A stretch of DNA of 64,000 bases from an uncultured Chitinophaga sp. (GCA_964423405.1 CAYREY010000005.1:64494-128493), one strand, 5' to 3'; positions 1-64,000 are shown, counted from the first letter of the stretch. Program-made: numbers and translations. The notes: generated from the letters alone by a model not told the origin.

Positions 1-538
1 GTTGTAATACATTTTTAGCCTGTTGCAGGTGGCGCTGTTCGTGGCCGGCCAGTATAATAAGCAGGTCGTGCAGGCTGTAGGTTATAAGCCCCTGCGCTGG
101 CGATGAAACGATCGTTTTGTTTAAATCAGCATCATCCAGTTTAGCTATAACAGCACTTAACTGTAATTGCTGTTTATTAAAATCGGCTACTATGGTTGCC
201 GGCAAATTACTTTGCGCAGGCGCAAAAGCGGGTGGGTTTTTCATGGGTTTACCTACCACCGGGCCGGTTTTCCTTATCAGATAGTTGCCAAACCACCGCG
301 ATATAAAACCAATATTCTGATATAAGCTGTTGCGGTACTTACGCGTTATTATTGCATTAAACTGCGGGTAATAGGTGTTGTTAGATACAATGAGGTGGTC
401 CAGGCACTGTGCAATACTCCATTTTTCGGGAGCAGGTTTCCAGTTTAATTGCAGTACAGTAAGGTTGCCAAACAACTTATGGGCTTCGGTGGTTACTGCA
501 TCCAGCGTTATCAGCGTGCGTTCTATCTGTTCCTGCAT
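1..538 (-). CDS. DinB-family (DinB_2-like) protein, C-terminal end cut by the window edge
   Basis: This CDS is absent from the ORF track because no stop codon lies in the window. The reverse-strand reading from ATG 538..536 stays open to position 1. It gives MQEQIERTLITLDAVTTEAHKLFGNLTVLQLNWKPAPEKWSIAQCLDHLIVSNNTYY...LIILAGHEQRHLQQAKNVLQ. The CLDHL and HEQRH histidine motifs are typical of DinB four-helix-bundle proteins. Confidence 0.55.
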   Translation of the reverse strand, partial: MQEQIERTLITLDAVTTEAHKLFGNLTVLQLNWKPAPEKWSIAQCLDHLIVSNNTYYPQFNAIITRKYRNSLYQNIGFISRWFGNYLIRKTGPVVGKPMKNPPAFAPAQSNLPATIVADFNKQQLQLSAVIAKLDDADLNKTIVSSPAQGLITYSLHDLLIILAGHEQRHLQQAKNVLQ

Positions 539-574
539 ATATGGGGTATTGTGTGTAATGCGTAATAGGTCTGT

Positions 575-1342
575 TTACTGGTCCAGCCAGTTTACAAATT
601 CATTGGCCTTCTCGCGGCTTACATCGGCGTGTACATGCTTATCGCATTTCAGGTGTACTTCTATTTTGCCGGTGTCGTGCTTGCGGTAGGTTTCTATCTG
701 ATCTATATTAATTATCATCTGCCGGTTAGCCCTGAAGAATTTTTTAGGGTTTACTACTTCTTCTATCTCATCTATAGTGTTGTAATCGGTTACCAGTTTT
801 TCGTTATCGGTAGTTACCAGGTATATGATGGTATCTTTTACAAAGTAGGCAACTTTACTTTCGGGTAGCGGCACTATGCCGGCTTTATAGTGCGCCAGAA
901 AACGCTCCTTATACTTCGGCGAATCGCCTTTACCATACGCCGATACAAACGATTGCAGTTGCTCGGCCACGGCGGTTGTATTCTGCCCGTGGTATTTTTT
1001 GTATTTCTCTATAGCCAGTTGCAACTGGTCCTTATCTACGGGTTTAAGCAGGTAATCTACGCTGTTCACCTTAAAGGCGCGGATGGCATACTCGTTATAC
1101 GCCGTGGTAAACACTACCGGCCGCTCAATTTTTACTTTATCAAAAATATCGAAGCTAACGCCATCGGCCAGTTGTATATCCATAAAAAACAGGTCGGGCT
1201 GTTCGTTCTCTTTAATCCATTTAACCGCCGACTCTACCGAATCGAGCGAGTTAATTACCTCGGCAGCAGGTTCTATCTGCTTAATCATCCGTATCAGGTT
1301 TTTGGCCACCAGCGGCTCATCTTCTATTACTACAACTTTCAT
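575..1342 (-). CDS. LytTR-family two-component response regulator
   Basis: The track ORF 575..1351 starts at a TTG; the first ATG is at 1342 (MKVVVIEDEP). It has an N-terminal receiver domain (DLFFMDIQLADG acceptor-Asp region, FTTAY) and a C-terminal LytTR-type DNA-binding domain (FFRANRQMIINIDQI). Confidence 0.85.
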   Translation of the reverse strand: MKVVVIEDEPLVAKNLIRMIKQIEPAAEVINSLDSVESAVKWIKENEQPDLFFMDIQLADGVSFDIFDKVKIERPVVFTTAYNEYAIRAFKVNSVDYLLKPVDKDQLQLAIEKYKKYHGQNTTAVAEQLQSFVSAYGKGDSPKYKERFLAHYKAGIVPLPESKVAYFVKDTIIYLVTTDNEKLVTDYNTIDEIEEVVNPKKFFRANRQMIINIDQIETYRKHDTGKIEVHLKCDKHVHADVSREKANEFVNWLDQ

Positions 1343-1395
1343 ATATCGCAATTGATTAAATAAACAGTAACATCAAACACTGCGGGGGGCAGCAA

Positions 1396-2436
1396 CTAAA
1401 TTAAAGGAATTTTTATCTCGTACGAATCGGGGGTTTCTACTACCTCTACGGGCCTGTCGCTTACATAACGGTACAGGTTGCGCAGGTTTTCCAGCCCCAG
1501 CTTGTTAGATACTTCTATAGCGTGCTTGCGTTGCAGGTTATTGGTAACCGAAAGGTAACCACCGGTAGTGCTTACTATAATATGCAAGGGGCTATCCTTA
1601 GAAGTGGTATTGTGCTTTACGGCATTCTCCAGCAGTATCTGTAGGGTTACCGGCACTATCATTCGTTCTTTACCAGAGTCTTCAATTTCAAATGTAACCC
1701 GTAGCCCATCGCCAAAGCGTGTTTCGAGCAGCTTTACGTAGTGGTTTACAAAGTTCATTTCTTTTTGCAGTGTTACCAGGTGTTTCTCTTTATTCTCCAG
1801 CACATAGCGGTACACTTTAGATAGCTGCTGCAAAAAATCGGAAGCCAGTTGCGGGTTTTCAAATATCAGCGAGTTAAGCGATGACAGGGCATTGAAAAGA
1901 AAATGCGGGTTCAACTGGTTTTTCAGATTATCGTATTGCACTATGGCTTTCTCTTTCTCAAGTTCGGCGGCTATAATGCGCTCTTGTTTCCAACGCACAA
2001 AAAAGTGGTAACCAAAAATAGAGAGGATAACACTTAGCACCATAAAAATATTGAGCGCTATGGTGGCGGCCCACAGTTCGCGGGTAAGTTGTATGGGTAT
2101 TTTATCGGCAAATAATATTGCCGGTATAATACGCAGTATCATTATTACCGTAATGGTTACGCCAAACTGCAGGGCAATACGTTTAAACGGGTTTACCTCA
2201 AATGGATAAATGCCATCCAGGTAAATGTCTATAGCGCGTACTATGTAGCCAAAAAAACCAATGGCCAGCAGCCCCACCGCGCTGGTTATGGCATGCCAGG
2301 TCATGCTTTGCTCTAAAAAAAAGAACGTTTTAACCGTGGTAAAAACAAGATATATCACCAGTATAATGCCCAGTGCAATTTTTGTTTCGCCTTTAAGTTT
2401 CAGCCGTTCCATGCTGTTTAGTTTGTTAAGCCCCAT
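1396..2436 (-). CDS. LytS/YehU-type sensor histidine kinase (His_kinase PF06580 type)
   Basis: There are about 5 N-terminal hydrophobic helices and no large periplasmic domain. The H-box is NPHFLFNALSSLNSL, followed by an ATPase region (LLENAVKHN). The start ATG 2436..2434 overlaps the upstream ATPase stop by 1 nt (TAATG on the coding strand). Confidence 0.85.
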   Translation of the reverse strand: MGLNKLNSMERLKLKGETKIALGIILVIYLVFTTVKTFFFLEQSMTWHAITSAVGLLAIGFFGYIVRAIDIYLDGIYPFEVNPFKRIALQFGVTITVIMILRIIPAILFADKIPIQLTRELWAATIALNIFMVLSVILSIFGYHFFVRWKQERIIAAELEKEKAIVQYDNLKNQLNPHFLFNALSSLNSLIFENPQLASDFLQQLSKVYRYVLENKEKHLVTLQKEMNFVNHYVKLLETRFGDGLRVTFEIEDSGKERMIVPVTLQILLENAVKHNTTSKDSPLHIIVSTTGGYLSVTNNLQRKHAIEVSNKLGLENLRNLYRYVSDRPVEVVETPDSYEIKIPLI

Positions 2437-3182
2437 TATCCACCGTTTACAATTTCACCATCTTTCATTTCAATAATCCGGTCGCTGTTTTGGGCAAACT
2501 CGTTATCGTGCGTTACCGATATAATGGTTTGCCCCCGGTCGCGCGCCAGGCCACGTAATATATCAAAAACTATCTGTGTATTTACCGAATCGAGGTTGCC
2601 GGTAGGTTCATCGCCCATAATAATGGTGGGGTCGTTAACCAGAGCGCGGGCTATGGCCACGCGCTGTTGTTGCCCGCCCGATAGTTTAGACGATAGCTTG
2701 GTGGCAAACTTATCCATATCCAGCCATTTCAGTTTTTCGTAGGCGCGGTCTTCACATTCGCTTTTGCTGTACTTGCCCAGTTTTTCGGCGGGCAGCATTA
2801 CATTTTTTAAAGCCGAAAACTCGGGCAGCAAAAAGTGAAACTGAAACACAAAGCCAATATGCTCGTTACGAAAACGAGCCAGCTCGTTTTGTGTTTTACC
2901 GGTAAGCAATACGTTGTTTACATACATTTGACCGGTGTAATCCGTATCCATAGTAGATAGTAAATACAACAGGGTAGATTTACCACAACCGCTTTTACCT
3001 ACTATAGACACAAACTCGCCACGCTTTACCTCAAAGCTTACATCTTTCAGCACATGAAACTCCTCGGGCTCGTAAAAGTATTTATTAAGCTTTACGGCTT
3101 TTAATACGGCATCAGCGGCCCCTCCAAACCTCCCCAAAAGGGAGGCTTTAGTGTTGTCATTACTTGCTTTATCTGTGCTCAT
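2436..3182 (-). CDS. ABC transporter ATP-binding protein (MacB/LolD type)
   Basis: Motifs present: Walker A GKSGCGKST, ABC signature LSGGQQQRVAIARAL, Walker B IIMGDEPTGNLD and H-loop VTHD. The ~27-aa N-terminal extension (MSTDKASNDNTKASLLGRFGGAADAV) is atypical and is encoded by repeat-like GC hairpin DNA. Confidence 0.9.
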   Translation of the reverse strand: MSTDKASNDNTKASLLGRFGGAADAVLKAVKLNKYFYEPEEFHVLKDVSFEVKRGEFVSIVGKSGCGKSTLLYLLSTMDTDYTGQMYVNNVLLTGKTQNELARFRNEHIGFVFQFHFLLPEFSALKNVMLPAEKLGKYSKSECEDRAYEKLKWLDMDKFATKLSSKLSGGQQQRVAIARALVNDPTIIMGDEPTGNLDSVNTQIVFDILRGLARDRGQTIISVTHDNEFAQNSDRIIEMKDGEIVNGG

Positions 3183-3217
3183 AGTTTTACTTTTTTTCCC
3201 CTTTGGGGGGTAGGGGG
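3129..3217 (-). repeat. Two G/C-run hairpin motifs bracketing the ABC ATPase start codon
   Basis: On the plus strand, cctccc-caaaa-gggagg lies at 3129..3145, inside the first 20 codons. The motif cccc-ttt-gggggg-ta-ggggg lies at 3198..3217, in the 42-nt permease/ATPase spacer. The second motif closely resembles the reverse complement of 6626..6650 (tccccctttagggggttaggggg). Confidence 0.5.
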
Positions 3218-3224
3218 CTGCATT

Positions 3225-4481
3225 TTATCCTCTCAATATCGCCACCGGATCTACCTTGCCTGCTTTTATGCTTGGCATCAGCCCGGCTATAAAGGTGGTT
3301 ACAATACCAAAGCCCAACCCAAAGGCATAGTGCTTAACATGAAACACCACCGGAAAATGTGTGATGCTTATAAATTCATTTTTGGGAAATGGCAGGCTGT
3401 ACACGCCACTGCTCATTAAAAAGCCCAGCAACAGCCCACTGATAGCCCCAAACAACCCAATGGTAACACTCTCGGTTAAAAATATCTGCCGTATATCGGC
3501 CGATGAAAAACCTTCGGCTTTCAGTATGGCAATATCTTTCAGTTTGTTTTGTATGGTCATGCTCATAATGTTGTAGATACCGAAACCGGCCACAACCAAC
3601 AACGTGAACGATACTACAATGGTCATTACATTACGGATGGTGATAGACACCATAGCACTGGCGTTGGTGGTTTGCCAATCGTCGGCTTTGTAGCCATACC
3701 GGGTTGCAAATTCCTTTGACACTTCAGTTGACTGATCGAAGTTTTTCAGCTTTATAGATATCTCAGTTATGTACTGGTTATCCTTACCCAACAGTTGCTG
3801 CACCTTGCTAAGGTTTACATAGCTTTTTACATTATCCAGCGAGCCGATACCGAACTGAAAGGTACCCACCAGCCTGAACCGCATAGAATTGCCGTTGGGC
3901 GATGCCAGTGTAACAATGTCGCCTACCTGTACATTCAGCTTGCTTGCCAGGCCGTGGCCCATCAGTATGCCGTTGTCAACGGTCAGCAAGTTTTCTATTC
4001 TACCGGTTTTCATTTTACTGTTCAGTCCGGTCAGCTGTGCCTCTTCAATAATGTTTACACCGTTCAGCGAGCCGTTAATCTGCACCGGTCCGCTTACATA
4101 AAACACCTGTGTAGATAGCTGTGGGCTAACCGCCAGTATGCGTGCATCTTTATCCAGGTCTTCCAGTATGCGTGCCGAGTTGCGGATGCTGGGGGTAATA
4201 TCTTTAGGCTTGGGGTGGTGCACTATGTTCATTACCCGGCTGGTATCGCTTATATCATCCAGTATAGAGTGGCTGAAATCGGTTTTAATATCATTGTACA
4301 TGCGTACATCGGGGGTAGATGACAGCATGGTATCTTCCAGAAACTCGTTAAAGCCCTGCATAAAGCTTATCATCAGTATATACATACCAATACCAAACGT
4401 AACGCCCAGCATAGCTATAAGCGTTTGCCGTGGTTTGGCCAGCAGGTGGGTTTTGGCTATTTCGAAGTTTACACTAAGCAT
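3225..4481 (-). CDS. ABC transporter permease, FtsX/MacB type
   Basis: The 418-aa product has an N-terminal TM helix (TLIAMLGVTFGIGMYILMISF), a large extracytoplasmic MacB_PCD-like domain and a C-terminal three-helix FtsX bundle (ILKAEGFSSADIRQIF). Its ATG 4481..4479 directly abuts the upstream stop codon (TAAATG). Confidence 0.85.
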   Translation of the reverse strand: MLSVNFEIAKTHLLAKPRQTLIAMLGVTFGIGMYILMISFMQGFNEFLEDTMLSSTPDVRMYNDIKTDFSHSILDDISDTSRVMNIVHHPKPKDITPSIRNSARILEDLDKDARILAVSPQLSTQVFYVSGPVQINGSLNGVNIIEEAQLTGLNSKMKTGRIENLLTVDNGILMGHGLASKLNVQVGDIVTLASPNGNSMRFRLVGTFQFGIGSLDNVKSYVNLSKVQQLLGKDNQYITEISIKLKNFDQSTEVSKEFATRYGYKADDWQTTNASAMVSITIRNVMTIVVSFTLLVVAGFGIYNIMSMTIQNKLKDIAILKAEGFSSADIRQIFLTESVTIGLFGAISGLLLGFLMSSGVYSLPFPKNEFISITHFPVVFHVKHYAFGLGFGIVTTFIAGLMPSIKAGKVDPVAILRG

Positions 4482-5351
4482 TTACGATACAAATTTTTTG
4501 AGTTCACGGGTTACTTCTTCATGTGCTTCGTCCTGTACAAAGTGGCCGGCATCTATTTTAACTGCTGCTGCATATCTGAATTTTGATAGAAAGCGGTTCA
4601 GAAACTTTACAGGCACAAACTTGTCTAACTCACCCCACAAAAATAGCATGGGCTTACCCGAAAGCACATCGGCTTTGTTCCATAGTTTTTCAAACCAGTC
4701 CTGATCGTTCAGCAGCGATTTGGCAAAGGCAATGGTGCCCATACGTTCCGATGGCTTACTAAATGGTTTCAGGTAGTGGGCGTGTATGGCTTTGGTTAAA
4801 GTAGCCTTGTTGCCCCAGCTTTGCGGCACCAGCACACGCGCCGAAAAATTAAGGTACTTATACAGCAATGGCAGCAGTGGCGATTTAAGCACCCGCTCGG
4901 CTTGTTTATATTCCGGTTCGTGGCGGGTAGCAAACAGCCAGGTGTTGAGCACTACCAGTTTTTTAATTTTAGCCGGGTGCTGCACGGCATAGTTAATGCC
5001 TATGGGGCCGCCAAAATCGTGTACTACCAGTGTAAACGAGTTTAGCTGTAGCTTATCTATCAGCATAGCCAGGTTTTCGCAATGCTGTAAAAGGCTGTAG
5101 TTGTAGTCTTCGGGTTTATCCGACAGGCCAAAGCCAATATGATCGGGCGCAATACACCGGTGTGTTTTGCTCAGCTCTTTTATCTGGTGCCTGAAATCGA
5201 ACGACCACGATGGCGTGCCGTGTACAAACAGCAGCACCTCGCCGCTACCTTCATCTACATAGTGCATGTTGGCCCCGGGCAGTGGCAGGTAGTGGCTCCG
5301 GAAAGGGTATTCCTTTCTATCAACCCAGTTATATGTATTGTCGGCCTGCAT
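4482..5351 (-). CDS. Alpha/beta hydrolase, haloalkane dehalogenase/epoxide hydrolase-like (Asp nucleophile)
   Basis: It carries an HGTPSWSFDFR (HGxP oxyanion region), a nucleophile elbow VVHDFGGPIG with Asp rather than Ser, and a C-terminal DAGHFVQDE histidine. The product is 289 aa with no signal peptide. Confidence 0.75.
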   Translation of the reverse strand: MQADNTYNWVDRKEYPFRSHYLPLPGANMHYVDEGSGEVLLFVHGTPSWSFDFRHQIKELSKTHRCIAPDHIGFGLSDKPEDYNYSLLQHCENLAMLIDKLQLNSFTLVVHDFGGPIGINYAVQHPAKIKKLVVLNTWLFATRHEPEYKQAERVLKSPLLPLLYKYLNFSARVLVPQSWGNKATLTKAIHAHYLKPFSKPSERMGTIAFAKSLLNDQDWFEKLWNKADVLSGKPMLFLWGELDKFVPVKFLNRFLSKFRYAAAVKIDAGHFVQDEAHEEVTRELKKFVS

Positions 5352-5370
5352 GGTTAGCTGAATGTTTTTG

Positions 5371-6489
5371 TTATTTGGCTTTAGGTATTACTACTTCGTC
5401 GCTATCGCTCAGGCCCTCGGTTACTTCTACAAACTCCAGGTTCTCTAACCCGCGTTTAATTTTTACCGTTTTGTTCAGGCCGGTGCTGCGTACCTCTACT
5501 TCATTATTAGCCTGCACCACATTTTTAGGTATTATCAGCGCCTGCTCTTTCTGCGCTACTATTATGTTGGCCTCTACCGATACGTGTACATAGTTCATGT
5601 CGTAGTCTTCGGTAAACTCGGCTTCTACTTTAAAGCTCTGGTCGTTCTGGTTCATGTTGGGGTATATTTTGCTAACGCGGGCTTTATATACCTTATCGCC
5701 GGTTACATCCAGCTTAACCACTACTTCCTGGCCTATCTTTACTTTATCTACATCGCTCTGGTCTACGCTCAGCTCTAATAGCTTTTTACCCTTTTCGCCT
5801 ACTATGGCTACCAGGTCGTTCTGGCGTACGGCTTCGCCGTTTTCTTTATAGGTATCGTACACTATGCCATCCATGGTGCTGCGTATGCTGTAGTTGCCAA
5901 AATCGAGGTTGCTGCCGGCCAATGCGCTTTGTGCGTTTTTAAGTTCTACCTGCAATTGCTCTCTGGTACGTTTATAGTTTTCGTTGGCCGATTTAAGGTC
6001 GTTGCCCGATACTTCATAGGCCAGGGCCATCTGGTCGTACTGGGCGCGGGTAACAGCCTGTGCATCCAGCATATTTTTGTAGCGGATGTAGTTCAGCGAA
6101 TCGTTGCGGAACTTAGCCTCGGCACTGCGTATTTTGTTTTTAAGGTCTAACAGCACCGGCGAGTTATCCGATGCATTGCTGCGGGCCAGTTCTAACGCCG
6201 ATGAGCTGGCGCCTAAGCGGGCTGCGCTGGCATCGTTCTGTACGCGGTAAATCTCTTCGCCTTTTTTAACCTCTTCGCCACCCTCTTTGCTTTTGGCTAC
6301 TATGTAACCACCGCTAAGGGCATACACTTTATACTCGTTACGCGGCACCACAAAACCCGATGCATACACAGCCTCGGTAATAGCTTTGCGCTCGGGCTTA
6401 ATGGTTTGCGGTTTGTTTTTACGCACTATTACAAATACAATTACCGCTACGGGAATAAGCAGCAGCAGGTACAGGTACTTTTTGTTCAT
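5371..6489 (-). CDS. HlyD/MacA-type periplasmic adaptor (membrane fusion protein)
   Basis: ATG 6489 gives MNKKYLYLLLLIPVAVIVFVIV, a signal anchor; the track start at 6546 is a TTG. A long alpha-helical hairpin region (ARSNASDN...QLQVELKNAQSALA) is followed by a beta-barrel and C-terminal domain typical of efflux adaptors. Confidence 0.85.
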   Translation of the reverse strand: MNKKYLYLLLLIPVAVIVFVIVRKNKPQTIKPERKAITEAVYASGFVVPRNEYKVYALSGGYIVAKSKEGGEEVKKGEEIYRVQNDASAARLGASSSALELARSNASDNSPVLLDLKNKIRSAEAKFRNDSLNYIRYKNMLDAQAVTRAQYDQMALAYEVSGNDLKSANENYKRTREQLQVELKNAQSALAGSNLDFGNYSIRSTMDGIVYDTYKENGEAVRQNDLVAIVGEKGKKLLELSVDQSDVDKVKIGQEVVVKLDVTGDKVYKARVSKIYPNMNQNDQSFKVEAEFTEDYDMNYVHVSVEANIIVAQKEQALIIPKNVVQANNEVEVRSTGLNKTVKIKRGLENLEFVEVTEGLSDSDEVVIPKAK

Positions 6490-6584
6490 ACAGCTTGGTT
6501 TGCACTGCAAATGAAACAATACCCCTACTGCCCTGCAATAAAACAAAGGCTACCCGTAGGGTATAGTAACTGAAACGTTAAAAA

Positions 6585-6650
6585 GGGGGATTGAACCCCC
6601 TGGCCCCCTATAGCGAAATACAATACCCCCTAACCCCCTAAAGGGGGAAC
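6585..6650. repeat. G5/C5 hairpin motifs of the same family as 3198..3217
   Basis: Two motifs are present: ggggg-attgaa-ccccc-tgg-ccccc (6585..6609) and ccccc-taa-ccccc-taaa-ggggg (6626..6647). Each is a 5-bp G/C hairpin plus an extra C5 run. Confidence 0.6.
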
Positions 6651-6656
6651 AGTACA

Positions 6657-7069
6657 AACAGCCGAATACAGGCTTAACCACTAAGAACATTAAGGGCATT
6701 AAGGATTAGGAGAAGAAAACAGCCAATACAGGTTTAACCACTAAGAACACGAAGGGCACTAAGAATATGAGGGGCGGCTGTTGAACCTCCCTTGGGGGAG
6801 GTGGCCGCAGGCCGGTGGGGGACGGTACCATACGTTATAAAGGTTAATATGCCTGTATGGAGTTAGTGTACTACCACCTCGTCTCCGCGTTGCGGAGCCA
6901 CTCCTCCTTAAAATACCGCCGTGTTGCGGCGTAAGGAGGAGAGCTAAAACCAAATACAAACAGCCAATACAGGTTTAACCACTAAGCACACGAAGAGTAC
7001 TAGGAATAACTAAAGGCAAACCGGCTGTTGAGCCTCCCTTGAGGGAGGTGGCCGCAGGCCGGTGGGTGA
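6657..7069. repeat. Composite intergenic repeat cluster: module A in 3 copies, module B in 2 copies
   Basis: Module A (~49 nt, aacagccRatacaggYttaaccactaagNaca...) occurs at 6657..6705, 6718..6766 and 6959..7007. Module B (~47 nt, ggctgttgaRcctcccttgRgggaggtggccgcaggccggtgggKga) occurs at 6776..6822 and 7023..7069. A2+B1 and A3+B2 form two direct ~105-112 nt composite units. In each unit the ends aacagcc and ggctgtt are mutually complementary. Confidence 0.75.
6883..6951. other. Nested GC-rich hairpins between the two composite repeat units
   Basis: The motifs are ctccgc-gtt-gcggag (6883..6897) and a 10-bp stem ctcctcctta...taaggaggag (6901..6951) that encloses cgccg-tgttg-cggcg. No plausible ORF is present. 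Confidence 0.5.
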
Positions 7070-7147
7070 TTGTATTATTTACCAACGGTTAAAACAGGCC
7101 ATTATATTATATTAAATAAAATATTACATTGCAATAAACAATTACTT

Positions 7148-7561
7148 ATGAAAAGACACTTACCTCTAATTTGCATTGTGGCTTTATTAATTATTACTAC
7201 ACTTAGTAATTGTAATAAGGATGATAATACCGACAATAGCCTGGCGGGTGGCATAGCCGGTCGTTATTACAACAGTACAGACAACTATGACATAATAGTA
7301 AATAAGGTAAACGATAATACGGTAAGTATTACTATAGGCGGCTTTTACAATGCAACTTACGATGCCGTAACAGTTAATACTGCTACCACTTTTACGTTAA
7401 ACGAAAATGTATATGAAGATAATGAAACCCTTATCCGGTATTATGGTAACGGCACCTGTTCCAACGGCAATTTGGTGGTAAATACTTACCAGAAAACATT
7501 CGATAAACTTACTCAGGATTCTACCTTAGCGGGTGGTTCCTTTTATGGCATTAAAATGTAA
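7148..7561 (+). CDS. Small lipoprotein, function unknown
   Basis: ATG 7148 gives MKRHLPLICIVALLIITTLSNC with the lipobox LSNC. The upstream part of the track ORF (from 7070) overlaps repeat module B. The gene is visibly AT-richer than its neighbours. Confidence 0.6.
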   Translation: MKRHLPLICIVALLIITTLSNCNKDDNTDNSLAGGIAGRYYNSTDNYDIIVNKVNDNTVSITIGGFYNATYDAVTVNTATTFTLNENVYEDNETLIRYYGNGTCSNGNLVVNTYQKTFDKLTQDSTLAGGSFYGIKM

Positions 7562-7648
7562 ACTGCAATTACCGGTTAAAACCGGCAGCAACAGGATAAG
7601 CAGCATTTTAATCTGTTTTATTGCAAGCTAAAGCCCGCTGTAACATAA

Positions 7649-8347
7649 CTACGAAGCTTTCTTCATCTCTTTGGTAGTAGTAAGTTTTACGGTGCGTGGG
7701 GAGGCCAGTTCTTTCCGTATAATTTTGCTGATCTCTTTGGCGCGGTTTACCACCATAAAGTGGGTGCCGCCTTTTATCCAGATAGCATCTTTAATATAAA
7801 AGTGCGGAAATATACGGTCGCGGGTGCCGTGTATATGCGTAAGGTTGGCGGGTATTTCTTCGTTTTTCCAGTGTATTACCTGGTCTACCGCCCACTCGTT
7901 AAACTCAATGTTTATGTCCTCTATCATGCGGTCTATCAGTTGCAGGTCGTGGGTGCTTAGTTTGCCCAAAAACCAGCGCATCCAAAAGCGGAACTCTACC
8001 ACCAGCTTGCCGGGTATAAGCCGGTGAAACTTAAGCGAGTTGAGGAACAGAAGTTTAAGCGGACGCTCGTGGTAAGTTTTAATGCTGCTTATCAGTATTA
8101 CTTTGTAAGGGTCAACCAGTTTAGATAGCTCAACCGCCACTACCCCGCCAAACGACATACCTATCAGTATAGGCTGGGTGTCTTTTTTTATCTGTGGCAG
8201 CAGCTTTTTAACGTAAGCTTCCAGTCCCTCGCCTTTTTTGTGCTTAGGCCATTTTAAATGCACTACTTCATAATCCGGAAGGTCAAGATTTTCAAAAATA
8301 ATATCATTAGCCCCCACTCCCGGTATTAAATAGATTGTTTTATCCAT
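7649..8347 (-). CDS. Alpha/beta hydrolase (small, Ser nucleophile)
   Basis: The 232-aa product has a GMSFGG nucleophile elbow and a late HGTRD/GGTHF region. Confidence 0.6.
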   Translation of the reverse strand: MDKTIYLIPGVGANDIIFENLDLPDYEVVHLKWPKHKKGEGLEAYVKKLLPQIKKDTQPILIGMSFGGVVAVELSKLVDPYKVILISSIKTYHERPLKLLFLNSLKFHRLIPGKLVVEFRFWMRWFLGKLSTHDLQLIDRMIEDINIEFNEWAVDQVIHWKNEEIPANLTHIHGTRDRIFPHFYIKDAIWIKGGTHFMVVNRAKEISKIIRKELASPRTVKLTTTKEMKKAS

Positions 8348-8414
8348 TAGGTTGGATTTGTTGCATTAACTAAATTAGAACTTAATTTGTGCTATTAAAT
8401 ACATTTATCCCCCA

Positions 8415-9296
8415 ATGGCTAAAAAGAAATCAGATAATAGGACACAGAAGGATTTTAGCTTCGATCCACCATCTAAAACGTTTGCACGTGGGTTTATAGC
8501 ACCGTTTAAGTTTTACTTTGCTCCCCAGTTTTACGGATTAGATGAGCTGGATGTTACCCGTCCGGCCATTTATGTATCTAACCATACCATACTGGGTGTG
8601 TTTGATGGCTACCCGTTTGCCATAGAGCTGTACCTGCGCAAGGGGCTTATACTGCGTGCCCTGGCCGATAGCAACCACTGGCGCATACCGGTGTGGCGCG
8701 ATATAATACAGAAGAACCTGGGTGCCAGCGAAGCCAGCCGCGAAAACTGCCGCGAGCTGATGAAATTGGGCGAAAGCATATTGGTTTTTCCGGGTGGTAC
8801 GCGCGAGATATGCAAAAAGAAAGGCGAACAGTATATACTTAAGTGGAGCGACCGCAAGGGCTTTGTGCGCATGGCTATGGAGCAGGGGTATGATATAATA
8901 CCGGTAGCTGCCGTAGGTGCCGAAGAGACCTACACGGTAGTACAGGATGCCAACGATTTTTTAAAATCGCCGATGGGGCAGTTTTTAAAAATGGTAGGCG
9001 TAGCTGAAAAGTATTTGAAAAACGGCGACCTGGTGCCACCGGTAGTGCGCGGCATAGGCGATACTATTATACCACGACCTGCCAAGCTGTATTTTAGTTT
9101 TGGCAAGCGTATATCTACCAAAAAATATAAGGCCAAACACGACGACCCCAAAACGCAGGATATGATTAAGAAGAAGGTAGAGAAAGCCTTGTTGGCCGAG
9201 TTTGAAAAGCTGTTTGATATACGCGACCACGATACCGACCGCAGCAAATGGCGCCGGTTGCTGAATATGAAGAAACCGCACCCTGATGCGAAATAG
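8415..9296 (+). CDS. Lysophospholipid (PlsC-type) acyltransferase family protein
   Basis: It carries an SNHTILGVFDG His/Asp block and an FPGGTREI block, both characteristic of glycerolipid acyltransferases. Confidence 0.6.
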   Translation: MAKKKSDNRTQKDFSFDPPSKTFARGFIAPFKFYFAPQFYGLDELDVTRPAIYVSNHTILGVFDGYPFAIELYLRKGLILRALADSNHWRIPVWRDIIQKNLGASEASRENCRELMKLGESILVFPGGTREICKKKGEQYILKWSDRKGFVRMAMEQGYDIIPVAAVGAEETYTVVQDANDFLKSPMGQFLKMVGVAEKYLKNGDLVPPVVRGIGDTIIPRPAKLYFSFGKRISTKKYKAKHDDPKTQDMIKKKVEKALLAEFEKLFDIRDHDTDRSKWRRLLNMKKPHPDAK

Positions 9297-9311
9297 GAAA
9301 TACTACTAAAA

Positions 9312-9346
9312 AGCAACAGCCGGTTAATAACTAACCGGCTGTTGCT
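9312..9346. terminator. Bidirectional rho-independent terminator between convergent genes
   Basis: A 15-bp perfect stem agcaacagccggtta / taaccggctgttgct has a 5-nt loop. It is flanked by an A run (9308..9311) and a T run (9347..9349). Confidence 0.75.
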
Positions 9347-9364
9347 TTTCTAATCAGGTCACAC

Positions 9365-12007
9365 CTACTGTTTCACTATCTGCTTACGGTAGCTGAACGA
9401 TGGTGTTTTAAGCTCTACCACATAGTTACCAGCCATCAGCTCCCAGGCGTTTAACTGCGCATGGTGCAGGCCATTGCTGCCGGTAGATATAACACCGGTA
9501 CTAATCAGCTTACCGGTTACATCGTACACATTCATGGTTACCGGCTCGGCTTCGTACAGGTAGTATTGTACAATCAGTTTATCGTTCACCGGGTTAGGGT
9601 ACAGGCCAAACACCACTAGGTTAGCCGGTTCGGTTATGGCAGATGGTTCTGTTACCGTAAATATCAGGGTAATGGTATCGCAATGCGGTATAGCGCCGTT
9701 ATCGCAGCCTACCAGTTGCATGGTATCGCCACCGGTGTAGTTGTAGTACGGAAAATACTTCACACACGAATCACCGCCTATCCACTGGTAGGTAGCATGG
9801 TTAGGGGCATCGGTTACTGTTACGCTAACCGGTTCGGTGCTCAGGTCGTCAAACAACAGGCAATAAGTGTAGTTAGAGTTTTTGTTGACCAGTATGTTTA
9901 CATACTCATTAGCCGAAGGGTGGTCCACCTCAAACACAAACACCACCGTATCGCAGTTGTTGCTGTCATCGCAGGCTGTAAAGGTAATGGTTTCAAAACC
10001 TATAAAACCACTATCGGGCGTATAGGTAAAACAGGTATCGGTCAGGTTAATAGTACCATTCAGTGGCTGGGTGTAGCTAATACCGGTGTTGCTGGTTATA
10101 TCATCAAACACTATACAACCGGTACCGGTGCTATCGCGCGGTAGTTCAACGGTAGTGGTATCTATATCCTGCACCGATAGTACGGTTATGTACAGGTAAA
10201 CCGTATCGCACACGGGTATAGCCTCGTTGGTACAAACCGTAATAGCCACGGTATCGTACCCGTTGTAATTATTCAGTGGCTGGTAAGTTACATCCTGTCC
10301 GTTAAGCGACAAGGCCAGGCCATGCTGCGGGGCACCTATATTAATATTTACCGCAGGGCATACCGGGCCGTTAGGTATTACATTAACCGTAGCGGCGGTG
10401 TTTTCGGGTGTTACAACCACATGGTCTTCTATCCGGCGGAACGGCAAATGCTGGTTAGGCAACAGCGATGGTAGCGGAGCGGTAATAGCCGGTGCCGAAA
10501 CGTAACCATTGCTTTCGCGCAGGTGGCGCTCGTTATCGTTTACATAGTAATGCACACCGGGTATATCGGTAGCGGTTGGCGAGGTTACAGTGCTAACATA
10601 AGTATAGTCGGCCTGTGCACGGCCTTTGCGTACATCCATTACATAATAACCGTGGTCATCCAGGTTTATATATTTCATGTGTGGGTTTAGCCCGCGTATA
10701 ATACTGGCACCTACCGGTAGCGGCGAGTTAAGCGAGGTTACACTGGCTCCCACAAACTCCACCCCTATCGAACCGGCTCCGGTGTTATCATCGTAGTTAG
10801 CACCCGGTATATCGTTACACCAGCTGGTATGTATATCGCCGGTTAGCACTACAAAATTCTTTACCGGCTTATTCAGTATATAGTTCTGTATAATGTTGCG
10901 CTCGTAGTTGTAACCATCCCACTGGTCGGCGTTAACCGGCTGGCCAAACACCTGCAAGGGTGCAAACATTACCTGGTTGCCTACTATTTTCCAGCGGGTG
11001 CTGGTGTCGCCCAATTGTTGTAAAAACCAGGCCAGCTCTACCGGCCCCATCAGGTGGTGGCTGCTATCATCGGTAGCGCTCAGGTTCTGCTCATCACGGT
11101 CATACAGGCGGGTATCCAGCATTATCAAATCCAGCAGTTTGCCATAGCGCAGCTTACGGAAAATACGGATAGTATCTATCGGGTCGGGCTTGCGTATAGG
11201 CATCCATTTAAAATAGGTAGAGGTTGAAAAACGTTTCCGGTCGGCATAGTTACCCTCGGTGCCGGGGGTGTGGTTTTGCGCACCGCCTTTCCATGCATCG
11301 TTAGCTGTTTCGTGGTCGTCCCACACGGTTATAAACGGAAACAACTGGTGTATACGGCGCAACTGGTCGTCCAGCTTATATTGCGAATAGCGCATTTCGT
11401 AACCTATCTCGGTAGTACATTCTGCTGGTGGGTCGTACGTACGGCCCGATACGTTGCCGCTAAAATCGCCGGTTTCATATTCGTAGATATAATCGCCCAG
11501 GTGCACCACGGCATCTACATCATTCTTTTCTACTATGCTTTTGTAGGCATTAAAATAACCATGCTCCCAGCTGGCACAGCTTACCACCGCAAAACGTACG
11601 CTATCGTTATCGGCAGTAGCAGCAGGTGCTGTTTTGGTGCGCCCTACTATAGAGTTGCGGCCAAACGCGCGGAACATGTAATAATAAAAACGCGCTGGCT
11701 GTAAGCCGCACACATCTACCTTGGCGCAGTAGTGGTTAGCCTCGGTAGCGTTTACCTTGCCATAGTTTATCACATTGGTAAAACCGGTATCGGTAGCTAT
11801 CTGCCAGTATACTTCAATATCGCCTATTGTGCCGGTATCGGGGGTTACACGGGTCCAGATGATAACACCGTTATCGGTAGGGTCGCCCGACTCTACACCA
11901 TGGTAAAACGGACGCAGGTTGGGGTTAAGCACCACGCGGTGCTGCTGGGCAAATACCATAGCCACCAGGGGCAGCAACATCGTAACAACAAGTAATTTTC
12001 GGAACAT
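9365..12007 (-). CDS. phoD: PhoD-family alkaline phosphatase with Ig/cadherin-like modules and a T9SS type A sorting domain
   Basis: A signal peptide is present. PhoD metallophosphatase blocks are FAVVSCASWEHGYFNAY, VVHLGDYIYEY, TVWDDHETANDAW and VVLTGDIHTSW. About four modules with paired Cys follow (ITVCTNEAIPVCDTVYLYITV, ITFTACDDSNNCDTVVFVFEV, LVGCDNGAIPHCDTITLIFTV). The C-terminus GLYPNPVNDKLIVQY...YVVELKT matches the Por_Secre_tail (TIGR04183) pattern. Confidence 0.85.
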   Translation of the reverse strand: MFRKLLVVTMLLPLVAMVFAQQHRVVLNPNLRPFYHGVESGDPTDNGVIIWTRVTPDTGTIGDIEVYWQIATDTGFTNVINYGKVNATEANHYCAKVDVCGLQPARFYYYMFRAFGRNSIVGRTKTAPAATADNDSVRFAVVSCASWEHGYFNAYKSIVEKNDVDAVVHLGDYIYEYETGDFSGNVSGRTYDPPAECTTEIGYEMRYSQYKLDDQLRRIHQLFPFITVWDDHETANDAWKGGAQNHTPGTEGNYADRKRFSTSTYFKWMPIRKPDPIDTIRIFRKLRYGKLLDLIMLDTRLYDRDEQNLSATDDSSHHLMGPVELAWFLQQLGDTSTRWKIVGNQVMFAPLQVFGQPVNADQWDGYNYERNIIQNYILNKPVKNFVVLTGDIHTSWCNDIPGANYDDNTGAGSIGVEFVGASVTSLNSPLPVGASIIRGLNPHMKYINLDDHGYYVMDVRKGRAQADYTYVSTVTSPTATDIPGVHYYVNDNERHLRESNGYVSAPAITAPLPSLLPNQHLPFRRIEDHVVVTPENTAATVNVIPNGPVCPAVNINIGAPQHGLALSLNGQDVTYQPLNNYNGYDTVAITVCTNEAIPVCDTVYLYITVLSVQDIDTTTVELPRDSTGTGCIVFDDITSNTGISYTQPLNGTINLTDTCFTYTPDSGFIGFETITFTACDDSNNCDTVVFVFEVDHPSANEYVNILVNKNSNYTYCLLFDDLSTEPVSVTVTDAPNHATYQWIGGDSCVKYFPYYNYTGGDTMQLVGCDNGAIPHCDTITLIFTVTEPSAITEPANLVVFGLYPNPVNDKLIVQYYLYEAEPVTMNVYDVTGKLISTGVISTGSNGLHHAQLNAWELMAGNYVVELKTPSFSYRKQIVKQ

Positions 12008-12251
12008 AGAAACAGCTTTAAAATGCGGCGCGAAGTTAGCCTAATCTGCCGGCATTTTGTTGTTAATAATCAGATAATATTTTGTTAGCCGATTGTTGTT
12101 TACCAATGTGTTGTAATGGGTGTTGTTTTTAAACCCAAAGTTAAGCTGCCGGCTAGCGGCTTTGCATAATTTAAAGCCCGCTTAACCCGCCCGGCTATTA
12201 GGGCAGCGGGTTTTGTTATACTATTGCTGCGCAAATTTAACTACACAGGCC

Positions 12252-13889
12252 ATGAAACATACCTTTGCTGCCCTACTGCTTTTTGCCGCACTGACTGCCG
12301 GCGCTCAAACCACTCCTACAGCCAACAGTACCCCCGCCCGACCCAAACTGGTGGTAGGTATGGTGGTAGACCAGATGCGCTGGGATTTTTTATACCGCTA
12401 TCAGGATAAATATACTGCCGGTGGTTTTAAACGCCTGCTGCGCGATGGCTACAGCTGCGAGAATACACACATCAACTACTCTCCCTCTTATACCGCCTGC
12501 GGGCATACCTGCGTGTACACCGGTTCGGTACCGGCTGTGCACGGCATAACCGGCAACAACTGGTTTGATATTAAAGAGAATAAATACGTGTACTGCACCG
12601 AAGATACAACGGTAAAAACCGTAGGCAGCACCAGCAAGGCCGGGTTAATGTCGCCGCGCCGTATGCTTACCAGCACCGTAACCGATGAGTTGCGCCTGGC
12701 AACCAACTTTCGCAGTAAGGTAATAGGCGTAGCGCTTAAAGACCGCGGCAGTATACTACCGGCAGGCCATGCCGCTAATGCCGCTTACTTTTACGACCCA
12801 TCTACCGGCAACTGGGTTACCAGCACCTACTATATGCAGGAGCTACCTAAATGGGTACAACAGTTTAACGACTATAAACTGCCCGAAAAATACATGGCCG
12901 ACAACTGGAACACCCTGCAACCCATAGAGCGCTACATAGAAAGCACACACGACGATAAACAATACGAGGGCCTGTTTGATGGCGAAACCAAACCGGTGTT
13001 TACCCATAAAATAAGCACTATAAAACCTACCTATAAAATACTGGCTGCTACCCCGTTTGGCAATACAATTACCCTAAAGTTTGCCGAGGGCGCCATACTG
13101 AACGAGCAGATGGGCGCGCACGATGCCACCGATTTTCTGGCAGTGAGCCTCTCCAGCACCGACTACATAGGCCACCGCTTTGGCCCCAATAGTGTAGAAA
13201 CCGAAGACTGCTACCTGCGCCTGGACCGCGACCTGGCCGACTTTTTTACTTTTCTGGATGAACACGTAGGGGCTGGCAACTATCTGTTTTACCTTACTGC
13301 CGACCACGGTGTAGCGCACGTACCCGATTTTAATATTGAACACAAAATACCTGCCGGTGTGTTTCCTATAGATACCGTACTGAAACAACTGGATGCTAAA
13401 CTTAACCAGCAATACGGCGATGGCAAATGGCTGCTGAGTTTTGAAAACATGCAGTTGTATTTCAACAACCCGTTGCTGGAAGAAAGAAAGATAGACCGCA
13501 CTGCGTTTAAAAATACCATCCGCAGTTTTCTTACTAAGTTTCAGGGTGTGGCCAAAGTGCTGGATATGGAAAACCTGAGTAACGAACTGTTGGAGCCACG
13601 CATGAAACACGATATAGCAAACGGTTATTACCCTAAGCGTTCCGGCGAAATGTATGTACTATACGAACCGGCCTGGTTTGATGGCATGGATAAAGGCACT
13701 ACCCACGGCACCGTGTACCCGTACGATACCCACATACCATTGGTATGGATGGGTTGGCACATTAAGCCCGGCGAAAACCACGATGACATACACATGACCG
13801 ACATAGCCCCTACCGTAGCAGCCCTGCTGCATATACAGGAGCCTAACGGCAATGTAGGCAAGGTTATTACCGGCCTGTTTCAGAAATAA
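12252..13889 (+). CDS. pafA: PafA-like alkaline phosphatase / nucleotide pyrophosphatase family
   Basis: ATG 12252 gives MKHTFAALLLFAALTAGAQT, a signal peptide. Diagnostic blocks are VVDQMRWDFLYRY, TGSVPAVHGITGNNW, SLSSTDYIGHRFGPNS, LTADHG and GTTHG. The track start at 12213 is an upstream extension. Confidence 0.75.
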   Translation: MKHTFAALLLFAALTAGAQTTPTANSTPARPKLVVGMVVDQMRWDFLYRYQDKYTAGGFKRLLRDGYSCENTHINYSPSYTACGHTCVYTGSVPAVHGITGNNWFDIKENKYVYCTEDTTVKTVGSTSKAGLMSPRRMLTSTVTDELRLATNFRSKVIGVALKDRGSILPAGHAANAAYFYDPSTGNWVTSTYYMQELPKWVQQFNDYKLPEKYMADNWNTLQPIERYIESTHDDKQYEGLFDGETKPVFTHKISTIKPTYKILAATPFGNTITLKFAEGAILNEQMGAHDATDFLAVSLSSTDYIGHRFGPNSVETEDCYLRLDRDLADFFTFLDEHVGAGNYLFYLTADHGVAHVPDFNIEHKIPAGVFPIDTVLKQLDAKLNQQYGDGKWLLSFENMQLYFNNPLLEERKIDRTAFKNTIRSFLTKFQGVAKVLDMENLSNELLEPRMKHDIANGYYPKRSGEMYVLYEPAWFDGMDKGTTHGTVYPYDTHIPLVWMGWHIKPGENHDDIHMTDIAPTVAALLHIQEPNGNVGKVITGLFQK

Positions 13890-13912
13890 GTAACAGGGTA
13901 ACAATTGACTTT

Positions 13913-14383
13913 ATGGCAGCATATACCCTACTGCTTTTTCTGCACTCGTGTACCCGTTGGCTAGTGTTACTTAGCCTGCTATATGCATTATACCGCGCAT
14001 ACACCGGTTGGTTCAAGAGCCTGCCGTTTACCCAAACCGACAATACCGTACGCCAGGCAACGGCTACCATTGCCCACGTACAGCTTATACTGGGGCTTGC
14101 ACTGTATTTTATCAGCCCGTTGGTAGATTATTTTTTGAAGAACTTTAAAGAAGCAGTGCATGACCGGGAGATACGCTTTTTTGGTATGGAGCATAGCCTG
14201 ATGATGCTGGTTGCAATAATAGTGCTCACCATTGGTTCGGTATTGGCTAAACGTAAACCTGTAGATGTACAGAAGTTTAAAACCATGGCTATATGGTACA
14301 CCATTACACTGGTGATATTACTGGCTAACATACCTTGGCCATTTTCACCACTGGTAAACCGGCCGTGGCTTAGAGTGTGGTAA
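13913..14383 (+). CDS. Small integral membrane protein (about 4 TM), function unknown
   Basis: The 156-aa product has four hydrophobic segments. It starts 24 nt after the pafA-like stop. Its stop lies 1 nt from the stop of the convergent 1426-aa gene. Confidence 0.5.
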   Translation: MAAYTLLLFLHSCTRWLVLLSLLYALYRAYTGWFKSLPFTQTDNTVRQATATIAHVQLILGLALYFISPLVDYFLKNFKEAVHDREIRFFGMEHSLMMLVAIIVLTIGSVLAKRKPVDVQKFKTMAIWYTITLVILLANIPWPFSPLVNRPWLRVW

Positions 14384-14384
14384 A

Positions 14385-17300
14385 CTACCGCATTAGTGTA
14401 AGGCTACCGGTATATAATTCTTCGGTATGGTTATCTACAAACACTACCTTTAAGGTATACACCAGCACACCCGCCGGATGTGGCTTACCCTGATAGGTAC
14501 CATCCCAGCTAAAATTCAGGTCGTTGCTTTCATACACCTTCTCTCCTGTCCGGTTAAATATCTGTATATCCAGATACTTCAACGTCGGCAGGTTACCAAA
14601 CAGGCGGAACACATCGTTATTGCCATCGCTGTTAGGGGTAAATGTGTTGGGTATAAACAAATCGTAGCGCGGTAGTACCGTTACGGTAACCGGTTGTGCT
14701 GCGGTACAACTATTGCCATTTATATCGGCGGTTACCTGCACCGTGTACTCCATAGTATTGTAAGATGTAACTACCGGGCTGGCGCAATCAATACAACTAA
14801 GTCCGTTGGCCGGGCTCCATACATAAGTGGTAGCGGGGTCGTAATTGCTGGTAGCTGCAAGCTGCAGCGTATCGCCCAGGTTAATAGTAGCCGTAAGTGG
14901 CGTTACCGTTACTTCAACCGCTTGTGGCTCTGTTACCACCAGCCAACCGGTATCGGTGCAGTTGTTGGCATCGGTAACGGTGTATGTATAAGTACCGGCG
15001 CTTAACCCGCCAAATACACCGGTGCTGTTATTTCCTTCACCGCTCAGGCTGTAGGTGTAGCCCGGCACACCACCGGTTGCTGCAATAGCAGCCTGGCCAT
15101 TATTCTCACCAAAGCAGCGCACATTTTTAACGGTATCGGCAGCTATCAGTTCTGCCGGTTCGCTGATTGTTGCGCTGTTAGTAGCGGCACATCCATAGGC
15201 ATCGTACACCTCTATGCTGTAATTTCCGGCCACCAGTGTTGTAAAACTACCGGTGGTGTTACTATCTACACCGGTGCCACCGGCAAGTAATGTAAACGTA
15301 TAAGGCACTACACCGCCGGTTGCTGTTGCGGCTATGCTGCCATTGCTTAACCCGTAGCAGGTTATATTAGTAACCGTGGCGGTAGCCGTTATGGTAATAA
15401 CATGCAGATTGGTTATTACTATGCTATCGCAGCCATACATGTTGGTTAATATAACCGGATAGCTACCTGCTGCCGTTACGGTACTGCCATCCTGTAGGAT
15501 ATAGGTGCTGCCATTGCAGATAGTATCAGCTATAAGGGTGGTGTCATTTATACGTACATACAGTTGTGTTATCACCACACTATCACAACCATATACTGTT
15601 GTAAGCGTATCGGTATATATACCGGTAGTAGTTACCACACTACCACCAGGCCGGATATAGCTTACACCTGTACATATGGTATCAAACACAGTTGCCACCG
15701 GTATAACCCGCACAAACAAATTAGTGGTAACCGTACTATCGCAGCCATACACCGTTTGCAGGGTACTGGTATAGGTTCCGGTTGCACTAACAATTACCCC
15801 ATCGGGCAGGGTATAGCTATCGCCCTGGCAAATCGTATCATCTACCGTAGCGGTACCCAATGGATAAATAGTAAGATTAGTGGTAACTACACTATCGCAC
15901 CCTTCGGCAGTAACCAGCGTATCTACATATGTACCGGCAGTGGTAGTAGTGCTGTTATCGGGCAGGGTATATACCACACCCTGGCACACACCGGTATCTA
16001 CGGTAGTGGTATATACTATGTGGCATTCGCAGGCGTTATACGCCGCATTTTGAAAATCGAACCCGCTGCCACCTGCGCTGGCAGGTGTGGTATAACCAGC
16101 GCCAGCACCTGTTACCAAACCGTTAGCATCTACGGTTGGGGCTCCCGTACCAAGCAAGCCATCCGCATCTATCTGTGCATAGCCGGCTTCTATCACATCG
16201 TAGCAGGTATCGCCATCGCTATTCAGCGATATAAAATCGTACGCGCCGTTGTTATCGGTATTGGTAACCGTGTAAGTAATGTCGCCTGTAATATTGTCGT
16301 TGGTCTCTATGGTGTTATACAAACCGTTGGTACCAAACTGTGCATTGGCGCCGTCTATGCGGCCATTGTTATCAGCATCGGGCAGGCCATGACCGGCTTC
16401 CACCAAATCGTAAATACCATCGTTATCCGAATCCAGATCAAGCGAGTTAGGCACACCATCACCATCGGTATCGGTGTTGCAGTTTACATTGTAAAAAGTC
16501 ACTTCATCTAAAAAATTGCCCAGCCCCGCACTACCACCGGCGCTTGATATAGCCTGAAACGCAAAGCGCGAGGTAGTTTGACCCGCAGGTACTATATACG
16601 TACCATTATAAACGGCCCATGCCGTGTTGCCGGTAGCGTACTGCCCTTGTGGCACCAGGGTACCGTTAGGGTCGCCTATACGCACTTCCATCACATCGGT
16701 GCCGGCGCGGCCGCGGTGGGCACAATACCACACCAGTATATCGCCGGGCGTAGTAGGCACATCCTGGTATAGCGCCGAAAACTGGGTGTAGTTAATCTCG
16801 GCATGTTGGTTACCGGTATAGGCTGGCACACCATTAAAGTTATTGGCCCACATTTCAATAGTACTGTCGCTGCTGGTAGTTTCCCAACCGGGCACCTGCG
16901 GGTTAGTATAGTAACCTACATTGCTGCCGGCTATCGCCGGTTGCTCAAAGCCACCGTTTACCAGCAGGTTTTGCAGCGAGTTGCCGCCACATTCCACCGC
17001 ATCGGTTATACCATCGTTATCATCGTCAATATCGTATTCATCGGTTATACCGTCGTTATCGGTATCGGGAAAACAACTGGTTACCGCTACAAAAATTGTA
17101 TCGGGCGGACTAACACAGCCTAACACAGTTGCCTGCACTATATAGTTGCCCGAGTTGTTTGCCGAAGCAGACGGCACAAAAGGGTTTTGCTGCGCCGAGC
17201 TAAACCCACTTGGCCCGTTCCATGCGTAGGTGGCCAGCGGTATGGTATCGGCCGTAAGCTGTATGCCCGAACCTACGCACACATTACCTGCATTGGCTTG

Positions 17301-18665
17301 TGCGTTTACATCTATGCGCGCAAAATTACTGAAGTAGCCAAACCGTGTACCACTACCCGACCCGCCATGTATCAACCCGAGATGAAACAACGATGTAGTG
17401 TTAGACACCCGAATAGCTGTACCCTGCGGATAACTACCCACCGGTAACGATACCTGTGCCGATAACCATTGGCCACCGGTGCCGGGCACGGCTGTAAAGG
17501 CGCCACCGGTTATTACCGCATTGCTGCCATTTACCAGAAAACCGTTTTGCCCGCCGTTGCGCACCATTACATTAATAAACATATCCTCGCTGGTTGAGCG
17601 TGTAAACGATACATCGAACGAACCGGTGCATATAATGGGTGGGATAATGTCAATACCTATCTCGCAGCCAAAGCCACTTAGTTGCAGTACATACACCGGT
17701 GCCGATGTTTGTATGTAAGTAGATGTGCCAGCAATACCTAAGCGATAAGTTTGCCCGGCATTGATGGTAGTAACCGCCACACCATCCTGCGATATGGCCG
17801 TACCGTTTTGTATAGCCGTAACAAATATCTGATCGCCGGGTGCATTTAAAAAGCCTTTCATGGCCACATACTCGGTGCCCAGTAATCCTATTGGTACTAT
17901 CTGGTCGCCGCCCAAATCGCTGCAACCACCAAAGGGGCCACCGTTCAGCAGGTCATCTTTAATAGTTATGGTAATAGGTTTATCGGCAATTACACGTGAG
18001 CCCTGTAAGTGCTGCGCCGCCAGCACACTGGCCGCCGTAGCTGAGTACGTTTGCCCCTCGTTAAGCGTAATGGTAAATGCCGTACCGGCCGTATGGCCTA
18101 CTATGCTGTTAGATGGAGTAATAGTAATGGTGGTATTGTTCTGCGTAGCCACCATATCAAAAGCAGAATAAGGTACCGGTGAATACGCGTTATTGTTATC
18201 CAGATAGTTTTGCGATGGTATCCAGAAATCGGTACCCATAGCATTCTGCCCTTTCAAAACAAAAATTTCGGGGTTGCACTGGCATTGGGCACTTACTACC
18301 TCGTAATAAGCAGTAACCGGTGCGGTAGATTGTATTTTCAATCCGTAATTAAGTACTAAATCGGCTGGCTTGTTTTCTATTACATCTATCCAGGCACTAA
18401 GGTCAACACTTTGTGTGCTGTTGGTAGCTATGTTAACCACCTGTGCCGGCATACCACCACCTGCCGGTTGGCTGATAGTAACCGTTGCCGCCTGTGCACC
18501 GGTAGTAAGGCGCACTGCAATAGGCCGGTCGAACGTAGCGGTAGATATAGAAACCTCCGGCGCAGCAAACCAGAACAGCGTATCGGTTTGTGCCTTTGTT
18601 TGTAATGTTACCAACAGCAACACCAGTAATAATGGCAGACTGCTAAAAACGGGGGATTTTTGCAT
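14385..18665 (-). CDS. T9SS type B sorting-domain cargo (1426 aa), multidomain surface protein
   Basis: The signal peptide is MQKSPVFSSLPLLLVLLLVTLQTKAQT. The N-terminal ~450 aa resemble the IgGFc-binding-like domain of gliding-associated proteins (moderate certainty). Thrombospondin type 3-like Ca-binding Asp repeats are present (DTDNDGITDEYDIDDDNDGITD, DTDGDGVPNSLDLDSDNDGIYD), as is a jelly-roll-like domain (LVNGGFEQP...NFLDEVTF). Five ~45-aa CxGxxYxLPDG...GCDSxVxTNL modules and two SprB-type repeats (CYGLSNGSI...GGVVPYTF) follow. The C-terminus FIPNTFTPNSDGNNDVF...IFNRTGEKVYES...WDGTYQGK is of the TIGR04131/CHU_C type. Confidence 0.85.
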   Translation of the reverse strand: MQKSPVFSSLPLLLVLLLVTLQTKAQTDTLFWFAAPEVSISTATFDRPIAVRLTTGAQAATVTISQPAGGGMPAQVVNIATNSTQSVDLSAWIDVIENKPADLVLNYGLKIQSTAPVTAYYEVVSAQCQCNPEIFVLKGQNAMGTDFWIPSQNYLDNNNAYSPVPYSAFDMVATQNNTTITITPSNSIVGHTAGTAFTITLNEGQTYSATAASVLAAQHLQGSRVIADKPITITIKDDLLNGGPFGGCSDLGGDQIVPIGLLGTEYVAMKGFLNAPGDQIFVTAIQNGTAISQDGVAVTTINAGQTYRLGIAGTSTYIQTSAPVYVLQLSGFGCEIGIDIIPPIICTGSFDVSFTRSTSEDMFINVMVRNGGQNGFLVNGSNAVITGGAFTAVPGTGGQWLSAQVSLPVGSYPQGTAIRVSNTTSLFHLGLIHGGSGSGTRFGYFSNFARIDVNAQANAGNVCVGSGIQLTADTIPLATYAWNGPSGFSSAQQNPFVPSASANNSGNYIVQATVLGCVSPPDTIFVAVTSCFPDTDNDGITDEYDIDDDNDGITDAVECGGNSLQNLLVNGGFEQPAIAGSNVGYYTNPQVPGWETTSSDSTIEMWANNFNGVPAYTGNQHAEINYTQFSALYQDVPTTPGDILVWYCAHRGRAGTDVMEVRIGDPNGTLVPQGQYATGNTAWAVYNGTYIVPAGQTTSRFAFQAISSAGGSAGLGNFLDEVTFYNVNCNTDTDGDGVPNSLDLDSDNDGIYDLVEAGHGLPDADNNGRIDGANAQFGTNGLYNTIETNDNITGDITYTVTNTDNNGAYDFISLNSDGDTCYDVIEAGYAQIDADGLLGTGAPTVDANGLVTGAGAGYTTPASAGGSGFDFQNAAYNACECHIVYTTTVDTGVCQGVVYTLPDNSTTTTAGTYVDTLVTAEGCDSVVTTNLTIYPLGTATVDDTICQGDSYTLPDGVIVSATGTYTSTLQTVYGCDSTVTTNLFVRVIPVATVFDTICTGVSYIRPGGSVVTTTGIYTDTLTTVYGCDSVVITQLYVRINDTTLIADTICNGSTYILQDGSTVTAAGSYPVILTNMYGCDSIVITNLHVITITATATVTNITCYGLSNGSIAATATGGVVPYTFTLLAGGTGVDSNTTGSFTTLVAGNYSIEVYDAYGCAATNSATISEPAELIAADTVKNVRCFGENNGQAAIAATGGVPGYTYSLSGEGNNSTGVFGGLSAGTYTYTVTDANNCTDTGWLVVTEPQAVEVTVTPLTATINLGDTLQLAATSNYDPATTYVWSPANGLSCIDCASPVVTSYNTMEYTVQVTADINGNSCTAAQPVTVTVLPRYDLFIPNTFTPNSDGNNDVFRLFGNLPTLKYLDIQIFNRTGEKVYESNDLNFSWDGTYQGKPHPAGVLVYTLKVVFVDNHTEELYTGSLTLMR

Positions 18666-18687
18666 AGCGTAAATATAATACCCCTGT

Positions 18688-21600
18688 CTATTTAATAAGG
18701 GTTATAGTGCCTTTATATAATTCTTCGGTGTGGTCATCTACAAACACCGCGCGCAGGGTATATACAAACACCGCCGGGTTAAGCGGCGCACCTTTATAGG
18801 TACCGTCCCAGGCAAAGTTCAGGTCGTTGCTTTCGTACACCTTCTCGCCTATCCGGTTAAATATCTGCACATCTATATACTTCAAAGCCTGTAGCCTGCC
18901 GTATATACGAAACACATCGTTGTTGCCATCGCTGTTGGGTGTAAAGGTGTTGGGTATAAACAAATCGTAACGCGGTATTACCGTTACCGTAACCGGTTGT
19001 ACTGCCGTACAACTGTTGCCGTTTACATCGGCGGTTACCTGCACGGTGTATTCCATGCTGTTGTAAGTAGTAACTACCGGGTTGGCGCAATCGGTACAGC
19101 TAAGCCCATTGGCAGGGCTCCATAGGTATATAGTTGCAGGGTCGTAATTACTGGTAGCTGCAAGTTGCAGCGTATCGCCCAGGTTAATAGTAGCATCCAG
19201 CGGCACCACATTAAGTTGTACTTGTTGCGGCTCTGTTATAACTACCGCTGCTGTTTGGGTACAGCCATTATCATCGGTTACCACATAGGTATAACTACCA
19301 GCCTGCAAACCGGCAAATACACCGGTAGCATTATCCGGCTGACCGGTAAGGCTGTACGTATATGGCACTGTGCCACCGGTAGTATTAACTACCACCTGTC
19401 CGTTACCCAAACCATAGCAGGTTACATGGCTTACCGTATCGGTAGCAACCAGCAATGCCGGTTCGCTTACGGTAGCGCCAATAGTTGCGGTACAGCCAAA
19501 ATTATCTGTTACATCAATGGTGTAGCTACCGGCTGCCAGTGCAGCAAAAGCACCCTGGGTATTGGTTTGCAATACACTACCCGCCTGGCTTAACACATAG
19601 GTGTAGGGCAACACACCACCGGTGGCCGTAATGGCAACAGCACCGGTGCTTTCGCTGTTACATTGCACATCGGTTACCTGTGCGGTTAAGCCTACATTTA
19701 TTACAGTAAGTACAGTGGTTACTACGCTATCGCAGCCGTATATATTGGCAAGTGTTACCACATAGCTGCCGCTTGTGTTTACGGTATTACCATCGGGCAG
19801 GGTGTAGGTACTGCCAGTGCATATAGTATCGGTAACGGTAGTAGCCGATACCGGCCATACGTGCAGGTACGTAGTAATTACACTATCGCAGCCATTAATG
19901 GTAAGCAGCGTAGTGGTGTATGTGCCGGCAGTAGTTACCGTAGTAGCATCGGGCAGGGTATAGCTTTGGTTGGCACAAATAGTATCATATACATCTACCG
20001 CATACACCGGGTTAACTGTCAGGTTGGTAATAACCGTACTATCGCATCCATACCGGTTAAGCAACAGCGATGTATCTATCATACTTACCGTACCGGTACC
20101 CCCATCGGGAAAAGTATAAACATCGCCATCGCAAATAGCTGCATTTACCAATACGGTATCGGGGTTGTGCACTACTATGGTAACGGTATCGCTTACATTA
20201 CACAGGCTTACAAACGATATATCATCTAAAGCAAAGTCGTTACCCCCGCCGGTGGTGTTCTGGTTTACAATACATATATCGGCAGTAGTATTGCTGCCCG
20301 AGTTCCACACAGCATAAAACTGCTGCCACTGGCAAACAGTAGCCGGCACTGTAAACGGCGCACCCAGCAAAGCACTGTTAATAGAAAACTGTAGTATGGC
20401 CGGGCTGCCTGCACTTACACTCTCTGCCCAGCAACCAAAGGCATAGTTGGTATTAGGCACTACGTTAATAGTCTGGCACCATACGCTGGTGTTGGGTGTA
20501 CCAGCACCGTTTACTATCATCATATTACCGGCACCGGTAGTATGGTCGGGGCAGGCCGAAAAACCACTATGATACGTATTGGGGTTGTTACCCACATAAT
20601 ACGTACCTGCCGGTGTAACATCGCTCTGGTACGTGTACGAACTGGTAAACGCCGCATTGCCACTTTCAAAACCACCGTTGCCAATTAAATCGGCACTGGC
20701 AACCTGGGTAGTTACAATGTAGCTGGTAGTTTGTACCGGTGTAGCTACCGGGTTGGGTATGTTAGGGTCGCTAAGGTTGGTAGCAGGTGTCCAACTGTAT
20801 GTATATAAACCGCCGCTGGCGTTTAACTGCACTGCGTTGCCCTTACATAGCTGCGTATCGTTACTGGCCGCCATGGTAGGCGGCACCACCGTAAAGTTGG
20901 TTATTATTATACTATCGCAGCCGTTTACGGTGTTAAGTGTATCGCGGTATACACCGGTAGTATTTACAGGCGTGCCACCGGGCAGTATGTACAAATCGCT
21001 GGGGCAAATAGTCTGGCTTACGGTGTAGCTGTAAGTAGGGTACACGGTAAGGTTAGTAGTAATTATACTATCGCAACCGGCACCGGTAGTAAGGTTACTC
21101 ACATAACTGCCGGTAGCGCTCACTGCAGTACCATCGGGCAGCGTATAGCTTTCGCCCTGGCAAATGGTGGTGTTTACAGTTTGGTTGTAGGTAGGGTTTA
21201 CCGTAACGGTTACGGTATCGGTAGCTGTACAAAGCAGCGAGAATGATATATCATCCAACGCAAAATCGTTGGCACCGGCATTGGTGTTCTGGTTTAGTAT
21301 GCAAATGTTGGCGCTGGTATTGCTGCCCGAGTTCCACGTGCTGTAAAACTGCTGCCAGTTGCAGGTATTGGCCGGTGCTGTAAACACGGCCCCCAGCGGA
21401 CTGCCGTTTATAGAAAACTGTAACTGCGCCAGGTTGCCCGGCGACAGGGTTACCAACCAGGTAGAAAATGCGTAATCGGTATTAGGCTCTACGCTCACCG
21501 TTTGGCAATAAATAGTAACGTTGGCCGCAGTAGCTCCGTTCACACACAACATATTACCGGTACCGGTAGTATGGTCGCCACAAGGGGCCATGCCACCGTT

Positions 21601-23409
21601 CCATGCAGCAGCATTAGGGCCTACATATATCTGCCCTTCGGTAGTATTATTGGTGGTGTAGGTATAGCTGGATGAGAAACCGGTGTTACCCGAACTGAAA
21701 TCGCTGTTTACAATTGCATTGCCCGCAGGTATCTGCGATGTAACCACATAGCTGGTGGTAGCTGTTGGGTTGGCAACCGGGTTGGCAATAGTGGTACTGC
21801 TAAGGCCGGTAGCCGGGCTCCAGTTATAAATAAGCCCACCGGTGGCGTTCAGTTGAGTATTATCGCCATTGCAGATAGCTACATCACTACCCGCATTTAC
21901 TACTGCCTGCGCTACCGTAAGGTTAGTGGTAACTATACTATCGCAACGGCCTGCAGCAGGTATGGTATCTATATACGTACCGGCAGCAGCAGCCATACCA
22001 CCACCGGGCAGTATATAAGCGCTGCCGGGGCAAATGGTTACGTTTTGTGTACTTTGTCCGTAAGTATCTATAGTTATATCGCTTACCGATGTATCGGCAA
22101 TACAGCCCAGGTAACGGATTAACTGAATAGTGTACGTACCAGCCACTGTGTAAGTATGTGTTGGCGCAACCAGCCCCGATGTATTTTGCGCACCCGAACC
22201 GGCATCGCCAAAGTTCCAGTGTACCGAATCTAAAAACGTAGTATTGCTGTTAATAGTAAACGCAACCGGGCTGTTTACACAACCAGGGGCCGAGTATAAA
22301 ATCAAATCTGCCGTATCAAAATAATTTTGAATAAAGGGCGGCAGGCCCAGGTAAGCTGTACGGCCTGATAAACTTACCGCATTATTGGTAAAGCCACAGG
22401 CAGCACCCAACTGGTTAGGGTTATTTATTACCCCCAGCCACGGCGTACCATATTCCGGAAAATAAATTTTACCATCGGGGCCAAGCTGCAACGTACCACC
22501 CCTGTAACCACTACCAACCGCGGTACCCACCTGCACCATACTGGCTACAATAGCAGCGGGTGTACCAGCCTGTAGGTCCCATTGCCAGGTAGTACCGTTG
22601 TTTATCTTCAACCCATACAGCAGGTTATTATCCGGCGAAAACGCCACACCATAACACTCGTTGGCATTGCCCAGAAAAACCGGATTGGATACTACACCGG
22701 TAGCGTTATTAAAATCGAGCAACTCAAAACCAATCGTTCGCATGGCACTTGCCAGTTTAGTGCCATCGTTGCTGGCAGTAAGGCAACCCCAACCGGGCCA
22801 GCCCTCTACCTGCCCCACAGCACTGGTTACCGGTGCACTTACCCCGCTACAATCTACCAGGTAGGCATAGTAAGTGTTGTTATTAAACCCGTGGGCTATT
22901 ACCCATATGTACAACCCGTTGGCGTGCTTTACCGCGGCACATTTCTCTACGGCGGGGGTAAACAGTTGTGTATTCTTAGTGGCAGTTATTACATCGCCCA
23001 GGCCACCGTTAAGTGTCATATCTACCTCGCTGTAACAAAAGCCACCGGGGTTACCCTGTGCCGCAACCGTAAATATGTAGTAGCGGGTACTGCTACCGGG
23101 TTTAGGCACTATAATACCCGACTGTGCAGAAGATGGATCGCCCAGCAGGCCATTGCCATTGGGCATTTGTACGTGGTTGCGGTTCCATACCCGTATTCCA
23201 TCGGTATAAAAAAGCAGGTTACCGGCAGCATCGCTGATGGTAGCACTACCTTCGTTGGTAGATAACACGCCATCGGTAATAGCCACAGGGCTGCCGCTGT
23301 TAAAATCTACGCCGGCGGTGGCGCCAAAATACCAGATATTGGCCTGGCCCTGCGGATATGCATGCACGCCAAACAATAAAAAAATCAGAAGGGGGTAAAG
23401 TTGTTTCAT
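18688..23409 (-). CDS. T9SS type B sorting-domain cargo (1573 aa), multidomain surface protein
   Basis: The signal peptide is MKQLYPLLIFLLFGVHAYPQ. The N-terminal ~370 aa look like a beta-propeller. A PKD domain is present (HWNFGDAGSG). There are two copies of a PKD-like domain plus a jelly-roll domain ending in NDFALDDISF, seven CxGxxYxLPDG modules and two SprB-type repeats. The last 168 aa are about 80 percent identical (135/168 by my count) to those of the neighbouring 1426-aa protein, including the type B sorting domain. Confidence 0.85.
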   Translation of the reverse strand: MKQLYPLLIFLLFGVHAYPQGQANIWYFGATAGVDFNSGSPVAITDGVLSTNEGSATISDAAGNLLFYTDGIRVWNRNHVQMPNGNGLLGDPSSAQSGIIVPKPGSSTRYYIFTVAAQGNPGGFCYSEVDMTLNGGLGDVITATKNTQLFTPAVEKCAAVKHANGLYIWVIAHGFNNNTYYAYLVDCSGVSAPVTSAVGQVEGWPGWGCLTASNDGTKLASAMRTIGFELLDFNNATGVVSNPVFLGNANECYGVAFSPDNNLLYGLKINNGTTWQWDLQAGTPAAIVASMVQVGTAVGSGYRGGTLQLGPDGKIYFPEYGTPWLGVINNPNQLGAACGFTNNAVSLSGRTAYLGLPPFIQNYFDTADLILYSAPGCVNSPVAFTINSNTTFLDSVHWNFGDAGSGAQNTSGLVAPTHTYTVAGTYTIQLIRYLGCIADTSVSDITIDTYGQSTQNVTICPGSAYILPGGGMAAAAGTYIDTIPAAGRCDSIVTTNLTVAQAVVNAGSDVAICNGDNTQLNATGGLIYNWSPATGLSSTTIANPVANPTATTSYVVTSQIPAGNAIVNSDFSSGNTGFSSSYTYTTNNTTEGQIYVGPNAAAWNGGMAPCGDHTTGTGNMLCVNGATAANVTIYCQTVSVEPNTDYAFSTWLVTLSPGNLAQLQFSINGSPLGAVFTAPANTCNWQQFYSTWNSGSNTSANICILNQNTNAGANDFALDDISFSLLCTATDTVTVTVNPTYNQTVNTTICQGESYTLPDGTAVSATGSYVSNLTTGAGCDSIITTNLTVYPTYSYTVSQTICPSDLYILPGGTPVNTTGVYRDTLNTVNGCDSIIITNFTVVPPTMAASNDTQLCKGNAVQLNASGGLYTYSWTPATNLSDPNIPNPVATPVQTTSYIVTTQVASADLIGNGGFESGNAAFTSSYTYQSDVTPAGTYYVGNNPNTYHSGFSACPDHTTGAGNMMIVNGAGTPNTSVWCQTINVVPNTNYAFGCWAESVSAGSPAILQFSINSALLGAPFTVPATVCQWQQFYAVWNSGSNTTADICIVNQNTTGGGNDFALDDISFVSLCNVSDTVTIVVHNPDTVLVNAAICDGDVYTFPDGGTGTVSMIDTSLLLNRYGCDSTVITNLTVNPVYAVDVYDTICANQSYTLPDATTVTTAGTYTTTLLTINGCDSVITTYLHVWPVSATTVTDTICTGSTYTLPDGNTVNTSGSYVVTLANIYGCDSVVTTVLTVINVGLTAQVTDVQCNSESTGAVAITATGGVLPYTYVLSQAGSVLQTNTQGAFAALAAGSYTIDVTDNFGCTATIGATVSEPALLVATDTVSHVTCYGLGNGQVVVNTTGGTVPYTYSLTGQPDNATGVFAGLQAGSYTYVVTDDNGCTQTAAVVITEPQQVQLNVVPLDATINLGDTLQLAATSNYDPATIYLWSPANGLSCTDCANPVVTTYNSMEYTVQVTADVNGNSCTAVQPVTVTVIPRYDLFIPNTFTPNSDGNNDVFRIYGRLQALKYIDVQIFNRIGEKVYESNDLNFAWDGTYKGAPLNPAVFVYTLRAVFVDDHTEELYKGTITLIK

Positions 23410-23505
23410 GAGTGCCTAAAAACTGCCATAAAGATAACTTTTCGGGGCTATTGGTTGTATTGCAGCGCCCTTTTAGCTATCAACATTTCTGCTACTTTTA
23501 CGCCC

Positions 23506-24156
23506 ATGGAATTTATAAAACTAGCCCTCGATTTTTTCCTGCACCTGGATAAACACCTGGCCGACCTGCTAACCCAATATGGCACACTTACTTACGTAAT
23601 ACTGTTTTTAATTGTGTTTGTAGAAACCGGCCTGATAGTAATGCCGCTGCTGCCCGGCGATTCGCTGCTTTTCGCCGCCGGTGCACTGGCCTCGGCCACC
23701 GGCAAACTGGATATTGCCATTATTATACCCCTGCTTATTATAGCCGCCCTGTTGGGCGATAACGTAAACTACTTTGTAGGCCGTTTTTTCAGCGCGCAGA
23801 TAAAAGCCCGTGACCGCATATTGTTTTTTAAGCGGGAGTACATTACCGAAACAGAAGCCTTTTATGCCAAATACGGCGGACAAACCATTATAATGGCCCG
23901 CTTTGTACCTATAGTACGCACCATAGCACCCTTTGTAGCCGGTGCCGGTAATATGCACTATGCCAAATACATTACCTATTGTATTGGTGGTGCTATACTT
24001 TGGGTAAGCAGCATAACCACCCTGGGCTATATGTTTGGCAACTACGAACCGGTTAAAAAGAACTTTGAATTTGTAGTACTGGGTATCATCTTTATATCGG
24101 TGCTACCCATACTGTGGGGCGTGGTTAAAAGCAAACTTAACAGCAGCAAAGCATGA
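23506..24156 (+). CDS. dedA: DedA/VTT-family membrane protein
   Basis: ATG 23506 gives MEFIKLALDFFLHLDKHLADLL. The conserved FVETGLIVMPLLPGDSLLF and MARFVPIVRTIAPFVAGAG blocks are present. The stop overlaps the aroE start (ATGA). Confidence 0.8.
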   Translation: MEFIKLALDFFLHLDKHLADLLTQYGTLTYVILFLIVFVETGLIVMPLLPGDSLLFAAGALASATGKLDIAIIIPLLIIAALLGDNVNYFVGRFFSAQIKARDRILFFKREYITETEAFYAKYGGQTIIMARFVPIVRTIAPFVAGAGNMHYAKYITYCIGGAILWVSSITTLGYMFGNYEPVKKNFEFVVLGIIFISVLPILWGVVKSKLNSSKA

Positions 24157-24881
24157 AGCAGTACGGATTGATAGGTTACCCTCTCTCCCACTCCTTCTCA
24201 AAAAAATACTTTGAAGAAAAATTTGCCCGCGAACAGATAAGCGGGTGTAGCTATCAGCTATATGAGTTAGCTGCCATAGAAGAACTAACCGGCCTGCGAA
24301 CCACCACACCCAACCTGTGTGGACTTAACGTTACCATACCCTACAAACAATCGGTAATGGCCTACCTGCACAGCCTATCGGCAGAAGCCGAAAGCATTGG
24401 TGCAGTTAACTGCATTAAAATAAGCACCGGTAAACTACACGGCCACAATACCGATTGGTACGGCTTTGCCACTTCACTAAAAAGCTTTTTACAGCAAACA
24501 CCACAACAGGCATTTATACTGGGCACCGGTGGCTCATCTAAAGCAGTAGAATATGTACTGAACCGGCTAGGCATACCTTACCGGTATGTGTCGCGCACAG
24601 CAGGTAGCAATAGTATTGCATACGAAACCATAGCGCAACACCTGCAACCAAGCAACCTGTTTATTAACACCACTCCACTGGGCATGTACCCCAACATAGC
24701 CGATGCACCGGCCATACCTTACCACCAGCTTACCACTAACGATTACCTGTTCGACCTGATATACAACCCCACCGAAACCCTGTTTTTACAGCAAGGTAAA
24801 GCCAAGGGTGCGCAAACCCAAAACGGCCTTGCTATGCTACAGCTACAAGCCGAAAAAAGCTGGGAAATTTGGAATAGCTGA
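24153..24881 (+). CDS. aroE: Shikimate 5-dehydrogenase
   Basis: Diagnostic blocks are YGLIGYPLSHSFSKKYF, GLNVTIPYKQSV, IGAVNCI, GHNTDWYGF and ILGTGGSSKAV. Confidence 0.85.
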   Translation: MKQYGLIGYPLSHSFSKKYFEEKFAREQISGCSYQLYELAAIEELTGLRTTTPNLCGLNVTIPYKQSVMAYLHSLSAEAESIGAVNCIKISTGKLHGHNTDWYGFATSLKSFLQQTPQQAFILGTGGSSKAVEYVLNRLGIPYRYVSRTAGSNSIAYETIAQHLQPSNLFINTTPLGMYPNIADAPAIPYHQLTTNDYLFDLIYNPTETLFLQQGKAKGAQTQNGLAMLQLQAEKSWEIWNS

Positions 24882-24947
24882 TCAGTATTTACCGAATTAC
24901 AAATTGACTGATTTACAAATTGAAGGTATATTTATTCAATCTAAAAT

Positions 24948-25772
24948 TCACTTCAACTGCACATGTAAGTGGTCATCGTGCCGTACCGAGCGGCAACCCT
25001 GAAAACGTATTTTATCGTACTGCTGTAAGTCCAGCCGTTGTTTCAGGTGTGGCTCTATAAACACTTTGCCAATTCTTTCATCTATTACAAACTGCTTCAC
25101 CAGTAAGGCGGTCAGCGTTTCATCAAACACATAATTACTGTAGCTACCCTGTGGCACCAGTTGGTTAAGCAGCCCATATTGCGCATAGCCACACTTTTTA
25201 CAAAATGCAGCCCGGTCCTCCTCTCCCTGTTTCGGGCCTTCGCTTATACCGTAACCAATAACCGAGGGCGATGAATTACTTAACGTATTATCGGCTGCAT
25301 ACCGGTACACAAAAGCCAGGTCTATCTTTTTACCATCGTTATGGCTCAGGTGCGGAAACAACGGAAACCCATCGCCAAACGGGAAACAGGCATCCAGATA
25401 ACACAGCACAAACGTACTGTCGCGCCGGTGCATAGCAACGGCAACATCATTCACTACCTCGCGTAGTTGCGGGCGTACATAATTACGATTCAGCACACAG
25501 GTAATAACCGTAACCGGCTTAACGTGGTTGTGTTCGTTCAGTGGCAAACGTACCCGGCCCAACATACCGGCCAGCGGAGGTACCACTACAAACGTTGCCG
25601 ATAAATACAACAACACAAACAGTAATGCCTTTAGCATAAGGCGTTGCCACTTTATTATGGTTATACTGTTTATATAACGGTGCAACAGCAGCGATAACAA
25701 CAGCACCAGCCCGCCTATCTGTGTAAGCACTGTTAGTAGTATAACCAGTAAAATTTTCAGAGTTGTTTTCAT
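24948..25772 (-). CDS. Membrane-anchored protein with LAS-type (MepA-like) zinc peptidase motifs
   Basis: Two N-terminal TM helices are present. SHNDGKKIDL (H-x6-D) and RHDDHLHVQL (HxH) resemble the zinc ligand blocks of penicillin-insensitive murein endopeptidase/LAS metallopeptidases. The assignment rests on motifs only. Confidence 0.4.
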   Translation of the reverse strand: MKTTLKILLVILLTVLTQIGGLVLLLSLLLHRYINSITIIKWQRLMLKALLFVLLYLSATFVVVPPLAGMLGRVRLPLNEHNHVKPVTVITCVLNRNYVRPQLREVVNDVAVAMHRRDSTFVLCYLDACFPFGDGFPLFPHLSHNDGKKIDLAFVYRYAADNTLSNSSPSVIGYGISEGPKQGEEDRAAFCKKCGYAQYGLLNQLVPQGSYSNYVFDETLTALLVKQFVIDERIGKVFIEPHLKQRLDLQQYDKIRFQGCRSVRHDDHLHVQLK

Positions 25773-25852
25773 ACGGCTGCCGGTAATTACTTAACGCAGC
25801 CTGCTATAACTTAGTATCTGCTACGGCTACAACCCGAAGCACTTCGTACTTC

Positions 25853-26428
25853 TTACTTCCTCAGGCCCCACCAAACCATACCGGCATTAAAGGCTGTAAT
25901 ACTGCTGGCAATAAAAGCCTTCATCCAGGCCTTGCTGTGAAAATCGGGCAAATCGCCCTGCAACAGTTCTTTCGATTGTTGCCAGATAGCAAAGTAGTCG
26001 GATATGTAATAGGCATCTTTAAGCACAAACAACACATAAAAGGCTATCACCAGCAGGTAAGGCACCGGCGATACTTTTTTTACAGTTTGCGAGTACAGGT
26101 TAGCCAATACCATAAGCGCCAGAAAAGATACATTCATTAAAAACACCATTATGGATTGTATATCCATAAACTTCATGGCCAGGTCTTTTGCCTGTAGTTG
26201 TTTCATAGTATCGTTACCGGCCACACTACCATCGCCCAGCATATACATGGTAAACCACGACAAACCCAATGTTAACACAACAGCCACACCAAAAATAATA
26301 GTGAATATGCGCAGTACTCTCTTAGGCTCTATCTGAAAAAACTGCGCAGTGGTATAGGAGCGCTTGTACACAAAGCCCATCATAAACCCAATGGCAGCAA
26401 TAAGTATAAATATCATTAACGAAAACAT
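25853..26428 (-). CDS. Integral membrane protein, function unknown
   Basis: The 191-aa product has about 5 hydrophobic helices. It starts 14 nt downstream of rmuC, so the two are probably co-transcribed. Confidence 0.45.
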   Translation of the reverse strand: MFSLMIFILIAAIGFMMGFVYKRSYTTAQFFQIEPKRVLRIFTIIFGVAVVLTLGLSWFTMYMLGDGSVAGNDTMKQLQAKDLAMKFMDIQSIMVFLMNVSFLALMVLANLYSQTVKKVSPVPYLLVIAFYVLFVLKDAYYISDYFAIWQQSKELLQGDLPDFHSKAWMKAFIASSITAFNAGMVWWGLRK

Positions 26429-26442
26429 GGCTTGCTATTGGT

Positions 26443-27822
26443 TTAGTCGTCTGAACGATCTAATAAATTCTGAGGCAAATCTTTTGTAGCCTTTGCCCCT
26501 AACTCCTTAAGTTTTTCAACTTGCCTTACAACGTTACCTCTTCCCTCTACTAGTTTATTCATTGCGCCATCATATGCCTCCTTACTTGATTTTAGTTTTT
26601 TACCTAAATCAAGCATATCATCAACAAAACTTTTAAACTTATCATATAAATCACCGCCCGTTTTTGCAATTTCAAGATGATTTCTACTTTGCATTTCCTG
26701 TTTCCAAATAGATGAAATAGTACGTAAGGTTGCAAGTAGTGTAGATGGACTAACTATAACAATTTTTTTATCCCAGGCAAAATTAAACAACTCAATATCC
26801 CCTTGCACCGCCAGGCTGAACGATGATTCAATAGGAACAAACAACAAAACAAAATCAGGTGAACTTAACCCAGTTGCAGTTTGATAGCCTTTATCACTCA
26901 AAAGTTTCACATGGCTTCTTATTGACTCTATATGGCTTTTTAAAAATCTTGATCGGTCTTCTTCATTTGTAGCATTTACACAATTGTTATAAGCCACCAA
27001 CGATACCTTAGAATCGACAATTATGTGTTTCTTGTCCGGCAAGAAAATAACTACATCTGGTTTAATCTTATCACCCGACGCATTAATATCTGTAAACTGA
27101 GTTTGGTAGTTAGTGCCTTCCACTAATCCCGAACGCTCCAGTATCTTCTCCAGCACCATCTCGCCCCAGTTACCCTGCTGTTTGTTATCGCCTTTTAGCG
27201 CCGTAGCCAGGTTGTTGGCCTCTTCGCTTATCTGCTTGTTCAGGTCTATCAGGTTTTTAATCTCGGCTTTCAGGGTAATGCGCTCGGTACTCTCTGCTTT
27301 ATACGCCTGGTCTACCTTTTGTTCAAACTCGCGCAGCTTTTCCTTAAACGGATTTAGTATAATATCCAGGTTACTACGGTTCTGCTCGGTAAACTTCTGG
27401 CTTTTCTCATCCAGTATGCGGTTGGCCAGGTTTTCAAACTCGCGCGTAAAGCGCTGGTTCAATTGTTCCAGTTCGGCTTTCTGTTCGGTAAGTTTCTGCA
27501 GCAGGTTTTCATTCTCCTTAACAGCCGCGGCAAGTTTAGGTTGCAACACATCGGTTTTACTGCGTTCTTCATTAAAACGGGCATCTGCTTTGGTGCGCTC
27601 ATCGGCCAGCCGGGTTTCGGCTTTCAGGCGTTCTTCTTTCAGGCGGTTTTCGGCACTATCGGCTACCAGCCGCACTTCGTTTTTCAATTCGGCTATATTT
27701 ACTTCCAGCAAACGGGCCTTTTCGGTGGCAGCCGCAAGGGCGCTATCGCCTTTACTTTTTAAAAAGAAAAAGGCAAGGGCAAAACCAACTATCAATCCTA
27801 TAATTAAAAACACTATATCCAT
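26443..27822 (-). CDS. rmuC: DNA recombination protein RmuC
   Basis: The first ATG is at 27822 (MDIVFLIIGLIVGF, an N-terminal anchor); the track start at 27831 is a TTG. A long K/E-rich coiled coil is followed by an RmuC nuclease-like core (PDVVIFLPDKKHIIVDSKVSLVAY, VLLFVPIES). Confidence 0.85.
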   Translation of the reverse strand: MDIVFLIIGLIVGFALAFFFLKSKGDSALAAATEKARLLEVNIAELKNEVRLVADSAENRLKEERLKAETRLADERTKADARFNEERSKTDVLQPKLAAAVKENENLLQKLTEQKAELEQLNQRFTREFENLANRILDEKSQKFTEQNRSNLDIILNPFKEKLREFEQKVDQAYKAESTERITLKAEIKNLIDLNKQISEEANNLATALKGDNKQQGNWGEMVLEKILERSGLVEGTNYQTQFTDINASGDKIKPDVVIFLPDKKHIIVDSKVSLVAYNNCVNATNEEDRSRFLKSHIESIRSHVKLLSDKGYQTATGLSSPDFVLLFVPIESSFSLAVQGDIELFNFAWDKKIVIVSPSTLLATLRTISSIWKQEMQSRNHLEIAKTGGDLYDKFKSFVDDMLDLGKKLKSSKEAYDGAMNKLVEGRGNVVRQVEKLKELGAKATKDLPQNLLDRSDD

Positions 27823-27935
27823 ACGGTGCAAGGGGTTTCGGTTTTAAAAATAGCAATACCTGTCAGAATGAAAATAATTTTCAACTTCGCACCGTAAATA
27901 CGCCTTGTACCCCCCAAGGCATAACAACTTATAAC

Positions 27936-29114
27936 ATGAAGATATCGCCCGATATTTTTGAAGATACACAAACGGCATACGCCACTAAAAGCAACCTGCA
28001 ACTGCAAAAAGCACAGACCATGTTTGCGTTAATGAGTAATAATGCACTGGTAGGCTTTGGCAGTTCGGTAGCCAGCCTGGCATTGTCGCTACACCTGCCG
28101 GTGTCGCCGCTGTTCCGCTACACAGTATATAACCACTTTTGCGGTGGCGAAACATTTAACGAGTGTAAACGCACCATACAAAAACTGGCCGAAAGCAACG
28201 TAGGTGTATTGCTCAACTATGGTGTAGAGTTAAAAGAAACCGAAGAAGACTTTGATAAAACAGTAGAGAAGAATATTGAGGCGCTGGAGTTTGCAGGCAA
28301 AAACCGCTCGGTAAAAGCACTGTGCATAAAAATTACCGGGTTCGGCAGGTTTGCACTGTTTGAAAAAGTACAGAACAAAGAAACACTAACGGTAGCCGAA
28401 CGCCGCGAGATTGTGCGCGTAAAAAAACGGCTGGATAAAATATGCCATACCGCTGCCGATAACAAAGTAGCCGTGTATGTAGATGCCGAAGAAAGCTGGA
28501 TACAAAACCCGCTGGATGAAATGGTAGAGGAAATGATGGCAAAGTATAACAAGCACCAGTGCATTGTGTTCAACACGTTTCAGATATACCGGCACGACCG
28601 GCTACCTTACCTGAAAGAACAAATTGCCAAAGCAAAGGCCGGTAGCTATTTGCTGGGGGCCAAACTGGTGCGCGGTGCTTATATGGAAAAAGAGCGTGAG
28701 CGGGCTAAAGAACTAAAATACCCCTCTCCCATACATGCCAATAAAAAAGCAGTAGATAAAGATTTTGATGAGGCAGTTGAGCTTTGTCTGGATAACCTGC
28801 AACACCTGCATGTATGCGTTGCCTCGCAAAGCGAAGCCAGCAACCTGCTGGCCATACAGCTAATAGAGAAAAAGAAACTGGAACGCAGCACCGATAAAAT
28901 TCTGTTTTCGCAGCTATACGGTATGGGCGATAACATAACCTTTAACCTGGCCAAACTGGGTTTCGGCGCTACCAAATACCTGCCTTACGGCCCGGTAAAA
29001 GATGTAATACCTTACCTGATACGCCGCGCACAGGAAAACACCTCGGTAGCCGGGCAAACCACCCGCGAATACTCGCTTATAAAGAAAGAAATAAAGCGCC
29101 GCAAGAAAGGTTAA
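27936..29114 (+). CDS. Proline dehydrogenase family protein
   Basis: Diagnostic blocks are VYVDAEESW, KLVRGAYMEKERERA, QLYGM and YLIRRAQENTSV. Confidence 0.8.
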   Translation: MKISPDIFEDTQTAYATKSNLQLQKAQTMFALMSNNALVGFGSSVASLALSLHLPVSPLFRYTVYNHFCGGETFNECKRTIQKLAESNVGVLLNYGVELKETEEDFDKTVEKNIEALEFAGKNRSVKALCIKITGFGRFALFEKVQNKETLTVAERREIVRVKKRLDKICHTAADNKVAVYVDAEESWIQNPLDEMVEEMMAKYNKHQCIVFNTFQIYRHDRLPYLKEQIAKAKAGSYLLGAKLVRGAYMEKERERAKELKYPSPIHANKKAVDKDFDEAVELCLDNLQHLHVCVASQSEASNLLAIQLIEKKKLERSTDKILFSQLYGMGDNITFNLAKLGFGATKYLPYGPVKDVIPYLIRRAQENTSVAGQTTREYSLIKKEIKRRKKG

Positions 29115-29191
29115 CAGCCTGTAACAACAACACAACTGCGGTGTAAAACAAAAGCCTTACATTCACGTTCAGATATTGATACCAGCGAGCT

Positions 29192-30211
29192 ATGAACCCG
29201 AACCTTGATCCGGACAGAGAATTGAACCAGACCGACCTGGAAGTTGAACGTGCCCTGCGCCCTAAAGCTATTGACGACTTTATGGGCCAGCCTAAAATAG
29301 TAGATAACCTGTTTGTGTTTATAGAGGCCGCCAAACAGCGTAGCGAAGCGTTGGACCACGTGCTGTTGCACGGTCCTCCTGGCCTGGGCAAAACCACCCT
29401 TAGCCATATTGTAGCCAACGAAATGAATGTGAACATAAAAATCACATCGGGCCCGGTGCTGGAAAAACCCGGCGACCTGGCCGGCCTGCTTACCAACCTG
29501 CAGCCCAACGATGTGCTTTTTATAGATGAGATACACCGCCTTAGCCCTGTGGTAGAAGAATACCTGTACAGCGCCATGGAGGATTATAAGATTGATATAA
29601 TGATAGATACCGGCCCTAATGCACGCAGCGTGCAGATAGGGCTTAACCCGTTTACTCTGGTAGGCGCTACCACCCGCAGCGGTTTGCTTACGGCGCCGCT
29701 ACGCTCGCGCTTTGGTATTACCTGCCGTATGGAGTACTATGATGCCGAGGTACTGAAGAACATAGTTAAACGCAGTTGCAAAATACTACGCACCGAAATA
29801 GATGAAGATGCCGCATACGAAATAGCGCGCCGCAGCCGTGGCACACCACGTATAGCCAACCTGCTGCTGCGCCGCGTACGCGATTTTGCACAGGTAAAAG
29901 GCAATGGTACCATTACCCTTAAAATAACCCAGTATGCGCTGGAGGCCCTTAATGTAGATTTGCACGGATTGGATGAAATGGACAACCGCATACTATCGGC
30001 CATTATAGATAAGTTTAAGGGCGGCCCGGTAGGTATTACCACCATAGCTACCGCCGTGGGCGAAGAGGCCGGCACGCTGGAAGAAGTGTACGAACCCTTT
30101 TTAATTAAAGAAGGCTTTATTAAACGCACCCCCCGCGGCCGCGAGGCTACAGCCCTTGCCTACAAGCACCTGGGCAAAACACCACCTACCCTTGGGGGTA
30201 GTTTATTTTAG
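29192..30211 (+). CDS. ruvB: Holliday junction branch migration helicase RuvB
   Basis: [12 protein letters not shown], Walker [11 protein letters not shown], Walker [10 protein letters not shown], sensor TLVGATTR and [17 protein letters not shown]-like blocks are present, with typical RuvB length and order. Confidence 0.95.
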
Positions 30212-30318
30212 TTAAATAACTACCCGTAGATGACCAACAAACCGGTTTGGCACACCATTTTAAGGGGTTGTTACTTTTGCAGCATTGCTGCATTATACCA
30301 GTAACCAAAATATTACCT

Positions 30319-31002
30319 ATGAAACAACTGTTTGTACTACTAGCATTATTCGGCATGGCTACCAGCTATGCGCAGGACCTTAAACCTACTACCACACAGG
30401 CTGTATTGAAAGTGTTGGTGCAGGATGATAAGAACAAGCCGCTACCCAACCAGGCGGTTACATTTATATCTAAAACCGATAAGAAAGAATACAGCGGTAC
30501 TACCGATGCCAGCGGGCGTTTTAGTATGCTTATTCCGCCGGCGGCTAAATACAGCGTACGCTACAAGGTGTTTAACAACACACAAAACGATCTGGAGATG
30601 GATATGCCGGTATCTAAAAACCCTTATACATTTTCGTACACGCTAACCATTACCCCGCCACGTACGTTTACACTGGATAATGTTTTTTTCGATTCGGGTA
30701 AGGCTACACTGCGTGCAGAAAGCAATAAAGAATTGAACGAACTGGCCGAATACATGAACCTGCAAAAAACACTGGTAATAGAAATTGCCGGCCATACCGA
30801 TAATGTAGGCACGGCCGAAAGCAACCTTAAACTATCGGAAGAACGCGCCAATGCCGTTAAACAATACCTGGTTAAAAAAGGTATAGCTACCGAGCGCATA
30901 CAGGCCAAAGGCTACGGCGATACCCAACCGGTAGCCGATAACAGCACCACTGCCGGCAAGCAAAAAAACCGCCGTACCGAGGTGCATGTACTATCGGAAT
31001 AG
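30319..31002 (+). CDS. OmpA-family protein with a carboxypeptidase-regulatory-like N-domain
   Basis: ATG 30319 gives MKQLFVLLALFGMATSYAQ. A CRD-like segment is present (VLVQDDKNKPLPNQAVTF...DASGRF). The OmpA_C peptidoglycan-binding block is IEIAGHTDNVGTAESNLKLSEERANAV...NRRTEV. Confidence 0.8.
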   Translation: MKQLFVLLALFGMATSYAQDLKPTTTQAVLKVLVQDDKNKPLPNQAVTFISKTDKKEYSGTTDASGRFSMLIPPAAKYSVRYKVFNNTQNDLEMDMPVSKNPYTFSYTLTITPPRTFTLDNVFFDSGKATLRAESNKELNELAEYMNLQKTLVIEIAGHTDNVGTAESNLKLSEERANAVKQYLVKKGIATERIQAKGYGDTQPVADNSTTAGKQKNRRTEVHVLSE

Positions 31003-31065
31003 TATTTAATACCTGCTATACAAAATAATTATTTGCACCGGTCGTTCAGGTGTTAATAATTTACA

Positions 31066-31839
31066 ATGCGTTTACTGTTCTTCTTAATAGTAGTTATACC
31101 AGTATACACTGTTTACGCGCAGGATAAAATATTTACCATTCGTGGTGATACACTAACCGGTAAAGTAACCGAGATTGGGGATAAACATATTAAATATCTT
31201 AAACCCGACCGGCCTACCGGCCCATACTATGTGGTACGTATGGCAACTATAGATTCGGTAGTATATGCCGATGGCCATACCGATGATATAGTATTACTGC
31301 TTGGCAAACGCCGCCAGCCCAACCACCTTACCACCAACAACACACTGGCGTTAGATTTACTGGCACCGGTAAGCAACAGCATGGCACTGTGGTACGAGCG
31401 ACGGGTGTGCCAGGGGCGCATAGGTATTAGAATACCGTTGTACTTAAGCTACGGACAAAACTACTCGCCGGGCTACCACGGTATGCGCATTGGTAAAAAT
31501 TACATACAAAGCTACCCGGGCTTTGCCTTCAGTACCGGCATTAACCCAAAGTTTTACATAAATAAACACCGGGTGTTTCGGTTTTTTGCCGGCCCCGAAG
31601 CAGAAGCAGGCTACACCCGCGATGCGCGTGGCGATTTTGCAGTTGCCCGCAACCGGCGCTATTTCACTAACACATTTAATGTGCAGGCCGCCGGTGTAGT
31701 GGGTATAAACATCAACCCCTTTGCACGGTTTAATATAACCCTGGAAGGTGGCGCGGGTTACACCTACGCATTTGCCCCCGGCTTTACAAAACATAACCCT
31801 ATATGGCGCATTGGCTTAAGCATGGGTGGTAATTTTTGA
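31066..31839 (+). CDS. Secreted or outer-membrane hypothetical protein
   Basis: The signal peptide is MRLLFFLIVVIPVYTVYAQ. The C-terminal half is Gly/aromatic-rich with alternating beta-strand-like segments and ends in ...GLSMGGNF. I recognise no family. Confidence 0.45.
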   Translation: MRLLFFLIVVIPVYTVYAQDKIFTIRGDTLTGKVTEIGDKHIKYLKPDRPTGPYYVVRMATIDSVVYADGHTDDIVLLLGKRRQPNHLTTNNTLALDLLAPVSNSMALWYERRVCQGRIGIRIPLYLSYGQNYSPGYHGMRIGKNYIQSYPGFAFSTGINPKFYINKHRVFRFFAGPEAEAGYTRDARGDFAVARNRRYFTNTFNVQAAGVVGININPFARFNITLEGGAGYTYAFAPGFTKHNPIWRIGLSMGGNF

Positions 31840-31919
31840 TTGTCACAGTTATGTAATTTCACACCCTGCTTTAGCACATAAGCGTATTTTTTACTATACC
31901 TTTAACTTCAAACACGCCT

Positions 31920-32837
31920 ATGTTAAAACAACTACACATTTCAGCTATACTCCTATTATTGGCGGCAGGAACGTTTGCGCAAAGCCACCGCTTTGCCGAT
32001 AGCACAGCACAATGGAATGTCCTGGAAACACAGTATGGCTCATGTGCATGCATTTCATGGCAAACTCATATTTATAGTGTTACGGGAGATACAATATTCA
32101 ATAACCGCAACTATCAGATAGTAAATTATAGTAGCCAATCCGCTCAATACCCGCTTCAACAAAACGGCTACTACTATCTAAGGCAGGATACAATCGGCAA
32201 GGTTTACGGCCTGATAAATGCCGATAGTGCAGAGTACCTGATTTATGATTTCAATAAACAGGTTGGTGATAGTTTTATAACTACCCTTCCCCTAAACTGG
32301 CCCGGAGAAATAAAAGTAAGAATAGACTCTACAGCTAATTCATTTGAGGGAACAACCCGCAAAACTCAGTATGTAACACTTACCACAGCCCTTGGTGTAC
32401 TAAACGATATTTTTGTAGAAGGTATAGGTGCCATAAATGGCTTTTTTGCAGCACCTGGTATAGAGTACACTATTTACGACGGGCCCGATTACAACCTTTT
32501 ATGCTTTAGCGAGCAGGCTAACGTGGTTTACCACAACCCATATTACAGCACCTGTACGCTCGACTCAACCTGGTTGAGTATTAGCGAAACACTTACCAAA
32601 AATACTATACAGGTTTATCCCAACCCTACCAGCAATGTTGTTACCGTTACATTCAACGAAAGCAATCAACACGCACTATTTACACTTACCGACCTAACCG
32701 GACGTACAGTACTGCAACAATCGCTAAGCAACAAGCAATCAACTATCGATATATCGGGCATGGCCACCGGTGCCTATATTTATCATATTCAAAACGACAA
32801 CCTACCAGCATATAGCGGCAAATTGTACAAACAATAG
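31920..32837 (+). CDS. T9SS type A sorting-domain protein, function unknown
   Basis: A signal peptide is present. The C-terminus VYPNPTSNVVTVTFNES...GAYIYHIQNDN...GKLYKQ fits the Por_Secre_tail pattern. Confidence 0.7.
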   Translation: MLKQLHISAILLLLAAGTFAQSHRFADSTAQWNVLETQYGSCACISWQTHIYSVTGDTIFNNRNYQIVNYSSQSAQYPLQQNGYYYLRQDTIGKVYGLINADSAEYLIYDFNKQVGDSFITTLPLNWPGEIKVRIDSTANSFEGTTRKTQYVTLTTALGVLNDIFVEGIGAINGFFAAPGIEYTIYDGPDYNLLCFSEQANVVYHNPYYSTCTLDSTWLSISETLTKNTIQVYPNPTSNVVTVTFNESNQHALFTLTDLTGRTVLQQSLSNKQSTIDISGMATGAYIYHIQNDNLPAYSGKLYKQ

Positions 32838-32863
32838 TTGCCATTATTTCATTGCCTAAAAAC

Positions 32864-32891
32864 AAAAAAGCCACCCATAGGTGGCTTTTTT
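32864..32891. terminator. Bidirectional rho-independent terminator
   Basis: The stem gccacc/ggtggc (32870..32875, 32880..32885) has the loop cata. It is flanked by A6 upstream and T6 downstream, between convergent genes. Confidence 0.75.
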
Positions 32892-32912
32892 ATAGTGTCA
32901 ATTATTAACCTG

Positions 32913-35138
32913 TTAGAACTTCAAAATCTTAAACTCTGTACGGCGGTTTTCCTGATGTTCGGTATCGGTACAAGGCACAGCCATTTCTCCCTCGCACTGG
33001 CACTTGTTTATTAAGCGGCTTTCGCCATAACCGGCAGCAATCATACGGCGGCCATCTACGCCCTGCGAGGCTATGTAGTTAACACAGCTTTCGGCACGCT
33101 TGCTGGATAACTGCATGTTGTACTTGGCAGTAGCGCGGCAGTCGGTATGCGAGCTAAGCTCTATCTCCAGTGTAGGGTTGTCTTTTAGTATCTTAACCAG
33201 TTTGTCCAGCTCTTTTGCAGCATCCGGGCGTATAAACCATTTGTCCAGGTCGTAGTAAATGTTCTCTACCTTTATAGCCACACCTTTCTTCACTTTCTCC
33301 AGCTCTAACAGCGTATAAAGCGTAGTAGGTGCTTTTTTGCCAATAGTGCTTTGGGTAGCAGTTACGGTCAGGTATTTGGTATCGGGCTCACCGGTTTCTT
33401 TCGAACCTTCTATGCGGTAGTTGGTGTTAGGGTCCAGCGAGAACATACATTTACCATCTTTATTGGTCATGCATACTTCATCTTTGCTGGTGGTAAGGTT
33501 GGTAATCTTAACCTTAGCAGCTTCCATCGGTTCGTGGGTACGTTTGTCCTGTACGGTAACCTCCAGATTTATACCACCTTCTGGTACCATTGGTATTTTA
33601 ACCAATTCTGGTTTTTCTTTTACATCAAAAGGCAATTCGGCCGGTAAGTAACCGGGCTTGGTAGCGTAAAACTTATAGCGTTGGTTAGGGTTAGCGGCAA
33701 ACGTAAAGTCACCGTCTTTGCCCGATTTCCTTTTTCCTTTCTCTACATCTTCCAGTTTCATTACCACATCGGCACCTTCTATTGGCAGGCCGGTGCTGGC
33801 ATCGTACACTATACCGTTAAGTATAATGCCGCGTTTGGTAAAGCTGTAAATATCGTCATCGCCCTGTCCACCCTGACGGTTAGACACAAAGTAACCACGC
33901 TTGTTATCCTTACCTATTACATAGCCAAAATCATCGGCGTTGGTATTAATGGGGTAACCCAGGTTTTCAGGGTCGGTCCAGTTAGTTAGTTTGTTACCGG
34001 TTTTAACCAACGATGTGCTATACACATCTAAACCACCCAGGCCCGTATGCCCGTTAGATGAGAAGTAAAGCGTACCATCATCGGCTATGTAAGGGAACAT
34101 CTCATCGCCCGAAGTATTGATTTTAGGGCCCAGGTTAATAGGGGTACCCCATGGGCCGCCAATCTCGCGGGTAGTCATGTAAATATCTACACCGCCATAA
34201 CCGCCCGGTTTATCGCTGGCAAAGTATAGTGTTTTAGCATCTTTGGTAATTGCCGGGTGGCACACCGAGTATTCTTTATCATTAAAAGGAACCGCCTCTA
34301 CCAATTCGTCACCCCAGCGTTTCGCATCAGGTAACCAAACCATACGGTAAATTTTCAGCTTCACCGTTTTGTCGGCAGCGGTAAAGGCACGTTTGCCATT
34401 GTAGTTGCTACGATCCAGGTATAGCTCCTGCATTTTTTCGTTAAAGCACGATGTACCTTCGTGAAATTTCTTGTTCAGTTTACGACCGGTCATAATAGAA
34501 GCTTTGGAAATAGTACCATTGCTGGTATCATCTTTATAGGCTTCATATATCTGTAAGAAATTGCCTTGTGTCCAAACATCTTTGCGTACTACATACGATT
34601 CGGGCAAGCGGTTAGAGCAGAAAAATATGCCGGTGTCTTTATTCAATGCAACACCAAAGTCAGAATACTTAGAGTTTATCTTATCAAGGTTTTTCACTTC
34701 GTAAAAACCACGGTCTTTACTCAGTTCTTCTACCTTATCCATACCCTGTACACGCTCTTTCACGCTGGCATCGGTAGGCACAAGGTCCTGATACTGCTTG
34801 TAGTAAACCTTTGCCTCGGCATACTTTTGGTTAGCACGCAAAGCCTCGGCGTAGTATAGCTTATTTACCACATTGGCATTAGGTAACTGTGCCAGCGAAG
34901 CATAGTATTGTTCGGCTTTGCTCCAGTCGTTAATCAACCGGTAGCTATCAGCTATTTTTTGTAATACGTACACGTTCTGCTGGTCTTTTTTCAGCGCACG
35001 CTCGTAAAACATAATCGCCTTTTTGTAGTCAAACTGTTTGTAGTACCAGTCGCCTACTTTTACTATGGGCTTTTCTGCCTGTGCTACGCTCAGCATAATC
35101 AGGGCCAGTAAAAGAGTCAGGGATTTCTTCAAAATCAT
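32913..35138 (-). CDS. PorE-like T9SS accessory protein (TPR, beta-propeller, CRD, OmpA_C)
   Basis: The signal peptide MILKKSLTLLLALIMLSVAQA has no lipobox Cys. TPR-like repeats are present (AIMFYERALKKD, AEQYYASLAQ, AEAKVYYKQY). TolB/WD40-like repeats follow (LYFASDKPGGYGGVDIY, LYFSSNGHTGLGGLDVY, GYFVSNRQGGQGDDDIY), then CRD segments (LNGIVYDASTGLPIEGADV). The OmpA_C block is IELSSHTDCRATAKYNMQLSSKRAES...NRRTEF. Confidence 0.8.
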   Translation of the reverse strand: MILKKSLTLLLALIMLSVAQAEKPIVKVGDWYYKQFDYKKAIMFYERALKKDQQNVYVLQKIADSYRLINDWSKAEQYYASLAQLPNANVVNKLYYAEALRANQKYAEAKVYYKQYQDLVPTDASVKERVQGMDKVEELSKDRGFYEVKNLDKINSKYSDFGVALNKDTGIFFCSNRLPESYVVRKDVWTQGNFLQIYEAYKDDTSNGTISKASIMTGRKLNKKFHEGTSCFNEKMQELYLDRSNYNGKRAFTAADKTVKLKIYRMVWLPDAKRWGDELVEAVPFNDKEYSVCHPAITKDAKTLYFASDKPGGYGGVDIYMTTREIGGPWGTPINLGPKINTSGDEMFPYIADDGTLYFSSNGHTGLGGLDVYSTSLVKTGNKLTNWTDPENLGYPINTNADDFGYVIGKDNKRGYFVSNRQGGQGDDDIYSFTKRGIILNGIVYDASTGLPIEGADVVMKLEDVEKGKRKSGKDGDFTFAANPNQRYKFYATKPGYLPAELPFDVKEKPELVKIPMVPEGGINLEVTVQDKRTHEPMEAAKVKITNLTTSKDEVCMTNKDGKCMFSLDPNTNYRIEGSKETGEPDTKYLTVTATQSTIGKKAPTTLYTLLELEKVKKGVAIKVENIYYDLDKWFIRPDAAKELDKLVKILKDNPTLEIELSSHTDCRATAKYNMQLSSKRAESCVNYIASQGVDGRRMIAAGYGESRLINKCQCEGEMAVPCTDTEHQENRRTEFKILKF

Positions 35139-35186
35139 AATAATATATTTTTCAGTTACCTTAAGTGCTTAGTGTGTTAGTGCTTA

Positions 35187-36176
35187 TTAGAAGTATTTTA
35201 CAAAACGAGGGGTTACGAAACGTTTTTTGTTATACCAAAAATCGTAACCAATCATAATTTCATGTGTACCGGTGGTGTATTTGCGCAATGCTGTAATTTC
35301 GGCATCGTAGCAGTAACCAATCTGTAACTGTGGTGTTGCTTTAAAGTTGATAAAAGCATTAGCCGACTGGCCTACGTATTTACGCGATTGCTGTCCATCG
35401 CCGGCAGTGCGGTAACCTGCACCAACCCAAACACGGTCAATGAATAACAAGGCCAGGTTAATATCAAACTGTGGTATGTTTTTAGGCAAACCTTTCTGCC
35501 ATTTCATCAGCAACGAAGGGCGGAACTTCACAATAGAAGCCTCTTTGCCAAATACATAACCGGCAGTAAACAGGTAGTGGTTATACATACGAGCTATGCT
35601 GGTGTTATAGCCCGATACACCGGTTTTATCACGCAGTTTTGTAGGCATAAGGTGAGGCACCGATGCACCTATAAAATAACGTTTGCCATAAGCGTAGATA
35701 CCAAAACCCACGTTAGGAGCAAACAGGTTTTCGTTTAACGAAAAGGCATTGTCAGGGTTGTTGATGTCGGCCAGTTCTGCTTTACCGTTGTTCTGGTAAA
35801 AATAGCTGAACGAAGCCTGCACACCAAAGCAAAGGCGGTTATCGCCTTTAAGCCTTAACCGGTAGGCAAATGATGGCGTTGCAGTAAAGTTGTTAGCCAA
35901 CCCTATACGGTCGTTGGTTAAGGTCATACCCAACGCATACTGGTCGCGGCGCAGCGGTGTGTGTATGCTGGCTGTTACCGTACGTGGTGCCCCTTCCAGG
36001 CCGGCCCATTGGTGGCGGTAAATAGCCATTACGCTTATCACCTCCTGGCTACCGGCATAGGCCGGGTTCAGGAAAAGACCGTTGAACATATACATACTGT
36101 AAGCAGGGTCCTGTTGTGCTTTTACACCTGTAAAAGCCATCAGGGCTATTAATGCTGTAGTAAGTAATTTTTTCAT
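35187..36176 (-). CDS. PorP/SprF-family type IX secretion outer-membrane protein
   Basis: The sequence QQDPAYSMYMFNGLFLNPAYAGSQEVISVMAIYRHQWAGLEGAPRTVTASIHTP matches the PorP_SprF (PF11751) N-terminal signature almost residue for residue. The product is 329 aa with a beta-barrel-like alternation pattern. Confidence 0.9.
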   Translation of the reverse strand: MKKLLTTALIALMAFTGVKAQQDPAYSMYMFNGLFLNPAYAGSQEVISVMAIYRHQWAGLEGAPRTVTASIHTPLRRDQYALGMTLTNDRIGLANNFTATPSFAYRLRLKGDNRLCFGVQASFSYFYQNNGKAELADINNPDNAFSLNENLFAPNVGFGIYAYGKRYFIGASVPHLMPTKLRDKTGVSGYNTSIARMYNHYLFTAGYVFGKEASIVKFRPSLLMKWQKGLPKNIPQFDINLALLFIDRVWVGAGYRTAGDGQQSRKYVGQSANAFINFKATPQLQIGYCYDAEITALRKYTTGTHEIMIGYDFWYNKKRFVTPRFVKYF

Positions 36177-36209
36177 AAATACTTTTTTCAGGTTTACTAT
36201 TTTTTAAAA

Positions 36210-36244
36210 GGCCACCTCTCTGCCTCTCAGCAAGAGAGGTGGCC
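36210..36244 (-). terminator. Intercistronic hairpin with a U tract between the giant gene and porP/sprF (possible partial terminator)
   Basis: A 12-bp perfect stem ggccacctctct / agagaggtggcc has an 11-nt loop. On the coding (minus) strand it is followed by TTTTAAAAAA. It lies 10 nt after the giant-gene stop and 33 nt before the porP/sprF ATG. Confidence 0.5.
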
Positions 36245-36254
36245 GTATTACATC

Positions 36255-39200
36255 TTATCGGTGAATTACAACAAACTTGGCCTCGCGGCGGTTAGTACCA
36301 TCGTTGTACTCGTAAATTATGTAGTAAGTGCCATCCGGCAGGTCTATACCTTCCATGTTCTTACCGGCAAAGTTATCCTGGTAAGCACCTTCGCTAAACC
36401 ATACCTCTACACCCCAACGGTTGAAGATACGTACAGTGCCCAGCGGGCTGCGGTCTTTACATGGTATTACATAGTTATCGTTCACACCGTCACCGTTTGG
36501 CGAGAAGCCATTTGGTATAAAGCAAGGCTGTGCGGTATCTACCACTGTTATACATATGTTGGCTGTATCGCAGTAAATGTAGCTGCCACTTACAGCACAT
36601 ACCTGGTAGCTAAACTGCTCCTGGCCTTTAAAGCCGGTGTTTGGCGTATAGGTTACTGTGTTGTTGGCGTTTACTACTGCCACACCGTTTACAGGTTGTG
36701 TAATTAGTGTTACTGTAGTATCGGCAGCTACCGGTATAATATCGTTAGCCAGTACATCAACAGTTATTGGTGTGTTAATGATAGCTGTATCCAGGTCGCA
36801 TGGCTCATCTACAGCCTGTATGATACAATCAACAGTAGTAATGATAACCGGTGCAGTAGTACAGTTACCCAAATCGGTACATACAGTTACACACATAGTG
36901 TCGTTACCGTAGAAACCGGTGTTAGGTACATAATTGAAGCAGTGGTTGCCAAATGTTAAGGTGCCGTTGGCCGGCTCACACATAGCAGTTATGCTCCAGT
37001 TGGTATTAGCAGGTAGTGTTACATACTTGTCTATACAGATAGAATCGGTAGTTACACAAGCCTGTAATGTATCGTAAATCGGGTCAATAACCGGCTCAGG
37101 ACATGGTATAATACGTACCTGTATGGTAGCTGTATCACACTTAACAGGCAGGCCGTTATCGCAGATATAGTAATCAAGCGATATAGTGCTTGCTGTACCG
37201 TTGCTGCTGATAGTAATGGTACTATCGGTAAGCGCCTGTATGTTAATTAGGCCCGAGCTGCTTGGTGCGCCAATACCGGTTATACGGATAGCGTTGCCAT
37301 CTGCATCGGTATCGTTACCCAGCGGATTAAATGTTATAGTATCCTGCAGACATATAGTTTGTGTATCGGCAAGTGCAACCGGTTTAGTGTTGCATATAAC
37401 ATTTACTATCACCAGTGCTGTATCGAAACCGCACACGTTTTCGCCGGCATACGTAAACGTATCGGCACCACAGTAGCCAGGGGCAGATACATACATTACC
37501 GTGCTATCGTTAATGAAGTAAGCAGTACCGTGTTGCGGATTCACTATCACTTCATGTACCGGAGTAGCGCCTGTTATGGTATCGTTCAGCGATACAACTA
37601 TAGCTACCGAATCGCCGGTTATTACACGAGCAGTATCGGTTACACCTATAGGAGCAGCACAGCACAGTACTTCTACACACACATAACCGGTATCTATCGA
37701 GCCTGCTTCATCTACCAGTACATAAGCAAAGGTATCTATGAAACCGCAGGTATCGGTACGTGGTATGTAACGTATCAGGCCTTTCGCATCTACAAAGGCA
37801 GTACCTTGTGTATTAGGCAGGCTTACCGTACCAGCAACCCATATAGAGTCGATGATATCCGGGTCGTAATCGTTAGCCAGTACATCTATAACCACAGTAC
37901 GGTTGTAACCGGTTACAGTACACTCGTTTACAGCTACTACCGAGTTGTTGATGTAGATTACAACAGTAGCAGTGTCACACAACACCGGCAGACCGTCGTC
38001 ACATATCACATAAGTGAATGTGTCCGGATCGTAAGCGTTAGCTGTGGTTGGAGTGTACGTAATAGTGCCATCCTGGTTTACAGTAGCTGTACCACCGGTA
38101 GGCGGAACAGGTATGCTGGTTGTAGTCAATGCATCGCCATCAGGGTCGTGGTCGTTACCCTGTACAGGCACGGTTACCGGAGTTTGGTAATCGGTAGTAC
38201 CGAAATCATCAACTGCCACTGGTGGGTGGTTGTTGGTTATTACTGTAGCTACATGTATTACAATGATAGCTGTATCGCAGGCGCCTGATGGGTCGCAGAT
38301 GGCGTACACCACAGTATCGGTACCCTCTACCGGCGAGGTATAGGTTACAGTATTATCGCCGTTCAACGAAGCAGTAGCACCCGGCAGGCCAGGGCCGCTA
38401 AGTATCGTTACGTTCAGCGGATCACCGTCCGGATCGAAGTCGTTAGCCAGCTCGTTGATAATAGTTACAGAATCGATTGCAGTCATCACTTCATCATCGT
38501 TAGCCACCGGTGGATTGTTGTTGCCATCGCATGGTATTACAGTGAAGCGGATGATGTTTGTATCGCACAGCGGAGATACAGGTATGTTGCTGATATCGCA
38601 TACATAGTATTCCATAGTGTACACACCCGGTGTATTGTTGTAGTACACACCCGAACCGTTACCGGTTGCAGTCCATGTACCACCACTCACAGGGCCGTAG
38701 CTGTAGGTCATCAGGTTACCGTCAGGGTCAGATGTAGAAGCAGCTACGTTCACACCAACGGTGGTGCTGTCGCACGTAAACACGCTTATCTTCTGTGCCA
38801 CCGGCGGGTTGTTTACAGGTACCACTACTATAGTTACAGTACCGGTATCGCAGGCGCCCGATGTATCGCAAACCGATACGCAGATTACCTGGGTACCAAT
38901 CCAGTCGGTAGTAGGTGTGTAGGTAATGCAACCGTTCAGTACCGTTACAGTACCGTTTATAGTACCACAGTTAACTGTGCTTAGTGTAAGCGTGTTGATA
39001 GCATCATCCACATCGGCCAGCGAAGGACAAACCGTATCGCTGGTGTTTATCAGTATGGTATCTATTACATCGGTAATTACTGGTGGATCGTTTACAGGGC
39101 AGATAGACACATATACCTCTGCCGTATCGCAGGCATTGGCACAGTTGGTGTTGCATATCTGGTAAACAATAGTATCGGCACCGTTGTAGTTCAATCGCGG

Positions 39201-42200
39201 TGTATAGGTTACCGAGTCGCCGTTTACCGTGGCGCTACCGTTAGCAGCACTTATAATAGTTACTGTGCTGGTATTACCTTCAGCATCAGTATCATTGGTA
39301 AGTACAGTAAATGTTACTGGTATTTCCTCGCAGGTTTCAGCCTGGTCGTTAACAGCTACCGGTGGTATGTTTACGTGGCTGCAGATAGTATCGCTGCTTA
39401 CACAACCGTTAGGTGTGTTTATGGCAGTAGCTATCAGGCAGTAGTCGCCGGTAGTGGTATGTGTATAGCTGAATGGTGAAGTACCCGAACCTACGTTACC
39501 ACCACCCTGTACGCTCCATATAATGTTAAACACATCGAAGCTGAAGTTTGGTGTAAACGTTACCGCAGTACCAAAGCATGAAGTATCGGCCGAAGCAGTT
39601 ACAGCAATGGTTGGAGCGCCCTTCACATTAATTACAAAAGTGTAGGTGTTATCGCAACCGGTGTTAGGGTCGGTGTACGTGTAAGTAATAGTGTTGTTGC
39701 CCAGCGGAGCAGCAGCCGGGTTAAATACGGAGCCATCCTGACCAGACAGGCCGGTGCTGCCGGTAAATATACCACCTGCAGGCGAGCCAACCAGTGTTAC
39801 AGCCGAATCGAACTGGCAGTAAGCCGGAGCAAAGCCGCTGGCGGTAACAGCAGGAAGCGGTGTTACTACTGTGCAGGCAAAGGTATCTTTGCTGCAACCG
39901 GTAGCAGGGTCGGTATAGATGTACTGAATACACCAGGTACCCTCGCCAACTACAGCCGGCTGGAACACGTTACCTGTTACCCCTGTGCCGAAGAACGAAC
40001 CACCAGCCGGTGAACCGGTAAGCAGTATGTTACCTGCATCTATACAAATAGAATCTGTAAGACCGGTGAAGCTAACCGATGGAGGATTGTTAACTACCAC
40101 GGTTGTGCTATCGGCAGCCTGGCAACCATTGTTATCGGTTACTACCAGGGTGTACACAGTAGTTACCAGCGGACAAGCCGTACTGTTTAACGATGTAGGT
40201 GTGTTAGCACCACCAAACCACTGATAAGTGTATGGAGGTTCGCCACCCGATACAGGGCCACCCAGTGTTACACAGGTATTAGCGTTAGCGCACAGGTTAC
40301 CAAAGTTAGAACCTGCATCTACAAACAGTGTATTAGGCAGTACAGTTACCTGTACATCATCGCTGGCTTTGCAACCAAAGCTATCGGTTACGGTTACAGT
40401 AAATACTGTAGTGAAACCTAATTGCTTAACGGTTGGGTTAGCAGCGTTGGTATCGCTTAGCGCTGGTGTTACCGGCGGATACCATGAGTATGAGTAAGGG
40501 CCAACAGTACCCGATGCAGTAGGCGAGCCACCCAGTATGGCGCTATCAAGCGCACAAGCTGTTATGGCAGCATCGGCACCGGCATTAGCTACAGGCAGGG
40601 CACGCAGCGATATGTTTACAACATCCGATGCGGTACAACCCAGCGAGTCGGTTACTGTAAGTGTATAGCTGCTGCTGCTTACCGGTGTAGCAGTAGGGTT
40701 AGCAATGTTGCTTGGGAAAGCACCCAGGCTCCATGCATAGCTGTATGGTGTAGTACCACCTACTACAGCAGGAGTACCACCCAGCACTATCGAAGTACCG
40801 GTACAGATAGCTGTATCAATACCTGCGTTAACTGCTATCAGCGGGCTTACTACCACAGTCATACTATCCATCATGTTACAACCAAGCTGGTCGGTTACAG
40901 TCAGGTAGTACGTTGTAGTGTTAAGCGGGTTAGCGCATGGGTTAGCAATAGTAGCATCACTTAAGTTGGTTATAGGAGCCCACTGGTACAGGTAAGGCGG
41001 CTGGCCACCAACTGCAGTTGGGTTACCTCCTATTGTTACACAACCATTGCTGTTAGCACAGAACACTTTATTGGTTCCGGCATCGGCAGTAAGGTTGGTT
41101 TGGTTTACAGTTACCACTACTTCATCTACTGCAAAGCAGCCGGTAGCGTTATCGGTTACCGTTACGCTGAAAGTAGTAGTTACAGTAAGGCCTGTAACAA
41201 TCGGGTTAGGTATAGTAGCGCCGTTCAGGTTAGCCGAAGGCGACCAGGCGTATGAGTAGTTACCCGAACCACAACCACCGGTAGGCGAGCCACCCAGTTG
41301 GGTAAACGAGCCAGGGCAGTTAGTCATAGTTTTGTCGGTACCTGCATTGGCACATACTGCCGGGTTAACCGAAACAGTCTGGCTGGCAGATGCTGTACAA
41401 CCTACGGCATCGGTAATAGTTACAGTGTAAGTAGTAACAGTAGCCGGTGTAGCAATTGGGTTAGCCGATACTGTGCTGCTTAAGCCTACACCCGGGTTCC
41501 AGGTGTAAGTAAAGTTACCCGAACCACCACTGGCAGTAGGTGCACCACCCAACAGGGCAGAGCCACCGGCACAGATTGCAGTATCTGGCAGTACCGAAGC
41601 GGTAACAGCAGGGTTAGCAAACAGTACCATCGAATCTACAGCTATACAGCCGTAAGCATCGGTTACCAGTAATACGTAGGTAGTAGTATCGGTAGGGTTT
41701 ACCTGCGGGTTAGCAATGCTGTTGCTGTTGCATATACCAGCTACAGGCGACCAATCGATAATGTAAGGAGCAGTGCCACCGCTTACAGCGTTGGTACCAC
41801 CTATGGTTACACAGGTTGTAGTACCGGCACAGATGCTCTTATCCAAACCAGCATCGGCAGTAAGGGTAGATTGTGTTACGGTAACCAGTACCTGATCGAT
41901 TGCAGTACAGCCGTTAACATCGGTAACGGTTAAGCTGTATGTAAGCGATTGTGCCAGGTTACAAGCGGTAGGGTTAGATAAACCGGTATTGCTAAGGCCA
42001 GATGCAGGGGCCCATGCGTACAGGTATCCACCACCGCCACCGGTTGCAGTAGGCGTACCGCCCAGTGTTACACAAGCTGTAGGACAAGCCACTACCGATT
42101 GATCGGTACCGGCATTAGCCGCAGGGTTTTGATTTACGCGTATAGCTACGCTGGCCGAGTTGCTGCAACCAAGTGCATCGGTTACGCTTAGTACGTATGT

Positions 42201-45200
42201 TTCTGTAGCAAGCGGTTGGGCCAGCGGGTTAGCTGTGGTAGTTGAGTTTAAGCCTGTACCAGGGGTCCAGGTATAGGTGTAGTTACCGGTACCGCCGCTG
42301 GCGCTAGGTGTACCACCCAGTTGTATAATGCTTCCTGCACAGATAGTATCTGGTGCACCGGCATTTACCACAGGGCGTGGATTAATTGTTATGCGCACGG
42401 TATCTTCGGCTATACAGCCGGTACCGTCCACTATAGCTACCGAGTAAGTAGTAGTAGTAAGCGGTGTGGCAAGCGGGTTAGCAACACTTGTGCTGCTCAG
42501 GCCGGTTGCAGGGCTCCAGGTGTACGTGTAAGGTGCAGTACCACCTACCGCAGTAGGCTGGCCACCCAACAGTATAGATACCGAAGCGCCTTCACAGAAT
42601 GCTACATTGTTACCAGCCTCGGCACTAAAGGTGCTGTTGGTTACGTTTACAGTTACCTGATCGCTGGCAGAGCAGCCGTTGGCATTGGTAACTACCAATG
42701 TATAAGTAGCCGTTGAACCAAGGTTACGTACATATGGGTTAGCCACTGTATCGCTGCTCAGTGCACCCGATGGGTTCCACTGGTAAGTGAACGGACCGGT
42801 ACCGGTAGCCGAAGGTGAACCTCCCAGCATTACGCTATCGCCCGAACAAGCCACCAGGTTTCTGTCAGGGCCGGCGTTAACTACAGGCAGGGCATTAATG
42901 GTTACCAGTACAGCATCCGATGCAGTACAACCGTTTACATCGGTTACACGCACGGTATAAAGTGTGGTAGCTGCCGGTGTAGCGGTTGGGTTAGAGGCCG
43001 ATGGGCTACTGATATCGTTGCCAGGTGCCCATGTGTAGGTGTATGGTTGTGTACCACCTGTTGCAGTAGGTGTAGCACCCAGTATTACACTGGCACCAGC
43101 ACATACAGCGGTATCTCTGCCAGCATCAACCGTTACAGCAGGGCGTACCGTTACAGTTACCGAATCAACCGCTATACAGCCTTTGCTATCGGTAACGCTT
43201 ACATAGTAAGTAGTAGTAGTATCAGGAGAAGCAATCGGGTTAGCCGGGTTGCTCTGATCCAGATTAGTAACCGGCGACCAGGTATAGCTGTAACCAGGTG
43301 TACCACCTATTGCAGTAGGCGAAGCACCTAATGTTACCGTGCCATTGCTACCTGCACAGTAGCTGCCACCCACACCGGCTTCAGCCGATAGGGTACCCGA
43401 AGTTACAGTAACCAGTACTGCATCTTCAGCCGAGCAACCGTTGGCATCGGTTACCACTAATGTGTATAGTTGCGATACTATCAGGCCTTTCACCACCGGA
43501 TTGCTGATGCTATCAGCCGACAGGCCGGTAGCAGGGCTCCATTGGTAATCGTAACCACCAGCGCCACCTGTTGCAGCAGGCGAGCCACCTATTGTTACGC
43601 TATCGGCCGAGCAGTTGCTCAGGCTTACATCCTGGCCGGCATCGGCTACAGGGTTAGAGCGGATAGTTACAGTTATATTATCTGTACCGGTACATCCGTT
43701 AGCATCAGTTACCAGTACCGTGTAAGTAGTTGTAACCAGCGGACAAGCCTGCGGGTTAGCTGTGTTGTTTGCAAACAGGCCTTGTGTTGGTGTCCATGCA
43801 TACTGAAGAGCACCGGTACCACCGCTGCCGGTGTTGGCACTACCCAGGTTTACACAGAAACCAGAGCAAAGTGTTGTATCAACACCTGCATTAGCTACAG
43901 GCGAAGGTGTAACAGTTACCACCACAGTATCTACCGAGCGGCAGCCTTTGCTGTCGGTTACGGTTACATAGTAAGTAGTAGTAGATGTAGGAGAAACTGT
44001 TGGGTTAGCCAGGTTGCTTACAAAGAAAGCACCGGTACCCCAGTTATATGTATATGGCGAAGTACCACCCACCGCAGTAGGCGAGCCACCCAGTGTTACC
44101 TGGGTACCTGCGCCGGCACATATGCGCTGATCGCTGCCGGCATTAGCCTGTAGTGTGCTTGGCAATACATTCACTACTACAAAATCAACACCACGGCAAC
44201 CAAAAGTATCGGTTACTATCAATTGGTATGAAGTAGTAGCTGCAATACCGGTTACCAGCGGATTAGCAATGGTGCTATCGCTCAGGCCGGCGCCATAGGT
44301 CCAGTCGTAAGTGTAAGGGGCAGTGCCACCACCGGTTACAACCGGCAGGCCACCAATAAATACAGTATCGCCTACGCAACCTACCAGGTTCTTATCCGGG
44401 CCGGCATCTACTACCGGGGTAGTACGTGGTGTTACAGTAACTTCATCCAGGTTAGAGCAGCCTTTATTGTCAACTACTATTAACTGGTAAGTAGTAACAT
44501 TGGTAGGTGCAGCCGAAGGATTAGGTACATTAGGTAACGACAGGCCTATAGTAGGTATCCAGTTGTAAACGTAAGGGGTGGTACCACCGGTAGCCGATGG
44601 GTTACCTCCTATCTGTATTGCATTACCCGAACATACTGATGTATCGGGGCCGGCGTTAGCTGTAGGTGCAGGGTTTACAGTTACAGTCTCCGAGTCGGTA
44701 GCTGTACAACCTTTGCTATCGGTTATAGTTACAGTAAAGGTAGTAGTTGCTGTAGGACAAGCCAGCGGATTGCTTGCTGTTGCGCTCGAAAGCACACCGG
44801 CATTGCTCCATGCGTATGTGAACGGAGCCGTACCGCCTACCGCAGTAGGAATACCACCTAACTGAACACAGTTATTGTTGCTACAAACAGCTTCATCGTT
44901 ACCGGCATTAGCCTGCAGGTTGCTGTTCACCACGTTCACAGTTACCTGATCGGTGCTGGTGCAACCGGTAGCATCTGTTACCAGTAAGGTGTACACTGTA
45001 GTGGTAGTAATACCTTTTACAACTGGGTTAGCGGCAGTACTGTCGCTTAATCCGGCAGAAGGCAACCAACGGTAGGTGTATGGCGCAGTGCCATTTATTG
45101 CAGCAGGTGCATCGCCTATTATCACGCTGTCGCCGGCACACAGTACAAGTGTTTTATCGGCACCGGCCTGTGCTATCGGGTTAGGTCGTACGTTTACTAC

Positions 45201-48200
45201 TACGTTATCGGTAGCCGAACATCCGTTAGGGTCAATTACCAATACTGAGTAAGTAGTAAGTATAGATGGAGTAGCCGTAGGGTTAGCTGCATTTACATCG
45301 CTAACGCCACCGGTAGGCGACCACAGGTAAGTGTAGCCACTACCAAAGCCACCGGCTGCTGTAGGTGTACCACCCAACTGTGCAGGCGAACCGGCACATA
45401 TACTGGTATCTACACCCGCATTAGCCGTTAGTGTAGGATATACTCTTACAATAGCCGAATCGGTAGATGTACAACCCAGTGCATCGGTTACTGTTAAGTA
45501 GTAAGTAGTAGTTGTAGCAGGGAAAGCCTCTGGGTTAGCAGGGTTGGTTAAGTTCAAACCTACAAGTGGAGACCATGTATAGGTGTAAGCCGGTGTACCA
45601 CCAACCGCAGTTGGGAAACCACCCAGGGTTACACTATCGCCGCTGCCCAAACATAATGCACCGCCCGAACCTGCCTCGGCAGTAAGCGAACTTGGCAGTA
45701 CGTTTACGGTAACAGCATCCGTAGCCGAGCAACCTTGTGCATCGGTAACAACCAATGTGTAAGTAGTATTGGCTGCTACGTTGCAAGCTACAGGGTTAGC
45801 CAGCGTGCTATCGTTTAATGATGTACGTGGAGACCATGCGTAAGTTAACGCACCCGAACCACCGGCACCACTTGGCGAACCACCCAGTGTTACACAGCTA
45901 CCCGAGCAGGCTGTTACGCTCTTATCGGTACCTGCATCGGCAGTTACGTTAGGACGAACCGTTACAGTTGCAAAAGTAGTAGTACCGGTGCAACCGTTTA
46001 ATGAACTGTTGATGGTATAAGTAACGGTAAGGTTAGTGTTACCATTATTAATAGGGCTATCGTTAATGGTAAAGGTATTGCCACTGTTACCATTGCTGCC
46101 GGTCCACAGTACAGCGGTGCCCGGTATGTTAGATGACAGGGTAATAGAAACCGGAGTACCGCTACATACTGTTTGCGAAGCAGGAGCCGGAGTTACAACC
46201 GGACGAGGCTTAACTGTAACCGGTACGGTAACAGTAGTACCAGCGCAACCATTCACCAGCGAGTTGATGGTGTAGGTTACCGTACTGTCGGATGGGCCAA
46301 CGTTTACAGGGTTATCGGTAATCAGGTTACCGGTACCGCTGCTGCCATTGCTGCCGCTCCAGGTATATGTAGTATTAGGTATTGTAGATGACAGGTTAAT
46401 AACCACCTGGTCGCCCGAACAGAAGATAGTGTTGTTAACCACATAGTTTACAGTTGGGCGTGGTTTAACAGTTACCGGTATGGTAAGCGGAGCGCTGCCG
46501 CAACCGCTGCCGGTAGAACCTATTACGGTGTAGGTAACTACTATATCAGATGTACCGGTATTGGTAAGTGTTGTATTGATATTACCTGTACCGCTGGTGC
46601 CGTTGGTAGCAGTCCAGCTTATTACAGTACCATTTACGTTAGATGTAAAGGTCAGGCTCAGGTTATCGCCACTGCACAGCGATGCTGATGGGGCCGATGG
46701 TGTAATTACCGGTATAGGTGCAACGGTAATGATAGCCGTAGCAGTATCGCACAGGCTAGGCGAACCGTTATCGCATACGCGGTAAACAAATGTATCGGCA
46801 CCTGCAAAGTTGTTGTTAGGGTCGTAGCTGTAAATACCCAGCGACGAGTTAACCAGCGCACCGTTGGTTACGTTGCGTATAATGCTTACCGAAGTAAGGG
46901 CATCACCGTTCGGATCGTAATCGTTACGCAGTACGTTCAGTACGGTGGTAGCGTCGGCGCATATATTGGCAAAATCATCAACAGCTACCGGTGCATCGTT
47001 AGGCACACCACCCGGATCGCGGGTAATAGATATAATGATTAATGCATCATCGCAAAGCGGACGAGGCTGGGTGCTACCCACAGGGTCGCATATTACATAA
47101 CGAATGGTATCGTAACCAAAGTAACCGGTATTAGGCGTATAGTTAACCGTACCGTTAGGGTTAACGGTTACTACACCATGTGCAGGTAGGCCTGTTACAG
47201 TTACCTGTAGCGGGTCACCATCCGGGTCGTAGTCGTTAGCCAGTTGGTTAATAACAACCGGATTGTTCATCGGCGTAGTAGCGTAATCGTTATTAGCTAC
47301 CGGTGCATGGTTGTTAACAGTATCGCTTTGTGGCAATACGGTTACAACTATAGCAGCGCTATCGCACAATACGTTAACCGGGTATGGGCTTAAGTCGCAT
47401 ACACCGTAAGGTATAACGGCAGTGCCGGTAAAGCCACTATCCGGTACAAATACAATGGCACCATTGCCGGTTATGTAGTACGTACCGCTGCCGGTTACCA
47501 CACCACCATAGCTGTATGAAAGCGGATCGCCCTCTACATCGCCGGTAGCTGATGCTACGTTCACTCCTACCGGAATATTTTCGTAGGTAGTTACATAAAT
47601 AGTATCGGCATATGGTGGATCGTTAACAGGGTCTATTGTTATATGTATGTACGAGGTGTCGCACTTAACAGGCACACCGTTATCGCACACTACTATACAC
47701 AGGCTGTCTTCGCCGTTTATGTTAGTAAAGCCAACATAATCAAAGCACAGTATGCGGGTAGTGTTATTAATGGTGATATTGCTCACCGTACCGTTAACCG
47801 GGCTGCACAGTAGCGATGGTACGTGTACATCGGTAATATCTTCATCGGTAAACGGAATACATACAGTTATCGGACAGTCTTCGCAGGTAGTTACAGGTGT
47901 ATCTATAATAACCGGCGGATCGTTGAACGGACTGATAGTAATGTAAGCTGTAGCGGTATCGCACAGGCTTGGCGGCGGAGTGCCGGCATCGCAAACACGG
48001 TACTGGAACGAATCGATACCGAAATAATTGGTATCCGGGTCGTAAGTAAATGAACCGTTAGGGTTCAGTGTAATAGTACCATGCGATGGGCCGTTAAGCG
48101 GTGTGGTAGTTACAGTAAGCGATGTAACCGGATTGTTATCGGCATTATCGTTATCGTTGGCGCGCACACCAGTACCTACAGGTATTACTATGGTGCTATC

Positions 48201-51200
48201 CTCGGTAGTGCTATAGTTATCGTTAACTGCTACCGGCGGATCGTTAACCGGTGTTACGATAATACGGATAATGGTGTTATCGCACAGGCTAGGTATGCCG
48301 TTATCACATACAGTTAAACAGATAGAATCGTTACCGTTAAAGTTTGTGTTAGGACGGTAAGTGATACATACGGTATGTGTGTTGTTATCTACTATCGGAC
48401 CTGAGGTAATTACACCGTTATCCGGCGCATCGCAGAACGAAGCTACGTGCTGGTTGGCTACATCCAGGTCGGTAATAGGAATACATACTACTATCGGTGT
48501 ATCCTCTGGTGTGGTTACGGTAGTATCCGGTACAAACGGAGGATCGTTAACCGGTGTAATAGTGATGTAAGCAGTTGCAGTATCGCATAGTGGCGCAGGC
48601 AGGCCGGTACCACTATCGCACACACGGTACTGGAACGAATCGGTACCGCTGTAGTTAGCATTAGGAACGTAAGTGAACGAACCATCTGCATTCAGGGTAA
48701 GCGTACCATTAACCGGTGCAACTACCGGAGAACCATTTACGGTAAGCGTGGTAGCACCACGGTTATCGCCAGGGTCGCTGTCGTTATTACGTACACCGGT
48801 AGTAGCGTTGGTGTTAATAGTCACATCTTCGCTGGTGGTGTAGTTATCGTTAACAGCTATTGGCGGGTCGTTAACCGGATCTACCGTTATACGTATGCGG
48901 GTAGTATCGCACAGGTTAGGTGAACCGTTATCGCAAACTACTACGCAGATAGAATCGTTGCCATTAAAGTTCAGGCTTGGTGTGTAGCTTACGCAAAGCA
49001 CATCAAACGCAGGGCCGTTAAGGGTGTAGCTGGCTATACCGCTGTTAGGTCCGCAGAAGGTAGCTGCTACATAGTGGGTCTGGCCAGGGTCGTTATCGCT
49101 AACCGGAACACATACGGTAGTAGTACCGCAGTCTTCGCAGGTGTTAATGATAGTATCCGGTACAAAAGGAGGATCGTTTACAGGAACTATGGTAATGTAT
49201 GCCGTAGCTGTATCGCACAGTGGCGAAGGCAGGCCTACACCAGTATCGCATACACGGTACTGGAACGAATCGGTACCGGTAAAGTTGGTATTAGGCACAT
49301 AAGTAAACGAACCGTTTGCATTCAGGGTAAGTGTACCGTTGCTTACGTTAACTATAGGTGAAGTAGTTACAGTAAGTGAGGTAGCACCTAAACCATCGGC
49401 AGGGTCGCTATCGTTGTTACGTACACCGGTACCACTGTTTGTAGTCAGTGTTACATCTTCGTTGGTGGTGTAGTTATCGTTAACAGCAACCGGTGGGTCG
49501 TTAACCGGTGTAATGGTTATGCGGGTTACTGTAGTATCGCATTTAGCCGGCACACCGTTATCGCATACTATCAGGCAGATAGAATCGGCACCGTAGTAGT
49601 TGGTGTTTGGCGTGTAGGTGTAGCAGATAGTACGAGGCAACAGTGGGTTATTGATGGTTGGACCACTTACAATGGTACCATTAACCGGCAGGCCACAAAT
49701 ATTTACGTTGTAGCTCTGCGTACTAACCTCTACATCGGTAATTGGCAAGCATACAGTAAAGGTGCTGTCCTCTGGTGTAGTTACGGTTGTATCCGGTACA
49801 AACGGAGGGTCGTTAACAGGAGTTACAGTTATATAGGCCGTAGCTGTATCGCACAGTGGCGAAGGCAGGCCTACACCGCTATCGCATACGCGGTACTGGA
49901 ACGAATCGGTACCACTAAAGTTAGCGTTTGGCGTATATGTAAATGAACCATCTGCATTAAGGGTAAGTGTACCGTTGCTTACGTTAACCACTGGTGTGGT
50001 AGTTACGGTAAGTGAGGTGGCTCCCAGGCCATCAGCAGGGTCGCTATCGTTGTTACGAACGCCGGTACCGCTATTGGTGGTTATTGGCGTGTCTTCGTTT
50101 GTATTGTAGTTATCGTTATTAGCTACCGGTGGATCGTTAACCGGTGTAATGGTTATACGCGTTACGGTTGTATCGCATTTAACCGGCACACCGTTATCAC
50201 ATACTATCAAGCAGATAGAATCTGTACCATAGTAGTTGGTGGTAGGTGTATATGTATAGCACAGGGTGCGTGGCAGCAATGGATTGTTGATGCTTGGGCC
50301 GCTTACTATTACACCATGCTGTGGAGCACCGCAAATGTTTACACTGTGTATTTGTGTGTTAACCTCTACATCAGTTATTGGCAAGCACACAGTAAAGGTG
50401 CTGTCTTCTGGTGTAGTGGTGGTGGTATCTGGTACAAATGGTGGATCGTTAACCGGCACTACGGTAATGTAGGCAGTAGCAGTATCACACAATGGCGAAG
50501 GCAGGCCTGTGCCGCTATCGCACACGCGGTACTGGAACGAATCGGTACCACTAAAGTTAGCGTTTGGAACATACGTAAACGAACCATCTGCATTCAGGGT
50601 AAGTGTACCGTTGGTTACGTCTACTACCGGTGTGGTAGTTACGGTAAGTGAGGTAGCACCTAAGCCATCGGCAGGGTCGCTATCGTTATTACGTACACCG
50701 GTACCAGAAGAAGTAACGATGTTCTGGTCTTCGTTGGTAGTGTAGCTGTCGTTGATAGCTACCGGTGGATCGTTAACCGGTGTTACGGTTATACGGGTAA
50801 CGGTAGTATCGCATTTAGCCGGTGTACCGTTATCGCAAACAATCAGGCAGATAGAATCTGAACCATTGAAATTGGTATTAGGTCTGTAAGTAAGACAAAC
50901 CGTACGTGGTACAAGCGGGTTATTTACAGTAGGGCCGCTGATAATAGTACCATTAACCGGGTTACCACAAATGTTTACGTTGTGGCTTTGGGTATTCACC
51001 TCTATGTCGGTAACAGGTAAGCATACAGTTATGGTGCTATCCTCTGGTGTAGTTACGGTAGTATCCGGTACAAATGGTGGATCGTTAACCGGTATTACGT
51101 TAATTACCACAGTTGCGTTAGCGCACTTAATTGGTGAGCCGTTATCGCATATCTGGTAGCAGAAAGTATCCAGACCGTTGTAGTTGGCATTTGGTATATA

Positions 51201-54200
51201 TGTAAAATTACCGTTGGCCTGCAGCGTAACCGAACCATGCTGCGGGTTGCAGGTAGGTGTAGTGGTTACTGTTATTATGCCGCCATCCGGGTCATAGTCG
51301 TTGGTAGTAACGGTACCGGTTAAGGTATCGTCTTCGTTCATATTATAGTTATCGTCAACAGCTACCGGTGGCAGGTTCACACAGGTGTAGTCAAATACTG
51401 CAATACCAGTATCGCACACGGTAGGGAAGTTAACGTTACATACTTTATAGCAAATGCTGTCAACCCCGTTAAATGCAGCTGGCGGGGTAAATGTAAACGC
51501 ACCACCTGCATTAACGTTGAAAGTACCGGCGCTGAAGTTACCGCAGATAAGTGGTGTTACCACCTGTATGCCATCGCCCGAAGGGTCGATATCGTTGGTA
51601 AGTATATTGCCGGTTATTGGCGATACAGCACAGCTTGAGTACACATCTCTTACAGCTATAGGTGCACAGTTGTTTACTACCAGGGTAGTAGTACCCGGGC
51701 TGGTGCTTGAGCAACCATTTACAGTAATAGTTACACTGTAAGTGCCTGCGTTAACCGCAGCCGCACTGGCTATAGTAGGGCTTTGCAGGTTAGATGAGAA
51801 GCTGTTAGGGCCGCTCCAGGTGTAGGTTGCACCCAACACAGCAGGGGTAGTCAGTTGTATCAGGTCGCCTAAACATACCGGGCCGTTGTTGCTGGCCGAA
51901 GGTACACCCGGTGTAGTGTTAACTACAACGGTAGTAGTACCGGCTGTGGTAGATGTACAACCATTAACAGTTTGGGTAACGCTGTACAGGCCAGCCATAC
52001 CGGTGGTGGCATTACTGCGCGATACCGGAGTACCGGTTGTAGTAGGTCCATCAGGGTAGGTCCAGTTAAAGGTAGCGCCTACCTGTCCGGTAGCAGTCAG
52101 GTTAATAGCATTACCGGTACATACCGGGCTATTGCTATTAGCTGTAGGTGCAGCAGGTGTTTGGTTTATAGTTACGTTAACAGTACCTGCAGTAGTGCTG
52201 GTACAGCCATTTATAGTTTGTGTTACGCTGTACACACCAGCCATGCCGGTGGTTACGTTGCTGCGGGTTACAGGGTTGCCGGTTGTACCGCCACCATCAG
52301 GGTAAGTCCATGTAAAGGTAGCGCCTGGTAAACCGGTAGCTGTTAAGGTAAGTGTGTTACCCGAGCAGATTGGGTTTGGCGAAGCAGCAGCAGTTGGAGC
52401 TGCAGGGGTTTCGTTTACGGTTACGCTAACTGAACCCGGAGTGGTAGAAGTACAGCCGTTAACTGTTTGAGTAACGTTGTACACACCACCCATAGCAGTG
52501 GTTACGTTGGTACGTGTTACCGGGCTGCCGGTAGCACCGCCACCATCAGGGTAGGTCCAGGTAAAGGTTGCGCCCGGCTGACCGGTTGCAGTAAGGGTTA
52601 ATGTATTGCCCGAGCAAATTGGGTTTGGTGAAGCACCGGCTGTAGGAGCCGATGGGGTTTGGTTTACAGTTACGTTTACAGTACCCGCAGTAGTGCTGGT
52701 ACAACCGTTTACAGTTTGTGTTACGCTGTAAACACCGCTCATGCCGGTAGTTACATTGCTGCGGGTTACCGGGCTGCCGGTAGCTGTGCCACCATCTGGG
52801 AAACTCCAGTTAAAGGTAGCTCCCACCAGACCAGTAGCGGTTAGGGTCAAAGTATTACCCGAGCAAATTGGATTTGGCGCAGCAGCAGCACTTGGTGCTG
52901 CTGGTGTTTGGTTAACGGTTACGTTTACAGTACCTGAAGTGGTAGATGTACAGCCGCTTACAGTTTGTGTTACGCTGTACACACCACCCATACCGGTGGT
53001 TACGTTGTTGCGGGTTACCGGGCTACCGGTAGCACCACCACCATCAGGGTAAGTCCAGGTAAAGGTAGCGCCCGGCTGGCCGGTAGCTGTAAGGGTTAAT
53101 GTATTGCCACTGCAAATTGGGTTTGGCGAAGCACCGGCAGTAGGTGCCGATGGAGTTTGGTTTACGGTTACGTTTACAGTACCCGGTGTAGTGCTGGTAC
53201 AGCCATTTACCGTTTGGGTAACGCTGTAAACACCGCTCATACCGGTAGTAACGTTAGTACGTGTAACCGGGCTGCCGGTAGCAGTACCACCGTCAGGGAA
53301 AATCCAGTTATATGTAGCGCCTACCTGGCCGGTAGCTGTCAGGGTAAGTGTATTACCCGAGCAGATTGGGTTTGGCGAAGCACCGGCAGTAGGTGCTGCT
53401 GGTGTTTGGTTAACAGTAACGGTAACACAGGCCGGTGATGAAGTACAGCCGGCTACAGTTTGTGTAACACAGTAGCTGCCGCTCATACCGGTAGTAGCCG
53501 ATAGTATAGTTGGATTTTGAGAAGTTGAGTTGTAGCTGTTAGGGCCGGTCCAGCTGTAGCTGGCACCCGACTGGCCATTGGCTGTAAGGTTAATTGCATT
53601 GCCAGAACATACCGGGCTGTTGCTGCCGGCAGTAGGTGCTGCAGGAGTAGTTGGGTCGGTAAGTACAACCGGGCCTGCAACAGGCGATGAAGCACAACCG
53701 GTAGATACCAGAGTAACTACAAAGTTAGAATATGAACCTGCACTAAGGCTGCCGATAACCAGTTCGCCGGTACCGGTAGAGCTTATCACAAACGGCCCTT
53801 GACCACCACCCGGTGTTTTGGTATATGTTACCGAGTAGTTGGCATTGTTATTTAAGCCGCTTAGGGTAATTGAGCCTTGTGAGCCACCGCAGGTGGTTGG
53901 GTTGCTGCTACCAAATATGCCAAACGATGGTGTTTGGTTTACAGTAACAGTAGTACAAGCCTGTGGCGATACACAGTTGTTTACTGTTTGTGTGGCGCAG
54001 TAGCTACCGCTCATGCCGGTAGTAGCGCTGGTAATAGATGGATTTTGTGTACTGCTGGTGTAGCTGTTAGGGCCGGTCCAGCTGAATGATGAACCAGGGC
54101 CGCTGGCAGTAAGGTTAATAGTACCACCCGAGCATACCGGGCTATTGCTACCTACTGTAGGTGCAGCCGGGTTACTTGGATCGGTAAGCGTAAACGGACC

Positions 54201-57200
54201 AGCCGCTGCCGACGTACAACCCAGCAGGGTAACTGTTACGCTGGTGTAGCTGCCTGCAGATAAACCTGTAATAGTAAGAACACCACTGGCATTGGTTGTA
54301 ATGCTGAATGGCCCCTGGGCAACCAGGTTTTTAAGATAGTTTACGGTGTAAGTAGTATTAGCTAACAAACCGTTTAATACAACAGTACCGTTGGTACCGC
54401 TACAGGTAGTTGGGTTGGTACTGGTGCTGGTAGAAACTGTAGGAGTTTGGTTTACAACCACAGTAACACATGCAGGGGCCGAAATACAGCCTGCTACTGT
54501 TTGCGTTACGCAGTATTCGCCGTCCATAGCCAATGTAGCGCTGGTGCGGCTTGGGTTTTGCAGGTTAGATGTAAACGAGTTGTCGCCATCTACACCTACC
54601 CAGCTGTAAGTAGCCCCTACGTTACCGTTGGCAAACAGGTTAATAGTGCCACCTGTACATACCGGGCTGTTGCTGCTAACCGAAGGAGCAGCAGGAGCAG
54701 CAGGATCGGTAAGGTTAAGCGGGCCGGCAACCGGCGATGACTGGCAACCGTTAAGAGTTACCGTAATTACCGAGTAATTGCCCTGATTTAAACCGCTGAT
54801 GGTTACCACACCTGCACCATTCGAAGTAAGGTTGAATGGGCCTTGCAATATACCGTTGCGGGTATAGCGTACACTGTATGTAGTGTTAGCTGTTAAACCG
54901 TTTAATGTAATGGTACCATCGTTGCCACCGCAGGTGGTTGGGTTGGTAAAGCCAGATGTTACAATAACCGGAGTAGGATTAACTACTACGTTGGTACAAC
55001 CAGGTGCCGAAGCACAGTTTGCTACAGTTACTACCACACAGTAGTTACCACTCATGTTGGTAGCAGCGTTAGATATAGATGGATTCTGTACGTTATTGCT
55101 GTATGAAAGCGGGCCGGTCCAGCTATAGCTGCCACCGGCTACTGTAGCCGTGCTTAGGCTAATTACAGTGCCAGAACATACCGGGCTGTTGCTGCTTGGC
55201 GATGGAGTAGCCGGCGCAGTAGGATCGGTAAGAACCAGTGGCCCGTTAAATACTGCCGAAGTACAACCATTGGCTGTAACAGTAAAGTTGGTATACGAAC
55301 CAGCCGAAAGGCCGGTGATAAGTAGCTGGCCGCTACCATTGCTGGTAAGGGTAAATGGCCCCTGAGCTACCAGATCTTTAGAATATGACAACGAGTAAGT
55401 AGTGTTGTTCGCAAGGCCGTTCAGTGTAATTGAACCATCGCTACCGGCACAGGTAGTTGGGTTAACACGGGTACCCGACGATATAGCCGGTGTAGTGTTA
55501 ACTACTACGTTGGTACAACCGGGTGCCGAAGGACAACCAGCCACCGTAACTACTACACAGTAGCTGCCCGCCATAGCTGTAGTAGCATTGGTGCGGGTAG
55601 GGTTTTGTACTGATGATGAGAAAGAAGATGGGCCTGTCCAGCTATAAGTACCACCAGCTACAGTGCTGGTAGATAAAGAGATGGTATTACCTGTACATAC
55701 CGGGGTATTGCTGGTAGGTGCCGGTGTGGCAGGTGAACTTGGAGGACTAAGGGTTATAGTTCCTGCAAGTGGTGCCGATGAACAACCGCTGAGTGTTACT
55801 ATTATATTAGTATAGGCACCAGCCGCCAAACCGGTAATAGTTAGTAAGCCGCTACCGTTGCTGGTAAAGTTTACTGCCGATTGAGGTGCACCGTTAAATG
55901 TATAGCTTACCGAGTAAGTGGTGTTATTATTTAAACCGCTTATGGTAATGCTGCCGTTGGTTCCACCGCAGGTAGTAGGGTTACTGCTGCTGCTGAAAGC
56001 AAATGTTGGCGTTTGGTTAACTGTAAGGGTTACGCTGCGGGCCGGCGATGTACAGTTATTAATTGTTTGGGTTACGTTATAAGCACCGCCCTGAGCCGTA
56101 GTAGTAATAGCCAGGCTTGGGTTTTGCTGTGTGCTGGTAAAGCCGTTAGGGCCGGTCCAGTTCCAGGTAATAGTACCTACCTGGTTGGTAGTAGCAGCAA
56201 AGTTAACTGTGTTGCCGGTACAAACAGGGTTTGGTGTTACCGTAGCTGTAAGCGGGGCTGGTGGTGCTGTAGGATCTACCAGGGTAATGGTAGTGCCGTT
56301 AACAGCCGATGAACAACCGGCTATAGACACCTGGAAGCCGGTATAAGTACCAGCAGTAAGGCCGGTTATTATAATGTTACCGCTACCGTTAGTAGTTAAC
56401 GATACAGGGCCTTGTTGTACACCACCTTTAGTATAAAATACAGTATAGGTTTGGTTTGCCAACAGGCCGGTAATGGTAATAGTACCTTGCGTACCGCTAC
56501 AGGTAGTAGGGTTAGTACCTGTTACGGTACCAATAACCGGTGTACCGGTTACTACTAATGTTACCGTTCCCTGAGGAGAGGTACAGCCATTTACAGTTTG
56601 TGTTACCAAATAAGTACCGCCCTGGTTAATAGCTGTAATGCTACGGGTAGGGTTTTGCAATGAGCTGGTAAACGACTGAGGGCCGGTCCAGCTATAAGTT
56701 GCACCTACCTGGCCAGTAGCACTAAACTGCACTGTAGTGCCGGTACAAACCGGATTCGGAGTAGCGGTTACATTGCTTGGTGCAGGTGGCGAAGCCGGAT
56801 CGGTAATTACATATGTATTAGGTAAAGTATAACCACACAAACGATTGGTTGGGTGGAACACCTCTACCGAAGTATAAGAACCGGCAGTTAAGCCCGAAAT
56901 AGTTAAAGTACCGGTACCGCTGGCTGTAGTATAGTAGAAAGGCCCCTGAAGCGGACCTCCATTTTTACTATAGTACACACCGTACTGTACGCCGGGTACC
57001 AGGTTACCGTTGGTTATTACCAGCGAGCCTGTGGCACTACCACACGAGGTAGTTCCATTGGTATCTACGGTAGCGCTTACCAGGTTTACACAACGGTATC
57101 GTATTACCAGGTAGTCTTCTACCTCACCGTTTGCAGCATTGGCGGTAGGCGATGGGTTACTTACAAAAAACGACGTTTGAGTGGTTATACGCAAACGCAT

Positions 57201-59981
57201 ATAAGTAGTATCGTTGGTCAGGTTCTGGAAAACGCTGTTGAAGCCGCTCCAGCCTAAAGTAGCTGAGGTGGCACCCGCTGGTACTACGGCTGTATCTACT
57301 TCGCCGGCATCGTTAAAGTCGCCGTCTTTATTAAAGTCTATCCAGCCCATTAGCATGGCGGTAACACCGGTACCGTTGGTTACGTTAACCGTTTGTGTAA
57401 AACGGGTAGCTGTATCCTGTATAAGTACCTGGGTAGGGTTGCCACCTATACCGTCTTCATCGTCGGGTGTGGTACCTTGCAGGTCATCACCATCGCACTT
57501 GTAGGTGGGGTTTGGAAAATCCTCACGGTCAATAGCAGCACTACCTAATTTAAGAGTCTGGAAGATTACGTGGTTAGGGCTACCATAGCTGGCCGGAGCA
57601 TCGCTATAATCAAAATTCAATAAAATTCCGATACGCCATTTAAATACTACGTGTTTATCATCAGAGCCTGTTGAGTTAGCACCATCAAACACAGTAAGGG
57701 GACCAGTTGTAGGGCCTATAATTACCGGCTCGAATGTAGAGCTATGTACCGTTGTACCAAGTACTATTAATGAGTCTCCTTCTACCACAAAGTGATTACT
57801 GCCATGTGGCACACCGGTCTGACCCAGGTAATCGTTTGCACTACCACCTATTAACGTACCAAAATATTGTGTTTTAAGGTCGGTGCCTAATACCATGTAG
57901 AAAATATCCCAGGTTCCTCCGTTAAAAGTACTATCGAAGAACGTTCCGCCGTCATCCAGGTTTTTATTGAAAGGATAACGGGTAGATTGCGTTTCGCCAA
58001 ATATCATAAGGGCGTATGGGGTGTACGTGCGCAGGGTGTTACCACGGTCATCGTCGTTACCGCCAAAGAAAGTCGCCGCCCATGGGTCAACTGAACCGGC
58101 GTTCCAGCCATTTCTTGGTATTTTACCCACAAAAGCATCCTGACCGGTACCTTTAGTTGTTTGGAAACGATTACCAACAGCATTAGGCCCCAGATAGAAG
58201 TTGGTGCTGGAAGTAAAACCGGTTACGTAAAGAGTATCAAAAGCATCAATAGTTAAGCCGTAGAACTCATCATCGCCGGTACCACCAAAGCGGCTTAGCA
58301 TTTGTACAGTACTTCCGCCGTTTGCGTTTAATACACCCAGTACTCCATCTAATGCACCGGTAGTAGAACCAACCCCCTGTGCCGCATTGTTAAACAGAGC
58401 CGGGAAACTGGCAGAGTTGCCGGATGAACCAGAAAATGCAATGGCACCATCGCTAAACACCTGTATATCGTTTAATTGATCGGCACCCGTGCCGCCAATA
58501 TAAGTACCAAAAGCCAGCGTATTCAGGTTATTGAACTTTGCAATATACATCTCTGTACTGCCCGAGTAACTGGCGTCATAAGCATTACTGATGTAGTTAG
58601 GAGTGCCAGATGAAGGCACTGAACCATTAACCGTACCACCTACCACAAAAGTGGTGTTAGATGTTGGGCGGATAGAAACCATTTCGTCGTCATTACCACC
58701 GTCGCCCAAATATGTAGAGTATAATAATGTACTTAAAGTGCTGTTCAATACACCAACAAAACCATCTGTACTATTACGGGTATTATCAAATGCAGTAGTA
58801 GAACCTGATGGCAGGGTACCTGCTGTTTTACCACATACAAATACGCGCGATTTGTCCGGTGACATAGCAAGGCCATATAAACGGTCATCGGCGGTACTAC
58901 CAAAATAGGAAACTGCCAATACGGCAGTGCCATCGGCTTTCAATTCGTATATTATACCATCTACGCTGCCAGCATAAGTGTTAGAAAACCCAAACAGTGA
59001 AGCGGGGTTTATATAGTTACCGGCTCCTGATGTTAACTGCACGTTAATATTACCGCCGCAATAAACATTTCCGCTGTTGTCTATATCTATGGCAAATATG
59101 TACTCGTCAAATGAGTCACTATTATTCTCGAAGAAAGTACCCCATTTCAAACTTGGATCGATAACCAATGCATAGTTGTTATCTATTTTGCTGGCAGCCT
59201 TGAAAGTGGCAACGTCGCCTTTCACATCAAAAGCCATTTTAACCATTACCTTTTTGCCATCTATTATCTGGTAGGCTTCCGGTATATCAAATTTCACTTC
59301 GTCAAACTCAAGTTTTACCGCCAGGTTGCCATTTTCATCTATGCGCAGGCCTTCCTGTCCTTTAAAGCGCATTTTAATGTTGTTAAAATCGGCACCGGCA
59401 TTTACCACCCAGTCAAACTCCATTACGTGCTGGTGCTGGCTGTAAATACGCAGGTCTATACCATTATATATATCGTTAAGGGTTAACTCACCAAAACTTG
59501 AAGCGTTGGCGCCATGATAATTTTCACCAACAAAGTAGTTGTACTTGGTAGGCATCTCCTTCTCCTTACTTATAGTATAGTTAGGGTTAGAGCCATCGAG
59601 GTATATACCCCAGCCGTGAACTTCCTGATGGGTCAGTTCTTCTGCCTCATGCGCTTCATCTTCGGCAGTTTCTTCGTGCTCCTCACCCTCGTGCTCTTCT
59701 TTTTCGAAAGAAAGGAAGTGGATATGGTCATTGGTAATATACATATTACCAATGTTGGTATTACCCGCCACTTTCACGGTAGGGTCCCACTGGCCTTTGT
59801 TCTCAATAAACGAGATTGAGTTGCTGGTTTCTTTTACCAGTTTGTTAATCTGCTCTTTCGAAAGCCTTTTGGTTGCTGCCTGTGCAGGGGCCTGTGCCAG
59901 CACAGGTTGTACAGCCAGGCCAAACGCCAGCATCAGAAAACAAAGTAGTGCGCCTTTAAGGGTAAAGGTTTTTTTACTCAT
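36255..59981 (-). CDS. Giant SprB-like T9SS type B cargo / cell-surface adhesin (7,908 aa from ATG 59981)
   Basis: This is a single uninterrupted ORF. ATG 59981 gives MSKKTFTLKGALLCFLMLAFGLAVQPVLAQA, a signal peptide; the track start at 60026 adds 15 aa. Domain order is: FIENKGQW N-domain and SBBP-like beta-propeller repeats; GEVED domain (ANGEVEDYLV); 7 X-Y domain pairs; 7 Y domains; cadherin-like (V/F)NDPP domains; 3 Ig-like domains; 23 PKD-like domains; more (V)NDPP domains; and a C-terminal FIPNGFSPNGDGVNDNYVI...RIFNRWGVEVW...LPDGTYYIIYEY type B sorting domain. Confidence 0.9.
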   Translation of the reverse strand: MSKKTFTLKGALLCFLMLAFGLAVQPVLAQAPAQAATKRLSKEQINKLVKETSNSISFIENKGQWDPTVKVAGNTNIGNMYITNDHIHFLSFEKEEHEGEEHEETAEDEAHEAEELTHQEVHGWGIYLDGSNPNYTISKEKEMPTKYNYFVGENYHGANASSFGELTLNDIYNGIDLRIYSQHQHVMEFDWVVNAGADFNNIKMRFKGQEGLRIDENGNLAVKLEFDEVKFDIPEAYQIIDGKKVMVKMAFDVKGDVATFKAASKIDNNYALVIDPSLKWGTFFENNSDSFDEYIFAIDIDNSGNVYCGGNINVQLTSGAGNYINPASLFGFSNTYAGSVDGIIYELKADGTAVLAVSYFGSTADDRLYGLAMSPDKSRVFVCGKTAGTLPSGSTTAFDNTRNSTDGFVGVLNSTLSTLLYSTYLGDGGNDDEMVSIRPTSNTTFVVGGTVNGSVPSSGTPNYISNAYDASYSGSTEMYIAKFNNLNTLAFGTYIGGTGADQLNDIQVFSDGAIAFSGSSGNSASFPALFNNAAQGVGSTTGALDGVLGVLNANGGSTVQMLSRFGGTGDDEFYGLTIDAFDTLYVTGFTSSTNFYLGPNAVGNRFQTTKGTGQDAFVGKIPRNGWNAGSVDPWAATFFGGNDDDRGNTLRTYTPYALMIFGETQSTRYPFNKNLDDGGTFFDSTFNGGTWDIFYMVLGTDLKTQYFGTLIGGSANDYLGQTGVPHGSNHFVVEGDSLIVLGTTVHSSTFEPVIIGPTTGPLTVFDGANSTGSDDKHVVFKWRIGILLNFDYSDAPASYGSPNHVIFQTLKLGSAAIDREDFPNPTYKCDGDDLQGTTPDDEDGIGGNPTQVLIQDTATRFTQTVNVTNGTGVTAMLMGWIDFNKDGDFNDAGEVDTAVVPAGATSATLGWSGFNSVFQNLTNDTTYMRLRITTQTSFFVSNPSPTANAANGEVEDYLVIRYRCVNLVSATVDTNGTTSCGSATGSLVITNGNLVPGVQYGVYYSKNGGPLQGPFYYTTASGTGTLTISGLTAGSYTSVEVFHPTNRLCGYTLPNTYVITDPASPPAPSNVTATPNPVCTGTTVQFSATGQVGATYSWTGPQSFTSSLQNPTRSITAINQGGTYLVTQTVNGCTSPQGTVTLVVTGTPVIGTVTGTNPTTCSGTQGTITITGLLANQTYTVFYTKGGVQQGPVSLTTNGSGNIIITGLTAGTYTGFQVSIAGCSSAVNGTTITLVDPTAPPAPLTATVTPNPVCTGNTVNFAATTNQVGTITWNWTGPNGFTSTQQNPSLAITTTAQGGAYNVTQTINNCTSPARSVTLTVNQTPTFAFSSSSNPTTCGGTNGSITISGLNNNTTYSVSYTFNGAPQSAVNFTSNGSGLLTITGLAAGAYTNIIVTLSGCSSAPLAGTITLSPPSSPATPAPTSNTPVCTGNTISLSTSTVAGGTYSWTGPSSFSSSVQNPTRTNATTAMAGSYCVVVTVAGCPSAPGCTNVVVNTTPAISSGTRVNPTTCAGSDGSITLNGLANNTTYSLSYSKDLVAQGPFTLTSNGSGQLLITGLSAGSYTNFTVTANGCTSAVFNGPLVLTDPTAPATPSPSSNSPVCSGTVISLSTATVAGGSYSWTGPLSYSNNVQNPSISNAATNMSGNYCVVVTVANCASAPGCTNVVVNPTPVIVTSGFTNPTTCGGNDGTITLNGLTANTTYSVRYTRNGILQGPFNLTSNGAGVVTISGLNQGNYSVITVTLNGCQSSPVAGPLNLTDPAAPAAPSVSSNSPVCTGGTINLFANGNVGATYSWVGVDGDNSFTSNLQNPSRTSATLAMDGEYCVTQTVAGCISAPACVTVVVNQTPTVSTSTSTNPTTCSGTNGTVVLNGLLANTTYTVNYLKNLVAQGPFSITTNASGVLTITGLSAGSYTSVTVTLLGCTSAAAGPFTLTDPSNPAAPTVGSNSPVCSGGTINLTASGPGSSFSWTGPNSYTSSTQNPSITSATTGMSGSYCATQTVNNCVSPQACTTVTVNQTPSFGIFGSSNPTTCGGSQGSITLSGLNNNANYSVTYTKTPGGGQGPFVISSTGTGELVIGSLSAGSYSNFVVTLVSTGCASSPVAGPVVLTDPTTPAAPTAGSNSPVCSGNAINLTANGQSGASYSWTGPNSYNSTSQNPTILSATTGMSGSYCVTQTVAGCTSSPACVTVTVNQTPAAPTAGASPNPICSGNTLTLTATGQVGATYNWIFPDGGTATGSPVTRTNVTTGMSGVYSVTQTVNGCTSTTPGTVNVTVNQTPSAPTAGASPNPICSGNTLTLTATGQPGATFTWTYPDGGGATGSPVTRNNVTTGMGGVYSVTQTVSGCTSTTSGTVNVTVNQTPAAPSAAAAPNPICSGNTLTLTATGLVGATFNWSFPDGGTATGSPVTRSNVTTGMSGVYSVTQTVNGCTSTTAGTVNVTVNQTPSAPTAGASPNPICSGNTLTLTATGQPGATFTWTYPDGGGATGSPVTRTNVTTAMGGVYNVTQTVNGCTSTTPGSVSVTVNETPAAPTAAASPNPICSGNTLTLTATGLPGATFTWTYPDGGGTTGNPVTRSNVTTGMAGVYSVTQTINGCTSTTAGTVNVTINQTPAAPTANSNSPVCTGNAINLTATGQVGATFNWTYPDGPTTTGTPVSRSNATTGMAGLYSVTQTVNGCTSTTAGTTTVVVNTTPGVPSASNNGPVCLGDLIQLTTPAVLGATYTWSGPNSFSSNLQSPTIASAAAVNAGTYSVTITVNGCSSTSPGTTTLVVNNCAPIAVRDVYSSCAVSPITGNILTNDIDPSGDGIQVVTPLICGNFSAGTFNVNAGGAFTFTPPAAFNGVDSICYKVCNVNFPTVCDTGIAVFDYTCVNLPPVAVDDNYNMNEDDTLTGTVTTNDYDPDGGIITVTTTPTCNPQHGSVTLQANGNFTYIPNANYNGLDTFCYQICDNGSPIKCANATVVINVIPVNDPPFVPDTTVTTPEDSTITVCLPVTDIEVNTQSHNVNICGNPVNGTIISGPTVNNPLVPRTVCLTYRPNTNFNGSDSICLIVCDNGTPAKCDTTVTRITVTPVNDPPVAINDSYTTNEDQNIVTSSGTGVRNNDSDPADGLGATSLTVTTTPVVDVTNGTLTLNADGSFTYVPNANFSGTDSFQYRVCDSGTGLPSPLCDTATAYITVVPVNDPPFVPDTTTTTPEDSTFTVCLPITDVEVNTQIHSVNICGAPQHGVIVSGPSINNPLLPRTLCYTYTPTTNYYGTDSICLIVCDNGVPVKCDTTVTRITITPVNDPPVANNDNYNTNEDTPITTNSGTGVRNNDSDPADGLGATSLTVTTTPVVNVSNGTLTLNADGSFTYTPNANFSGTDSFQYRVCDSGVGLPSPLCDTATAYITVTPVNDPPFVPDTTVTTPEDSTFTVCLPITDVEVSTQSYNVNICGLPVNGTIVSGPTINNPLLPRTICYTYTPNTNYYGADSICLIVCDNGVPAKCDTTVTRITITPVNDPPVAVNDNYTTNEDVTLTTNSGTGVRNNDSDPADGLGATSLTVTTSPIVNVSNGTLTLNANGSFTYVPNTNFTGTDSFQYRVCDTGVGLPSPLCDTATAYITIVPVNDPPFVPDTIINTCEDCGTTTVCVPVSDNDPGQTHYVAATFCGPNSGIASYTLNGPAFDVLCVSYTPSLNFNGNDSICVVVCDNGSPNLCDTTRIRITVDPVNDPPIAVNDNYTTSEDVTINTNATTGVRNNDSDPGDNRGATTLTVNGSPVVAPVNGTLTLNADGSFTYVPNANYSGTDSFQYRVCDSGTGLPAPLCDTATAYITITPVNDPPFVPDTTVTTPEDTPIVVCIPITDLDVANQHVASFCDAPDNGVITSGPIVDNNTHTVCITYRPNTNFNGNDSICLTVCDNGIPSLCDNTIIRIIVTPVNDPPVAVNDNYSTTEDSTIVIPVGTGVRANDNDNADNNPVTSLTVTTTPLNGPSHGTITLNPNGSFTYDPDTNYFGIDSFQYRVCDAGTPPPSLCDTATAYITISPFNDPPVIIDTPVTTCEDCPITVCIPFTDEDITDVHVPSLLCSPVNGTVSNITINNTTRILCFDYVGFTNINGEDSLCIVVCDNGVPVKCDTSYIHITIDPVNDPPYADTIYVTTYENIPVGVNVASATGDVEGDPLSYSYGGVVTGSGTYYITGNGAIVFVPDSGFTGTAVIPYGVCDLSPYPVNVLCDSAAIVVTVLPQSDTVNNHAPVANNDYATTPMNNPVVINQLANDYDPDGDPLQVTVTGLPAHGVVTVNPNGTVNYTPNTGYFGYDTIRYVICDPVGSTQPRPLCDDALIIISITRDPGGVPNDAPVAVDDFANICADATTVLNVLRNDYDPNGDALTSVSIIRNVTNGALVNSSLGIYSYDPNNNFAGADTFVYRVCDNGSPSLCDTATAIITVAPIPVITPSAPSASLCSGDNLSLTFTSNVNGTVISWTATNGTSGTGNINTTLTNTGTSDIVVTYTVIGSTGSGCGSAPLTIPVTVKPRPTVNYVVNNTIFCSGDQVVINLSSTIPNTTYTWSGSNGSSGTGNLITDNPVNVGPSDSTVTYTINSLVNGCAGTTVTVPVTVKPRPVVTPAPASQTVCSGTPVSITLSSNIPGTAVLWTGSNGNSGNTFTINDSPINNGNTNLTVTYTINSSLNGCTGTTTFATVTVRPNVTADAGTDKSVTACSGSCVTLGGSPSGAGGSGALTYAWSPRTSLNDSTLANPVACNVAANTTYTLVVTDAQGCSATDAVTVNVLPSSLTAEAGSGGALCLGSGDSVTLGGFPTAVGGTPAYTYTWSPLVGLNLTNPANPEAFPATTTTYYLTVTDALGCTSTDSAIVRVYPTLTANAGVDTSICAGSPAQLGGTPTAAGGFGSGYTYLWSPTGGVSDVNAANPTATPSILTTYSVLVIDPNGCSATDNVVVNVRPNPIAQAGADKTLVLCAGDSVIIGDAPAAINGTAPYTYRWLPSAGLSDSTAANPVVKGITTTTVYTLLVTDATGCTSTDQVTVNVVNSNLQANAGNDEAVCSNNNCVQLGGIPTAVGGTAPFTYAWSNAGVLSSATASNPLACPTATTTFTVTITDSKGCTATDSETVTVNPAPTANAGPDTSVCSGNAIQIGGNPSATGGTTPYVYNWIPTIGLSLPNVPNPSAAPTNVTTYQLIVVDNKGCSNLDEVTVTPRTTPVVDAGPDKNLVGCVGDTVFIGGLPVVTGGGTAPYTYDWTYGAGLSDSTIANPLVTGIAATTSYQLIVTDTFGCRGVDFVVVNVLPSTLQANAGSDQRICAGAGTQVTLGGSPTAVGGTSPYTYNWGTGAFFVSNLANPTVSPTSTTTYYVTVTDSKGCRSVDTVVVTVTPSPVANAGVDTTLCSGFCVNLGSANTGSGGTGALQYAWTPTQGLFANNTANPQACPLVTTTYTVLVTDANGCTGTDNITVTIRSNPVADAGQDVSLSNCSADSVTIGGSPAATGGAGGYDYQWSPATGLSADSISNPVVKGLIVSQLYTLVVTDANGCSAEDAVLVTVTSGTLSAEAGVGGSYCAGSNGTVTLGASPTAIGGTPGYSYTWSPVTNLDQSNPANPIASPDTTTTYYVSVTDSKGCIAVDSVTVTVRPAVTVDAGRDTAVCAGASVILGATPTATGGTQPYTYTWAPGNDISSPSASNPTATPAATTLYTVRVTDVNGCTASDAVLVTINALPVVNAGPDRNLVACSGDSVMLGGSPSATGTGPFTYQWNPSGALSSDTVANPYVRNLGSTATYTLVVTNANGCSASDQVTVNVTNSTFSAEAGNNVAFCEGASVSILLGGQPTAVGGTAPYTYTWSPATGLSSTSVANPLATPLTTTTYSVAIVDGTGCIAEDTVRITINPRPVVNAGAPDTICAGSIIQLGGTPSASGGTGNYTYTWTPGTGLNSTTTANPLAQPLATETYVLSVTDALGCSNSASVAIRVNQNPAANAGTDQSVVACPTACVTLGGTPTATGGGGGYLYAWAPASGLSNTGLSNPTACNLAQSLTYSLTVTDVNGCTAIDQVLVTVTQSTLTADAGLDKSICAGTTTCVTIGGTNAVSGGTAPYIIDWSPVAGICNSNSIANPQVNPTDTTTYVLLVTDAYGCIAVDSMVLFANPAVTASVLPDTAICAGGSALLGGAPTASGGSGNFTYTWNPGVGLSSTVSANPIATPATVTTYTVTITDAVGCTASASQTVSVNPAVCANAGTDKTMTNCPGSFTQLGGSPTGGCGSGNYSYAWSPSANLNGATIPNPIVTGLTVTTTFSVTVTDNATGCFAVDEVVVTVNQTNLTADAGTNKVFCANSNGCVTIGGNPTAVGGQPPYLYQWAPITNLSDATIANPCANPLNTTTYYLTVTDQLGCNMMDSMTVVVSPLIAVNAGIDTAICTGTSIVLGGTPAVVGGTTPYSYAWSLGAFPSNIANPTATPVSSSSYTLTVTDSLGCTASDVVNISLRALPVANAGADAAITACALDSAILGGSPTASGTVGPYSYSWYPPVTPALSDTNAANPTVKQLGFTTVFTVTVTDSFGCKASDDVQVTVLPNTLFVDAGSNFGNLCANANTCVTLGGPVSGGEPPYTYQWFGGANTPTSLNSTACPLVTTVYTLVVTDNNGCQAADSTTVVVNNPPSVSFTGLTDSICIDAGNILLTGSPAGGSFFGTGVTGNVFQPAVVGEGTWCIQYIYTDPATGCSKDTFACTVVTPLPAVTASGFAPAYCQFDSAVTLVGSPAGGIFTGSTGLSGQDGSVFNPAAAPLGNNTITYTYTDPNTGCDNTYTFVINVKGAPTIAVTASADTSCFGTAVTFTPNFSFDVFNIIWSVQGGGNVGSGTSPFSYTHTTTGDYCLIATAINTPNGCVSSDTICSHVNIPPVAVNDQAETCEEIPVTFTVLTNDTDAEGNTSTVTIISAANGSATVNGDSVTYTPRLNYNGADTIVYQICNTNCANACDTAEVYVSICPVNDPPVITDVIDTILINTSDTVCPSLADVDDAINTLTLSTVNCGTINGTVTVLNGCITYTPTTDWIGTQVICVSVCDTSGACDTGTVTIVVVPVNNPPVAQKISVFTCDSTTVGVNVAASTSDPDGNLMTYSYGPVSGGTWTATGNGSGVYYNNTPGVYTMEYYVCDISNIPVSPLCDTNIIRFTVIPCDGNNNPPVANDDEVMTAIDSVTIINELANDFDPDGDPLNVTILSGPGLPGATASLNGDNTVTYTSPVEGTDTVVYAICDPSGACDTAIIVIHVATVITNNHPPVAVDDFGTTDYQTPVTVPVQGNDHDPDGDALTTTSIPVPPTGGTATVNQDGTITYTPTTANAYDPDTFTYVICDDGLPVLCDTATVVIYINNSVVAVNECTVTGYNRTVVIDVLANDYDPDIIDSIWVAGTVSLPNTQGTAFVDAKGLIRYIPRTDTCGFIDTFAYVLVDEAGSIDTGYVCVEVLCCAAPIGVTDTARVITGDSVAIVVSLNDTITGATPVHEVIVNPQHGTAYFINDSTVMYVSAPGYCGADTFTYAGENVCGFDTALVIVNVICNTKPVALADTQTICLQDTITFNPLGNDTDADGNAIRITGIGAPSSSGLINIQALTDSTITISSNGTASTISLDYYICDNGLPVKCDTATIQVRIIPCPEPVIDPIYDTLQACVTTDSICIDKYVTLPANTNWSITAMCEPANGTLTFGNHCFNYVPNTGFYGNDTMCVTVCTDLGNCTTAPVIITTVDCIIQAVDEPCDLDTAIINTPITVDVLANDIIPVAADTTVTLITQPVNGVAVVNANNTVTYTPNTGFKGQEQFSYQVCAVSGSYIYCDTANICITVVDTAQPCFIPNGFSPNGDGVNDNYVIPCKDRSPLGTVRIFNRWGVEVWFSEGAYQDNFAGKNMEGIDLPDGTYYIIYEYNDGTNRREAKFVVIHR
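36258..36524 (-). other. T9SS type B (TIGR04131 / CHU_C) C-terminal sorting domain of the giant protein
   Basis: The last 89 aa read CFIPNGFSPNGDGVNDNYVIPCKDRSPLGTVRIFNRWGVEVWFSEGAYQDNFAGKNMEGIDLPDGTYYIIYEYNDGTNRREAKFVVIHR. Confidence 0.85.
36525..39360 (-). repeat. Second block of cadherin-like NDPPVA-type domains (about 9-10 domains; 5' boundary approximate)
   Basis: The motifs recur: IPPVAVNDQAETCEE, VNDPPVITD, NNPPVAQK, NNPPVANDDEV, NHPPVAVDDFG. Each ~95-100 aa unit ends in a C...CDT...V pattern. Confidence 0.6.
40092..45953 (-). repeat. Array of 23 PKD-like ~85-aa domains organised as a three-domain supermodule
   Basis: The unit consensus is AG.D...C.G....LGG.PTA.GGT.PYTY.W.P..GLS....ANP.A.P...TTY.L.VTD..GC...D.V.V.V. 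The array spans 5,862 nt, or 23 units averaging 85 aa. The boundaries were anchored in frame at codons 45953 and 40094. Confidence 0.8.
45954..46715 (-). repeat. Three ~84-aa Ig-like domains (CSGD...W.G(S/T)NG.SG.G...V.YT...GC...VTVKPRP)
   Basis: The three units are SLCSGDNLSLTFTSNVNGTVISWTATNGTSGTG..., IFCSGDQVVINLSSTIPNTTYTWSGSNGSSGTG... and TVCSGTPVSITLSSNIPGTAVLWTGSNGNSGNT.... The 5' boundary is approximate. Confidence 0.6.
47628..51089 (-). repeat. Tandem 636-nt (212-aa) two-domain cassette, 5 full copies plus one half copy
   Basis: Cassette starts (the V of VNDPPFVPDT) lie in frame at 51089, 50453, 49817, 49181 and 48551. A half copy starts at 47927 (FNDPPVIIDT), and the next domain type starts at 47627. 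The spacings are 636, 636, 636, 630 and 624 nt. Confidence 0.85.
51675..53411 (-). repeat. Seven tandem Y-type Ig-like domains: 5 units of 249 nt and 2 units of 246 nt
   Basis: Unit starts (the N of NQTP/NETP/NTTP) lie in frame at 53411, 53162, 52913, 52664, 52415, 52166 and 51920. The unit is NQTPxAPTAGASPNPICSGNTLTLTATGQxGATFxWxxPDGGxATGSPVTRxNVTTGMxGVYSVTQTVNGCTSTTxGTVNVTV. By eye the copies are roughly 85 percent identical at the nucleotide level. Confidence 0.85.
53412..57092 (-). repeat. Seven alternating X-Y domain pairs (~175 aa per pair)
   Basis: The X unit reads NPTTCxGxxGSITLxGLxxNTTYxVxYxxxxxxQGPFxLTSNGSGxLxIxGLxAGSYxxxxVTxxGC. The Y unit reads SNSPVCxGxxIxLxAxGxxGxxYSWTGPNSxxSxxQNPxIxxATxxMxGxYCVTQTVxxCxSxP. 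Seven X units and seven Y units alternate strictly. Confidence 0.75.
57093..57615 (-). other. GEVED domain of the giant protein
   Basis: The segment runs DYSDAPASYGSPNHV...DDEDGI...GWIDFNKDGDFNDAGE...ANGEVEDYLVIRY. This is the characteristic GEVED (PF20009) signature. Confidence 0.65.
57616..59888 (-). other. N-terminal FIENKGQW domain plus SBBP-type beta-propeller repeats
   Basis: The motif SFIENKGQWDP is present. Repeated segments of the type DGFVGVLNSTLSTLLYSTYLGGDGNDD, MYIAKFNNLNTLAFGTYIGGTGADQ and DAFVGKI...WAATFFGGNDDD resemble SBBP (PF06739). The boundaries are approximate. Confidence 0.55.
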
Positions 59982-60050
59982 AAATATGTGCTTTGAAGGA
60001 AGTACGCTTAAAGTAAAGTTTGCCATAAGTACCTTTCGTTAAATTGAAAA

Positions 60051-60079
60051 GGGAGCGAGGCTACTGTGCCATCGCTCCC
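60051..60079 (-). promoter_or_regulatory. Leader hairpin with a U tract upstream of the giant gene (candidate attenuator or 5' UTR structure)
   Basis: An 8-bp stem gggagcga / tcgctccc has a 13-nt loop. On the minus strand it is followed directly by TTTTCAATTT (60050..60041). It lies 70-98 nt upstream of ATG 59981. Confidence 0.35.
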
Positions 60080-60640
60080 TGCTCTAATTAAAATATAATT
60101 TTTCACAAACAGAGATAGCACAGCAATTATAAATAGCTGTATTACAACTGTTTGCAGTTAATTTTTGAGTATGTAATAAAAAGTTAAAATCTTTCATTCT
60201 ACTTTTCTAATCAGATATTAAAAATACATTTGGTGGGGACAAGTGTTTTTAATTCAGCGCGCAAAAATACTTTTTTATGTGACATATAACAGTTTATGCC
60301 TTGTAAACGTGTTAAATTTATTTTAACTTTTTAAGGTCTATAAAGGTACAGCCTTTACCTTAAAAAACGAATTTTTCCGCAATTTTCTCCAATATCAGCC
60401 GTTTCAATAAGATAATCAGTGAAATCGATTGTCGGCTAAAGCAATTTCACCGAAATTCTACCTTAGTTTAAAGGTAAAACCGGACAGTTTATACCCTAAA
60501 ATCGCAGTGTGTATTTTGGTAACTGCCTGCCGGCGGCTGCATAATATAATGTACAAGTTGAAAAAAGGCAATATATCAACAGCATAAAACTTGGCATTGT
60601 TAAAAATAAGTGTATCTTACACTACTAAATAATACCTGCC

Positions 60641-61018
60641 ATGGGAAGACCACCAACCAAACCGAAACGTTTTAAAGACGGATTTTATATTGAAGTACGC
60701 AACAAAGGTGCCGGCGTAGGCATGAAAATACATTTTGAAACCCTGCGCGAAATGGAAGCTGCAGCAGCCATGTACGGCAATGGTAAAGAAGTAATAATAC
60801 TGGGCGAGCACCGGAAAGACCGTTGGCTGAACGAAGCCCCGGAAAATAAACCAGCCGCACGCGTTCCAAAAGTTAAGCCTGAAGCTAAAACTGCACCTGT
60901 TGCTACTAAGGATAAACCTGCTAAAAAGGCGACTTCGAAAACAGAAAGCAAGAAAGTTGTAAACAAAAAAGCAGCTAAGCCAGAAGCTAAAGCTAAAAAA
61001 CCGGCTAAGAAAAAATAA
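60641..61018 (+). CDS. Small basic protein with a histone H1-like Lys/Ala/Pro-rich tail
   Basis: The 125-aa product has an N-terminal ~65-aa globular part (MGRPPTKPKRFKDGFYIEVRNKG...VIILGEHRKDRWL). The tail is PAARVPKVKPEAKTAPVATKDKPAKKATSKTESKKVVNKKAAKPEAKAKKPAKKK. It starts at an ATG and is followed by its own terminator. Confidence 0.65.
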   Translation: MGRPPTKPKRFKDGFYIEVRNKGAGVGMKIHFETLREMEAAAAMYGNGKEVIILGEHRKDRWLNEAPENKPAARVPKVKPEAKTAPVATKDKPAKKATSKTESKKVVNKKAAKPEAKAKKPAKKK

Positions 61019-61043
61019 CCACAACGGTATTTTCTATTTTTGT

Positions 61044-61080
61044 AAAGTGGCTGCCCCATACAGGCAGCCACTTTATTTTA
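61044..61080 (+). terminator. Rho-independent terminator after the small basic protein gene
   Basis: A 12-bp stem aaagtggctgcc / ggcagccacttt has the loop ccataca and is followed by ATTTTA. Confidence 0.7.
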
Positions 61081-61097
61081 CAAACACACTACATTTT

Positions 61098-62690
61098 ATG
61101 GGACAACTCTCTAAATCGTACAAGCAAGAGAAAATTGAAGGCCAGTTCGATGCCATTGTGATTGGCTCGGGCATGGGTGGCATTGCCACGGCTGCCTTTA
61201 TGGCCAAAGAGGGCAAGAAAGTGCTGGTGCTGGAGCGCCACTACACGCCCGGTGGTTTTACGCACGTGTTTACCCGCAGTAAATACGAGTGGGATGTAGG
61301 TGTGCACTACGTAGGCGATGTACACCGCCCGCATACCGAGCTGCACAAAATGTTTAAGTATATATCGGAAGGGCGCATGCAGTGGGAAGAAATGGGCAGC
61401 CCGTATGATATTATGTTTTTTGGCGATGAGAAATACGAATTTCCGGCAGGTACCGACGAGTTTAAGGCCACTATGAAAGCGTATTTCCCCGGTGAGGAAA
61501 AAGCGATAGATGCTTATGTAGAACTGGTGTACAACACACAAAAAAAACAACGCCTGTTTTTTGCCGAAAAAATACTGCCCAACTTCTGGAGCTGGTTGCT
61601 TGGTAACCGTATGCGTAAAGCAGGGTTGGAAGGCAACAAAACCACGCTGGAAGTATTACAATCGCTAACCAGCAACAAAAAGCTGATAGCCGTGCTAACC
61701 GGTCAATACGGCGACTATGGTTTACCACCGGCACAAAGCAGCTTTTTAATGCACGCTGCATTAATTAAACACTACATGAAAGGTGCCTGCTACCCTATTG
61801 GCGGGGCACAGCAAATTTACCAATCGGTAGCGCCTACTATACTGAATGCCGGTGGCCAGGTATTTACCAATGCTGAGGTTAAAGAAGTGATTATAAAAAA
61901 CAACAAAGCCGTTGGTGTAAAAATGTACGATGGCAAAGAGTTTTTTGCACCGGTTGTAATAAGCGATGCCGGTATATATAACACGTACCGTAACCTGCTG
62001 CCCGAAACCAGTAAGAAAGAACTTAACACCGAAAAGCATTTTGATAAGCTGGCACCATCGGTAGGGCATGTATGTTTGTACATAGGTATAAACGAAAGCA
62101 ACGAAAAACTTAAACTGGGCAAGGCTAACTACTGGGTATTTCCGGATAACTACGACCACGATAAAAACGTAGCAGATTACATCAACAACCCCGATGCAGA
62201 ACTACCGGTGGTATATATATCTTTCCCATCATCTAAAGATCCGGATTGGGAGAACCGCTTACCCGGCAAAACAACGATAGAGATTGTTACCCTATCGCCC
62301 TACAAGTGGTACGAGCAATGGAAAGATAAACGCTGGATGAAACGTGGCGACGATTACAAAGCGTTTAAAGAAAAACTATCGCAACGCCTGTTAGAGGCAT
62401 TATATAAACGCCACCCCGAACTGCGTGGCAAAATAGACTACTACGAACTTTCTACACCGCTTAGCACTGCACACTTTGCCAACTACGAGTACGGCGAGAT
62501 ATATGGTATAGACCACACTGTTGAACGCTTTGAACAGAAATTTTTAAAAGCCCGCACACCGGTTAAAAACCTGTACCTTACCGGACAGGATATTGTAAGC
62601 TGTGGTGTAGGTGGCGCGCTGTTTAGCGGTTTAATAACAGCATCGGCCGTTACAGGTAAAAACTTATTGAATAGGTTGAAAGAGGTGTAA
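61098..62690 (+). CDS. FAD/NAD(P)-dependent oxidoreductase, phytoene desaturase (CrtI)/RetSat-like family
   Basis: ATG 61098 gives MGQLSKSYK. The dinucleotide-binding fold is DAIVIGSGMGGIATAAFMAKEGKKVLVLERHYTPGG. The C-terminal block LYLTGQDIVSCGVGGAL is typical of the family. Confidence 0.75.
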   Translation: MGQLSKSYKQEKIEGQFDAIVIGSGMGGIATAAFMAKEGKKVLVLERHYTPGGFTHVFTRSKYEWDVGVHYVGDVHRPHTELHKMFKYISEGRMQWEEMGSPYDIMFFGDEKYEFPAGTDEFKATMKAYFPGEEKAIDAYVELVYNTQKKQRLFFAEKILPNFWSWLLGNRMRKAGLEGNKTTLEVLQSLTSNKKLIAVLTGQYGDYGLPPAQSSFLMHAALIKHYMKGACYPIGGAQQIYQSVAPTILNAGGQVFTNAEVKEVIIKNNKAVGVKMYDGKEFFAPVVISDAGIYNTYRNLLPETSKKELNTEKHFDKLAPSVGHVCLYIGINESNEKLKLGKANYWVFPDNYDHDKNVADYINNPDAELPVVYISFPSSKDPDWENRLPGKTTIEIVTLSPYKWYEQWKDKRWMKRGDDYKAFKEKLSQRLLEALYKRHPELRGKIDYYELSTPLSTAHFANYEYGEIYGIDHTVERFEQKFLKARTPVKNLYLTGQDIVSCGVGGALFSGLITASAVTGKNLLNRLKEV

Positions 62691-62716
62691 CAACAAACAC
62701 AACAACCCTTTATAAT

Positions 62717-62750
62717 AAGCCCTGTATTGGTATACAGGGCTTATTTATTT
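62717..62750 (+). terminator. Rho-independent terminator after the oxidoreductase gene
   Basis: A 10-bp stem aagccctgta / tacagggctt (62717..62726, 62733..62742) has the loop ttggta and is followed by ATTTATTT. Confidence 0.65.
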
Positions 62751-62793
62751 ATAGTTATGCTTTATTATTATTTTGCCGTTATAAACAGGCAAC

Positions 62794-63180
62794 ATGAGCA
62801 GCGCAGACAACTACAGCACCTTTTGCAAAGCATGGCTGGATAGCTGGACCGGTAACAAGCCGGATGAGTTACTTAAATTTTACCATGCCGATGCCAGCTA
62901 CGCCGACCCTGCCAAACGCAATGGCATTAAAGGCCACGCACAGCTACTCTCCTACTTTAAAAAACTACTGCAACTAAACCCCGAATGGAAATGGGAGGCA
63001 GTTGAGATAATACCTACCGCTAAAGGGTTTACACTAAAGTGGAAAGCAACTATACCGGTACCCGGTGGCACCATAGAGGAAACCGGCCTTGATATAGTAG
63101 AAACAGAAAACAACCTGATAACACGCAACGAAGTTTTCTTCGACCGGTTGAACTGGATACAGGCTTTACAAACAAATTAA
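62794..63180 (+). CDS. SnoaL-like / NTF2-fold protein
   Basis: The 128-aa product reads FCKAWLDSWTGNKPDELLKFYHADASYADP...GLDIVETENNLITRNEVFFD, typical of the small alpha+beta barrel SnoaL-like family. Confidence 0.55.
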   Translation: MSSADNYSTFCKAWLDSWTGNKPDELLKFYHADASYADPAKRNGIKGHAQLLSYFKKLLQLNPEWKWEAVEIIPTAKGFTLKWKATIPVPGGTIEETGLDIVETENNLITRNEVFFDRLNWIQALQTN

Positions 63181-63190
63181 ATTATTTACC

Positions 63191-64000
63191 ATGCATTTTG
63201 ATCACTCGCCAAAAGCAAAAGAAATGATGGAGCGCCTGCAGCGCTTTATGGATACACATGTTTTTCCGTTAGAAAATGAATACCTGGCTGTGCCCCACCA
63301 CGGCAACCCCGACTGGAAAAGCTGGGAGCTTGACCCACGTGTAGAAGCATTAAAAGAAAAGGCAAAGGCCGAAGGTTTGTGGAATTTGTTTTTGCCCGAT
63401 ATAAGCGGGCTAAGCAACCTGGAGTATGCGCCACTGGCTGAGATAACAGGGCAATCGTTACTGGCACCAGAAATATTTAACTGCAATGCACCCGATACCG
63501 GTAATATGGAGGTGCTGTGGAAGTATGGTAGTACCGAACAAAAAGAGCGATGGCTTACACCGTTACTGGAAGGTAAAATACGCTCGGCATTTTGTATGAC
63601 CGAACCGGATGTTGCCAGCAGCGATGCCACCAACATGCAGGCCACTATAACCGTAGATGGTGATGATGTAATACTTAACGGCACCAAATGGTGGAGCACC
63701 GGTATAGGCCACCCCAATTGCAAAGTGGCCATCTTCATGGGTTTATCGGATGCTACAGCGCATAAATACTTACAGCATAGTATGGTACTGGTACCGTTAG
63801 ATACCACCGGTGTAACTATTGAGCGTATGCTGCCGGTGTACGGCGGCTACGACCCGCCTTATGGCCACGGCGAAGTATCGTTTAAAAACGTGCGCCTACC
63901 TAAAAGCGCTGTAATAGCCGGCATTGGTAAAGGCTTTGAAATTGCACAGGGCCGATTGGGTCCCGGCCGCATACACCACTGTATGCGCCAGATAGGCGTA
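63191..64000 (+). CDS. Acyl-CoA dehydrogenase family protein (FadE2/ACAD10-like), 3' end cut by the window edge
   Basis: This CDS is absent from the ORF track because there is no stop codon in the window. ATG 63191 opens a reading frame of 270 codons that runs to the window end. It reads MHFDHSPKAKEMMERLQRFMDTHVFPLENEY...FCMTEPDVASSDATNM...NGTKWWSTG...GPGRIHHCMR. Confidence 0.85.
   Translation, partial: MHFDHSPKAKEMMERLQRFMDTHVFPLENEYLAVPHHGNPDWKSWELDPRVEALKEKAKAEGLWNLFLPDISGLSNLEYAPLAEITGQSLLAPEIFNCNAPDTGNMEVLWKYGSTEQKERWLTPLLEGKIRSAFCMTEPDVASSDATNMQATITVDGDDVILNGTKWWSTGIGHPNCKVAIFMGLSDATAHKYLQHSMVLVPLDTTGVTIERMLPVYGGYDPPYGHGEVSFKNVRLPKSAVIAGIGKGFEIAQGRLGPGRIHHCMRQIGV

Follow-up and report, generated by a model that had tools for sequence, protein, structure and literature searches.

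Introduction

Several systems in which a type B cargo of the T9SS is paired with partner proteins have been described. In F. johnsoniae, five operons that combine cargo, SprF-like and PorE-like genes are given in PMC12618676, which cites Kulkarni et al. 2019 for them. Each shuttle belongs to its own cognate cargo, and the behavior of Fjoh_3952 is that of a static protein (PMC12618676). A static, wall-tethered complex has been proposed for such F. johnsoniae units (PMC12618676). The mobile substrates of this species, SprB, Fjoh_4750 as well as Fjoh_1123, have no porE-like gene encoded alongside them, unlike the static Fjoh_3952 (PMC12618676, PMC9143113). At the protein level, a PorE-PorP-PG1035 complex and the binding of SprB to SprF have been shown (PMC9143113), and three residues of PorE (Asp576, Asn584 and Arg591) bind DAP of peptidoglycan (PMC7192894). 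Because F. johnsoniae has five such operons, the three-gene arrangement is already known, and the unit analyzed here is a further example of it and not a new idea.

Results

Organization of the locus

The stretch of DNA that was analyzed (64 kb, hereafter the window) comes from an uncultured Chitinophagales bacterium and carries a three-gene unit for an adhesin, a shuttle and a cell-wall-binding anchor. The three ORFs lie on the same strand at 36255..60026(-), 35187..36176(-) and 32913..35138(-), and direct reading of the sequence gives spacers of 78 nt between cargo and shuttle and 48 nt between shuttle and anchor, just as the preliminary description of this co-directional minus-strand trio had it. 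The bidirectional intrinsic terminator placed there at the end of the unit (32864..32891, both strands; AAAAAAGCCACC-CATA-GGTGGCTTTTTT) is likewise confirmed by its sequence and by folding on each of the two strands (-20.2 and -17.2 kcal/mol; z -3.5 and -4.3), and it is common to the unit and to a convergent type A CTD gene at 31920..32837(+). The 23.7-kb open frame and the HMM E-values are far beyond chance. An assembly artefact was rejected because the same cargo sequence recurs on independent Logan assemblies (L001 and L002). In an Rfam scan of the whole window, the gathering score was reached by no family, and a sigma-70/terminator scan gave nothing informative and missed both real hairpins.

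The giant cargo

The first gene of the unit (36255..60026, minus strand) was recognized from its ORF and domain content as a giant type B T9SS cargo gene, encoding 7,923 aa from the ATG at 60026 or 7,908 aa from the ATG at 59981. We favor 60026 as the probable start codon because the 15-residue extension MANFTLSVLPSKHIFM, which stands ahead of the signal peptide in the longer form, is kept in the orthologous fragments P0001, P0003, P0004 and P0006; the giant ORF and its type B domain, first reported as 36255..59981, stand, and only the start probably has to be moved. This extension, which is without a match to any Pfam family, is followed by a putative Sec signal peptide, MSKKTFTLKGALLCFLMLAFGLAVQPVLAQA, with a basic n-region, a hydrophobic core and an AQA motif that were recognized by eye (extension and signal peptide together 59889..60026, minus strand, from sequence reading and orthologue N-termini).

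Behind the signal peptide, the N-terminal head (57882..59810, minus strand) contains DUF7948 (aa 58-276; PF25778, 186.7 bits), which is part of a region of ~700 aa whose homologues bear SBBP beta-propeller repeats; the 1,064 homologues of the head mostly combine PF25778 and PF06739. A GEVED domain (57105..57350, minus strand; aa 878-959; PF20009, 49.1 bits, cutoff 24.4) and a stalk of roughly 70 Ig-like modules identified by profile matches (36582..56789, minus strand) follow. The module types of the stalk are Big_9/tandem-95/cadherin-like, Ig_7, PKD-like, K319L-like PKD and SprB repeats, with matches to Big_9 in 25 stretches and to NF012211 in 22 stretches, in addition to Ig_7, PKD_5 and K319L_PKD, and a 249-bp tandem array lies within it at 51946..53427. 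The beta-propeller head would form the distal tip of a filament, the length of which we estimate at about 0.3 µm; the 'micrometre-scale' filament proposed at first is thus about 3-fold too long.

At the extreme C-terminus of the cargo there is a type B sorting domain of ~85 aa (CHU_C; 36267..36521, minus strand; aa 7821-7905 of 7908), in the alignment of which the motifs FIPNGFSPNGDGVND, IFNRWG and DGTYYY are seen. The assignment of a type B CTD held with PF13585 (67.8-68.9 bits, cutoff 27) and fell short with TIGR04131, where the score of 28 bits (E 1.8e-6) is under the curated cutoff of 35.

The shuttle and the anchor

The second gene (35187..36176, minus strand) encodes a PorP/SprF-family outer-membrane protein of 329 aa, presumably the cognate shuttle of the cargo, which would also anchor its CTD at the surface. 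Its family identity, as originally assigned, is borne out by full-length matches over the cutoffs of PF11751 (235.6 bits, cutoff 22.3; profile 2-273 of 273) and TIGR03519 (243.9 bits, cutoff 90.55; profile 1-292 of 292), the latter being a subfamily model by which core PorP and SprF-like shuttles are not told apart. A PDB sequence search with this protein returned no solved relative.

The third gene (32913..35138, minus strand) encodes a PorE-like periplasmic anchor of 741 aa, as indicated by profile matches and by alignment to 6TOP. It consists of an SPI signal peptide, a TPR region (aa ~27-126), a PD40 beta-propeller, CRD1 (440-507), CRD2 (525-598) and OmpA_C (624-738), and its matches to TPR, PD40, CarboxypepD_reg and OmpA profiles occur in the domain order of PorE. 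The TPR/beta-propeller/CRD/OmpA_C order was therefore described correctly, and the number of CRDs is corrected to two. The OmpA_C domain aligns to PorE's C-terminal domain (PDB 6TOP, E 4.5e-20), and D666, N674 and R681 of the anchor line up with Asp576, Asn584 and Arg591 of this structure. The N-terminus, MILKKSLTLLLALIMLSVAQA/EKP, has no Cys, in agreement with the plain signal peptide without a lipobox noted before. The missing lipobox was tried as a distinguishing feature and dropped as a class marker because most homologues of both classes, cargo-linked and solitary, are without one.

Class of the anchor

With the T9SS_PorE model NF052230 the anchor scores 379.7 bits, under the cutoff of 600, and its best curated model is NF053607 (CHU_0125 family) with 504.9 bits, also under the cutoff of 620, with a match that the extra CRD divides into two stretches. 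Since both scores are under their cutoffs, the anchor falls in no curated equivalog. The cargo-linked homologues have NF053607 as their best model and reach 295-380 bits on T9SS_PorE. For the six solitary homologues tested, T9SS_PorE is the best model with 471-688 bits, and half of them (3/6) pass the cutoff of 600. In a neighbor-joining tree, the solitary PorE proteins form one clade and the anchor of the window lies outside of it. From its score under the PorE cutoff and its position outside the solitary clade, we grouped the anchor with the cargo-linked paralogs; the sequence comparisons support a paralog of this type and not a core PorE, in line with the dedicated paralog that had been proposed.

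It could be argued that the PorP-like and PorE-like genes are general core T9SS components used by all cargo and simply lie beside a large substrate. Such a reading would be in line with the window, which within its 64 kb has no second PorP or PorE gene, and with the inability of TIGR03519 to separate the two kinds of PorP/SprF protein. However, we consider it improbable, not only from the scores and the tree described above but also because there are no porK/L/M/N-type neighbors in the window, the pair is always tied to a type B cargo in the orthologues while the flanks vary, and the CTDs of two further type B proteins of the window share just 38-42% identity with that of the giant protein. 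In some Bacteroidota, moreover, there are 2-13 PG1058 homologues per species (PMC5053529).

Conservation of the gene linkage

In all of the 21 Chitinophagales orthologous loci with upstream flank, the PorP-like gene is directly upstream of the PorE-like gene, and the CTD is seen too in the 19 of those with enough flank, the PorP-like gene of the orthologues always being immediately downstream of the cargo. A set of 26 distant loci (28-39% identity), which span Flavobacteriales, Cytophagales, Bacteroidales/Marinilabiliales and Chitinophagales, likewise has the order of cargo, PorP-like and PorE-like genes. The flanking genes show no conservation beyond the closest relatives. As the trio is conserved while its flanks change, it holds together as a unit, and this linkage in orthologous and distant loci supports the earlier view that cargo, shuttle and anchor belong together.

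Hairpins and transcription of the unit

The 78-nt spacer between cargo and shuttle contains a strong terminator-like hairpin (36206..36244, minus strand; -29.2 kcal/mol, z -5.8) that was absent from the first reading. It extends from 10 nt past the stop codon of the cargo to 33 nt ahead of the porP-like ATG. Its outer stem has 12 bp and its predicted fold 15 pairs, and UUUU and then A6 come after it. An equivalent hairpin with 13-15 predicted pairs was found 5-14 nt past the cargo stop in 20/20 orthologous spacers (median z -5.3). The stem sequences show no relationship (the arms are about 33% identical); the structure is conserved and the sequence is not. No consensus structure emerged when 18 cargo-porP spacers were aligned with MAFFT and folded with RNAalifold; since an alignment by sequence leaves the stems out of register, conservation was judged by per-sequence folds and shuffles. 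A further hairpin with UUUU is located in the leader about 20 nt upstream of the ATG at 60026 (60047..60084, minus strand; -25.1 kcal/mol, z -4.9), for which the two more distant orthologous leaders L082 and L083 show no clear conservation. The TAnnTTTG sites (Bacteroidetes -7 motif) at 60262-60269(-) and 36368-36375(-) were given no weight because the motif occurs in the window at chance frequency (58 vs 60.5 expected).

Although the spacers are short, co-transcription is not established, because the conserved terminator-like hairpin parts the cargo gene from the shuttle gene, and a single operon may be regarded as a candidate only. The three genes might be functionally linked without forming one operon, if transcription from the cargo gene mostly ends at the hairpin, with separate transcription or regulated read-through serving shuttle and anchor. 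This is a serious possibility, which we hold to be slightly on the doubtful side. In its favor, the hairpin is present in every orthologous spacer with unrelated stems, and distant triads, with spacers of mostly 2-53 nt, are without it. However, the U-tract of the spacer hairpins is short (2-5 T and then an A-run) and weaker than the 6 T of the terminal terminator, the roughly 33 nt left before the porP-like ATG are too little for a promoter of its own, the TAnnTTTG motif gives no help at chance frequency, and the hairpin could instead shield the 3' end of the mRNA.

More tentatively, and with rather low confidence, we suggest that the hairpin could be a programmed attenuator or 3'-end protector that tunes the 24-kb cargo message against the shuttle/anchor message, and that the cargo-linked PorE paralogs could be a phylum-wide family distinct from core PorE, a portable adhesin-anchoring cassette moving with its cargo. 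If this is true, hairpin control would add to type B T9SS modules a level of regulation for which there is no description. In any case, the conserved hairpin between the two genes offers a small lead on how the expression of a giant cargo and that of its partners are balanced.

Discussion

The analysis shows the identities of the genes, their domain content, the retained peptidoglycan-binding residues, the conserved linkage and the kind of paralog to which the anchor belongs. For the contacts between the proteins, for anchoring of a static kind and for the need of the core T9SS, we draw on what has been published for F. johnsoniae and P. gingivalis and propose the following model. The giant protein would be exported by Sec and carried by its type B CTD through the core T9SS translocon, and the adjoining PorP/SprF-like protein, a presumed beta-barrel, would collect it and keep hold of the CTD at the cell surface. 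On the periplasmic side, the PorE-like protein would attach to the barrel by its TPR and propeller domains and to peptidoglycan by its OmpA_C domain. The expected outcome is a fibre of about 0.3 µm with a beta-propeller head at the tip, which would be fixed to the cell wall and not moved by the gliding machinery. We believe that this model of a giant cargo with its own shuttle and wall anchor as a static fibre is likely to be correct as a whole. It is based on sequence, and the place of the anchor in no curated equivalog and the TIGR04131 score under the cutoff count against it. To call the unit 'self-contained', as was done initially, is an overstatement because the core T9SS translocon and motor would still be needed.

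Alternatively, the giant protein could be a mobile SprB-like gliding adhesin that is propelled along the cell surface. Its type B CTD and adjoining SprF-family gene are arranged as in SprB, its size is comparable to that of SprB, and its stalk has weak SprB-repeat matches (PF13573, 44.1 bits, no single stretch passing). However, a peptidoglycan-binding anchor is hard to square with movement, a linked porE-like gene accompanies the static Fjoh_3952 but not the mobile SprB, Fjoh_4750 or Fjoh_1123 (PMC12618676, PMC9143113), and no sprC- or sprD-sized gene is present on the strand of the giant gene in the ~1 kb upstream, where only short ORFs without a family match and then a divergent oxidoreductase gene were found. 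A mobile adhesin thus appears quite unlikely, and we prefer the static fibre.

The unit has several useful features for the understanding of this class. First, the class gains an intact and well-preserved member from an uncultured Chitinophagales lineage of freshwater or wastewater. Second, the comparison extends the class, since the triad is found across several Bacteroidota orders, stays together despite changing flanks and has an anchor branch apart from the solitary core-type PorE. In addition, an annotation rule can be given: a PorE-like gene beside a PorP-like gene and a type B cargo gene should be taken as a dedicated anchor and not as core PorE.

Among the known systems, C. hutchinsonii (Cytophaga hutchinsonii) CHU_0125 (NF053607) resembles the anchor in its TPR, PD40 and OmpA_C domains, but it is a protein of 656 aa described as a Pal-like outer-membrane integrity protein (PMC5891637), whereas the anchor has 741 aa and is under the 620-bit cutoff. 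The PG1035-PorP-PorE system of P. gingivalis has the same three protein types, and the OmpA_C domain aligning to 6TOP keeps the DAP-binding Asp/Asn/Arg. In contrast to the window unit, P. gingivalis PorP and PorE are a single-copy core that is needed for all secretion and is not beside PG1035 (PMC9143113, PMC5053529), and PorE (PG1058) is a predicted lipoprotein with one CRD, whereas our anchor has a plain signal peptide and two. With SprB-SprF, the unit shares a giant repetitive type B cargo adjoining a PorP/SprF-family gene, and SprF binds SprB (PMC9143113); unlike the unit, however, the sprB locus has no porE-like gene, SprB is mobile, and sprB stands in a sprC-sprD-sprB-sprF context that is not seen here. 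The unit also resembles Fjoh_3952/Fjoh_3951/Fjoh_3950, one of the five F. johnsoniae operons, in that a cargo with a type B CTD comes ahead of its cognate SprF-like shuttle and of an OmpA-family protein of the PorE-like kind; there, Fjoh_3952 itself forms static foci and a static wall-tethered complex is proposed (PMC12618676). Compared by description, the window unit differs from it in belonging to another order (Chitinophagales), in its much larger cargo with a beta-propeller head, in the two CRD domains of its anchor and in the conserved cargo/shuttle hairpin. The unit agrees with the published type B cargo model (PMC9143113, PMC12618676), and the comparison supports the published view that PorE-linked type B cargo is wall-tethered.

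Results

Three co-directional minus-strand ORFs form the unit: the cargo gene, encoding a giant type B T9SS protein (36255..60026), the shuttle gene, encoding a PorP/SprF-like protein (35187..36176), and the anchor gene, encoding a PorE-like protein (32913..35138). As read from the sequence, the cargo-shuttle spacer is 78 nt and the shuttle-anchor spacer 48 nt. A terminator hairpin on both strands, AAAAAAGCCACC-CATA-GGTGGCTTTTTT (32864..32891), lies 3' of the anchor gene and is common to this gene and a convergent gene with a type A C-terminal domain (CTD) (31920..32837, +); its folding energies on the two strands are -20.2 and -17.2 kcal/mol (z -3.5 and -4.3). The three-gene arrangement in the preliminary description was thus borne out as a whole by ORFs, spacers, terminator and HMM matches; its coordinates held for the unit, the spacers and the terminator, but not for the cargo start, since the cargo frame opens at ATG 60026.

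The 329-aa shuttle is a full-length PorP/SprF member (PF11751, 235.6 bits; TIGR03519, 243.9 bits). The 741-aa anchor consists, in order, of a plain signal peptide, TPR repeats, PD40 propeller repeats, two CRDs (aa 440-507 and 525-598) and OmpA_C, which aligns with the C-terminal domain of P. gingivalis PorE (6TOP, E 4.5e-20). Its residues D666, N674 and R681 align with Asp576, Asn584 and Arg591 of 6TOP, which are the DAP-binding residues of PorE (PMC7192894). At the level of curated models the anchor is not PorE: its score of 379.7 bits on T9SS_PorE (NF052230) falls short of the cutoff of 600, and that of 504.9 bits on CHU_0125 (NF053607) of the cutoff of 620. A small protein with CRD and OmpA_C (227-251 aa), encoded 2 kb from the triad (30247..31002, +), shows 26% identity to the C-terminal part of the anchor and is not a PorE homologue.

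Anchor homologues were scanned using one genome per species, which gave 79 loci, in three groups and two loci of ambiguous arrangement. Among the Chitinophagales orthologues (69-97% identity), a PorP-like gene lies directly upstream in all 21 that have upstream flank, and a type B CTD is also present in 19 of the 19 loci with enough flank. Cargo, PorP-like and PorE-like genes follow in this order also at 26 cargo-linked loci that are more distant, with 28-39% identity; they come from Flavobacteriales, Cytophagales, Bacteroidales/Marinilabiliales and one further Chitinophagales MAG. Close MAGs with the orthologous triad include JBJOOW01 and the Chitinophagales MAG STL-BAC30 (JAXLUM01). In contrast, about 26 solitary homologues are shorter (651-713 aa), and neither PorP nor CTD was found near them. 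At loci L074 and L076 of the scan, PorP is upstream. T9SS_PorE was the best model for the six solitary homologues tested (471-688 bits, three above cutoff), whereas CHU_0125 was best for the four cargo-linked ones tested, which scored 295-374 bits on T9SS_PorE. A rough neighbour-joining tree grouped the solitary proteins in one clade and placed the window anchor outside it. By these model scores and this tree position, the anchor is a cargo-linked PorE paralog; being below the PorE cutoff, outside the solitary clade and in one class with the cargo-linked homologues, it agrees with the dedicated paralog proposed earlier. The lack of a lipobox, also pointed out there, is real in the anchor, but it is not a distinctive trait, as the lipobox is absent in most homologues of both classes. 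We infer a separate core PorE or PorP in the source genome; the reading covered the 64-kb window, in which no core T9SS genes were found. The window comes from an uncultured Chitinophagales lineage; the closest genome match in the scan was 95% identical, and the exact anchor protein was found only on two Logan contigs.

In the cargo, a pre-signal extension of 15 residues, MANFTLSVLPSKHIFM (59982..60026, -), precedes the signal-peptide Met. Counterparts are found in the orthologous N-terminal fragments P0001 (MANFTLRTITSFSKNIFM), P0003 (MRNFTPSVSTPKISNM), P0004 (MKNFVPCTIPSLSKHTFM) and P0006 (MKNFILPSFKTSLSKYTPM), with the pattern M-x-NF...SK-x-x-x-M kept. Since the ORF opens at ATG 60026 and the extension recurs in orthologues, the product is probably 7,923 aa long. 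The extension gave no Pfam match; it may represent a lengthened signal region characteristic of such giant adhesins.

A profile search placed DUF7948 at aa 58-276 (186.7 bits). For the first 700 aa, 1,064 homologues were found; most contain PF25778 and SBBP beta-propeller repeats, and they usually form the heads of surface proteins of 900-1,200 aa. The head region is followed by a GEVED domain and then by an extended series of Big_9/tandem-95/cadherin-like, Ig_7, PKD-like and K319L-PKD domains with weak SprB repeats, and the C-terminal 85 residues are a CHU_C type B CTD (PF13585, 67.8 bits, cutoff 27; TIGR04131, 28 bits, under its cutoff of 35). An Ig-like module is usually about 4 nm long; with roughly 70 of them, the cargo would form a fibre of about 0.3 µm, shorter than the micrometre-scale filament suggested previously. 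The Ig_7 region includes a tandem array (51946..53427) of about six copies of a 249-bp (83-aa) unit, 76-81% matching. The window copy of the gene is intact. In public MAGs, orthologous giant genes are broken into several called genes (locus L083, 10001..22142; locus L082, 10001..13318), probably by assembly or frameshift problems; L083 has a 713-aa head, a 3.2-kb uncalled gap and then a gene with CHU_C that encodes at least 4,173 aa.

The cargo-shuttle spacer contains a hairpin (36206..36244, -; -29.2 kcal/mol, z -5.8), not mentioned in the preliminary description. Its outer stem measures 12 bp, the predicted fold has 15 pairs, and UUUU and an A-run come after it. An equivalent hairpin with 13-15 predicted pairs was present in all 20 orthologous spacers (L003-L024), with energies of -20 to -33 kcal/mol and a median z of -5.3, starting 5-14 nt past the cargo stop in nearly all and usually ending 31-43 nt ahead of the porP-like ATG. 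The stem sequences are essentially unrelated, with about 33% identity between the 5' arms. The hairpin is absent in the distant triads, where most spacers are 2-53 nt. Because the U-tract is short (2-5 T), the hairpin resembles a leaky terminator or a stem protecting the 3' end, and with it between the cargo and shuttle genes, the triad is only a candidate for a single operon. In locus L023 (8540..8977), the cargo-porP spacer is 435 nt, enlarged by tandem units of about 21 nt (GGAATGGTTCCGxGAACTCAC) placed after the conserved hairpin. A leader hairpin with UUUU (60047..60084, -; -25.1 kcal/mol, z -4.9) closely precedes the cargo start codon in a leader or intergenic region of about 1 kb, and showed no clear conservation in L082 and L083.

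Downstream genes, among them ruvB and proline dehydrogenase, are common to the closest relatives only. Orthologous loci at 85% identity or less have flanks unlike those of the window, and three loci compared with one another had flanks in common only inside close pairs. The three genes thus travel together as a unit. Within it, the cargo is less conserved than the anchor and shuttle (at locus L008, for example, anchor and shuttle reach 80% and 79% identity, the CTD 65% and the stalk 38%), which fits an adhesin that diversifies while its anchoring pair stays conserved.

Two paralogous genes lie in tandem elsewhere in the window (14385..18665 and 18688..23409, -); their products, type B CTD proteins of 1,426 and 1,573 aa, contain CHU_C and SprB repeats. 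They are 60% identical over the C-terminal ~500 aa and 75% identical in their CTDs, which share only 38-42% identity with that of the giant. No PorP/SprF gene adjoins either; as in F. johnsoniae, they are likely orphan cargo whose shuttle is encoded at another locus. The organism also uses the general T9SS route, as indicated by two substrates with a type A CTD (Por_Secre_tail): the 305-aa product of the convergent gene and a PhoD-like phosphatase (9365..12007, -) that contains Big_9 domains. No Pfam match was found for the 125-257-aa ORFs at 60641..61018 (+), 31066..31839 (+), 25853..26428 (-), 13913..14383 (+), 7070..7561 (+) and 63202..63807 (-).

Discussion

The preliminary description interpreted the locus as a cargo with its own shuttle and a dedicated wall-tethering paralog, and our analysis supports this interpretation. 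This model is already a published one, because studies of P. gingivalis and F. johnsoniae describe it. Gorasia et al. showed that PorE, PorP and PG1035 of P. gingivalis form a complex and that SprF is bound to SprB, noted that six porP-like genes adjoin porE-like genes in F. johnsoniae, and proposed that PorP-PorE-like complexes tether non-mobile type B cargo to the wall (PMC9143113). A 2025 study of F. johnsoniae found that CTD-shuttle pairs are cognate, with three orphan cargoes on one orphan shuttle, and described cargo, SprF-like and PorE-like genes together in five operons; Fjoh_3952, with the PorE-like Fjoh_3950 in its operon, behaved as static (PMC12618676). Heath et al. listed 424 PG1058 homologues, with 2-13 in some species and longer-CRD forms included (PMC5053529). 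By extension from the cited studies, the anchor, shuttle and cargo would contact one another, the cargo would be anchored statically, and it would depend on the T9SS. The window triad is like the F. johnsoniae operons in its gene types (cargo, SprF-like and PorE-like), and to this published picture we make only two modest additions: the hairpin conserved between the cargo and shuttle genes, and the division of PorE proteins into cargo-linked and solitary ones.
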